From Geobacter metallireducens GS-15 (GTDB taxonomy: Bacteria > Desulfobacterota > Desulfuromonadia > Geobacterales > Geobacteraceae), in assembly GCF_000012925.1 (NCBI RefSeq), contig NC_007517.1, forward strand, positions 3,270,001-3,302,000: a DNA stretch of 32,000 nucleotides. Reading direction: 5' to 3'. Positions 1-32,000 of the stretch are shown here, piece after piece. A program made the translations under genes and the position numbers. The notes beneath the pieces were generated by a model, which had not been told where the DNA came from, did no database searches, and worked only from the letters and a program-made list of their open reading frames with translations. Positions within the stretch are counted from its first letter, which is position 1. The number at the start of each line of letters is the position of its first letter.

Positions 1-170
1 TAGATTCCAAAGACCTGCGGCGCCAGGAGCCGGGCAAGGACGATGTTGCCCCCGAAAAAAATCAGCTTCACCAGGACCTGGCGGATAAAGAGCGCCGTCA
101 TCCCTGAAAGCGATTTTTTCTTCAGCTCTTGAAACTCCTGCTGCTGATTGTCAGTCGTGCGGTCAGTCAC
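1..170 (-). CDS. Partial CDS (N-terminus only, runs off the window): Wzx/MOP-type polysaccharide flippase-like membrane protein
   Basis: My own minus-strand translation from GTG 170 (in-frame ATG at 101) gives VTDRTTDNQQQEFQELKKKSLSGMTALFIRQVLVKLIFFGGNIVLARLLAPQVFGI. A hydrophobic helix followed by ARLL-P--FG is typical of the first TM segment of polysaccharide biosynthesis/flippase proteins. The start lies 1 nt after the upstream gene's stop. It is too short to appear in the ORF track. Confidence 0.45.
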   Translation of the reverse strand, partial: MTDRTTDNQQQEFQELKKKSLSGMTALFIRQVLVKLIFFGGNIVLARLLAPQVFGI

Positions 171-171
171 C

Positions 172-780
172 TCAACACCCACGTGGAGCGACAATGAACC
201 GCCAACCATTAACACCGGCCTTTTTTAGTCCCTCAATCAGTTCATCCCCGCGCTTTAGTGACGTAACAACTATCGGCTCGTTGCCCCGCTGCTCCCATAC
301 AATCAAGGGCATGACCCTGACCCCAAAAAAACTATTCCCATGACCTTGATCATCCAAAACCGCGACCAACTCCAATCCCGCTTCCCGCAGTGAGAGGTAC
401 GCAATCTCCGCCACCTCGTCAACCCCACAGAACACAACCTCCGTCACCCCCTCTGCCTTGAGAGACTGAAACAACGCCAGATAGTCCTGCCGAGCAACGG
501 TGTAGAGATTGGTAAAATAACTGAGATGCTGGTAGGCGAGCCGGCTCTTTTCGGCGATCCCCGTAGGGGTAAGAAGGTAGGCGTAGCGGTTGCGGGGGAA
601 GTTCTTGACGCGGACGTACCCCTTGGCCACGAGGTTTTTTAGGTAGGAGTTCACTAGTCCGACGGCAATGCCGGCCCGGCGGGAGAGTTCCCGCTGGGAA
701 AGGGGCTCCTCGCCGGCGATTTCCGAGAGGAGGAGAAAGGAACGGTAGGAATCTAACGCCTTATCGGTCTTATCGTTCAT
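172..780 (-). CDS. EPS-associated MarR-family winged-helix transcriptional regulator with a C-terminal Rossmann-like domain
   Basis: ORF 172..816. The likely start is the internal MNDKTD (ATG 780). The wHTH segment is LSQRELSRRAGIAVGLVNSYLKNLVAKGYVRV. The gene sits inside a glycan gene cluster. Confidence 0.65.
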   Translation of the reverse strand: MNDKTDKALDSYRSFLLLSEIAGEEPLSQRELSRRAGIAVGLVNSYLKNLVAKGYVRVKNFPRNRYAYLLTPTGIAEKSRLAYQHLSYFTNLYTVARQDYLALFQSLKAEGVTEVVFCGVDEVAEIAYLSLREAGLELVAVLDDQGHGNSFFGVRVMPLIVWEQRGNEPIVVTSLKRGDELIEGLKKAGVNGWRFIVAPRGC

Positions 781-845
781 ACAATGAACACTACTGAAAT
801 CAAAGGGAAATAGCAACAGGAATGTTCACACTATGAACACCGTCA

Positions 846-2012
846 TCATCGACGTGCAGCGAGCAGGATCACAAGATGCCGGTAGACCTCGGACAGCTCC
901 ATCCCCCTGGCGTGCCACGAGTGATTGTTTTCAGCGTGCTCGCGACCCAATTGACTGAGTCGAGCCCGTTCCTCGACATCGCCAGCCAGAGAGTCAATCC
1001 TCGCCGCCAGATCAACGGCATCGCCAAACCGTGCATACACCCCGGCATCACCGAGGATCTCCCGGTTGATGGGGGTGTCGAACACCACCGTGGGCAGCCC
1101 GCAGGCCATATAGTTGAAGAGCTTGCCGTTGGCCTCGGTGAGGGAAACCTTCGGCGACACGGCCAAATCCCCTGCCGAGAGGTAGAGCGGCGCCTTGGCA
1201 TAGTCGATACGTCCGGGGAAGGTCACCATGTCGTCAACGCCCAACTCTCGGGCCTTTTCGCGATAGCCCCCTTCAGGAAACCCCATGACCAGAAAGCGGA
1301 CCGGGCTCCCTTTGGCCTTGAGGATAACCATGGCAGAAAGGAGGAGATCGATCCCCTGGTAGCGGTTCAGGACCCCCAGAAAGACCACCAGCGGCGCGTG
1401 AGACGCGATGCCGAGCTTGCGGCGAACCTCGTCCCTGGGATAGGGGCGAAACACCGCCGTATCCACCCCATCCATGAAGGCCGTCACCTTGCGGGCCGGG
1501 ACGCCCCACTTACCGACGAGATCGTCCCGGCCGGCGCCGGAGCTGGTGATGATGGCATCGGCGTTGCGGTTGATCCATCCCTCAAGCCGGGCGAAGAAGC
1601 GGCAGAGAAGCGACCCTTGCCGCGCAAAGCCGTGGTCGGCCAGCTCTCCCGTGAGGCTCCCCTGGCAGTCGAAAAGGAGGGGAACACCGACGAGTCTCTT
1701 CAGGAAAACGCCAAGGAAGGCCCCCTCGTGGAGGTGGGCGTGGATCAGATCGGGGCGCATTCGCCGGGCGGCTCGCAGGGCGGTAACGAAGAGGAGGATG
1801 TCCAGGTACGGCTTGTGCCAGGAGGGACCGGCAGAGAGTTTCCGGTACCAGGGGATGCGCACGGTGCGGTCCGTGGCAATTCCGGGCATGTCGCGCCCCA
1901 GGTGATAGGTGGCGATCCGAACTTCGTGCCCACAGGCCATGAGCGCCCGGGCCTCCTCGTAAATCCTGACGTGGCACCCCCGGTCGGCAAAGAAAGGGGT
2001 TGGAGCCACCAT
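846..2012 (-). CDS. Glycosyltransferase family 4 (GT-B, group 1)
   Basis: ORF 846..2075. The conventional GT4 N-terminus MVAPTPFFADRGCHVR begins at ATG 2012. The C-terminal half shows the typical GT1/GT4 sequence pattern (EANGKLFNYMACGLPTV). The extension to GTG 2075 ([16 protein letters not shown]) is read from the heptad array and is probably not native. Confidence 0.8.
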   Translation of the reverse strand: MVAPTPFFADRGCHVRIYEEARALMACGHEVRIATYHLGRDMPGIATDRTVRIPWYRKLSAGPSWHKPYLDILLFVTALRAARRMRPDLIHAHLHEGAFLGVFLKRLVGVPLLFDCQGSLTGELADHGFARQGSLLCRFFARLEGWINRNADAIITSSGAGRDDLVGKWGVPARKVTAFMDGVDTAVFRPYPRDEVRRKLGIASHAPLVVFLGVLNRYQGIDLLLSAMVILKAKGSPVRFLVMGFPEGGYREKARELGVDDMVTFPGRIDYAKAPLYLSAGDLAVSPKVSLTEANGKLFNYMACGLPTVVFDTPINREILGDAGVYARFGDAVDLAARIDSLAGDVEERARLSQLGREHAENNHSWHARGMELSEVYRHLVILLAARR

Positions 2013-2031
2013 CAGGACGCGGAGCGTCCTC

Positions 2032-2067
2032 GGGACCGGGGACCGGGGACCGGGGACCGGGGAAAAA
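2032..2067. repeat. Heptad array A: GGGACC(GGGGACC)3GGGGAAAAA, left inverted repeat of the cassette
   Basis: Read directly from the sequence. It is the near-perfect reverse complement of 2465..2499. Confidence 0.95.
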
Positions 2068-2433
2068 CTAGTCACCTTGTGTCTCCTTGGTCCGGTAGTG
2101 GCGAATCAGGCCGTGGAGCATTTTGCGGAGTGACGCTATGCGGTTGAGAACAGACGTAACGTCCGCAATGTAGTTTAACTTATCAGCGATGATCAACTGA
2201 GTTTCAACTTCGGCAACCGAACCAAGAGCGATATAGAGAAACTGCACAAACTCCCTGTTCGTCTGCCTCGCGGCCCCTTCCGCAATATTCGACGGTATTG
2301 AGACTGCCGCCCGCCGCAACTGGTTTGTCAAACCATGCAGTTGTTCTTTCGGAAACGACTGAGTCGCAACATAAACCGACGTCACCAGCTCAACACCCGT
2401 TTTCCAAACATCCAACTCCTTATGATCCCGCAC
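2068..2433 (-). CDS. Four-helix-bundle protein, 23S rRNA intervening-sequence protein family (TIGR02436/PF05635-like; same fold family as DGR Avd)
   Basis: 121 aa. The signature LDVWK...QLRRAAVSIPSNIAEG...EF..FL.IA.GS..E is characteristic of this family. There is an AGGAGG RBS 4 nt upstream of GTG 2433. The stop at 2068 abuts array A. Confidence 0.85.
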   Translation of the reverse strand: MRDHKELDVWKTGVELVTSVYVATQSFPKEQLHGLTNQLRRAAVSIPSNIAEGAARQTNREFVQFLYIALGSVAEVETQLIIADKLNYIADVTSVLNRIASLRKMLHGLIRHYRTKETQGD

Positions 2434-2448
2434 AAATCCTCCTGACGG

Positions 2449-3450
2449 TCATAAGTCTTTGCGATTTTCCCGGTCCCCGGTCCCCGGTCCCCGGTCCCCT
2501 ACGTTGATTCGCTCGCGAATCACGTAAATCGGTTTCCCCTGCGCTTCGTAATAGGTGCGGGCGTTAAGCTCGCCGAGAAGGCCGAGAACGATGAACTGCA
2601 CCCCCATAAAGAGCAGGAACGCGGTGAGGATGAGGAGAGGGTTGCGATTCATGTTGATATGCTCGAAAAACTTGAAATAGAGGGTTGCTCCCCCGCTGAG
2701 AAAGCCCGCAAACAAGGTATAAATCCCCCACTTGCCGAAGAGCTGGATCGGCTTGGTGGAGTAGGCGAGGAGAAATTTCACCGTCATGAGGTCGAGGACC
2801 ACCCGCATGGTGCGGGAGATGCCGTACTTGCTCGTGCCGTGGAGCCGCGGATGATGCCGCACCGGCAGCTCCGTCACCCGCGCCCCCACTTGGGAGGCCA
2901 GGGCCGGCACGAAGCGGTGCATCTCGCCGTAGAGGTTCACCCCGTCGAGGACTTCCCGGCGGTAGGCCTTGAGGGTGCAGCCGTAGTCGTGGAGGTGGAC
3001 CCCGGTCATGCGGGAGATGAGGCCGTTGGCAATGATGGAGGGAAGCCGGCGGTTGATGAAGGTGTCCTGTCGGTCCTTGCGCCAGCCCGAGACCACGTCG
3101 TACCCTTCGTTGATCTTCGACAGGAGCATGGGGATGTCGGCCGGGTCGTTCTGAAGGTCGCCATCCATGGGGACGACAACTTCTCCCCGGGCGGCGTCGA
3201 AGCCGGCGGCCATGGCCGCTGTCTGCCCGAAATTGCGGCGGAAGCGGATCACCTTCACCCGCGAATCCCTCTCGGCAATCTGCCGCAGAAGCGGGAAAGA
3301 GCCGTCGCTGGAGCCGTCGTCCACCAGGATCAGCTCATAGTCGATGCCCGTCCCGGCCAGTGCTTCGGTAACCCGTCCATAGAGAGGGGGAATGTTCTCT
3401 TCTTCGTTGTAAATCGGTATAACGATACTCAGTTTCACCAAGGACCTCAC
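2449..3450 (-). CDS. GT2 polyprenyl-phosphate sugar synthase (DPM1/GtrB/ArnC-like)
   Basis: 333 aa. GT-A motifs are IVIPIYNEEENI, VDDGSSDGS and DGDLQNDP (DXD), followed by two C-terminal TM helices. The last ~17 codons ([16 protein letters not shown]) are read from array B and the cassette interior. There is a 4-nt overlap with the upstream gene. Confidence 0.85.
   Translation of the reverse strand: MRSLVKLSIVIPIYNEEENIPPLYGRVTEALAGTGIDYELILVDDGSSDGSFPLLRQIAERDSRVKVIRFRRNFGQTAAMAAGFDAARGEVVVPMDGDLQNDPADIPMLLSKINEGYDVVSGWRKDRQDTFINRRLPSIIANGLISRMTGVHLHDYGCTLKAYRREVLDGVNLYGEMHRFVPALASQVGARVTELPVRHHPRLHGTSKYGISRTMRVVLDLMTVKFLLAYSTKPIQLFGKWGIYTLFAGFLSGGATLYFKFFEHINMNRNPLLILTAFLLFMGVQFIVLGLLGELNARTYYEAQGKPIYVIRERINVGDRGPGTGDRENRKDL
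2465..2499. repeat. Heptad array B: TTTTCCC(GGTCCCC)4, right inverted repeat of the cassette
   Basis: Read directly from the sequence. It is the reverse complement of array A apart from one G. Confidence 0.95.
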
Positions 3451-4952
3451 TGGAGATTCGTCTTCTGCAAGGCAAGCCGCTCACGCAGGGCCGGAAGAGA
3501 TGCCTGAACATCCGCGGCCTCGCTAGGGTATTCCATGCCGCCGTACGCAGCAAAGAATTCGTAGTTTTTCACCGCCTCAGCCAGATTGCCCCGACGTTCC
3601 TCCGCCTTTGCCAGCGTCAGATACGCCCGGGTATTGAGGCGGTTCAGCCGTATTGCCTCCCGTGCATGGGCAACGGCCTTGTCAGTTTCGTCCGTCAGGA
3701 GATAGCTCAGGGCAACAGTCTCCTGAACCCAGGTCGAATCTGGATTCACCGCGACAGCATGGCGCCAGAGGGTATGCTCGGTGCGCCAGTATCCGTTCTG
3801 GATGGCGGTGAGAACGGCGAGGACGAGCAAAACGGCACAAAAGCCTGCCTCAACCTTCGCGCTTCTCAGTCTCTGGAGCAGCACGGCTAGGGCGAGGCCG
3901 ACACCGGGAAGGCAGAGATACATATACCTGTCGGCAGCCAAATAGGCAACCGGCACGAGGTTTGACACCGGCAACCAAAACACGAAAAACCAGCCGATCC
4001 CCAGCGACAGAAGGGGAAGGCGGCGGGCCGCCCGCACCATCACGGTCACCAGCACGACAAGGAGTGTACCGGAAAGAAGCGCCCACGGTTGCAGGAAACT
4101 CTCTGCCAGCCGGAACGTGTATTCAGGGGCAAGCCCCACGGGGAGGACGATCTTCCAGAGATAGAACCCGAATGCCGTCATCGACCCCATAAAAAGGGGA
4201 AGGTAGCTTCGGGAAGCCATGAAACTGTTCTTAGAGTAAATGGTCAGGAGCTGCTCGGGCCGGATGAACCCTCGGAACGTGTACAGCAGATACGCCGCGG
4301 CAATGGCTCCGGACACGGCAAGAAGCAGGGGGCGACGGAGGAGAATTCGCCGTTCCCGTGGCATCCCGTAACACTCCACGAGAATGACGAGCAGGGGAAG
4401 GGTAATCACCGTCTCGTTGGCAAGGAGCGCAACGACATAGCCTGCAACGGCAACGGCCATAAACGCCACCCGCCGTCCACCGGCCAAAGCGGCAGCCTTC
4501 ACATACCCGTAGAGCGAAACCAAGGAGAAGAAGAGCGTCAGGAGTTCCTTGCGGTGCGAAAGATTCGCAACCGATTCGGACTGGAGGGGGTGTACGAGGA
4601 AGAAAAGAGCACCCAACAGGGCGTACGGGAGTTCGACCCCGAGCAGTCCAAAGACCAGAACCAGAAGAAAACCGTTCATCCCGTGCCAGGCGAGCTGCTG
4701 AACCCGGTACCCCGCCGGCTTTTCACCGAACAGGTGATACTCCGGGATATAGGTCAGTTCCCGCAGGGGACGACCGGGGCGACTATTCTCAACAAAGCCT
4801 TTAAGGGAATGGGCGTCGGGGTTTTGCACAATGACCGGCACATCGTCATAGGTCCAGTCGTTGAGGAAGGTATTCCCGTACACCACCACGGTCGTCGCAA
4901 GGAAGAACAGCAGGACCGTTCTCTTCCTGATCCCTGTCAAACACCCGGTCAC
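3447..4952 (-). CDS. GT-C type membrane glycosyltransferase with C-terminal TPR repeats (PMT/TMTC/ArnT-like)
   Basis: 501 aa. The N-terminal region is polytopic, with an acidic first-loop motif NDWTYDDVPVIVQN. The C-terminus is TPR-like (AYLTLAKAEERRGNLAEAVKNYEFF). It is translationally coupled on both sides by ATGA-type overlaps. Confidence 0.7.
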   Translation of the reverse strand: MTGCLTGIRKRTVLLFFLATTVVVYGNTFLNDWTYDDVPVIVQNPDAHSLKGFVENSRPGRPLRELTYIPEYHLFGEKPAGYRVQQLAWHGMNGFLLVLVFGLLGVELPYALLGALFFLVHPLQSESVANLSHRKELLTLFFSLVSLYGYVKAAALAGGRRVAFMAVAVAGYVVALLANETVITLPLLVILVECYGMPRERRILLRRPLLLAVSGAIAAAYLLYTFRGFIRPEQLLTIYSKNSFMASRSYLPLFMGSMTAFGFYLWKIVLPVGLAPEYTFRLAESFLQPWALLSGTLLVVLVTVMVRAARRLPLLSLGIGWFFVFWLPVSNLVPVAYLAADRYMYLCLPGVGLALAVLLQRLRSAKVEAGFCAVLLVLAVLTAIQNGYWRTEHTLWRHAVAVNPDSTWVQETVALSYLLTDETDKAVAHAREAIRLNRLNTRAYLTLAKAEERRGNLAEAVKNYEFFAAYGGMEYPSEAADVQASLPALRERLALQKTNLQ

Positions 4953-5962
4953 GGCGTCAACCGTCCGTCATTGTCGGCGCGCGCAACGCCGGCGGCGGCC
5001 CACGGCATCCCCAACTCCTTAATCACCCGCACCGCCACCGCCGGTGGCTCTGTCTGAGACTGTGCGAAACGGGGTCGGAGCACCCCCTTAAGCAACCCCG
5101 CCCCGTACGACAGATGGAGGGTTGGAAAGAGTATAAACAGCAAAGGGATTGCAGCCGGAGCCCTTCCCTGCCATGCTGCGGCAACGGCAGCTGCAATAAG
5201 TAACGCGCCGTAACAGATCAAGGGGATAAACCACAACAGCGTCGGTGCCCAGGGGAGCAGCAGAAGATAGGCGAGAAAAAACGCCGGCGCGAAATCGATC
5301 CCGTGGCGGAGGCCGGCAATGCGCGTCTGCTCTCCCCGTCCGGTCCCGTAGCCGAAAAACTGGCGCATAAAAGCCCGAAAGCTTGGCCGCTGGCTCCGAT
5401 AAATCGCCAACTCCGGGTCGTGGACCAGGAGCCATCCATCGGTCAGGAGGCGATCCATAAGCTCGTTTTCTTCATTCGGGTAGAGGCGTTCATCGAGCCC
5501 TCCAAAGGCAAGGAAGAGTTCCCGGCGGAAGGCCAGATTGCAGAGGATCAGCTCCCGCTCGCTTGAGGGACGTGCGGCGCCGGTCCGGCGGTAGCGGTTG
5601 CGCGCCCCGCCGCCACCGAAGGGAGAGGAAATAACGAGCCCCACAGCCCGCTGGAAGAAGGTGTCGGTTGCCGGAGTAAGGGACGGTCCCCCCACTGCCG
5701 CCACACGCGGATCAACGAAGCGCTCGACCGCTCGCTGCAAAAAGGCGGGATCAACCAGCGAGTCGTCATCGAGGAAATATACCAGCTTCCCCTTGGCCAT
5801 GGCAGCTGCCCGGTTCCGCTGGCGGCTCGGCGAACACCCTTCGGCGACAAGCACCTCAATGCTCCCGGCCGGGTAGTTAACCGTGCGGAGCCGCTCCACA
5901 GCCCGAACCTCGCCCCCCGGGCGGACGGGAATTATGATCGAAACCGGCTGATTATCATTCAT
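4949..5962 (-). CDS. Glycosyltransferase family 2 with a C-terminal membrane domain
   Basis: ORF 4949..6007. The likely start is MNDNQPVSIIIPVR (ATG 5962). It has an FLDDDS DXD-type motif and C-terminal hydrophobic helices. Confidence 0.75.
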   Translation of the reverse strand: MNDNQPVSIIIPVRPGGEVRAVERLRTVNYPAGSIEVLVAEGCSPSRQRNRAAAMAKGKLVYFLDDDSLVDPAFLQRAVERFVDPRVAAVGGPSLTPATDTFFQRAVGLVISSPFGGGGARNRYRRTGAARPSSERELILCNLAFRRELFLAFGGLDERLYPNEENELMDRLLTDGWLLVHDPELAIYRSQRPSFRAFMRQFFGYGTGRGEQTRIAGLRHGIDFAPAFFLAYLLLLPWAPTLLWFIPLICYGALLIAAAVAAAWQGRAPAAIPLLFILFPTLHLSYGAGLLKGVLRPRFAQSQTEPPAVAVRVIKELGMPWAAAGVARADNDGRLTP

Positions 5963-6042
5963 CCTTGAATGCCTTGAAAAACACAAAAACCGGGAGATCC
6001 CGGTCATGACGTTTGATGCGAAATGGCCTGTCCGGCAGCCGG

Positions 6043-8235
6043 TCAGAACGACTTTTTCATGGAGGCCATCAGGCGCTTCTCGACCCGTTCATCATCCTTG
6101 CGTTTTCCGTAACTGTAGTCGATATTGAACTGAAACTTGCGGAAATTGAGCCCCACATAACCGTTGTAGATGAATTCAGGGGCGTTTCTTGGCAGCAAGA
6201 GCGAATAAGCGACATTGCCGCCAAGGTACAGGTTTCGGAGCGGATAATACCGGGCGCCGAGCAGGAAGCGCTTCCTCCCCGTGGTCGTTGACGTTGACGA
6301 AATCGTGTCGCTCTGGGATATGGTGAACTCTTCGGTCAGCTCCAGAAGTTTACGCTGCTGGCCGCCCAACTGATAAAACGAATAGGTAAGCCTCTGCATC
6401 AGATCCACATAGGTGGAGTTGTTTCCCTTTTCGTCCCGTTTGTAAATCATATAGCGCACCAGGGCGTCAAGGGAGCGGTTCGGCGTATACTGGGCACTGC
6501 CGGTGTGCTGCAGATCGGTTGAGCGGCCATCGGCATTGCTGCGCAGAGAGACGCGATTTTCCATGTTCAAGCGCAGGTTGTCAAGGGTGTAGTCAACCCG
6601 GTTGCTAACCGTGGTCAGGTAGTCCGTAGTGGCCTGTGAACTCACGAGAACATCTTCGGTAGCAGTCAGGGAGACGGTTAACCGCGAAAGCGGGAGCCAG
6701 GAGAGGCCGGCAGTGGTGACGGAGCGGTAATAGTCATTGGGCTGCTCCTCACGGCGGAACACATCGTTTGAGTTGCCGAAGTTGGTCTGGGTAGTGATTG
6801 AGTAGCTGTCAGTCAGTGCCGCGCTGTTGCCCCGCACCGCGGTCACGGATTCATCGAGGTTCAAGGTCAGTTGCGGGTTTACCCGGTAACCGAGCCGTCC
6901 CCTGGCGTTCTGGAAGAGATAGCTTGACGCCCCCTCCCTCTCGGAATCGAGATAGCGGATATTGTAGCTCCCCCCCACGGTAAATTGGTCGGAAAAGCGT
7001 CTCGTGCTCATGGTCTCCAGCAGGGCTTCCAGTCCCAGGGTCTTTGTCCCGTTGGATTCGGCATCCTCGACCGTATACCGTTGGGAAAGGGTAAAGGGAG
7101 ACCGTTTGAAGCTCTCCAGCCGGAACATGGCACTGGTGTTGTTGTCGATCGTCGTTGTCAGGCGGTTCTGCTTTACCTCACGGTCGCGCCGGGTAACCGA
7201 CGCATTCCAACTGGAATCCATGCCGAACGCCCCCGACAGGTAGAGGGGGATGTTTCTCTCCAGGCGGATCTCGTTGCCCTCGCGCTCCCGGGAGAAGGTG
7301 AGAAAACTCCTGGCGTCCCAGTTCTTACGCTGGGCCATGGCAAAAAAGTTCACGTCATAGGCATCGTTATGACTGGCAGACCGCTTGGTGTACTGGAAAT
7401 CAGTGGAGATCTTGAGCCAGTTGGTGAGGTCGATCCAGCGGCGCTGGAGCGTGTGGTCCACGGTCCCCAACTGCACCTGGCTCTCCTGGTAGCTCTGGCC
7501 CGGGTTGATGTAGTCATCGAAGCGGGTGGTCCGGTAGTGGAACCAGTTGTCGCGCTTGTTGAGGCTGACAAAGGCAAGCTTGCGCAACCGGGTGTCGACC
7601 GGCGTGATGCTTCTCGAATCCTCGTGCCGCTCGTCCCGATAATCCAGGAGCACCATGGGGATGTGACGAAAAATGGCGTTATAGCCGTTGGTGAGGCCGT
7701 TTTTGACACCCAATACCATCGTTGCCCCGGTGAGGGTGTTGGTCCCGGTGCCGTTCAGGGAGGTAATGATGTTCGGCTCGAAAATCCGCCCACTCCTCCC
7801 CTCGGTCAGCAGAGAATCCATGGTGAACGTCGAGGTGGTCATGTCGCGGGAGTAAGCCTTGAGCTTCAGGGGAAGCTCGGCCGGATCCAGCACCAGTTCA
7901 CCGTTGAACAGGATCTTGCCGGCGCTCGTCGAAGGTTTCCACGTGGCGTTGTCCGCCGCGTTGTAGACCCGTGAATCGAAGGAGGCCCACTCGTAGCCGA
8001 GGGCGCCGTTGTAAAAGCCGAAGCGGTCGCTGTACAGTTCGCCGCTCTTTTCGTACAGCACTGAATAGCGCTGGCTGAAGGTATGGGCGTCGGTTACCGT
8101 CGTCCCCTTTTCCTGCGCCTCGTAGGAGACATAGTTCAGCTCTATATCGCCCCGCAGCCGCGCCGACGCGCGGGACGCCTGCAGCAGCACCGCAGACATC
8201 AGCAGAAACGTTATGAGGAGCGAGCGACGAATCAT
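6043..8235 (-). CDS. Large predicted outer-membrane beta-barrel protein (~705 aa mature)
   Basis: ORF 6043..8379. A plausible start is ATG 8235, giving the signal peptide MIRRSLLITFLLMSAVLLQASRASA. The sequence has an alternating, Y/N/S/T/R-rich composition. The terminal residue is Phe (...MKKSF), typical of OMP barrels. The ORF upstream of 8235 runs through terminator hairpins. Confidence 0.65.
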   Translation of the reverse strand: MIRRSLLITFLLMSAVLLQASRASARLRGDIELNYVSYEAQEKGTTVTDAHTFSQRYSVLYEKSGELYSDRFGFYNGALGYEWASFDSRVYNAADNATWKPSTSAGKILFNGELVLDPAELPLKLKAYSRDMTTSTFTMDSLLTEGRSGRIFEPNIITSLNGTGTNTLTGATMVLGVKNGLTNGYNAIFRHIPMVLLDYRDERHEDSRSITPVDTRLRKLAFVSLNKRDNWFHYRTTRFDDYINPGQSYQESQVQLGTVDHTLQRRWIDLTNWLKISTDFQYTKRSASHNDAYDVNFFAMAQRKNWDARSFLTFSREREGNEIRLERNIPLYLSGAFGMDSSWNASVTRRDREVKQNRLTTTIDNNTSAMFRLESFKRSPFTLSQRYTVEDAESNGTKTLGLEALLETMSTRRFSDQFTVGGSYNIRYLDSEREGASSYLFQNARGRLGYRVNPQLTLNLDESVTAVRGNSAALTDSYSITTQTNFGNSNDVFRREEQPNDYYRSVTTAGLSWLPLSRLTVSLTATEDVLVSSQATTDYLTTVSNRVDYTLDNLRLNMENRVSLRSNADGRSTDLQHTGSAQYTPNRSLDALVRYMIYKRDEKGNNSTYVDLMQRLTYSFYQLGGQQRKLLELTEEFTISQSDTISSTSTTTGRKRFLLGARYYPLRNLYLGGNVAYSLLLPRNAPEFIYNGYVGLNFRKFQFNIDYSYGKRKDDERVEKRLMASMKKSF

Positions 8236-8264
8236 GACTCTACCAGGTACCGAAACGGGGACAA

Positions 8265-8301
8265 GGGGAAAAACGGCCCGGCACAGAGGGGAGCCGGGCC
8301 G
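8265..8301 (-). terminator. Rho-independent terminator/attenuator downstream of omcE
   Basis: On the minus strand: CGGCCCGGC-tcccctctgt-GCCGGGCCG followed by TTTTTCC. The stem is 9 bp of G/C. Confidence 0.7.
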
Positions 8302-8321
8302 AAAACGATCGTTTGACAGAA

Positions 8322-8352
8322 CCGATGGAGACGGGCTTGCCTTCTCCATCGG
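8322..8352 (-). other. 10-bp perfect hairpin immediately after the omcE stop
   Basis: CCGATGGAGA (8322-8331) pairs with TCTCCATCGG (8343-8352). No U-tract follows. It may be an mRNA 3'-end stabiliser. Confidence 0.5.
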
Positions 8353-8363
8353 CTCGTCACAAC

Positions 8364-9086
8364 CTACTTGATATGGCACCCGAGGCAGAGGGCGCTCCCC
8401 GCCATGGTGGAACGGAGGAACTTGGGATAGTTATAGGTAGTGTTTGTCTGCCCATGGACCGCATGGCACGAGGCGCACTCCAGGTTATTGGCAACGCCGT
8501 CTGCCTTGAACAGGGGGAATTTTTTACCGGCAAGTAGCGTGGCGTTGGCAACTATGCCGGCGTCCTTGGTCGAATCGTATACGAAGTTGACCGGATGCGA
8601 CTTGGTCAGGTCAGTACCGAAGTTCGCGCTACCGACAATTTTTGATGCAGCAGTTGTGGTATCACCACCATTCGGAATCAACGCGTTATTGGAAACCCCC
8701 ACCGGCTCGGCGCCGATCATGCTGCCGCCAAGTGCGCTGCCGTCATGGCAGCTCATGCAGAAGAGGGAGATACTGTCGGCGGTGAATCCGTTACGGGAGG
8801 GATTCGGCTTCATGTCAAAGGTCTGGGATGAGGTGTAGAGTTTGAAGCTGCTGGCGGTGTTTGTCGACGCGTTACGGTTCCACAGGGGGACCGCCTGGAC
8901 CGCATTGTGGGGGGTATGGCAGAAGACGCAGACCTGGTCGGTCTGGTTCGTACCGGGAGTGGTAAAACTCAGGTCATGCGGTGATCCCTTAATCCCCTTT
9001 ACCGTCCCAGAGGGTGCCGCACCCGAGGACGAAGCCATCCCCATCAGTGCAAGCGCTGCCAGTGTCATAAGAATCCTTCGTTTCAT
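8364..9086 (-). CDS. omcE: Tetrahaem c-type cytochrome, OmcE homologue
   Basis: 240 aa with a signal peptide. It has four CXXCH motifs (CVFCH, CMSCH, CASCH, CLGCH). Its position after ppcA-resB-ccsA-cyt-cyt-NHL matches the G. sulfurreducens GSU0612-GSU0618 order as I recall it. A strong AGGAGGAAGG RBS precedes it. Confidence 0.75.
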   Translation of the reverse strand: MKRRILMTLAALALMGMASSSGAAPSGTVKGIKGSPHDLSFTTPGTNQTDQVCVFCHTPHNAVQAVPLWNRNASTNTASSFKLYTSSQTFDMKPNPSRNGFTADSISLFCMSCHDGSALGGSMIGAEPVGVSNNALIPNGGDTTTAASKIVGSANFGTDLTKSHPVNFVYDSTKDAGIVANATLLAGKKFPLFKADGVANNLECASCHAVHGQTNTTYNYPKFLRSTMAGSALCLGCHIK

Positions 9087-9173
9087 TGTTCCTTCCTCCT
9101 CGTTATTGTGGGTTGTCGAGCACTATCCTCTGCTGTCCGTATCCCGACGGATCTCTTGTGTTACCACAACCAC

Positions 9174-9189
9174 AGCAACAACAATGCCA
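9174..9189 (-). promoter_or_regulatory. Candidate sigma-54 promoter for omcE
   Basis: The minus strand reads TGGCATTGTTGTTGCT. The GG and GC elements have the exact consensus spacing of TGGCAC-N5-TTGC. It lies ~90 nt upstream of the omcE ATG. Confidence 0.4.
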
Positions 9190-9516
9190 ACCTCAGCACT
9201 GAAACGTCGACTAGCTCCAACAAGAACCCTTCGCACCCCGGCGACCGCATCCAGTGTCTGAAATACACCATCTGCGAGCCCCACGCCCGGGATTCCCGCA
9301 CTTACCCTTTTCTTGACCGCCCCACGATTGCGGACAAAACCTTCCCCCGAAACAGTCAATCAGATGGCCCCTGTTCAGCTATTTCGCGTAAAATTTACGG
9401 AGATGAGGCGGACACCGAAACGTGGAAGTTTGGCAACTGACGAAAGCAGGTATGGAATGGAGACACAGGATCCGGCAGGCTGGAAAGGTGGAGAAGAGAG
9501 ATTTGAGCGGCACAAT

Positions 9517-9556
9517 GCGGCCCTCCACCACCCAGAGTAACGTGGTGGAGGGCCGC
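9517..9556 (-). terminator. 15-bp perfect hairpin downstream of the NHL gene (terminator-like, no U-tract)
   Basis: GCGGCCCTCCACCAC (9517-9531) pairs with GTGGTGGAGGGCCGC (9542-9556). It begins 9 nt after the stop at 9565. Confidence 0.55.
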
Positions 9557-9564
9557 TTCTGCCA

Positions 9565-10656
9565 TCAGGGAGAAGGGGTGTAGCCGGGGATGGGATTCGC
9601 CTTCAGATAGGAATCGGAAATATAGCGAAATACCTGAAAACGGCGGTTGAGTTGATCAACCACATAAATCATGTTGTCCTTGTCGATGTCGATCCCCTGG
9701 GGGATGACAAATCCGCCGGGCGCGGTCTTGCCGGTGGTAAGCGCCGAGAAGGCCCCCCCAACCGTCAGCAGATAATCGCCCGTCGTGCTGAAGATCTCGA
9801 ACTTATGCCCCTTGCCGTCGGTTACGTAGATGTTGTCGTCGGAATCAACCGCAACCCCCTTGATCAGTTGCAGGGTCCCGGGCGAATCCCCCCGCTGGCC
9901 GAACATCCTGAGGAATTTGCCATCGCTGGAGAAGATCTGGATGCGGGCATTCATGGCATCCGCCACAATGATCTCGCCTTTGTTGTTAACGGTCAGCGCA
10001 CTGGGGAAGTTGAATTCGCCGGGCTTGGTGCCGCGGTTGCCAAAGCTTGAAAGAAGCTCTCCTCTCAGGGACAACACCAGCACCTTATGCCCGCGCACGT
10101 CCAACGCCAGGAGGTGTTTCCCGATCCGGTCATAGGCAATGTCCCCTATCTTTTCAACCATTCCCTTCAAATTGATAAGCGCTGCCGGGGTTTCATCCTG
10201 ATGGAACACCATAATGGCAGCCTTCTTCGTGTCGGAGACATAAATACGTCCGTTTTCGTCGATGGCAATTCCGACCGGCTGCTCAATGCGTGCCTCGGCC
10301 TCGGCCTTGCCAAAGGGTCGCATGATATTGTTTACAAAATCGAACACATAGACTCCCGGCGCCCCCGGGTCACCCACGTAGACCTTGCCCCGGCCATCGG
10401 AACGGACGGTGATCGGCTTGGAGAGTGATATCCCTTCTTCTTCACCAATAATAGTCGTCAAGAACTTCTCAGTGGCACTCTTCGGAAAATCGTTCTGACT
10501 GCTGTAGGCATTCAGCCACTCGATGCGGGGCCGCTCGGGCAGAGGCGGCCAGAAAAAGCGCTGCTCACTCTTCACCTGCTGCCCGGCACACCCGGCAAAG
10601 AGCGCCGCCATGGCCGCCAGCACAGCAAATCTACCGATGCTTCGTATTGTTTTCAT
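9565..10656 (-). CDS. NHL-repeat beta-propeller lipoprotein
   Basis: 363 aa. It has a lipobox (LFAGC). Repeated blades follow the pattern G.F..P.GIA.D..G.IYV.D... Confidence 0.8.
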   Translation of the reverse strand: MKTIRSIGRFAVLAAMAALFAGCAGQQVKSEQRFFWPPLPERPRIEWLNAYSSQNDFPKSATEKFLTTIIGEEEGISLSKPITVRSDGRGKVYVGDPGAPGVYVFDFVNNIMRPFGKAEAEARIEQPVGIAIDENGRIYVSDTKKAAIMVFHQDETPAALINLKGMVEKIGDIAYDRIGKHLLALDVRGHKVLVLSLRGELLSSFGNRGTKPGEFNFPSALTVNNKGEIIVADAMNARIQIFSSDGKFLRMFGQRGDSPGTLQLIKGVAVDSDDNIYVTDGKGHKFEIFSTTGDYLLTVGGAFSALTTGKTAPGGFVIPQGIDIDKDNMIYVVDQLNRRFQVFRYISDSYLKANPIPGYTPSP

Positions 10657-10697
10657 ATTTTCCCCTCACTCCATGAGATTTACTGAGCAGTACTGGC

Positions 10698-10731
10698 TTT
10701 CCCGGTCCCTGGTCCCCAATCCCCAGTCCCG
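10698..10731. repeat. Heptad array C (degenerate): TTTCCC GGTCCCT GGTCCCC AATCCCC AGTCCCG
   Basis: Read directly. It has the same orientation and the same GGGAAA tail as array B. It sits in the 78-nt spacer between the octahaem gene's stop (10735) and the NHL gene's start (10656). Confidence 0.85.
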
Positions 10732-10734
10732 GCC

Positions 10735-11727
10735 TCACTTATTATGACACATCTGGCAGAGCAGCAACCGGTCCTCGGAGTTATTGACGAAGAAATACCG
10801 CGCATCACCCGCATGGGGGTTGTGGCATGAGATGCACGACATCTCCCGGCCGGTCTTGGGGGCCGACGGATCCTTTGCACCGCTCACCGGGTGCCCCGCG
10901 CCGGTGGTGGTGCGCACCACGTGGGGAGTTTTCTTGATGGATTCGTGGCACGACAGGCAGAGCTCGTTGATGGGAGCCTTGAGCTGCCCATAATTGGCGC
11001 TGCCATGGGAATCGTGGCAGACCTCGCACATCCCGCCGGCAATGGGACCGTGGATATACTTCCGCTTGGCGAACTCGGCGGCCTTGTCGCCGTGGCACTC
11101 GTTGCACAGGGGGGCCTCCCGCTTGGTCACCACGTACTTGGGCGTCGCCTTTTCCTTGTGGCAATAACCGCAGGAGTAGGTGCCGGCGGGGCCATGGACG
11201 AATTTCACGTCGAGCATTTTCCGGTGGCAGCCGATGCAGGGGTTTTCCTTGGCCAGGGTACTCAAGGACTTGTCGGATGAGGGGGCCATGTCGTGACATC
11301 CGACGCACCGGGCCTCCAAATCCGGCTGGTGAAACGAATTCGCCTTGAATTCCGGAGGGATATCGGACGCTTTGGCGCCTGGCGCGAAGTAGACCGATGC
11401 CTGGGCCGTTTCCGCGCGGCTCTTGCCGATGAACGTTTCCACTGTCACTTCGTTGCGGCCACGATCCCACACCGGTTGCACAATAAGAAAATCCTGGAAG
11501 GCCCGTCGGTACTCCGGCGAGCCGACCACGAGGAGATCGCTGACAACTCCGTTCACCCCGATCCGGACGCCGGTGACCTCGGTACTGTTCAGCTTGAGAA
11601 TCAGATGATTGGAGTTCTCGACCCAGGCATTCGGCGCGGGATAGATAAAGGAGACCCCCCCGAACGCCACGGCTGCCCACCCGAGAAACACCGCTGTCAC
11701 GACTCCTGTTATCCCTCTCCGGGACAT
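10735..11727 (-). CDS. Octahaem c-type cytochrome with an N-terminal non-haem domain
   Basis: ORF 10735..11922. A start at ATG 11727 has a GGAGG RBS and gives the signal/anchor MSRRGITGVVTAVFLGWAAVAFG. There are eight CXXCH motifs in the C-terminal ~200 aa. Confidence 0.85.
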   Translation of the reverse strand: MSRRGITGVVTAVFLGWAAVAFGGVSFIYPAPNAWVENSNHLILKLNSTEVTGVRIGVNGVVSDLLVVGSPEYRRAFQDFLIVQPVWDRGRNEVTVETFIGKSRAETAQASVYFAPGAKASDIPPEFKANSFHQPDLEARCVGCHDMAPSSDKSLSTLAKENPCIGCHRKMLDVKFVHGPAGTYSCGYCHKEKATPKYVVTKREAPLCNECHGDKAAEFAKRKYIHGPIAGGMCEVCHDSHGSANYGQLKAPINELCLSCHESIKKTPHVVRTTTGAGHPVSGAKDPSAPKTGREMSCISCHNPHAGDARYFFVNNSEDRLLLCQMCHNK

Positions 11728-11738
11728 GGTTCCTCCAT

Positions 11739-12749
11739 CTAGGGATTTCTCACTGCCCGAAGACGGTCGTATGACTTGGGCTTGTGACACCCTGCAACAC
11801 AGGTGCCGCCGGTATCGGTTTTCGTATAACGGATGGGAATCTCCCACGTGCCGAAACCGGGAATCCTCTCCTTGATGAGCCGCGGCTGCAATGCCGCATG
11901 GGGATCGTGACAGGTCTTGCACGAACGTCCCTTGTCGGGCTTGTTGATGTGAAGATTGTGCAGGTTACGGTCGCCGTTACGGAATCCGGTGATGGTATCG
12001 GTACGCTTGTCCTGGGCAAGATCCTTTGTGTGACAGTCGAAGCAGAGGGCGAAGTTTTCCTGGGCATAGGGGAGATAGAACTGTTCGGGAAAAGCGTTTT
12101 TCAGAATCTTGTAAAAGGGCGAACCGTGAGGGGCGTGACAGTCGGTACACCCCCCTGCGGCTACCGGACCATGAATTGACACCCCCTCTGCCATTTTTTT
12201 GTCATGGCAGATAAAACAGAGCCCGGCGCCACTCCCCTTGAGGAGCGCACGATTATCGGACTGATGAGGATCGTGGCACCCGAGGCATGAGCCCTCAGCC
12301 ACCGGCGCATGCCGATGCGTTGCCTTGAATTTTTCCTCATCATGGCAGCCGAAGCAGAGCGCTGCCCCGTCCGCCTTGAGCTGCATCCGGTAGGGGGACT
12401 GGTGCACATCGTGGCAATCGAGACATGCCCCCTTGGCTACAGGCGGGTGAACCACCTTCTTGTCCGCCTTTCCTTCGTGGCAGACGGAGCACAGCTTCGC
12501 CCCCTCGGCAACAAGTCGGAACGCTCCGCGCTGTTTCGGATGCTCCAGGCCGGTGGGGTTATGGCAGGAGATACAGTCGTCGGACCCCACGGGGCCATGC
12601 ACAAAAGCCTCCCGCACCTTGCTCTTATGGCAGCGGGTATTGCAGCCGTCGGGCACGCCAGGCAGGGAAGATGCTGCCGCAAAGCCGCCCGTCAACAGCA
12701 GCCAGAATGCGGCTGCAGTAACGGAAAGGAAGAGAGGGGATGCTGTCAT
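11739..12749 (-). CDS. Multihaem c-type cytochrome (9 CXXCH plus 2 CX3CH motifs)
   Basis: ORF 11739..12863. A start at ATG 12749 gives the signal peptide MTASPLFLSVTAAAFWLLLTGGFAAASS. The motifs in order are CNTRCH, nine CXXCH, then CVAGCH. Confidence 0.85.
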   Translation of the reverse strand: MTASPLFLSVTAAAFWLLLTGGFAAASSLPGVPDGCNTRCHKSKVREAFVHGPVGSDDCISCHNPTGLEHPKQRGAFRLVAEGAKLCSVCHEGKADKKVVHPPVAKGACLDCHDVHQSPYRMQLKADGAALCFGCHDEEKFKATHRHAPVAEGSCLGCHDPHQSDNRALLKGSGAGLCFICHDKKMAEGVSIHGPVAAGGCTDCHAPHGSPFYKILKNAFPEQFYLPYAQENFALCFDCHTKDLAQDKRTDTITGFRNGDRNLHNLHINKPDKGRSCKTCHDPHAALQPRLIKERIPGFGTWEIPIRYTKTDTGGTCVAGCHKPKSYDRLRAVRNP

Positions 12750-12863
12750 AGGACCAGGCTCGGCTCCGGGGAGTAATCTAGGGAATGTGCCATTGGAGTT
12801 TACGTGGGCCACACCCCGCCGTAGCTCTTGATGCAAAATGGCTGCCGTCCAGAGGCGCGACAC

Positions 12864-12897
12864 AAAAAACCCGGCCTGTGAAATATCGCAGTCCGGG
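12864..12897 (-). terminator. Rho-independent terminator after ccsA
   Basis: On the minus strand: CCCGGACTG-loop-CAGGCCGGG (one mismatch) followed by TTTTTTG. Confidence 0.65.
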
Positions 12898-12925
12898 CAT
12901 GGAGAGGTGATTCCCTTTGAGAAGG

Positions 12926-13780
12926 CTACCCTCCTCCACCGTAGCTGTGGAGCCCGGAAAGGAAAAGGTTAACCCCGAGATAGCAGAAAATTGTTGCGGC
13001 AAATCCGACAATGGAAAGGATGGCCGCCTTCTTGCCGACCCACCCGCGGGTGAAGCGGGCATGGAGGAAAGCAGCGTAGATGAACCAGACGATGAGGGAC
13101 CAGGTTTCCTTCGGGTCCCAGCTCCAGTAGGTACCCCAGGCGTAGTTGGCCCAGGCGGCGCCGGTTATGATGCCGAGAGTAAGGAGCGGAAAGCCGATGA
13201 TGATCGCCTTATAGTTAAGGTCATCGAGAATCTTGATGGAGGGAAACATGGCGATTATTCCGCCGGACTGGGCGCTCCCCGCCGACTCATCCTTGCCCGC
13301 CTTGATCAGGTACATGATAGAGATGCCGCAGGCCACCGCGAAAGCGGCATACCCCAGGAAGCAGGTAATGACGTGGTAGAGGAGCCAGTTGCTCTGCAGC
13401 GCCGGCACCAGCGGCTGGATGCCGCTGTCCATCCCCAACTGGGCCCAGGCCATACCGAGAAGAGCAAAGGGAACCACGAAGGCGCCCACGACCCGGTATT
13501 TGTACTTGAGATCAATGATTCCGAAGATAAGGATGATGGTCCAGGCGAAAAAGACGACCGACTCGTAGAGGTTCGAGAGGGGGGCATGGCCCATCCCGAT
13601 GTCATAGGACTCCTTCCAGCGAAGCAGAATCGCGGCGGAGTGGACGATGAAGCCAAAGTATGCCGCCAGACTTCCGACAAGTCCCACGGACTTCCCCTTC
13701 ACCGCCAGGAAGGTGAAGAAGGCGAGCATGGAAATCAGATAGGAAAAAGTTGCGATATTGAACAGCATGGAACTGGTCAT
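12926..13780 (-). CDS. ccsA: System II cytochrome c biogenesis protein CcsA/ResC
   Basis: 284 aa, polytopic. It carries the WWD haem-handling motif WGTYWSWDPKETWSL. Confidence 0.9.
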   Translation of the reverse strand: MTSSMLFNIATFSYLISMLAFFTFLAVKGKSVGLVGSLAAYFGFIVHSAAILLRWKESYDIGMGHAPLSNLYESVVFFAWTIILIFGIIDLKYKYRVVGAFVVPFALLGMAWAQLGMDSGIQPLVPALQSNWLLYHVITCFLGYAAFAVACGISIMYLIKAGKDESAGSAQSGGIIAMFPSIKILDDLNYKAIIIGFPLLTLGIITGAAWANYAWGTYWSWDPKETWSLIVWFIYAAFLHARFTRGWVGKKAAILSIVGFAATIFCYLGVNLFLSGLHSYGGGG

Positions 13781-13798
13781 TGAGTGGTCCTCCGCCTG

Positions 13799-15157
13799 TT
13801 ACTGTTGTTTCAGCTTGTCGACCAGCGCGTCAAAAGCAAGCTGGAAGCCCGGTTGGTTCTTGTTTGCGCTGCCGCCAAGGGTGACCTCCCCCTTGCGCAC
13901 CCGAATCCAGATACGCCTGTGGGACATGAAGAATGCCATGCAGCAGCCGGCAACCATGAGGAAACAACCGGCCCAGACGACCCACACCCCAGGATCTTTG
14001 GCCACCTGTAGCCCGGTAAACATTTTTTCTTCGGAGCCGTCATAACTGAAGATCAGGTCGCCGCCACGCTGGGCATCGAACTCGGGGTAATTTTGAAAGA
14101 CAATGAAGACCTGGGGGGCGCCGCCTCCCTTGGGGGTCACTTCGATTCTCGCGGCCGGCCCCTGGAACTGGGGAATGAACTTGCTCACCTCCTGGGCAAC
14201 CTCGAGAACCTGCATGGTTGAGCCGTCGGAAAGGACTTTCCGCTCACCCTGCTGGATCGAAATCTTTGCCGGCGCGCCACCTTTGCGTTCACGTACCGTG
14301 AAGAAGTAGAGCCCCGCCCCCTCGGCCGGCCTGTAGCTCGCCTGGTAGAAGGTAATCCCCTTGTAGGTAAGCGGATCGTTGACGATGACCGGCCGCTTGT
14401 CGAACACCACCTTGCCGCCGTCGATAACGGTCAGGAGACTCTTGAACTCCTTCGGAGCTCCGGTATCGTAGTATGAAACCGTGAATTTATCGCACCGGAC
14501 GGTGAAGCCGAGATCAATCGGCTTCATGTCCGCACGGTTGTGAACGACCGACGTGCTGGTGCCCTCGGCGATTTCGACGTAGGCCTTGTACCCGAAGAAT
14601 GAGCCGATGAGTGCTCCGATAAAGATGACGATAATGCTCAGGTGGACCACATAGACCCCGAGCCGGCTGTAGGGAGTCTTCTGGGCAAAGAGGTGGAACT
14701 CGCCATCCCGCTCGGTCACCACCGGTGCGGCAAATTCACCCTTGAGGAAGGCTACCATCTTGTCCCGAAGCGATGCTGCATCGCCATTCATCTTGAAGTC
14801 GTGGGTCAGGCTCAATGTTTTTTCAAATTTGTCATCCATGACCAGGGTAGGCTCGGAAATGGCCTTCCAGACCCGCGGCAGACGCTTGATGGAACAGGCA
14901 ACAATATTGACCGTAAAGAGATAGAGCAGGAGGATGAACCACCAGGAGTGGTACATGTCGAAAAAGCCGAGTGCCTGGTAGAACTTGTGTTTCCCCTCGC
15001 TGATCGTCTGAAGATACTCGGGGGGGGGAGGCCCTTGGGGAATGATCGTGCCGATGATCGATGTGGCTGCCAACAGGATAAGAAGGGATATGGCAAGCTT
15101 AAGAGAGCAGAAGAAATCCCAGAGGGTTTCCAAAAAGCCGCGATTGCTGGTTGTCAA
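13799..15157 (-). CDS. resB: System II cytochrome c biogenesis protein ResB/CcsB
   Basis: 452 aa. It has N-terminal TM helices, a large soluble domain and a C-terminal TM, and it is paired with ccsA. The start is TTG 15157, with GGGAG upstream. Confidence 0.85.
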   Translation of the reverse strand: MTTSNRGFLETLWDFFCSLKLAISLLILLAATSIIGTIIPQGPPPPEYLQTISEGKHKFYQALGFFDMYHSWWFILLLYLFTVNIVACSIKRLPRVWKAISEPTLVMDDKFEKTLSLTHDFKMNGDAASLRDKMVAFLKGEFAAPVVTERDGEFHLFAQKTPYSRLGVYVVHLSIIVIFIGALIGSFFGYKAYVEIAEGTSTSVVHNRADMKPIDLGFTVRCDKFTVSYYDTGAPKEFKSLLTVIDGGKVVFDKRPVIVNDPLTYKGITFYQASYRPAEGAGLYFFTVRERKGGAPAKISIQQGERKVLSDGSTMQVLEVAQEVSKFIPQFQGPAARIEVTPKGGGAPQVFIVFQNYPEFDAQRGGDLIFSYDGSEEKMFTGLQVAKDPGVWVVWAGCFLMVAGCCMAFFMSHRRIWIRVRKGEVTLGGSANKNQPGFQLAFDALVDKLKQQ

Positions 15158-15271
15158 CGTAACGCTCCCAGGTTCCTATGGATTTTGTCAAAAAAAATGT
15201 CCTCGCGGACGGGACTCATTATAAGCAAAGTTCGCGTCAAAAAACAAATATTTAATTTTTTCTCATATAAG

Positions 15272-15317
15272 ATCAACAAAAAAGAAAGGGGATAACTGTC
15301 GTCCGTTATCCCCTTTC
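15272..15317 (-). terminator. Rho-independent terminator of ppcA
   Basis: On the minus strand: GAAAGGGGATAAC-ggacgaca-GTTATCCCCTTTC followed by TTTTTTG. Confidence 0.85.
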
Positions 15318-15350
15318 CGTTACCGCTGGTAACGCCGGATTGCTACACCA

Positions 15351-15623
15351 TTACTTCTTGTGGCAATCGCCGCACTTGGTCGGCCCCTTCTTCATTTCTT
15401 CGTGGCAGCCCTTGCAAGTCTTGTGAGCCCAATCCTTGCCAAAGCCCTCGATCTTGCCCGGGCCCTTCTCGTGGCACTTCTTGCAGTTGCCCACCACTTG
15501 CTGGTGCTTTTTGTGCGGGAACTTGACGTCCCCGTTCTTTGCCTTGAAGGTAAGCTCGTCAGCGGCGAAGGCAAGGCCGGCGCAGAAGACGGACAGGGCA
15601 AGAGATGCGATGATTCTTTTCAT
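15351..15623 (-). CDS. ppcA: Periplasmic triheme cytochrome c7, PpcA
   Basis: 90 aa with a signal peptide. It has three CXXCH motifs. It is near-identical in pattern to Geobacter PpcA (KAKNGDVKFPHK.H, CHEKGPGKIEGFGK, CKGCHEEMKKGPTKCG.CHKK). Confidence 0.95.
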   Translation of the reverse strand: MKRIIASLALSVFCAGLAFAADELTFKAKNGDVKFPHKKHQQVVGNCKKCHEKGPGKIEGFGKDWAHKTCKGCHEEMKKGPTKCGDCHKK

Positions 15624-15670
15624 TGGTGTACCCCCTTTTGCTTGAAGCGTTTGTAAAAAACCGTCAGAAA

Positions 15671-15698
15671 CTTATACCCGAGCAATTTTGTTTGTCAA
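15671..15698 (-). promoter_or_regulatory. Candidate sigma-70 promoter of ppcA
   Basis: The minus strand reads TTGACA-16 nt-TATAAG, about 45 nt upstream of the ATG. Confidence 0.55.
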
Positions 15699-15762
15699 GA
15701 GTAACCCTGCAAGTCAAAAAGTTGTTCATTCAGGTTGAATTACACACAACTAACACAACAGG

Positions 15763-16272
15763 CTAGGATCTGCGCAATCGCTCCTGGAGAGCGTTGTCCT
15801 TCGCCTCCACCTCGTCGGCCATGGCCTGCTTGTGGGCAACAAGCTCCGCGGTGAGCGCCGGGTCGCCGAGGGCAATGATCTGCACCGCAAGAAGTCCTGC
15901 GTTTTTGGCCCCAGCCTTGCCGATGGCCATGGTGGCCACGGGAATTCCGCCCGGCATCTGGACCATGGCGTAGAGGGCATCGACGCCGTTAAGGGCTCCG
16001 CCGGGGATCGGCACGGCGATCACCGGCAGAACGGTATCGGCGGCGATGACCCCGGCCAGGTGGGCAGCCATGCCGGCACCGGCGATGATCGCCTTGACCC
16101 CCCTTGCCGCAGCGCCTGCAGCCAGTGCCGCAGCCTTCTTCGGCGAACGGTGGGCCGAGGCGACGCGCATCTCCCACGCCACACCGAACTCGTCGAGAAC
16201 CTTCGCGGCCTCCTCCATGATAGAGAGGTCCGAATCGCTCCCCATGACAATAAGAACCTGTGGATTACCCAT
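15763..16272 (-). CDS. purE: N5-carboxyaminoimidazole ribonucleotide mutase
   Basis: 169 aa with the motifs VMGSDSD, SAHRSP and AGMAAHLAG. Confidence 0.95.
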   Translation of the reverse strand: MGNPQVLIVMGSDSDLSIMEEAAKVLDEFGVAWEMRVASAHRSPKKAAALAAGAAARGVKAIIAGAGMAAHLAGVIAADTVLPVIAVPIPGGALNGVDALYAMVQMPGGIPVATMAIGKAGAKNAGLLAVQIIALGDPALTAELVAHKQAMADEVEAKDNALQERLRRS

Positions 16273-16312
16273 ACGTACCCCTAGTGTATGCAGTCTCGAT
16301 TCCGTGCGCCGG

Positions 16313-17584
16313 CTACCGCTTCAGCGCCTTTGCCCCGATATCCTTCCTGAAATGGACCCCTTCCCAGCAGATCTTCGCGACCCCCCGGTAGGCCCGATCG
16401 ATGGCGTCCTTCACGGTGGCGCCGAGGCCGGTAACCCCCAGCACCCGCCCTCCGGCAGTAACGATCTTCCCGTCCCCGGCAGCAGTGCCGGCGTGGAAAA
16501 CGTAGAGGTCATCGATGGCGGCAGCCTCGTCGAGCCCGCGAATCTCGTCCCCCTTCCGGTAGTCGGCGGGATATCCCTCGGCAGCCATGACAACGCAGAC
16601 GGCCGCCTTGTCGTGCCACTCGATGGCAACCCCAGACAGGTCCCCCCTGGCCACGCCGAGGAGCACCGGCACGATGTCCGACTTCATCCGCATGAGGAGC
16701 GGTTGGCACTCGGGGTCGCCGAAGCGGGCGTTGAATTCCAGAACCTTCACGTCGCTGCCGTTGATCATGAGCCCCGCATAGAGAACCCCCCGGTAGGGGC
16801 GCCCCTCGGCGGCCATGCCGTCCACGGTCCGGCGCATCACCTCGGCCATGGCGAAGTCGTGGATGGTTTGGGTAACCACCGGCGCAGGCGAGTAGGCCCC
16901 CATCCCTCCGGTGTTGGGCCCCTGGTCGCCGTCGAAGACCGCCTTGTGGTCCTGGGCGCTGGCCAGAGGAATAATCTGTTTTCCGTCGGTGAAGGCAAGG
17001 AACGAAGCCTCCTCCCCCACGAGGAACTCCTCGATCACCACCCGGGAACCGGCCGAGCCGAAGGCGTTGCCGGAGAGCATGTCGTTCACCGTTGCCACAG
17101 CCTCGTCTCGGCTCTGGGCGATGATGACTCCCTTGCCGGCGGCCAGGCCGTCTGCCTTGATGACGATGGGGACCCCGACCTTGTCGATGAAGGCGACAGC
17201 CGGGTCCACCTCGGTGAAGACGTCGTAGGCGGCCGTGGGGACGCCGTACTTTTTCATGAGATCCTTGGAGAACGCCTTGCTCGCCTCGATGATGGCCGCG
17301 TTCCTCCGGGCGCCGAAGACCAGAAGGCCATGTTCCTCAAAGAGATCGACAATGCCGAGGGAGAGCGGCAACTCCGGCCCCACCACCGTAAGGCCGATTT
17401 CCTTTTCCTTGGCAAAGGCCAGGAGGCCGGGGAGGTCGTCCACCGTCAGGGGGACATTCTCGGCAAGGGCGCCGATGCCAGGGTTACCCGGGGCACAGTA
17501 GACCTTTCCAACCAGAGGGGACTGGGCAATCTTCCAGACAAGGGCATGCTCCCGCCCGCCGCCGCCGACAACGAGTACTTTCAT
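16313..17584 (-). CDS. purD: Phosphoribosylamine--glycine ligase
   Basis: 423 aa. MKVLVVGGGGREHAL and ATP-grasp motifs are present throughout. Confidence 0.95.
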   Translation of the reverse strand: MKVLVVGGGGREHALVWKIAQSPLVGKVYCAPGNPGIGALAENVPLTVDDLPGLLAFAKEKEIGLTVVGPELPLSLGIVDLFEEHGLLVFGARRNAAIIEASKAFSKDLMKKYGVPTAAYDVFTEVDPAVAFIDKVGVPIVIKADGLAAGKGVIIAQSRDEAVATVNDMLSGNAFGSAGSRVVIEEFLVGEEASFLAFTDGKQIIPLASAQDHKAVFDGDQGPNTGGMGAYSPAPVVTQTIHDFAMAEVMRRTVDGMAAEGRPYRGVLYAGLMINGSDVKVLEFNARFGDPECQPLLMRMKSDIVPVLLGVARGDLSGVAIEWHDKAAVCVVMAAEGYPADYRKGDEIRGLDEAAAIDDLYVFHAGTAAGDGKIVTAGGRVLGVTGLGATVKDAIDRAYRGVAKICWEGVHFRKDIGAKALKR

Positions 17585-17621
17585 AAAAAAATCTCCGTGG
17601 TGGATTTTCGTAATATTCGCC

Positions 17622-19187
17622 TTAGTGCCTGAAATGCCTCATCCCCGTGAAGACCATGGCCATGCCGTGCTCATCAGCAGCGGCGATCACCTCGGCGTCG
17701 CGCATGCTTCCCCCGGGCTGGATGACCGCCGTGATCCCCACGGCGGCGGCGTTGTCGATGCCGTCGCGGAAGGGGAAGAAGGCATCGGAGGCCATGACCG
17801 CCCCCTGCACCTCAAGCCCCGCGTGCTCCGCCTTGATGGCGGCGATGCGGGCCGAGTTGACCCGGCTCATCTGGCCGGCCCCGACGCCGATGGTCATGCC
17901 GTCCTTGCCATAGACGATGGCATTGGACTTCACGAACTTGGCCACCCGCCAGGCGAACTGGAGGTCGATCATCTCCTGCGCCGTGGGCTGGCGCTTCGAC
18001 ACCACCTTCAACTCGGCCGAGAGGGCCAAGTCAGTGTCCTGGACCAGAAGCCCGCCGTTCACCCGCTTGAAATCGAGGCGCTGGGCCGGCTGGGCCGGCC
18101 ATATGCCGCACTCCAGGAGCCGGACGTTTTTCTTGGCCGCCACCACCTCCACGGCCGCTTTGGAAACTGAGGGGGCGATGATCACCTCCACGAACTGGCG
18201 GTCACAGATGGCCTTGGCCGTCTCGGCGTCCAACTCGCCATTGAAGGCGATGATGCCGCCGAAGGCCGATTCGGGGTCGGTGGCGTAGGCCCGGTCGTAG
18301 GCCTCCAGGAGGTTCTTCCCGATGGCCACGCCGCAGGGGTTCGCGTGCTTGACAATGACGCAGGCGGGCCCTTCGCTGAACTGCTTCACGCACTCCAGGG
18401 CCGCGTCGGTGTCGCCGATGTTGTTGTAGGAGAGTTCCTTCCCCTGGAGCTGGCGGGCCGTAGAAACCGACGCCTCCTGCACCTGCCGCTCCACGTAGAA
18501 GGCGGCCGATTGGTGGGGGTTTTCGCCGTAGCGCATCTCCTGGGCCTTCTTGAACTGGAGGGTAATGGTGTCGGAATAGGTAGCGACCCCCTCCCCGGTC
18601 CGGGCGCCGAGCCAGTTGGAGATGGCGCCATCGTAGGCAGCGGTGTGCTGGTAGACCTTCACCGCCAGGCGGAAGTTGGTCTCCTTGGCAACGGAGCCGC
18701 CCGATGCCTTCATCTCGTCAAGGACCGTCCGGTAGTCGGCCGGGTCCACAACGACCGTCACGTCGGCGTTGTTCTTGGCCGCGGAGCGGAGCATGGTGGG
18801 GCCGCCGATATCGATGTTCTCGATGGCGTCCTCAAGGGTGCAGGCGGGATTGGCCACGGTGGCCTCGAAGGGGTAGAGGTTCACCACCACCATGTCGATG
18901 GGGAGGATGCCGTGTTCCTTCATGGTGGCCACGTGCTCCGGGTTGGAGCGCATGCCAAGGAGCCCGCCGTGGACCTTCGGATGGAGGGTCTTCACCCGGC
19001 CGTCCAGCATCTCGGGGAAGCCGGTGTGCTCGGACACGTCCTTCACCGTCAGGCCGGCATCCCGGAGCAGCTTTGCGGTGCCGCCGGTGGAGAGGATCTC
19101 GACGCCGTAGCCGGCCAGTTCCCTGGCGAACTCGACAATGCCGGTTTTGTCGGAAAGACTGATAAGCGCACGGGTAATCTTTGCCAT
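17622..19187 (-). CDS. purH: Bifunctional AICAR transformylase / IMP cyclohydrolase
   Basis: 521 aa. [20 protein letters not shown] and the C-terminal MRHFRH are all characteristic. Confidence 0.95.
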
Positions 19188-19222
19188 GGTGTCACTCCTT
19201 GAGAATTGAATTGATGAATCGA

Positions 19223-20497
19223 TCAGATTGTATGCGGGAAATTGATATGCTGCAGAAAGTGCTTCTCGAAGGCTGGGGTGCCGGAAAGTGGTATGACGCG
19301 GATCGTTCCGGCAAGATGGTCAACCGCCGCAAGCCCCCCGGAGGTAAGGAGCGCGTGCTCAACGCCGCGAAGCGCCCCTTCCCGGACGAAACTCGTCGTT
19401 TGTACCATGTTTTCCGTGAAGACTCCAAGGCTTTTTAGGCTATGCGGGTCGAGAACGGCGCCGAAGGAGCCGGTCAGGACCACGCTCCCCACCGCCCCGC
19501 TTTCGATCCCCGCCCGGTCGAACAGAACCTCCATGCCGGCCCGGATCGCCCCCTTGGCCAGCTGCACCTGACGGATGTCCTCCTGGGAGAGCCAGACCGT
19601 CCTCGTCGCATCCCGATGGAGCACGAAGGCCCGCTCATCCCCCATGGTCGTAAGCCGGTTGCCGATGCTCGACGGGATCTCCTCCGGCGGCAGGAGCCGG
19701 CCGGTGGAGTCGATGGCCCCCTGATCGAGGAGCAATGCAATGGCCGAAAGGACGCCGGAGCCGCAGATGCCCGTGGCCGGCTTCCCCTCGACGGTCGAGA
19801 CGAGCAGGCGCTCACCGTCAAAAGTCACCCCGCTGATGGCACCGGGAAGCGCCGCCATGCCGCACGAAAGGTTCCCTCCCTCAAAGGCAGGGCCGGCCGC
19901 GGCAGAGGTGGCGAGGAGCTTTCCGTCCGCCGCCAGGGCGATCTCGCCATTGGTTCCCATATCGAGGTAAAGACGGGGACCAGGGACCGGGGACCGGGGA
20001 CCGGGAACGCCATGGAGGAACGCCACGGTGTCGCCGCCGACAAAGCCGCCGGGGAGGGGAAAGAGGAATACCTCAGCCGGAAGATCCCAGCCGAGCCCAA
20101 CAGCGGGAACGGTTTTGCCGGCGGTGAAGAGGGGACGGTACGGGGGGAACGCGAGGGCATCAACCGGAAGGTCCAGCAGAAGATGCTCCATGGCGGGATT
20201 GCCGGCCACCGCTATAGTGACGAGGTGCTCCGGAGATCTCCCGACGCTCTCCAGAAGCTCCCCCGCCAGGCGGCCAATCGCCCCGCGGACCAACTCCGCC
20301 ATCCGGTGTCGAGCCTCTTTGGAACGGCAGGCGGCATCGAGGCGCGCAATGACATCGGCACCGAATTCACGCTGGGGGTTCAGGCTGCCGGCAACGGCCA
20401 ACCGCTCGCCGGTGGCCATATCGAGGAGGGAGGCGGCCAGGGTCGTGGTGCCAAGGTCAACGGCAATGGCAAGCCGATCAGGCGATGACAACGGCAT
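19223..20497 (-). CDS. ASKHA-fold protein, DUF4445 family (RACo C-terminal-domain-like), carrying an in-frame heptad array
   Basis: ORF 19223..20536. The likely start is [19 protein letters not shown] (ATG 20497). The ASKHA phosphate motifs DLGTTT and DMGTNGE are present. There is no N-terminal ferredoxin domain. It overlaps the selD 3' end by 20 nt. Confidence 0.75.
19975..20007. repeat. Heptad array D: GGGGACC AGGGACC GGGGACC GGGGACC GGGAA, inside a coding sequence
   Basis: Read directly. It encodes [12 protein letters not shown] just upstream of the DMGTNGE motif. It shares 31 identical nt with array E. Confidence 0.95.
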
Positions 20498-21509
20498 GCT
20501 CCCGGGGAGGGAGAACCCCACCCACGGCGACGGCAAAGAGCCCTCGGTCCCGGGCCATGGAGAGGAAGGAGTCGGCGAATTGCGGCGAAAGGGTGATGAG
20601 GAGCCCCCCGGAGGTCTGGGGGTCGAAGAGGGGGATGAGCCGGCCTCCCGCCCCGGCGGAAACGGAGACTAAGGGGGTATAGTGATCGCGGTTGCGGTAG
20701 CAGCCGGCCGGCACGAGGCCATCGGCCACAAGGTCCTCGACTCCTCCCATGAGGGGAACGGCGTCAAGGGCGATTTCGAGGGTAACGCCGGCTCCCCGGG
20801 CCATCTCGCAGGCATGCCCCAGAAGGCCGAAACCGGTGACATCGGTGCAGGCGGAAGCCTCGCATTCCAGCATGAGCCCCGCAGCCGAAGCGTTCAGGAG
20901 CGCCATCCAGCGGATCGCTTCGTCGACAACGCCGGGTGCAACCATGTCGGCCTTGATGGCCGTGGAGACTATCCCCGTCCCCAGGGGCTTGGTGAGGATG
21001 AGCCTGTCGCCGGGGCGGGCCGTGGAGTTGCGCACGATCCGCCCGGGGCTGATGAGACCGGTGACCGAGAGACCGTATTTCAGCTCGTGGTCCTCCACCG
21101 TGTGCCCCCCCACGAGGCAGGCCCCCGCCTCCCGCACCGCGTCAAGGCCACCGGCCATGATGTCGGCCAGGATCTGTCCCGGCAGGGTGCAGGCCGGGAA
21201 GAAGGCCAGGTTCATGGCGGTCACCGGCCTTCCACCCATGGCGTAGACATCGGAGAGGGCGTTGGCCGCCGCAATCCGGCCGAAAGTGAACGGGTCATCC
21301 ACCAGGGGGGTGATGATATCCACCGTATCCACCAGGGCGAGCCCCTCCCCTATCCGGTAGACCCCCGCGTCGTCGGCGGTCTCCGGCCCCACGAGGAGGT
21401 TCGGATCGTCTCCCTTCCCCAGGATGCCGCTCAGTGCGTCTTCCAGGCCCGCCGGGCCCAGCTTGGCCGCTCAGCCGGCCGCTTTTACGAGGGATGTCAG
21501 CTTGATCAT
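20478..21509 (-). CDS. selD: Selenide, water dikinase (selenophosphate synthetase) with an in-frame UGA selenocysteine codon at 21471-21473
   Basis: I joined ORF 20478..21392 to the last 12 codons of ORF 21471..21884, which are in the same frame. The result is [51 protein letters not shown]. This matches the SelD N-terminal glycine-rich loop, where Sec or Cys sits (E. coli: GAGCGCK...DPNLLVGNETRDDAAVY). Confidence 0.85.
21443..21473 (-). promoter_or_regulatory. UGA(Sec) codon plus a downstream GC-rich hairpin (SECIS candidate)
   Basis: The mRNA reads UGA GCGGCCAAG CUGGGCCC-GGC-GGGCCUGG. An 8-bp stem (including G-U pairs) starts 10 nt after the UGA, which is the position expected for a bacterial SECIS. 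Confidence 0.5.
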
Positions 21510-21514
21510 CACAG

Positions 21515-22654
<1,140 letters not shown>

Positions 22655-22759
22655 GCCCCTTTTCCTACCACTTCCCGCCGGTGGTGTAAAGCATGAACCT
22701 GACACTGTGATGCCCCCGCTTCAGGGTGAAATCCGCCCGGCGTCAACGGGTTAAATCCA

Positions 22760-22788
22760 TTGACTTAACGGGAAAATTCGGTTAGCTT
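22760..22788 (+). promoter_or_regulatory. Candidate sigma-70 promoter of the thi operon
   Basis: TTGACT-17 nt-TAGCTT, placed just upstream of the riboswitch. Confidence 0.45.
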
Positions 22789-22799
22789 TGTCTACACAA

Positions 22800-22951
22800 A
22801 AGCAGCCTGCTGGGGGAGTTCTTCGAGAACTGAGACGGGCACCGCCCGAACCCTTACCACCTGATCCGGGTAATGCCGGCGTAGGGAAGCGGCCAGAGAC
22901 CTCGTTTACCTCGTTGAGTTCTGGGACCGTGACCATCGTCACGGTTTTTTT
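22800..22951 (+). ncRNA. TPP (THI-box) riboswitch with a terminator expression platform
   Basis: The conserved THI-box core is CUGGGGGAG...CUGAGA...ACCCUUACCACCUGAUCCGGGUAAUGCCGGCGUAGGGAAG. It is followed by the hairpin ACCGTGAC-catc-GTCACGGT and a T7 run (22926-22951). Confidence 0.9.
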
Positions 22952-22966
22952 GTTTGGGAGATCACC

Positions 22967-24460
22967 ATGGGCAGCAACGGCCACAATCTCCGGCTGGTCG
23001 TCAATCGCGACAAGCAGGACTCCCCCATCCGGGGGGTGTACCTGGTCACCGACCACGGCGACCGTCTCGCGGAGCGGGTGGAGGCGGCAATCGACGGCGG
23101 GGTCCGCATCGTCCAATACCGGAACAAGGGAAAGGACCGGGCCCAGCGCTACGCCGTGGGTGAGGAACTACGGGACCTCTGCAGCCGGCGGGGGGTGATC
23201 TTCATCGTCAACGACGACCTGGATCTGGCGCTGCAACTCAAGGCCGATGGCATCCACCTGGGGCAGGAGGACGGCGACCCCCGTATTGCCCGGCGCGAAC
23301 TGGGACCGGGTAGAATCATCGGCGTCTCCACCCATACCATGGAAGAAGCCCTGGCGGCCCAGGCGGCGGGGGCCGACTACATCGGCTTCGGCGCCATGTT
23401 CCCCACCAACAGCAAGGAGATCGGGCACCTGGCCGGGCCCGAGGGGCTCGCCGCCATCCGCAGCCGAATCATGATCCCCATTGTTGCCATCGGCGGCATC
23501 AGCCGGGACAACGGCCCACGGGTGGTCGACGCCGGAGCCGACGCCCTGGCGGTCATCTCGGCGGTTCTCGCCCATCCGGACCCGTTCCTGGCCGCGACGG
23601 AGCTGGGCCTTCTCTTCAACCGGCGCGCACCACATCCCCGGGGGGCTGTGCTCACCATTGCAGGAAGTGACTCGGGGGGCGGAGCCGGCATCCAGGCCGA
23701 CCTCAAGACCGCGACACTGCTGGGGAGCTACGGCTCATCGGTCATCACGGCGCTCACTGCCCAGAATACCCGGGGGGTCTCCGGCATTCACGGCGTCCCC
23801 CCCTCCTTCGTGGCCGAGCAGCTCGATGCGGTCCTTTCCGACATCCCCGTGGACACGGTAAAGACCGGCATGCTCTTCTCTGCCGAAATCATCGCCACCG
23901 TGGCCGACAAGCTGGCCGAGTACCGGAAGCGGATCGTGGTGGTGGACCCGGTCATGGTCGCCAAGGGAGGCGCCCCCCTCATCGACCGGGGAGCCGTGAA
24001 CGTCCTCAAGGACCGCCTCATGCCCCGCACCTACCTCCTCACCCCCAACATCCCCGAGGCGGAACGGCTCACGGGGCTCACCATCGTCGACGAAGAGGGA
24101 ATGCAGGAGGCGGCCCGGCGCCTCTTCCGTCTCGGTGCCCGCAACGTCCTCGTCAAGGGGGGGCATCTGGTGGCCGGTGATGCGGTGGACATCCTCTTCG
24201 ACGGCTCCGCCTTCCACCGTTTCACCGCGCCCCGCATCCTCAGCAAGAACACCCACGGAACCGGCTGCACCTACGCCGCGGCCATCGCCACCTACCTGGC
24301 CCAGGGAGAGCCGCTCCGGGAGGCCGTTGGCCGCGCCAAGGAGTTCGTCACCGCCGCAATCCGCCTGGGCCAGCCCCTGGGCCGGGGGCACGGACCGGTG
24401 AACCACCTCCTCGCCGCGCTTGAAGTCGGGGACCAGGGACCGGGGACCGGGGACCGGTAA
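22967..24460 (+). CDS. thiED: Fused thiamine-phosphate synthase (ThiE, N-terminal) / hydroxymethylpyrimidine-phosphomethylpyrimidine kinase (ThiD, C-terminal)
   Basis: 497 aa. ThiE motifs are GVYLVTD, IVQYRNK and GADYIGFGAMFPT. ThiD motifs are VLTIAGSDSGGGAGIQADLKT and HGTGCTYAAAIA. The last 10 codons ([10 protein letters not shown]) are heptad array E. Confidence 0.9.
   Translation: MGSNGHNLRLVVNRDKQDSPIRGVYLVTDHGDRLAERVEAAIDGGVRIVQYRNKGKDRAQRYAVGEELRDLCSRRGVIFIVNDDLDLALQLKADGIHLGQEDGDPRIARRELGPGRIIGVSTHTMEEALAAQAAGADYIGFGAMFPTNSKEIGHLAGPEGLAAIRSRIMIPIVAIGGISRDNGPRVVDAGADALAVISAVLAHPDPFLAATELGLLFNRRAPHPRGAVLTIAGSDSGGGAGIQADLKTATLLGSYGSSVITALTAQNTRGVSGIHGVPPSFVAEQLDAVLSDIPVDTVKTGMLFSAEIIATVADKLAEYRKRIVVVDPVMVAKGGAPLIDRGAVNVLKDRLMPRTYLLTPNIPEAERLTGLTIVDEEGMQEAARRLFRLGARNVLVKGGHLVAGDAVDILFDGSAFHRFTAPRILSKNTHGTGCTYAAAIATYLAQGEPLREAVGRAKEFVTAAIRLGQPLGRGHGPVNHLLAALEVGDQGPGTGDR
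24428..24457. repeat. Heptad array E: GGGGACC AGGGACC GGGGACC GGGGACC GG, followed by the TAA stop
   Basis: Read directly. It has the same orientation as arrays A and D. Confidence 0.95.
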
Positions 24461-24482
24461 TACCGTTTTGTCCAACCAGATC

Positions 24483-24664
24483 CGTGAGGCGAGGGAGCCT
24501 GACGGAGCGAATGCGCCCTCTTTCGTCGCCGCTCTTGGCGACATGGAGCGGCCACAGCCGATCGTGTCCGAACCCGCAGGGTGAGTTGATCGGCTGTAGC
24601 GTAACGAGCCTTAGAGCGGCAGAAGGAGGGCGCTCTGAGCGGAGGCAGGTTTCCTCGCCTCACG
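24483..24664 (+). other. Unclassified ~180-nt element of nested helices between thiED and thiC
   Basis: P1 pairs 24483-24494 (CGTGAGGCGAGG) with 24653-24664 (CCTCGCCTCACG). P2 pairs 24513-24520 (GCGCCCTC) with 24626-24633 (GAGGGCGC). The P3 hairpin is GTCGCC/GGCGAC (24525-24542). P4 pairs ACAGCCGATC with GATCGGCTGT (24554-24597). A GAGCGG motif recurs four times (once as GAGCGA). Confidence 0.6.
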
Positions 24665-24700
24665 AATTCAGCGTTCAATCAAACCAAGGAGTATCAGCAC

Positions 24701-26011
24701 ATGGCAACGACGCAGCTTGAATACGCCCGCCAGGGAATCATCACCGACAAAATGAAGGAAGCCGCTCTGGCCGAGGGGGTTTCCCCCGAGTTCATCCGCG
24801 AGGGGATCGCCGCCGGCACCATCATCATCTGTCACAACATCAAGCACGGCAATGGCCGCCCCCTGGCCGTGGGAAAAGGGCTCCGCACCAAGGTGAACGC
24901 CAACATCGGCACCTCGGCCGATGACACGGACATTACCAAGGAGCTGGAAAAGGCCCGCGTTGCGGTCCGCCACGGCGCCGACGCCATCATGGACCTCTCC
25001 ACCGGCGGCCCTGTCGACGAGATCCGCCGCGCCATCATCGCCGAGACCAACGCCTGCATCGGAAGCGTCCCCCTCTACCAGGCGGCCCTCGACGCAGTGC
25101 GCACCAAGAAGAAGGCCATCGTCGACATGACCGTGGACGACATCTTCGAGGGGATCATCAAGCACGCCGAGGACGGGGTCGACTTCATCACCGTCCACTG
25201 CGGCGTGACCCGCTCCACCGTTGAGCGGATGAAGAACGAAGGGCGGCTCATGGACGTGGTTTCACGGGGCGGCGCCTTCACCGTGGAGTGGATGGCCTAC
25301 AACAACTGCGAGAACCCCCTCTTCGAGCACTTCGACCGGCTCCTGGAGATCACGAAGGCCTACGACATGACCCTCTCCCTGGGGGACGGCTTCCGTCCCG
25401 GCTGCCTGGCCGACGCCACCGACCGGGCCCAGATCCACGAGCTGATCATCCTGGGCGAGCTGACCCAGCGTGCCCAGGCCGCCGGCGTCCAGGTCATGAT
25501 CGAGGGGCCGGGCCATGTCCCCCTTAACCAGATCGAGGCCAACATCCTCCTCCAGAAGCGCCTCTGCCACGGGGCACCCTTCTATGTCCTCGGCCCCCTG
25601 GTCACCGACATCGCCCCGGGCTACGACCACATCACCTGCGCCATCGGCGGGGCCATCGCCGCCTCGGCAGGGGCCGACTTCCTCTGCTACGTGACCCCCT
25701 CCGAGCACCTGCGCCTGCCGAGCGTCGAAGACGTCCGGGAAGGGGTCATCGCCTCCCGCATCGCGGCCCACGCCGCCGACATCGCCAAGGGGGTCAAGGG
25801 GGCCATGGAGAAGGACATCGCCATGGCCAAGTGCCGCAAGAAGCTCGACTGGGAGGGGCAGTTCAATCTCTCACTCGATCCGGAGAAGGCTCAGCGGCTA
25901 CGGGCCGAATCGGGGGTTGCCGAGCACGGCGCCTGCACCATGTGCGGCGAGTTTTGCGCCTACAAGGTCATGGACGACGCCATGGAAAAGCAGCGGGCCG
26001 CCGGCCACTGA
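24701..26011 (+). CDS. thiC: Phosphomethylpyrimidine synthase
   Basis: 436 aa. It has a typical ThiC core and the C-terminal CX2CX4C cluster motif [11 protein letters not shown]. An AAGGAG RBS precedes it. Confidence 0.95.
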
Positions 26012-26069
26012 CCGGCCGATTAGCCGTTGACTTGACAGACAAAGTACGGTATTTATTTTTTCCTCATTC

Positions 26070-26144
26070 GCCACCGTAGCACAGGGGTAGTGCAGCCGAT
26101 TCGTAATCGGCAGGTCAACGGTTCAAATCCGTTCGGTGGCTCCA
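26070..26144 (+). tRNA. tRNA-Thr (anticodon CGU)
   Basis: I folded the cloverleaf by hand. Acceptor GCCACCG/CGGTGGC; D arm GCAC/GTGC; anticodon stem GCCGA/TCGGC with loop TTCGTAA; T arm AACGG-TTCAAAT-CCGTT. The CCA end is encoded. Confidence 0.9.
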
Positions 26145-26153
26145 CCAACAACA

Positions 26154-26188
26154 AAGGTTCACGGTTTTCGCCGTGAACCTTCTTTTTT
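26154..26188 (+). terminator. Rho-independent terminator after the tRNA
   Basis: AAGGTTCACGG-ttttcg-CCGTGAACCTT followed by CTTTTTT. Confidence 0.85.
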
Positions 26189-26380
26189 GCCACATCCAGG
26201 ACCGGGCCGGTCTTTTTCGTGCCACCTCTCCGCGCTACCCTTCCCCAACGACAGCCGCCGTTGCCTTGCTTGTACTCGGCTCGACCTATGATATTTTATG
26301 AATGTATTCGATGTGTGGCCCTGCACGCATGGCGAAGCTGAAACGCGGGTATGAACCAGCGCGACAGAATGGAGGGAGCG

Positions 26381-27047
26381 ATGAAAAGGGTATTTCTTGC
26401 GATTACATTGGTCTGGCTCGTCATCTCCATGTCCGGCTGCGGCGATGACCACAGCACTCCGCCTCCCACCTTTGTTTCCCAAATCCCCAGCAACCCAGTC
26501 TTTGACGGCGATATCGAACAGACTGCTCCCAATACGTTTGCGATCACCCAGGGGATGACCGCGGGCGTGCAAAGCGTCTTTGCCGGCATTGATCCCGTGG
26601 CACTCACGGAATTCAGGGCATTTCTCGACTTCCCCCTAGGGGGCACCAATGGCGTCCCGGCCAACGCCGTTATCGATTCGGCATTTCTCGATATAGTCAT
26701 TAACAGCATCCAGCCGACCACCGGCACCATACCGATCCGGATCGAGCTCGTATCGTTCCAGCCGCCCACATTGCTCACAACCGACTTCGACCGGACGATT
26801 CAACCGCCTCTTGCCTTCACCACCATCGCGCCGCCGATTTCACTGGCCGACGTTGGCAGGCATGTATCGATTGACGTGACGCAACTCATGGTGGAAGCAC
26901 AACGGCTGGGGCTACCCCACTTCCAGGTGAGGATTCTGGAGGATTCTGGAGGATCTGGGACCCGTCACCCCCGGCCTCATCGAGATTTCCGATCCCATCT
27001 CAAACCGGGGAATCCTGGCGCCGCTGCTGCAAGTAACCTATTTCTGA
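26381..27047 (+). pseudogene. Lipoprotein gene (DNRLRE-like/unknown function) frameshifted by a 10-bp tandem duplication
   Basis: A GGAGGGA RBS precedes ATG 26381, giving MKRVFLAITLVWLVISMSGC (lipobox). After the duplicated GGATTCTGGA (26931-26950) the annotated frame runs antisense into the next gene. Removing one copy gives ...RILEDLGPVTPGLIEISDPISNRGILAPLLQVTYF with a stop at 27045-27047. Confidence 0.7.
26931..26950. repeat. Exact 10-nt tandem duplication GGATTCTGGA x2
   Basis: Read directly. The next 10 nt (GGATCTGGGA) are a diverged third copy. Confidence 0.95.
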
Positions 27048-27064
27048 TTGTTCAGGAACAGAAA

Positions 27065-28660
27065 CTACAGCTTGCTCACGATGAACTCGGGAAAGAGGGT
27101 CGGCGACGTGGCAACGCTCGATATCCGCAGCGACTTGAGCCGGTCGTAGTAGCGATAGACATGACCGAGGGTGACGTTCCCCGGCTCGCTGTACTTGCGT
27201 TTTGCCGCCGCCAGCCCCGCCCTTCGGCCGAAGACGAAGATGTCCAGGAGCGAATTCCCCATGGCGCGATTCCGGCCATGGATTCCCCCTGCGGCCTCCC
27301 CCGCCGTGAAGAGATTTCTCACCGTGGTCTCCCCCTTTTCGTCGATGAGAATCCCGCCGTTCTGGTAGTGGAGGGTGGGATAGGTGAGGAGAGGCCGCTT
27401 GGAGATGTCGATCTTCACCCGCATAAAATGCCGGTACATGGAGGGGAAGCGCCTCTTGAGGAATCCCTTTCCCTGGGTCTCTTCGATGAGAGGGGTGTCG
27501 AGCCAGACTCCCACCTTGCCGGCTGGGGTCCTGACGCCGTTTCCCTCCTCACATTCCCGGATGATGGCGGCTGAGCAGGCATCGCGGGTCTCCAGCTCGT
27601 TGATGAACCGCTCCCCCTTCCCATTCACCAACTGGCCGCCAAGACTCCGGGCCGCCTCGGTCACCAGGACTCCCACCATGTGGTCAGGGAACATGACACC
27701 GGTCGGATGATACTGGAACGAGTCGATCCCCTCCAGCCTGGCCCCGGCACGGTAGGCGAGGACGATGGCGTCCCCGGTGGCGCCGAAGTTGTTGGAGGAG
27801 GGGAACCCCTGGAAGTGGAGCCGCCCCGAACCGCCGGTCGCCAGGACCACCGCCCGCGCCCGCACCGTGAAATGCCGCTTCCTCCCCAGGTCGAAGAGCA
27901 CGGCGCCGTTGCACTCGCCGAACCCGTTGGTGGTAAGCTCCACCGCCGGGGCGAATTCCATGACTTCGATACCCTCACCTTTCCGGATCTCGTCCTTCAG
28001 CACCTTCATGATGTTCAGTCCGGTATAGTCGCCGATGGAGATGATCCGCGGGGCAGTGATCCCCCCCGCCTTGCGGGTGGCGAGGTTCCCCTCTTCGTCC
28101 CGGTCGAAATCGACGCCGAGTTCCAGGAGCCACTTGACGATGGCCGGCCCGTCCTCCACCATGGTCTTCACCAGCTCCCTCTTCCCGGCGAATTTCCCCG
28201 CCCCCATGGTGTCGGCAAAATGTCTGACGGGTGAATCGTCTTCGTGGACCGACGCCTGCATCCCGCCAAGGGCCATGATGGTATTGGAGTTACCGACCCG
28301 CAGCTTCGTGGCCAGGATGACCCGCGCCCCCATGCTCTCGGCGAAAAGAGCCGCCGTCACCCCCGCTCCTCCCCCGCCGAGAACCAGCACATCGGTGTCG
28401 AATTCGGGTTCGAGGCTGATCTTCGAGTGGTCCAGGTTGCTGAATGCCTCCAGAAGGTCAGCGATCTCATGGGTCGTGCGGTCGCCCCGGTTGGCGCCGA
28501 TCCTCAGGTTCCGGAATCCCGCCTCCCGGTAGTCCGGGTGGTACCGCCTGAGGAGCCCTTCCATCTCCGCACTGGTGAGCCTTAGCAGCTCCTCCCCTTT
28601 CCGCTTTTCCCGGGTGGCGTCGACAATGGCTATGGAATCGCACAATGAATCCGGATACAT
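27065..28660 (-). CDS. FAD-dependent oxidoreductase, fumarate reductase/succinate dehydrogenase/aspartate oxidase flavoprotein family
   Basis: 531 aa. It has the dinucleotide fold DVLVLGGGGAGVTAAL and the family motifs HPTG and NLFTAGEAAGGIHGRNR. It also carries a ~90-aa N-terminal extension. Confidence 0.8.
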   Translation of the reverse strand: MYPDSLCDSIAIVDATREKRKGEELLRLTSAEMEGLLRRYHPDYREAGFRNLRIGANRGDRTTHEIADLLEAFSNLDHSKISLEPEFDTDVLVLGGGGAGVTAALFAESMGARVILATKLRVGNSNTIMALGGMQASVHEDDSPVRHFADTMGAGKFAGKRELVKTMVEDGPAIVKWLLELGVDFDRDEEGNLATRKAGGITAPRIISIGDYTGLNIMKVLKDEIRKGEGIEVMEFAPAVELTTNGFGECNGAVLFDLGRKRHFTVRARAVVLATGGSGRLHFQGFPSSNNFGATGDAIVLAYRAGARLEGIDSFQYHPTGVMFPDHMVGVLVTEAARSLGGQLVNGKGERFINELETRDACSAAIIRECEEGNGVRTPAGKVGVWLDTPLIEETQGKGFLKRRFPSMYRHFMRVKIDISKRPLLTYPTLHYQNGGILIDEKGETTVRNLFTAGEAAGGIHGRNRAMGNSLLDIFVFGRRAGLAAAKRKYSEPGNVTLGHVYRYYDRLKSLRISSVATSPTLFPEFIVSKL

Positions 28661-28661
28661 G

Positions 28662-29336
28662 CTAGGGGCCCTCCATGGCCGCGCAGTAGGCCTTCAGCTC
28701 ATCATCCCCCATGGCGACGATCCGACTCCATTCCGCCTCGAAGACAAACGATTCCATCTGAGTCAGCCTCTTGGCAAGATTAGGGGGAAACGGCCGCTCT
28801 CTGGCCAGGGCCCGCTGGATATAGAGGGCCACATACTGGGGAGCGATGCTCTTGGGGCAGCGGGAGGCACAAAGACCGCACATTATGCAGTCAGTCACCC
28901 GGGATGCCGCGGCCTCGTAATCCCCGTCCTTGGCGAACTTCATCACCCCGGCGACGTTGATCCACTCCGGGCAGACGTTGCAAGCACCGCAGTCGTTGCA
29001 GGTGTAAAGCTCGGGATAGTGTGTCCCCAGTTCCTCCAGGGGATGGGCCATGGCCTCCATGGCATAGCGGGCAGCCCGGGACGGGAAACAGGGCATCATA
29101 ATGACATTCAACCCTTCCTCCGCCACCTTCTGGCAGCCGAGGCCAAACTTAACCTTCGTACTCTCCCTCTCGATGAAGGCCACCGTGCAGGCGCCGCACA
29201 GGCCCGAGAGACAGCCGATCCCCCGCTTCACGTCATACCCCGTGTCCCAGAGGGCCTCGATCACTGTCAACCCCTCCGGGATCCTGATCTTCCGACCCTC
29301 AAGCTCCACGATGATGAACATTGCCGAATTTTTCAT
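28662..29336 (-). CDS. Iron-sulfur subunit (2Fe-2S-like N-terminal domain plus two CX2CX2CX3CP 4Fe-4S motifs)
   Basis: ORF 28662..29453. The likely start is MKNSAMFIIVELEG (ATG 29336). Motifs are CLSGLCGAC, CNDCGACNVCP and CIMCGLCASRCP. Its stop is 1 nt from the flavoprotein gene's start. Confidence 0.75.
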   Translation of the reverse strand: MKNSAMFIIVELEGRKIRIPEGLTVIEALWDTGYDVKRGIGCLSGLCGACTVAFIERESTKVKFGLGCQKVAEEGLNVIMMPCFPSRAARYAMEAMAHPLEELGTHYPELYTCNDCGACNVCPEWINVAGVMKFAKDGDYEAAASRVTDCIMCGLCASRCPKSIAPQYVALYIQRALARERPFPPNLAKRLTQMESFVFEAEWSRIVAMGDDELKAYCAAMEGP

Positions 29337-29420
29337 GGGATACCCCGTCAGATAGTTCCTGCATTGAGTATAGGGCGGGTTGAAGGCGATGCAAGCGCCA
29401 GGGAGGGAGAGAAAAGCAGA

Positions 29421-29445
29421 GGGGGGTGACCCTGGATCACCCCCC
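29421..29445 (-). terminator. Terminator-like hairpin after the small-protein operon
   Basis: On the minus strand: GGGGGGTGA-tccaggg-TCACCCCCC followed by TCTGCTTTTCTC. Confidence 0.55.
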
Positions 29446-29478
29446 TCGTTCACGATACCCGGATTGTTGTGCTGCCGA

Positions 29479-29712
29479 TCAGTGGGTTGCCTTCTGCTCC
29501 TGGGGCAACTCCTTCTTGAGCCCCTTGGCCATTCCCAGCATCATGAGCACTGCCGGCACGAGTTGCAGGACCACGATCAGGGCACAGAACCCGAGGAAAA
29601 TCCAGACGAAGATGCCGCTGTTGTCTTCCCGTGCGCCCGAGGCTGCAAAGACAGACGAGACGGAGCCAAAAAGGAGTACCAGGGCGTTGATGATGGGGGC
29701 CGAGCTTTTCAT
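29479..29712 (-). CDS. Small membrane protein (77 aa), paralogue of 30212..30427
   Basis: It has an AGGAGG RBS. An N-terminal signal-like helix ends in VFA-ASGA, and a second TM helix follows. It shares the FAASGA...SG.F...F.G..ALI.V.Q..P.....G..KGL pattern with its paralogue. Confidence 0.65.
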   Translation of the reverse strand: MKSSAPIINALVLLFGSVSSVFAASGAREDNSGIFVWIFLGFCALIVVLQLVPAVLMMLGMAKGLKKELPQEQKATH

Positions 29713-29760
29713 GACATCCTCCTTTTCCTTAGTTCTGCGAACATCGTGGGCGGTTGCCGT

Positions 29761-30153
29761 CTATCGCGCCGCATGGCCTTTCATGCCGTTGCCAAAGGCG
29801 CACCGAACTGCCTGGCAGATCTCCTCCACATCTTCAGGCCCCGACGGTTTGAGAGCGTGATAGAAGATTCCGCTGCTGCGAACCTTGCGCAGGAGCGGCA
29901 GGGGGAGTTCATCGGACACCAGGATGATGGCCAGCTTTTGGTTGCACTTTTTCATGAGGTCAATCAGGTCGAAGGTGGGGAGTTCATCGAATTTCGCCCC
30001 CAGCAGGACGACCCGCGTCACCTTTTTCAGGATATTGGAAAGTGTGTTGGGAAGGGAGTCGGTGACCGTGACCGAATACCCTTCCTTTATGAAGTGTTCC
30101 GCCATCTGCTGGCGGGTGGCCGGATCCTTTTCGGCGATGAGCAGTTCTTCCAT
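29761..30153 (-). CDS. Stand-alone receiver-like (pseudo-receiver) domain protein
   Basis: ORF 29761..30231. The likely start is MEELLIAEKD (ATG 30153, GGGGGA RBS). It has the CheY-like layout, but EKD replaces the acidic DD pair and VVLLGAKF has Gly where the phospho-acceptor Asp is expected. The conserved Lys is retained in ALKP. Confidence 0.6.
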   Translation of the reverse strand: MEELLIAEKDPATRQQMAEHFIKEGYSVTVTDSLPNTLSNILKKVTRVVLLGAKFDELPTFDLIDLMKKCNQKLAIILVSDELPLPLLRKVRSSGIFYHALKPSGPEDVEEICQAVRCAFGNGMKGHAAR

Positions 30154-30211
30154 GACGGTTCCCCCTTTCCGCACAGGGATGCGGGATTGCGGCCAGCAGC
30201 CTTTCTGCCGG

Positions 30212-30427
30212 TCAGTTGCGGGATTCGGCATCCTTGCCAGAGAAGAGCCCCTTGAGCATCGAGCCGAACAGCGTCAGGCCGGGCAGCATTTGACCGACGA
30301 TTATCAGCGCGCCGATGCCGATGAAGAGGATCAGAAAAAGGCCGCTTCCTTCGGACTCCGCTCCGCTGGCGGCGAATGCTGATGAGGCGGCAATCAGGGT
30401 AATCATGGTGGCGAGCGTTGTTTTCAT
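30212..30427 (-). CDS. Small membrane protein (71 aa), paralogue of 29479..29712
   Basis: It has a GGGAGGA RBS. The sequence is MKTTLATMITLIAASSAFA-ASGAESEGSG, then the TM helix LFLILFIGIGALIIVGQMLPGL. Confidence 0.65.
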   Translation of the reverse strand: MKTTLATMITLIAASSAFAASGAESEGSGLFLILFIGIGALIIVGQMLPGLTLFGSMLKGLFSGKDAESRN

Positions 30428-30483
30428 GGCATCCTCCCGGTTCTGCGGATGAGATGAATTCGCTGGGTCTTGACTTTTTCTAT

Positions 30484-30499
30484 AGCAGCCGCCATGCCA
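30484..30499 (-). promoter_or_regulatory. Candidate sigma-54 promoter for the small-protein/pseudo-receiver operon
   Basis: The minus strand reads TGGCATGGCGGCTGCT. The GG and GC elements are at consensus spacing. It lies ~60 nt upstream of ATG 30427. Confidence 0.35.
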
Positions 30500-30965
30500 G
30501 AACAGAAAACAGCGAGAACTATTCTCTTAACAACTTGAGATTATAGGTATTTTTACATTTTGCGACTGATCGGGATGTGCCATGAAGGGAGGGAAACGTA
30601 TAGAAAGTATGTACAATTTCTAACCCGTTATGTCGGTTACCGACGATGGTTATCCCGCACAACTTGTTGATATCTATAGCTTTGCGCATCAACAGGATGG
30701 GTGTATAAAAAGATTGGCTCCCTTGTATCCCTGCATGTGACTCTAAGGTCTTGACGTCCCCATGCCTCTGAGGGTATCGTTGCTCTCCGCCTTGTCGGCA
30801 GAAGCGGCATCACTCTTCAAGGATTACGCCTTGTTGCCGCAGGGACTCAAACTCGCGAAACGAAACTCTGGATATTTTCCCCGATCCATGTAAAATGAGC
30901 ATCCTCTCATTGCCAACAGTATCGCCGGCACGATGAGATAAACCACACCATAAGGAGATCATTCC

Positions 30966-31886
30966 GTGTCATTTCGCACGAATTTCATGAATGGCGTGAA
31001 ACTCTCCCTGATCCTCGCCGGCCTCGCGGCCGTCAGCTCCCCGGCATTTGCCCTTGAGCAGCCTGCGGACAAGGGGACTGGATACCTGGCGGTCGAAGCA
31101 CGCGAAACGGCCCCGGAAAGCCGGGAGTTGGTTCAAATCTTTTCCCCGGCCATCAATCATCGCGAGGCGAAGGTGACTGCGGGAAAGGATGGAACACGGC
31201 TCCTCACCCTCACCACCGACTCCATCCTCAACGGAAGGGCGGTCCGCAAGTTCAACCAGAAACTTATTGAGAAAGGGATCAATGTCTACGGCGCCGCCTA
31301 TTACGGTGACTTCTCTTGGGACAGGACCGTCATCGACGCGGCCATCACCATGACCCGCCCGGTTGCGGGGGTGCCTGACACCATCGAGATTTCCGAGGGA
31401 ATCGCCCGGGATCCGAAAACCAACCTCCCCCTCATGCCCTTGACCGTTTCCATCTATGATCTCTCCATTCCGCTGAAGGAGGACTTCGGCAAGGCATGGA
31501 AGCGGGTCGAGATCATTCCCGCGGTGGAGCCCGCGGCTCCCGAACTGAAGACCGGCCGCTATCCCGGCTCCAGGGTGTGGCTCGTGCGCCAGAACGACGG
31601 GGAACGTCGCCATGTGATCTATGCCGTGAAAGGGGATCTGCACGCCGTGGAGCAGTTCTTCGACGCGAAGCTCAAGGAGATCCACCGGACCGTCATCGTG
31701 GCCGGTGACGCCGACAGCGCCCCTTCGCCGGCCGAGGTGTTCGGCGTCAAGACATCGGCCCAGGTCATCGTCCTCTCCGGGTACAGCTACATCGACAAAA
31801 AACTTGTCAATTCCGACGTAACCCTGCGCCACGCCAACGATCCGAACCTGTTCCCCTACGTGGAAATCGAGGTGGCGGAGAACTGA
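30966..31886 (+). CDS. Secreted hypothetical protein
   Basis: 306 aa. An AAGGAGA RBS lies 7 nt before GTG 30966. The signal peptide is ...LILAGLAAVSSPAFA-LEQ. Amino-acid composition is balanced, unlike the mirror ORF on the minus strand. Confidence 0.7.
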   Translation: MSFRTNFMNGVKLSLILAGLAAVSSPAFALEQPADKGTGYLAVEARETAPESRELVQIFSPAINHREAKVTAGKDGTRLLTLTTDSILNGRAVRKFNQKLIEKGINVYGAAYYGDFSWDRTVIDAAITMTRPVAGVPDTIEISEGIARDPKTNLPLMPLTVSIYDLSIPLKEDFGKAWKRVEIIPAVEPAAPELKTGRYPGSRVWLVRQNDGERRHVIYAVKGDLHAVEQFFDAKLKEIHRTVIVAGDADSAPSPAEVFGVKTSAQVIVLSGYSYIDKKLVNSDVTLRHANDPNLFPYVEIEVAEN

Positions 31887-31907
31887 TCCGCCACCCATTC
31901 ATTCCCT

Positions 31908-32000
31908 TCACCAGCTCCACGATGCGGGGTCCTGCCGGTAGTAGAGGCCCAGGACCTCGTACAGCTCCGGATGCTGCCGCCGCATTTCCCCGGGCATCTC
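31908..32000 (-). CDS. Partial CDS (C-terminal 30 codons of an unidentified protein; the gene starts beyond the window)
   Basis: My own translation from the window edge gives EMPGEMRRQHPELYEVLGLYYRQDPASWSW, with a stop at 31908-31910. It is convergent with the preceding gene. Confidence 0.35.
   Translation of the reverse strand, partial: EMPGEMRRQHPELYEVLGLYYRQDPASWSW

Follow-up and report, generated by a model that had tools for sequence, protein, structure and literature searches.

The IVP/S23p family, the proteins of 23S rRNA intervening sequences (IVSs), has been known since 1993; it has many thousands of members and solved structures, and we know of no function for it outside DGRs. Nor, to our knowledge, do the tandem heptanucleotide repeats of bacteria (STRR, the H4 elements of Geobacter, the arrays of Xanthomonas and Nostoc) have an established role. 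Other dispersed elements offer points of comparison: REPIN-RAYT systems combine REP doublets with a tyrosine transposase gene that is flanked by inverted copies of a dispersed short repeat, and Rickettsia palindromic elements and MITEs insert in frame into genes. The IVS of Coxiella, 428-444 nt long, carries the S23p ORF in the loop of a 28-bp terminal stem and is a substrate of RNase III (PMC4990558). Xanthomonas genomes carry 70-75 convergent inverted heptamer pairs each, and related heptamers form G-quadruplexes (G4) in vitro (PMC4692102). In Geobacter metallireducens, 49 'four-heptanucleotide' elements (Gmet_H4##), with four GGGACCG repeats and a GGGAAAA tail, have been described and treated as single putative regulatory RNA elements, with pairs unreported (Aklujkar 2009, PMC2700814).

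The stretch of DNA analysed here (the window) comprises 32,000 nucleotides of G. metallireducens GS-15 (NC_007517.1, positions 3,270,001 to 3,302,000). At an operon junction near its beginning, an IVP gene lies between two heptamer arrays, with the following features in window coordinates.

846-2012, minus strand: GT4-family glycosyltransferase gene Gmet_2890, the downstream host gene, from its conventional ATG at 2012 (MVAPTPFF)
2015-2029, minus strand: 6-bp hairpin GGACGC-tcc-GCGTCC, separating the C-arm from the GT4 ATG
2032-2067, minus strand: left array, the C-arm (3' arm in the sense of transcription), Gmet_H436
2068-2433, minus strand: Gmet_2891, 121 aa, 23S rRNA intervening-sequence protein family (PF05635/TIGR02436/NF008911)
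2073-2088, minus strand: alternative GT4 start, GTG at 2075-2073 and AAGGAG at 2088-2083, spacing 7 nt
2434-2464, minus strand: IVP leader inside the loop, with the GT2 stop TGA (2451-2449) and the Shine-Dalgarno sequence AGGAGG (2443-2438)
2465-2499, minus strand: right array, the G-arm (5' arm in the sense of transcription), Gmet_H437
2449-3450, minus strand: GT2-family (ArnC-like) glycosyltransferase gene Gmet_2892, the upstream host gene

On the forward strand the left array reads GGGACC(GGGGACC)3GGGGAAAAA and the right array TTTTCCC(GGTCCCC)4, the latter being (GGGGACC)4 followed by a GGGAAAA tail in the minus sense; as RNA, the C-arm is UUUUUCCCC(GGUCCCC)3GGUCCC and begins immediately past the IVP stop codon. 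Both arrays have a period of 7, with 4.4-4.6 copies and 100% matches in Tandem Repeats Finder, and the initial annotation had their letters and inverted arrangement correct to the base. Together they form an inverted repeat with 34-nt arms, 97% complementary and separated by 399 nt, within a whole unit of 468 bp (2032-2499). By sequence and neighbours, these two arms are the published elements H436 (3272024-3272068, + strand) and H437 (3272462-3272506, - strand), whose neighbours are Gmet_2890-Gmet_2892 (PMC2700814 Fig. S2, Table S4). The 14-mer GGGGACCGGGGACC occurs 14 times in the window with at most one mismatch, against 0.12 expected from shuffles. Three more solo arrays of the same family lie elsewhere in the window (10700-10733, 19974-20005 and 24427-24457), and the one at 19974-20005 is inside a reading frame, to which it adds a 12-residue peptide linker. 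In being tandem heptamers with a four-unit preference that lie between co-directional genes, the arrays resemble GGGAATC of Xanthomonas, GGGGA(C/T)T of Nostoc and the cyanobacterial STRR heptamers (Rehm 2015, PMC4692102). However, the Xanthomonas and Nostoc heptamers have been read as G-quadruplex elements, with no associated gene reported (PMC4692102), whereas arrays of the kind described here bracket a specific gene family and mostly consist of units that are not G-rich.

The sole ORF between the arms is Gmet_2891, and the initial description of a single enclosed gene with its AGGAGG, its GTG start at 2433 and its stop abutting the left array stands in full; the TAG stop (2068-2070) touches the array, and the TGA of GT2 lies 15 nt ahead of the IVP start. 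Likewise, the assignment to the four-helix-bundle family of 23S-IVS proteins, with the fold of Avd, is supported. The protein matches PF05635 (E=1.2e-36, 125.5 bits, cutoff 33.8), its only family match in Pfam, as well as TIGR02436 (E=1.1e-36, 125.3 bits, cutoff 24) and NCBIfam NF008911 (168.2 bits, cutoff 137), and it matches PDB 2GSC at E=2.9e-25. Its AlphaFold2 model has four helices (pLDDT 94.8), with TM-scores of 0.88-0.93 to 2GSC (XCC0516), about 0.8 to 2RLD (BT_0352) and 0.75-0.82 to Avd in 4DWL and in the RNP chains of 8UB7. The conserved R..S...N..E motif is present, with R41, S45, N49 and E52 invariant, and the protein contains no known catalytic motif. The ORF is under purifying selection, with dN/dS of 0.08-0.13 among the copies at filled GT2/GT4 sites. 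The solved homologues 2GSC, 2RLD and 4DWL are pentamers, and Gmet_2891 shares with Avd both a fold and a pentamer-forming family; unlike Avd, to which it is 15-20% identical, it has neither an adjacent reverse transcriptase nor template/variable repeats, of which no pair lies beside the gene. XCC0516 (2GSC) was considered as the protein of a carA/carB cassette (see below) and rejected, as it looks like a paralogue of the carA/carB protein.

The reading frames of both neighbouring genes run into the unit. The GT2 ORF continues through the right array, with the G-arm translated as its last codons; its conserved part stops at ..YVIRERIN, and the cassette supplies the ~16 residues that follow. On the other side, the alternative GT4 start falls within the terminal part of the IVP ORF and gives a 21-residue N-terminal extension, in whose reading frame the C-arm falls. 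Both the read-through of the right array and the extension of GT4 past the left array, as first noted from the ORFs, are confirmed. The operon neighbours, namely GT2, a TPR membrane protein, GT4 and a MarR-type regulator, form the same set at orthologous loci. Among the window ORFs and their Pfam matches, there is no reverse transcriptase, transposase or integrase beside the cassette. Rfam finds no rRNA anywhere in the window, and the flanks of the cassette are GT2 and GT4 coding sequence; at gathering thresholds the window matches only a TPP riboswitch and a tRNA, with no known RNA family at the cassette. A site scan found no promoter or terminator in or beside it.

To follow the history of this junction, filled and empty sites can be compared directly. 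Empty GT2/GT4 junctions occur in G. hydrogenophilus, G. sulfurreducens and G. benzoatilyticus, where GT2 ends in ..INLSDG*, ..INLDEG* or ..INLGEG* and the GTG start of GT4 follows 21-24 nt later. Five other filled sites are those of G. grbiciae, the metagenomic Geobacter contigs L122 and L123, Geobacter sp. AOG1 and Geomobilimonas luticola. In the alignment of filled with empty sites, the insertion takes the place of ~39 nt of the former junction and no target-site duplication is visible; the ancestral GTG start of GT4, as in the empty sites, is mutated in G. metallireducens. This comparison identifies the ~470-bp unit as an insertion between GT2 and GT4 that rewrote both gene ends. The proposal that both glycosyltransferase genes had been remodelled is hence borne out, and the array-encoded termini are absent from the cassette-free orthologues. 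The same comparison dates the insertion to an ancestor of several Geobacteraceae, with the module kept since. GT2 identity is 96, 89, 86 and 86% at filled sites and 89, 88 and 86% at empty sites, and IVP identity across the hosts of this site drops from 99% to 63-64%. The arrays are identical in L122 and L123 despite a dS of 0.76 to about 2, and the leader of these two copies (the equivalent of 2434-2464) has diverged, while the arrays have not. Across the filled sites the arm units co-vary (GGGGACC/GGTCCCC, GGGGACT/AGTCCCC, GGGACTC/GAGTCCC), the arms of G. luticola being GGGGACT, which indicates that the arms remain complementary while the unit sequence drifts. The small hairpin between the C-arm and GT4 also carries compensatory changes, GCACGC/GCGTGC in L122 and GAACCC/GGGTTC in G. 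luticola. We also note that L122 has one operon with two cassettes whose arms differ, that arm lengths vary freely, with a G-arm of ~200 nt in AOG1, and that contig L123 terminates in an array.

Other array-flanked four-helix-bundle genes, whose absence would have counted against the initial annotation, are numerous and come from many phyla. At the carA/carB junction of Pseudoxanthomonas wuyuanensis and Xanthomonas codiaei, an IVP gene lies between GGGGACC arrays, and both arms are translated, as at the GT2/GT4 locus; the xanthomonad IVP is 41-43% identical to the Geobacter protein, yet the arrays are identical, and the same array including the GGGAAAA tail is found in Geobacter and in Xanthomonadaceae. 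Further cultured examples of the layout come from Nostoc punctiforme, Nostoc edaphicum and Riemerella, and IVP homologues are also carried on cyanobacterial plasmids. For a family-wide test, 80 metagenome loci were picked by protein alone, 60 of which have enough flank. Arrays, mostly of period 7, flank the gene upstream at 46 of these loci, downstream at 50, on both sides at 40, on any side at 56 and on neither at 4. The array density is 7.6/kb in the IVP flanks of the metagenome loci and 1.05/kb elsewhere, a 7-fold difference. Upstream and downstream units are reverse complements of each other (at most one mismatch) at 65% of loci vs 8% across loci, and the median energy of upstream-by-downstream duplexes is -75.6 vs -55.9 for cross-locus pairs (p = 4e-10). 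The medians are 4.4 copies per arm and 497 nt per cassette. Most cassettes use units that are not G-rich (GTGATGG, AGTGAAA, CGTAACG and others), with a GTGA core common to 20 of 48 upstream units, and a minority have reversed polarity or direct arms (loci L199, L142, L094, L157 and L175). These results indicate that the layout of a gene between inverted arrays is the norm for the IVP family across phyla.

Co-directional reading frames lie on both sides of 24 of 34 cassettes, and the insertion junctions include GT2/GT4, carA/carB, gmd/fcl (three times, with different arms), rfbB/rfbA and wzm/wzt; cmr3/cmr2 is another (PMC3936711). The loci are preferentially those of polysaccharides, ABC exporters and defence. 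A stop codon is found within the unit in 38 of 48 upstream arms vs 12 of 61 downstream arms. That the upstream arm serves to place a stop in every reading frame cannot explain the cassette of the window, because GGGGACC contains no stop codon on either strand.

In G. metallireducens itself, arrays of the same unit also occur alone and as gene-less hairpin pairs at other gene junctions. In the genome-wide H4 table of the 2009 supplement (PMC2700814), 22 of the 49 elements form 11 pairs, all with the G-arm followed by the C-arm, and the widest is the pair that encloses Gmet_2891. Among array-selected loci from many taxa, 36 pairs are convergent vs 5 divergent. The gene-less pairs are not simple deletion derivatives of the cassette, as their loops of 18-212 nt resemble neither one another nor the IVP gene. 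Other classes of paired repeats in Table S4 of the same study lie between ordinary neighbours and serve as IS110 targets (PMC2700814). The first reading of the window had left open whether the architecture was already described: the arrays are indeed published, and in that publication Gmet_2891 is annotated as a 'conserved hypothetical protein', with no link drawn to the flanking pair (PMC2700814). In full-text searches of the literature outside subscription-only papers we found no description of the link between the arrays and the IVP gene, which is what appears to be new here.

By its layout, the unit at 2032-2499 is a typical example of a widespread kind of IVS-like cassette, one found in operons and not in rRNA. 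As in the 23S rRNA IVSs of Leptospira, Coxiella burnetii and Haemophilus, a PF05635 'S23p' protein is encoded in the loop, the size is similar (428-444 nt in Coxiella, 468 nt here, 497 nt for the family median), and inverted repeats at the two ends pair into a long stem (28 bp in Coxiella, a predicted 34 bp here). The two differ in that the host transcript here is a protein-coding operon and not helix 9, 25 or 45 of 23S rRNA, that the arms consist of tandem heptamers and are translated together with the genes on either side, and that the ORF is maintained by selection, whereas the Coxiella ORF is decaying. Cutting by RNase III is described for Coxiella, whereas here it is proposed by analogy.

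On balance, we think it probable that the unit is one inherited module, an IVP gene in the loop of a long hairpin with inverted heptamer-array arms, of IVS-like build and size and placed at an operon junction, with cutting by RNase III and separation of the messages as proposed consequences. Folding of the minus-sense RNA predicts a ~34-bp stem around the ORF (-216.4 kcal/mol, z = -5.71) in both the MFE and the centroid structure, so the duplex looping out the ORF that the initial annotation had envisaged holds as a prediction. Its suggestion that the insert is self-processing finds no indication; any cutting would be the work of the host RNase III, by analogy with rRNA IVSs (PMC4990558). Under the explanation we favour, the arms would pair on the polycistronic minus-sense RNA into a perfect duplex of ~34 bp, which the host enzyme would cut as it does in rRNA IVSs. 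The cut would separate the GT2, IVP and GT4 messages, with independent decay and translation, and the small hairpin (2015-2029) left at the new 5' end may protect the GT4 message. Ribosomes finishing GT2 pass through the G-arm, and the extended GT4 frame takes in the C-arm, so that active translation would be expected to open the stem and the extent of cleavage to vary with the translational load on the operon. The IVP belongs to a family of pentamers, of which the DGR member, Avd, is part of an RNA-protein complex; arrays of this kind are probably what the IVP acts on. Some observations speak against this explanation: with both arms translated here, ribosomes may hold the stem open most of the time, the G-arm, transcribed ~430 nt before the C-arm, could first fold into an RNA G-quadruplex, and the few cassettes with reversed polarity or direct arms depart from the layout. 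In the aligned arms of 43 loci there is no excess of sense-strand G:U over A:C mismatches (74 vs 97), a weak comparison as tandem arms pair in several registers; complementarity may therefore be maintained on the DNA itself or through conversion of one arm by the other, and not by selection on the sense RNA.

Compatible with this explanation is a tentative one, to which we give a clearly smaller chance, in which gene and repeat belong together in the manner of REPIN-RAYT, with the arrays as binding sites or substrates of the pentameric IVP, which would regulate itself and act in trans on the ~47 other junction arrays (RNA processing, regulation, maintenance or spread). The likeness to REPIN-RAYT is one of architecture only, a single gene with an inverted copy of a short repeat on either side, the repeat being scattered through the genome as well (here 49 times), often as doublets that form hairpins; Gmet_2891 is, in contrast, a four-helix bundle without the HUH/Y1 (IS200/IS605-like) motif, the repeats are tandem heptamer arrays and not single imperfect palindromes, and mobilisation is putative. 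Background arrays share the cassette's unit in 36% of cases on the same contig vs 8% across contigs, which favours such a pairing of gene and repeat, as do the median of ~4.4 units per arm next to pentameric homologues, the place of the Avd fold in the DGR ribonucleoprotein (8UB7 and related entries), the recurrent GTGA core and the purifying selection on the IVP. Against it, IVPs only 41-43% identical sit between identical GGGGACC arrays, which argues against tight specificity of protein for unit, or else the arms were adopted from the host's resident repeat family; moreover, an IVP gene is found in only 5 of 121 array-bearing stretches, and the protein, whose binding to the arrays is putative, has no known catalytic motif. 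About as doubtful, in our view, is a mobile cassette whose arms are terminal inverted repeats or portable homology, and which would spread either through loop swapping, in which it recombines into G-arm/C-arm hairpins already resident, or by reverse transcription of the excised RNA. Filled and empty sites, a presence that is patchy relative to GT2 similarity, unrelated insertion sites that are all gene junctions, the two differently armed cassettes in the L122 operon, the array and tail common to Geobacter and Xanthomonadaceae and the homologues on cyanobacterial plasmids all point this way, if indirectly, as does the mobile-IVS idea of Ralph and McClelland, as cited in PMC4990558. Nevertheless, the junction has no visible target-site duplication and no adjacent transposase, integrase or reverse transcriptase, the loops of gene-less hairpins are unrelated to the cassette, and the GT2/GT4 copy looks old and vertically kept, given its IVP divergence (99% to 63-64%) and a dN/dS of ~0.1. 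As in Rickettsia palindromic elements and MITEs, members of the array family inside reading frames add peptide linkers (19974-20005 and the GT2 tail), but the cassette has no target-site duplication and encodes a conserved protein.

It seems improbable that the arrays are independent G-quadruplex or i-motif elements, as proposed for the GGGAATC and GGGGAYT repeats, two of which happen to flank a small gene. By sequence motif, (GGGGACC)4 does satisfy the G-quadruplex pattern (four G-tracts of at least 3 G, loops of 1-7 nt), solo arrays are common, and the four-unit preference and the in vitro folding of related heptamers (PMC4692102) fit as well. Most IVP cassettes, however, have units that are not G-rich, yet their arms are complementary and number ~4.4 units each, so that G-quadruplex formation is rejected as the general reason for about four units; in addition, arms co-vary at the same site and the orientation of pairs is biased (11 of 11 in G. 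metallireducens, 36 vs 5 in other taxa). Least probable, and already disfavoured, is a neutral by-product, that is, functionless repeats prone to slippage that came to lie here by chance or hitch-hiking, or, in a variant, a hairpin that acts as nothing more than an intrinsic terminator. Among the long simple repeats of many bacterial genomes, those with a heptanucleotide unit are the most frequent, as cited in PMC4679880, and the free variation in arm length would suit such an origin. It does not sit well with arrays that are identical across lineages with near-saturated synonymous sites, nor with the 7-fold enrichment of arrays beside IVP genes and the excess of reverse-complement units (65% vs 8%). 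The terminator variant is rejected, with no terminator-like site in the scan and no U-tract past the stem, where the C-arm is followed by GAGGACGCUCC.

Taken together, these results join physically two puzzles that have been studied separately, the IVP/S23p genes and the tandem heptanucleotide repeats of bacteria, and present rRNA intervening sequences as just one setting of a broader cassette that dwells in operons. Excision by RNase III, the uncoupling of the two messages and mobility are putative parts of this picture. In a wider, speculative reading that we consider rather unlikely as a whole, PF05635 proteins and dispersed tandem-heptamer arrays (Geobacter H4, the Xanthomonas and Nostoc 'G4' heptamers, STRR-type repeats) would form a widespread two-part system comparable to REPIN-RAYT, with the protein encoded in the loop of its own array pair. 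The pentamer would then handle arrays at many operon junctions, through RNA processing or protection, or else, like Avd with a reverse transcriptase, copy and spread arrays and cassette, and ORF-bearing rRNA IVSs would be the special case that landed in an rRNA hairpin loop. In practical terms, the cassettes rewrite the ends of neighbouring genes, as in the annotated GT2 and GT4 termini and the tails of carA, and break assemblies, as in contig L123. The link between gene and array provides a testable handle on both puzzles, for instance in a Geobacter amenable to genetics.

The two arrays and the gene between them are established as a discrete module, and the coordinates and sequences in the initial annotation agree exactly with our own reading. 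That annotation had described a single gene with its own AGGAGG, a GTG start and a stop abutting the left array, together with a GT2 gene reading through the right array to stop inside the cassette and a GT4 frame extendable through the left array, all of which we recover.

Features of the cassette and its junction
2015-2029, small hairpin of 6 bp directly before the GT4 ATG
2032-2067, left array (C-arm, H436), read directly as GGGACC(GGGGACC)3GGGGAAAAA
2068-2433, minus strand, small ORF (Gmet_2891) of 121 aa, the sole ORF between the arms; GTG start at 2433, AGGAGG at 2438-2443, TAG at 2068-2070 adjoining the array
2449-3450, minus strand, GT2 ORF (Gmet_2892), the upstream neighbour, its frame running through the right array
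2465-2499, right array (G-arm, H437), read directly as TTTTCCC(GGTCCCC)4

Tandem Repeats Finder (TRF) assigns both arrays a period of 7, with 4.4-4.6 copies and 100% matches, and the two arms make a 34-nt inverted repeat, 97% complementary, with 399 nt between. The window has 14 copies of the 14-mer GGGGACCGGGGACC (at most one mismatch) where 0.12 would be expected. GT2 stops 15 nt ahead of the small gene's start, and the GT4 frame is open through the left array as far as GTG 2075, with AAGGAG 7 nt 5' of this codon, within the 3' end of the small gene. In the minus-sense transcript the 34-bp stem is predicted to close (-216.4 kcal/mol, z = -5.71), and neither a U-tract nor a promoter-like site was found accompanying it. 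The hairpin at 2015-2029 shows compensatory changes across sites that hold the cassette (GGACGC/GCGTCC, GCACGC/GCGTGC, GAACCC/GGGTTC).

The small protein clearly belongs to PF05635 (E=1.2e-36), the 23S rRNA intervening-sequence protein (IVP) family, and also matches TIGR02436 and NCBIfam NF008911; among solved structures its nearest relative is XCC0516 (PDB 2GSC, E=2.9e-25). When superposed, its AlphaFold2 model (pLDDT 94.8, four helices) gives TM-scores of 0.88-0.93 to 2GSC, ~0.8 to BT_0352 (2RLD) and 0.75-0.82 to Avd of DGRs (4DWL and the 8UB7-series RNP), the last at 15-20% identity. Because of these profile matches and superpositions, the label of a four-helix bundle with the IVS-protein/Avd-like fold is right. 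Flanking it are genes for an ArnC-like GT2 and a GT4 glycosyltransferase. Pairwise dN/dS among filled-site copies of the small ORF is 0.08-0.13, which establishes that the protein is functional and under selection, whereas the ORF in the Coxiella intervening sequence (IVS) is decaying.

Comparison with relatives shows that the cassette is an insertion that rewrote the ends of both GT2 and GT4, bearing out the proposal of a unit wedged into the operon that remodelled both genes. Across Geobacteraceae, GT2 shares 84-96% identity and usually has 314-316 aa. The junction in G. hydrogenophilus, G. sulfurreducens and G. benzoatilyticus holds neither array nor small gene; GT2 lacks the array-encoded terminus, ending in ..INLSDG*, ..INLDEG* and ..INLGEG*, respectively, and GT4 starts at a GTG 21-24 nt past the GT2 stop (MKVLMVAPTPFF and similar). 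In the window, GT2 homology ends after ..RERIN, with the former last four codons and stop replaced by an array-encoded tail, and the old GT4 start is mutated (GTG AAG GTT CTC ATG to CTC CGC GTC CTG ATG). No target-site duplication is visible between filled and empty sites. Cassette-free spacers in three loci (L204, L205, L207, about 3940-3975) are G-rich, with GGG at rough 7-nt spacing (GGGTGAA GGGTAGA GGGGCAC in G. benzoatilyticus); they could be merely the GT4 ribosome-binding region, or an array remnant or seed.

The same GT2-IVP-GT4 site is filled in G. grbiciae (IVP 99% identical), the metagenomic Geobacter contigs L123 (85%) and L122 (78-81%), Geomobilimonas luticola (68-70%) and Geobacter sp. 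AOG1 (63-64%). Between the window and L123 or L122, dS is 0.76 to about 2 and the loop leader has diverged, yet both arrays are identical. Across more distant filled sites the unit sequence shifts on both arms together, from GGGGACC/GGTCCCC in the window to GGGGACT/AGTCCCC in G. luticola and GGGACTC + GGGATCC / GAGTCCC + GGATCCC in AOG1. The filled site is old, and its arm complementarity is established as maintained. Since presence of the cassette does not track GT2 similarity, several gains, losses or transfers must have occurred. Arm instability is seen in AOG1, where the G-arm (L208 3990-4180) has expanded to ~200 nt, or ~28 units, versus ~8 units in the C-arm, and in locus L159 (about 2797-3100), where the IVP 3' end and C-arm are tandemly repeated as a module estimated at roughly 87 nt. 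Contig L123 ends (4403) within the C-arm, probably an assembly break due to the inverted arrays, and array-bracketed cassettes may as a rule be under-assembled from short reads.

Both arms belong to a published family. Aklujkar et al. 2009 (PMC2700814) catalogued 49 'Gmet_H4##' elements in G. metallireducens, whose strain GS-15 is the source of the window; each has four GGGACCG repeats, and they occur both inside genes and between them. H436 is listed as 3' of Gmet_2891, within Gmet_2890, and H437 as within Gmet_2892, without comment on pairing. From the Fig. S2 coordinates we count 11 pairs, in each of which the G-arm precedes the C-arm. Their gaps are 0-195 nt except in one pair, with 393 nt, the only one to enclose a gene. 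Many members start 5-6 nt past a stop codon in the published alignment. For similar heptamers in Xanthomonas (GGGAATC) and Nostoc (GGGGAYT), Rehm et al. 2015 (PMC4692102) found a preference for four units, 70-75 convergent pairs in each genome and G-quadruplexes forming in vitro; they reported no associated gene, whereas H436/H437 brackets an IVP gene. Paired 'class 1' octamer arrays (GTTGCTYN) in G. metallireducens are very often occupied by ISGme8, of the IS110 family (PMC2700814 Table S4), and paired tandem-repeat arrays are therefore insertion targets for another mobile element.

Other features of the window
10700-10733, H438, solo array beginning directly after the stop of ORF 10735-11922 (minus strand)
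19974-20005, H439, solo array in frame within ORF 19223-20536 (minus strand)
20478-21509, minus strand, selD (selenophosphate synthetase), with a TGA in frame at the conserved Cys/Sec codon
22802-22904, TPP riboswitch before thiE/thiD, 75 bits
24427-24457, H440, solo array forming the 3'-terminal codons of the thiE/thiD ORF
24470-24690, thiC leader with a 22-nt inverted repeat (24480-24501 / 24646-24667)

H439 adds 12 residues just ahead of a 10-residue motif and exemplifies a stop-free GGGGACC array tolerated within a protein. The window SelD probably contains selenocysteine; because of the TGA, the gene start in the ORF list, 21392, is too late. The thiC leader matched no Rfam family even at E<=1.

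The same layout recurs elsewhere, in another class and at an unrelated site. A scan for three GGGACCR units in one genome per species returned at least 120 stretches; the matches listed span Xanthomonadaceae, Rhodanobacteraceae, Acidobacteriota, Gemmatimonadota, Geobacteraceae and others. Among them, neighbouring arrays were convergent (G-arm first) in 36 cases versus 5 divergent, and the short pairs had mutually unrelated loops. The widest three of these convergent pairs, at 369-399 nt, were those of the window, Pseudoxanthomonas wuyuanensis and Xanthomonas codiaei, and each enclosed an IVP gene. In both xanthomonads, whose IVPs are only 41-43% identical to Gmet_2891, the cassette lies between carA and carB: the carA frame passes through the G-arm to a stop overlapping the IVP start, and the IVP frame passes through the C-arm, its stop overlapping the carB ATG in P. 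wuyuanensis. One Methylomirabilota and one Verrucomicrobiota contig carry variant cassettes whose heptamers are degenerate or different, and L122 has a second IVP gene after another GT2, with purine-rich/pyrimidine-rich arms. In other arrangements, an RNase H-like domain within a longer frame (Acidobacteriota, L116 5275-5743) is bracketed by arrays, C-arm then G-arm, translated as Gly/Pro-rich linkers; a loop-less G-arm and C-arm pair (Methylomirabilota, L095 6715-6780) lies in frame inside a Wzt-like ABC-transporter ATPase, directly downstream of an IVP cassette with degenerate arms.

To assess the family as a whole, we selected 80 metagenome loci by IVP peptide patterns alone. The upstream x downstream duplex energy of the 59 loci with 150-nt flanks had a median of -75.6 kcal/mol versus -55.9 across loci (Mann-Whitney p = 4e-10), 39% exceeding the control's 5th percentile. 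On visual inspection the strongest loci all had inverted tandem-heptamer arrays hugging the ORF, the unit differing in each (GTGATGG, GTGAGGG, GGGATAT, CTCGTGA, GAGTGAC, GTTGATG, CGTAACG, GTGGGAA, GGGGACT). TRF on 60 loci found an upstream array in 46, a downstream array in 50, both in 40 and none in only 4, so that other array-flanked four-helix-bundle genes, whose existence the initial annotation had left to be checked, do exist here as in the xanthomonads. Period 7 predominates (37/48 upstream, 52/61 downstream arrays), and array density is 7.57/kb in IVP flanks versus 1.05/kb elsewhere. At 22/34 loci the downstream unit reverse-complements the upstream one with at most one mismatch, 14 of them exactly, versus 8.2% across loci. 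Upstream arms are richer in purines than downstream arms (0.66 vs 0.37) and more often contain a stop codon (38/48 vs 12/61); GTGA is present in 20/48 upstream arms. Median spacing is 21.5 nt from upstream array to start codon and 6 nt from stop to downstream array, with a median of 4.4 units per arm and a cassette length of 497 nt (range 403-642), for which the window cassette, at 468 nt, is typical. Both neighbours are co-directional in 24/34 loci with long flanks, and junctions in polysaccharide/exporter operons recur: gmd/fcl (three times, with different arms), rfbB/rfbA, wzm/wzt, rfaE/gmhB and others. IVP genes wedged between cas genes, e.g. cmr3/IVP/cmr2, have been described (Zhang and Ye 2013, PMC3936711). 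Of the other period-7 arrays on the same contig, 36% match the cassette unit, versus 8% across contigs, paralleling the 49 dispersed H4 copies in G. metallireducens. Annotated cultured examples with the inverted-array layout are Nostoc punctiforme pNPUN02 (GTCAGGA/TCCTGAC), Nostoc edaphicum (TAGGGAG/CTCCCTA) and Riemerella anatipestifer (GGTTCAA/TTGAACC).

Warrier et al. 2016 (PMC4990558) showed that RNase III excises the IVS of Coxiella, an element of 428-444 nt with a 28-bp terminal stem and a loop that carries an S23p ORF; rRNA IVSs of this kind match the window cassette in size, build and cargo. By this analogy, the most economical and most likely mechanism is stem cleavage: the arms of the minus-sense transcript would pair into the predicted 34-bp stem, RNase III would cleave it, and the GT2, IVP and GT4 messages would be separated. 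The initial interpretation holds for architecture, insertion and remodelling, but its 'self-processing' insert is not supported; processing, by RNase III instead, and the uncoupling of messages are what we infer by analogy. The absence of a G:U excess among arm mismatches (sense-strand G:U 74 vs A:C 97) tempers the RNase III model. Both arms are translated, in the window and in the xanthomonads, and ribosomes should therefore often keep the stem open, although translation could equally make cleavage translation-dependent. The G-arm could also fold as a G-quadruplex before the C-arm is made, which again tempers cleavage.

Not exclusive of stem cleavage, the REPIN-RAYT-like layout, the ~4-5 units per arm and the action of Avd in an RNP suggest that a pentameric IVP may bind the arrays, in cis and at other sites. 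Patchy presence and the many unrelated junction sites likewise suggest that the cassette is mobile, as we infer, though we see no mechanism for it.

Arrays, protein family and rRNA IVS topology were each known beforehand. Within the searchable full-text literature (subscription-only papers lie outside it), we found no prior description of inverted tandem-heptamer arrays systematically flanking PF05635 genes outside rRNA at operon junctions, nor of a tie linking an IVP gene to the H4 elements of Geobacter (and, through similarity of units, to the Rehm-type repeats). We rate the window cassette as an IVS-type cassette residing in mRNA operons.

Follow-up and report, generated by a model that had tools for sequence, protein, structure and literature searches.

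Why should a 32-kb window of the Geobacter metallireducens GS-15 genome (the whole stretch of DNA analysed here, at about 3,270,001-3,302,000) carry five copies of the same short heptad array, each of them inside or close beside a coding sequence? The first-pass annotation had described the copies as polar arrays of GGGGACC and had proposed that they form G-quadruplexes and might also act as slipped-strand contingency tracts. We identified five arrays, referred to as A to E, at the positions given in that annotation. A scan with a two-unit probe, allowing at most 2 mismatches, returned 17 matches in the window against 1.4 expected, and none of 100 shuffles attained 17. TRF reported four period-7 arrays of 4.4-4.6 copies (2032-2063, 2469-2499, 19974-20005 and 24427-24457), and the fifth, array C, is degenerate (minus strand, 10704-10731; 5 mismatches in 28 nt). 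A degenerate-array scan found no sixth array in the window. A 2-unit match at 7455-7468 was set aside as lying outside the GGGGACC family.

Each array is a 35-nt module of exactly five heptads, four of them GGGGACC-like and one A-rich. The fifth heptads are GGGGAAA, GGGAAAA, GGGAAAG, GGGAACG and GGTAATA, and the polar A-rich ends are as first described in all five arrays. The strand assignments were likewise correct: mRNAs carry the G-rich strand of B, C and E, and the C-rich strand of A and D.

The five arrays themselves are already known. They were catalogued in 2009 within the 49-copy family Gmet_H401-H449 (Aklujkar et al. 2009, BMC Microbiol 9:109, PMC2700814), whose members were named 'four tandem heptanucleotide repeat' elements with the unit GGGACCG. 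Adding 3,270,000 to the window coordinates gives the published coordinates of Gmet_H436, H437, H438, H439 and H440, and the strands, sequences and neighbouring genes of the five arrays also agree. The authors proposed that the family represents putative regulatory RNA or 'global regulatory elements', and in their Table S4 most copies lie between the 3' end of one gene and the 5' end of another, or in the linkers of fused proteins (PMC2700814). The genome-wide census stands at 49 copies in GS-15, which are non-randomly placed and not confined to this region, and 11 plus/minus pairs of neighbouring elements occur among them. In the window, placement is specific to cistron junctions or domain linkers, and arrays A and B form an inverted pair around one gene; neither feature was part of the first-pass annotation. 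The gene, Gmet_2891, was labelled 'conserved hypothetical protein' in the genome paper (PMC2700814), which describes neither the inverted-pair architecture around a PF05635 gene, nor an occurrence outside Geobacter, nor a mechanism.

The inverted pair and the gene between its arms make up the following features, in the order of the transcript:

2465-2499, minus strand: array B (Gmet_H437), the 5' arm on the transcribed strand, (GGGGACC)4 GGGAAAA
2434-2464, minus strand: leader from the 5' arm to the cassette gene, read from the sequence
2068-2433, minus strand: cassette gene Gmet_2891, encoding a 121-aa four-helix-bundle protein (PF05635 23S_rRNA_IVP / TIGR02436)
2031-2067, G-rich strand plus: array A (Gmet_H436), the 3' arm
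2015-2029, minus strand: small hairpin GGACGC-UCC-GCGUCC, found by inspection

This cassette is positioned between two glycosyltransferase genes, GT2 and GT4. Array B doubles as coding sequence and gives the upstream GT2 gene (2449-3450) its final 16 codons. The stop codon of GT2 (2449-2451) lies in the leader together with a Shine-Dalgarno sequence, AGGAGG (2438-2443), that is followed 4 nt later by the GTG start. Array A begins directly after the TAG stop of Gmet_2891 and, since its G-rich strand is the plus strand, it supplies the minus-strand transcript with a C-rich 3' arm: (UUUUUCCCC(GGUCCCC)3GGUCCCG). The small hairpin separates this arm from the probable GT4 ATG (2012) and, by inspection, is kept through paired changes in orthologs (GCACGC/GCGUGC in L214 and GAACCC/GGGUUC in L215). 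Arms A and B are predicted to pair into a terminal 34-38-bp stem in a 501-nt transcript with an MFE of -216 kcal/mol, where shuffled sequences reach -177 +/- 7 (z = -5.7); taken singly, the arrays show no folding advantage over shuffled versions (z -1.05 to +0.64). Gmet_2891 matches Pfam PF05635 ("23S rRNA intervening-sequence protein") with an E value of 1.2e-36, the NCBIfam models TIGR02436 and NF008911, and PDB entry 2GSC (Xanthomonas XCC0516; E 3e-25), which has 5 chains. No rRNA was matched by Rfam in the window, and no reverse transcriptase, template repeat or variable repeat adjoins Gmet_2891 on the gene map.

We consider it likely, with a probability of roughly 0.6, that the arrays are 35-nt arm modules of a hairpin cassette that resembles an intervening sequence and carries a PF05635 gene. 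The complete form (A, Gmet_2891 and B), in which inverted arms bracket the PF05635 gene, would have been inserted between the cistrons of an operon. Once transcribed into the polycistronic RNA, the G-rich arm on the 5' side is predicted to anneal with the C-rich arm on the 3' side, giving a near-perfect duplex of ~35 bp. By analogy with S23p-encoding 23S rRNA intervening sequences, we infer that RNase III may cut this arm duplex, so that the cassette transcript would be set free and the cistrons on either side parted from each other. Such release would explain why insertion is tolerated in operons, or in the rRNA of other taxa. The single arms C, D and E probably derive from cassettes and would persist at cistron junctions. 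The elements possibly spread by recombination between arrays or by mobilisation in trans; neither a transposase nor a target-site duplication was found.

The same architecture recurs across phyla. Array-flanked PF05635 genes were found in Xanthomonas, Pseudoxanthomonas, other Geobacteraceae and cyanobacterial plasmids. At carA/carB, both Pseudoxanthomonas (L016) and Xanthomonas (L010) have a PF05635 gene flanked by GGGGACC arrays in convergent orientation, and the cyanobacterial plasmid copies are surrounded by inverted heptads of GGGAGTA, GGGTGTA, TCAGGAG or GGTGACA. Nearby array pairs in 120 genome loci were convergent in 43 cases and divergent in 6, with spacers that are unrelated to each other. 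Complementarity between the flanks ranked above the 95th percentile set by neighbouring ORFs at 47 of 65 metagenomic loci with a PF05635 gene, and above the 99th at 29, in a sample taken from the 80 proteins closest to that of Geobacter and not from the whole family. The arms are mostly period-7 tandem repeats whose unit varies by lineage: strongly periodic upstream arms had period 7 in 22 loci and period 8 in 5, and G exceeded C in 25 of these 27. Only 1 of 140 random windows was comparably periodic. A few loci (L035, L210 and L213) have direct instead of inverted arrays, which counts against the cassette reading.

Orthologous cassettes occupy the same GT2/GT4 junction in four other Geobacteraceae. 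Their proteins are 64-81% identical to Gmet_2891, and dN/dS values of 0.07-0.10 place the gene under strong purifying selection. In these orthologs both arms change together (GGGGACC/GGTCCCC, GGGGACT/AGTCCCC and CGGRACT/GAGTCCC), although this co-variation could reflect gene conversion between inverted repeats instead of selection for pairing.

The remaining three arrays are single arms:

10697-10731, minus strand: array C (Gmet_H438), a single degenerate arm, CGGGACT GGGGATT GGGGACC AGGGACC GGGAAAG
19975-20009, plus strand: array D (Gmet_H439), a single arm in a RACo-like/DUF4445 gene
24428-24462, plus strand: array E (Gmet_H440), a single arm upstream of thiC

Array C is located between the stop of a cytochrome c gene (10735) and the start of an NHL gene (10656). 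Array D encodes about 11-12 residues of its host gene (19223-20536, minus strand), in the stretch that links the Pfam domain Raco_middle to RACo_C_ter. Array E supplies thiE/thiD with its final 10 codons and its TAA stop. The heptad is free of stop codons in every frame, which is why the single arms C, D and E are tolerated, and its Gly/Pro/Arg/Ser-rich flexible peptide allows arrays to be absorbed as C-terminal tails, linkers and gene fusions. The absence of stop codons had been offered from the outset as the reason why copies can sit within ORFs; this explanation is supported, and the peptide read-outs given with it hold for B (the GT2 tail), D (the RACo-like protein) and E (the ThiE/ThiD tail).

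Arms also occur singly and around short spacers without an ORF, as hairpin-only elements. At the thiE/D-thiC junction, the site of array E, there is an intact PF05635 cassette in L124, the two arms of L124 with the gene internally deleted to ~90 nt in L125, and one unit in G. benzoatilyticus; the arms of L124 and L125 are hexamers of GGTAAA and not GGGGACC, so their homology with array E is positional only. L125 is the one documented case of decay from cassette to hairpin. No remnant of a PF05635 gene was detectable in 33 of 35 short convergent GGGGACC pairs, and no cassette was found at the array D site in 120 orthologs, so single arms may arise independently.

An unlikely alternative is that an oligomeric protein binds the arrays, either a homopentameric PF05635 protein in ring-type contact with five tandem heptads of single-stranded RNA or DNA (5 x 7 = 35 nt) or regulators of the IHF/HU type, which the genome paper had suggested, with the single arrays as a trans-target regulon. 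The regularity of the modules suits this explanation: every one has exactly five heptads, and unit counts cluster tightly at four, the value in 81 of 134 arrays drawn from many phyla. The physical linkage of gene and arrays across phyla, the purifying selection on the protein and the five chains deposited for the PDB relatives 2GSC and 2RLD are also consistent with it, as is the proposal of 'global regulatory elements' in the genome paper. A loose core, RGKGAYN, fits many of the units by inspection, yet unit sequence does not track protein similarity. Xanthomonas proteins that are 40-44% identical have GGGGACC in common with Geobacter, whereas metagenomic proteins that are 55-62% identical have GGTGATT or AGTGAYG. 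Units seem to follow the G+C content of the genome, and the presence of many copies within ORFs, on either strand, also speaks against binding sites.

It is improbable that the arrays are non-autonomous repeats similar to REP/REPIN or MITE elements, with a transposase encoded elsewhere and the PF05635 gene as an occasional trapped passenger. Singlets and hairpin-forming inverted doublets at intercistronic operon sites would be expected of such repeats, copy numbers are high, and a related paired-repeat family of G. metallireducens is the target of the IS110-family element ISGme8. Between species, the presence or absence of whole modules varies, not +/-1 unit, which also fits a mobile repeat; array C, for example, occurs in G. 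grbiciae, and G. benzoatilyticus lacks it through a ~50-nt indel. However, comparison of the occupied and empty sites revealed no target-site duplication at C, single arrays are not palindromes and the doublet spacers are unrelated to each other. Moreover, the association with PF05635 (47 of 65 loci) is too frequent and too precise for chance trapping, and it outlasts changes of the repeat unit.

We regard it as highly improbable that the arrays act through a G-quadruplex or i-motif, in DNA or mRNA, that modulates transcription, translation or replication of adjacent genes. The G-rich strand of all five arrays does formally match the (G3+N1-7)4 motif, as first noted; each array has four or five tracts of G3-4, and the G4Hunter scores range over 1.29-1.63. 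The modal four units are the minimum for an intramolecular quadruplex, but the same length is kept equally in arms that have no G tracts. PF05635 arms elsewhere retain the ~7-nt period, the ~4-5 units and the inverted pairing, often without G3 tracts (for example, the unit is CGGAACT in the Geobacter sp. AOG1 ortholog of the cassette and AGTGACG, GGTGACA, TCAGGAG or GGTAAA elsewhere). At least three G3 runs were present in only 4 of the 27 periodic upstream arms, G tracts were absent from the other 23, and the orthologous arm in L216 has none. In two of the five arrays it is the C-rich strand that is in the mRNA and, where both arms are present, a duplex of 30+ bp, which their pairing favours, would compete with a quadruplex. 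Since so many homologous arms have no G tracts, the comparison speaks against selection for a quadruplex; the capacity to form one looks incidental and is not supported as the essence of the arrays.

Unit number was compared across strains and species. Over 12.4 kb, the window shows 100% identity with contig AGJM01000011.1 of G. metallireducens RCH3, and unit number is the same in GS-15, RCH3 and two independent sequencing runs (Logan). In G. grbiciae, where the flanking DNA is only 97.4% identical, all five arrays have the same unit number, as does array D in G. benzoatilyticus. Such invariance is an outcome that the first-pass annotation had itself named as refuting. Seven is not a multiple of three, the RACo-like linker array differs in length between genera (over deep time) and a 5' arm has grown to about 27 units in Geobacter sp. 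AOG1, but this constancy of four units between strains and species, together with the shortness of the tracts, their location in 3' ends, linkers and intergenic DNA instead of 5' coding regions or promoters, and the frame kept by all ortholog length variants, argues against slipped-strand contingency tracts in which +/-1 heptad switches the frame of the host gene, an initial suggestion to which we now attach hardly any credence.

Returning to the hairpin cassette, a broader proposal can be put forward speculatively. PF05635 genes with inverted arms of about five heptads may constitute one widespread, undescribed cassette class that unites Gmet_H4-type repeats, STRR and S23p intervening sequences. 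A homopentamer might bind the array with one heptad per subunit, in the manner of ring proteins that read periodic RNA, and so govern how the cassette is paired, processed or copied; the single arrays scattered elsewhere might serve as docking or exchange sites. If true, this would bring together three oddities of long standing: Geobacter repeats of the Gmet_H4 type, the cyanobacterial STRR heptanucleotides and the intervening sequences (IVS) of 23S rRNA that carry S23p.

Several known systems resemble these elements in part. REP elements are themselves palindromes with a conserved GTAG end and are tied to a RAYT transposase. The REP, BIME and REPIN sequences of enterobacteria and pseudomonads are, like the arrays, short, GC-rich, transcribed intercistronic singlets and inverted doublets, and the Geobacter doublets form a long hairpin as REPINs do. 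Unlike REP, the single Geobacter units are non-palindromic tandem heptads and the linked gene encodes a four-helix bundle; unlike MITEs, the elements have no conserved internal sequence and no target-site duplication at site C. Avd, the accessory protein of diversity-generating retroelements, is a PF05635-related pentameric four-helix bundle that acts on nucleic acid with a partner. Gmet_2891 belongs to the same fold family, but it has no adjoining reverse transcriptase, template repeat or variable repeat.

Further parallels are found in the short tandemly repeated repetitive (STRR) sequences of cyanobacteria, heptanucleotides such as CCCCAGT that Mazel and colleagues reportedly described in 1990. 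STRR units are CCCCAGT, TTGGTCA or CAACAGT and were defined in heterocystous cyanobacteria. Like the Geobacter arrays, STRR consist of a few heptanucleotides in tandem, dispersed both within genes and between them. CCCCAGT has GGGGACT as its complement, one base from GGGGACC, and GGGGACT is the unit of the orthologous Geomobilimonas cassette (L215). Cyanobacterial PF05635 genes are also flanked by inverted heptad arrays. The Geobacter unit, in contrast, is GGGGACC and its host is not a heterocystous cyanobacterium, and we found no link of STRR to PF05635 genes or to hairpin architecture.

The S23p-encoding IVS of 23S rRNA, known from Leptospira and Coxiella burnetii, are sited in helix 25 or 45. 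The Coxiella IVS measures 428-444 nt, contains an S23p ORF and is closed by a terminal stem of 28 bp; RNase III cuts it in vitro (PMC4990558). The A-B cassette differs in lying between protein-coding cistrons (GT2/GT4) and not in 23S rRNA, and in having arms of tandem heptads that are also scattered singly through the genome; RNase III cutting, shown for the IVS, is proposed for the Geobacter cassette by analogy only. Otherwise the two are alike: both are ~430-470 nt long, with a PF05635/S23p ORF inside terminal inverted repeats that give a stem of ~28-35 bp (here predicted), and both are sporadically distributed and regarded as selfish.

Five heptanucleotide arrays lie in the window, and all five claimed in the first-pass annotation were present by probe, TRF and 28-nt scan. 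A (GGGGACC)2 probe with at most 2 mismatches gave 17 matches in the window against 1.4 expected, a number reached in 0 of 100 shuffles. TRF reported period-7 arrays at 2032-2063, 2469-2499, 19974-20005 and 24427-24457, and a permissive 28-nt scan of the window added only a degenerate minus-strand copy at 10704-10731. On inspection, every array is 35 nt long and consists of exactly five heptads, four GGGGACC-like and an A-rich fifth (GGGGAAA, GGGAAAA, GGGAAAG, GGGAACG or GGTAATA); the shared polarity already remarked upon arises because this fifth heptad is A-rich. These arrays and the features around them are as follows.

2015-2029 (-), small hairpin between the 3' cassette arm and the GT4 start codon
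2031-2067 (+), array A
2068-2433 (-), Gmet_2891, PF05635 gene
2465-2499 (-), array B
10697-10731 (-), array C, single, after the stop of a multihaem cytochrome gene and before the start of an NHL-repeat gene
19975-20009 (+), array D, single, in the linker between two Pfam domains of a RACo-like/DUF4445 protein
22802-22904 (+), TPP riboswitch (75 bits) upstream of thiE/thiD, ordinary
24428-24462 (+), array E, single, forming the last ten codons and stop of thiE/thiD, upstream of thiC
24483-24667 (+), near-perfect extended hairpin of about 185 nt, CGTGAGGCGAGGGAGCCTG...CAGGTTTCCTCGCCTCACG, directly 3' of array E and between thiE/D and thiC
26070-26144 (+), tRNA-Thr(CGT) gene, ordinary
26929-26958 (+), period-10 tandem repeat GAGGATTCTG, 3.1 copies (TRF)

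The five arrays are already known, having been catalogued since 2009 with no known function. They belong to Gmet_H401-H449 of the G. metallireducens GS-15 genome paper by Aklujkar et al. (PMC2700814), whose Figure S2 lists H436 (+, 3272024), H437 (-, 3272462), H438 (-, 3280694), H439 (+, 3289968) and H440 (+, 3294421); these are arrays A to E, at window coordinate + 3,270,000. The authors regarded them as putative regulatory RNAs or global regulatory elements, without a mechanism, and in their Table S4 most copies appear as "3' of gene X, 5' of gene Y" inside operons or fall in the linker of a fused protein, among these Ddl-FtsQ, a CobQ fusion, SucB and ThiE/ThiD (PMC2700814). The heptad is free of stop codons and gives the peptides expected from the first-pass annotation when arrays B, D and E are translated within their genes: 10 residues and then ENRKDL* as the end of the GT2 gene for B, 12 residues inside the RACo-like gene for D, and the 10 residues that end ThiE/ThiD for E. 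The predicted RNA structure of single arrays is no better than chance, and Rfam at gathering threshold gave no match in the window at the arrays or at the hairpin after array E.

We consider it likely, with good confidence, that PF05635 cassettes have these arrays as their arm module. Mutually inverted, arrays A and B tightly flank gene 2068-2433 (-), whose product belongs clearly to PF05635 ("23S rRNA-intervening sequence protein", E 1e-36) and is matched by TIGR02436 ("four helix bundle protein") as well. Among solved structures its closest relative is Xanthomonas XCC0516 (PDB 2GSC), deposited with five chains. The transcribed strand of the cassette reads:

5' part: GT2 gene, (GGGGACC)4 GGGAAAA, 21 nt, AGGAGG, 4 nt, GTG start
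3' part: four-helix-bundle ORF to TAG, TTTTTCCCC(GGTCCCC)3GGTCCCG, small hairpin, GT4 ATG

Folded as RNA, the arms form a predicted terminal stem of 34-38 bp around the ORF (MFE -216 kcal/mol vs -177 +/- 7 in shuffles, z = -5.7). The G. metallireducens RCH3 contig AGJM01000011.1 also encodes the 121-aa protein and is 100% identical to the window across 12.4 kb. The hairpin at 2015-2029 has equivalents in a Geobacter MAG (L214), Geomobilimonas (L215) and locus L217, where paired substitutions preserve the stem (GGACGC/GCGTCC, GCACGC/GCGTGC, GAACCC/GGGTTC); it may serve the downstream GT4 gene as a signal for translation control or processing. The annotated ORF of that gene, Gmet_2890 (846-2075, -, 409 aa), begins at a GTG that overlaps the cassette gene stop and reads through array A, and appears to have been artificially lengthened by this stop-free array. 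Orthologs and the conserved N-terminus M-[VL]-APTP-[FY]-FAD suggest ATG 2012 as the true start. In a Logan contig (L122, SRR29714132) the cassette is inverted between A and B relative to window 2034-2484 and is otherwise 100% identical. This could be a real inversion across the inverted arms; we did not count it as evidence for one, since the junction lies in a repeat of at least 31 nt, which a k=31 assembly graph cannot orient.

Arrays of this kind are not confined to Geobacter. A (GGGGACC)3 scan of one genome per species returned at least 120 loci, the matches listed including Xanthomonas, Pseudoxanthomonas, Rhodanobacteraceae, Acidobacteriota, Gemmatimonadota, Streptomyces, Verrucomicrobiota, Methylomirabilota and Geobacteraceae. 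Among these matches listed, the unit count peaks sharply at four (81 of 134 arrays), arrays at most 1.5 kb apart are convergent (+/-) in 43 cases vs divergent (-/+) in 6, and nearby pairs have inward-facing A-rich ends and mutually unrelated spacers. The GS-15 genome has 11 convergent pairs. A PF05635 gene sits inside a convergent pair at the carA/carB junction of both Pseudoxanthomonas wuyuanensis (L016) and Xanthomonas codiaei (L010), the two proteins aligning with the Geobacter protein at 40-44% identity, and PF05635 genes also adjoin arrays in a verrucomicrobial MAG and a Methylomirabilota MAG.

Other origins for these pairs were considered and rejected. Short convergent pairs do not look like decayed PF05635 genes, since of 35 spacers tested only those of the 2 intact cassettes gave a score and the 33 short ones lacked a remnant; such decay is retained for L125 alone. 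Telomerase-like 3'-end addition could account for the constant convergent chirality, and a single element with terminal inverted repeats is simpler. Viruses were dismissed as a vehicle, with only 3 matches in the viral collection. One of its contigs (L220 from IMG/VR, 5590-6170) carries same-strand GGGGACC arrays of about 15 and about 6 units, which flank a 430-nt AT-rich segment with repeated 'ATAGGCCTATTTGCTCCATTAACCG' blocks. The published GS-15 table lists heptad arrays at both ends of Gmet_3158 and Gmet_2563, sigma-54-dependent response-regulator genes (array-flanked regions at GS-15 3,553,644-3,555,318 and 2,909,777-2,911,465), and therefore genes other than PF05635 may be bracketed.

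We also scanned metagenomes with a 4-sequence protein alignment, a 7-sequence alignment being too diverse, and collected 80 PF05635 loci, the closest relatives of the Geobacter protein; the flanks were complete in 65 of them. The upstream and downstream flanks, 130 nt each, had a median complementarity score of 33, vs 15-16 for mismatched loci or neighbouring ORFs, and this score exceeded the neighbours' 95th percentile in 47 of the 65 loci and the 99th in 29. The upstream arm was strongly periodic at 27 loci (period 7 in 22, period 8 in 5), with G exceeding C in 25 of them; 30-mers of such periodicity occurred in 1 of 140 random windows. The arm unit varies with lineage (AGTGACG, AGTGATG, GGTGATT, GGGATAT, GGGACAA, GGTTAAAA and others), as it does around PF05635 genes on cyanobacterial plasmids:

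Nostoc edaphicum: inverted GGGAGTA arms, nrdB/nrdA junction
Calothrix: inverted GGGTGTA arms
N. punctiforme: inverted TCAGGAG arms
Anabaena sp. 90: inverted GGTGACA arms, cas6/cas4 junction

Across the loci compared, the general design is a PF05635 gene between inverted arms, each of some four to five heptads in tandem, of which the 5' arm is the G-rich one; GGGGACC is thus its high-G+C version. At three loci (L035 1779-2330, L210 460-1050, L213 480-1050) the two arrays flanking the PF05635 gene are in direct orientation, each C-rich on the coding strand; these might be arms of adjacent elements. In the Geobacter MAG L214 the polysaccharide cluster that carries the first PF05635 gene contains a second (5562-5930) at a distance of 2 kb, with a GCGAGAG/GCGAAAG-like purine-rich repeat upstream and complementary CTCGC/CTTTCGC downstream. 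Two further families of paired opposite-strand repeats have been published for GS-15, one of four octanucleotides GTTGCTYN (24 pairs) and one of five heptanucleotides MTYCTGA (8 pairs), and many class-1 repeat pairs have the IS110-family ISGme8 inserted alongside (PMC2700814). The complement of MTYCTGA, TCAGRAK, agrees with the arms (TCAGGAG/TCAGAAG) of the PF05635 gene on the N. punctiforme plasmid (L211). Both families may belong to the same element class as the heptad arrays.

The cassette at the GT2/GT4 junction is old, to judge from its orthologs (64-99% identical) in G. grbiciae, a Geobacter MAG, Geomobilimonas luticola, Geobacter sp. AOG1 and a JGI contig. Gmet_2891 orthologs have a dN/dS of 0.07-0.10, and the cassette protein is therefore functional. 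The arm pairs of these cassettes differ:

GGGGACC/GGTCCCC: G. metallireducens, L214 and L217
GGGGACT/AGTCCCC: Geomobilimonas
CGGRACT/GAGTCCC: Geobacter sp. AOG1, the 5' arm grown to about 27 units

Where units differ, cognate arms out-pair non-cognate arms. This co-variation indicates selection for pairing or gene conversion between arms. The main rival is that a protein binds the periodic array; its most attractive version places a single homopentamer on the five heptads. The case for sequence-specific recognition is weakened by unit sequences that do not track protein similarity. A REP/REPIN/MITE-like origin with the PF05635 gene as passenger is disfavoured, the association with PF05635 being too frequent and too precise.

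The sites of the single arrays were compared in G. grbiciae and G. benzoatilyticus after anchoring with BLAST. At site C the array is present in G. grbiciae and missing from G. benzoatilyticus through a ~50-nt indel, and comparison of the occupied and empty sites gave no target duplication and no transposase. Essentially every Geobacteraceae ortholog (P0001-P0120) of the RACo-like protein, whose gene lies at 19223-20536 in the window, has an array at site D. The linker reads GPRSPVPGP in many of them, even at ~60% overall identity, and GHQLPVTSH or SPLTPHPS in others, where the DNA is (CCAGTCA)n or (CGTCTCA)n; linker units by lineage are GGTCCCC, CCAGTCA, CGTCTCA and probably CCCCTCA (including L124 6031-6127 and L125 8688-8784), with in-frame expansions of 5-25 residues in some orthologs. 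Within these alignments, the 7-nt period outlasts the unit sequence. At the thiE/D-thiC junction, four states, set side by side, form a series:

L124: intact PF05635 cassette, arms of GGTAAA-type hexamers
L125: arms as in L124, gene internally deleted to ~90 nt
Window genome and G. grbiciae: single GGGGACC array
G. benzoatilyticus: one unit only

The hairpin that follows array E looks like a second, unrelated hairpin insertion. It is found in G. grbiciae and is missing from G. benzoatilyticus along with three of four heptads; a 245-nt stretch containing it folds at -118.7 kcal/mol (z = -6.1), and Rfam gave no match across 24380-24720 at E<=1. No second TPP riboswitch was found in the window ahead of thiC.

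G-quadruplex and contingency functions rank lowest among the explanations, and two of the three ideas in the first-pass annotation fail. The arrays had been proposed as slipped-strand contingency tracts. Unit number is unchanged between GS-15 and RCH3 and in two independent runs, all five counts are the same in G. grbiciae despite 97.4% identity of the surrounding DNA, and that of array D is the same in G. benzoatilyticus; this constancy is the outcome that the annotation itself had held to speak against contingency. Differences between species consist of presence or absence of the whole module, or of in-frame changes over deep time. The G-quadruplex motif match is real (G4Hunter 1.3-1.6), and yet G3 tracts are missing from positionally equivalent arms, such as the AOG1 ortholog arm, at least three being present in only 4 of 27 periodic arms. 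What is conserved across the arms compared is period, length, strand asymmetry and complementarity rather than G3 tracts, which makes the capacity for a quadruplex look like a by-product of high G+C. A local quadruplex effect is possible for arrays B, C and E, whose G-rich strand is in the mRNA.

In the literature, of which our coverage was incomplete so that an earlier description is possible, we found no link of heptad arrays to PF05635/TIGR02436 cassettes, no account of the cross-phylum distribution or arm co-variation of the 35-nt module, and no statement that the arrays are akin to cyanobacterial STRR repeats and to the intervening sequences of rRNA, a kinship that is likely. PF05635/TIGR02436 is a very common family of unknown function whose genes, in lineages as far apart as Geobacter, Xanthomonas and the cyanobacteria, habitually lie between inverted tandem-heptad arms, and this pattern makes the function of the family directly testable. 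If the link holds, it would give dispersed heptanucleotide repeats a concrete, testable origin, extend rRNA intervening sequences into protein-coding operons, and show how housekeeping genes gain C-terminal tails, linkers between domains and fusions from such repeats (ThiE/ThiD and RACo-like in the window; Ddl-FtsQ and CobQ fusions in the published table). There is also a warning for annotation, as ORFs through stop-free arrays can be artificially extended, for example Gmet_2890, called from a GTG inside the cassette.

Our overall account, to which we assign a probability of about 0.6, is that A-Gmet_2891-B would be a selfish cassette of the intervening-sequence (IVS) type resident in an operon. 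In the transcript the two arms would anneal, and the paired arms might be processed by RNase III, a step for which, arguing by analogy, we put the odds a little below even. ORF-less pairs would be hairpin-only relatives, and single arms solitary copies or remnants; arrays are tolerated in and between genes because they are stop-free and code for a flexible peptide. Parts of this account are weakened by the lack of a transposase or target duplication seen at site C, the 33 of 35 short pairs without a gene remnant and the direct instead of inverted arrays at some loci. The closest functional precedent for A-Gmet_2891-B is the S23p IVS of 23S rRNA. In Coxiella this element, 428-444 nt long, has a terminal stem of 28 bp and carries an S23p ORF; RNase III excises it (PMC4990558). 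The Geobacter cassette shares its ORF family and has a comparable form, 469 nt with a predicted stem of ~35 bp, and it is on this likeness that we propose an IVS-type selfish element in a protein-coding operon.
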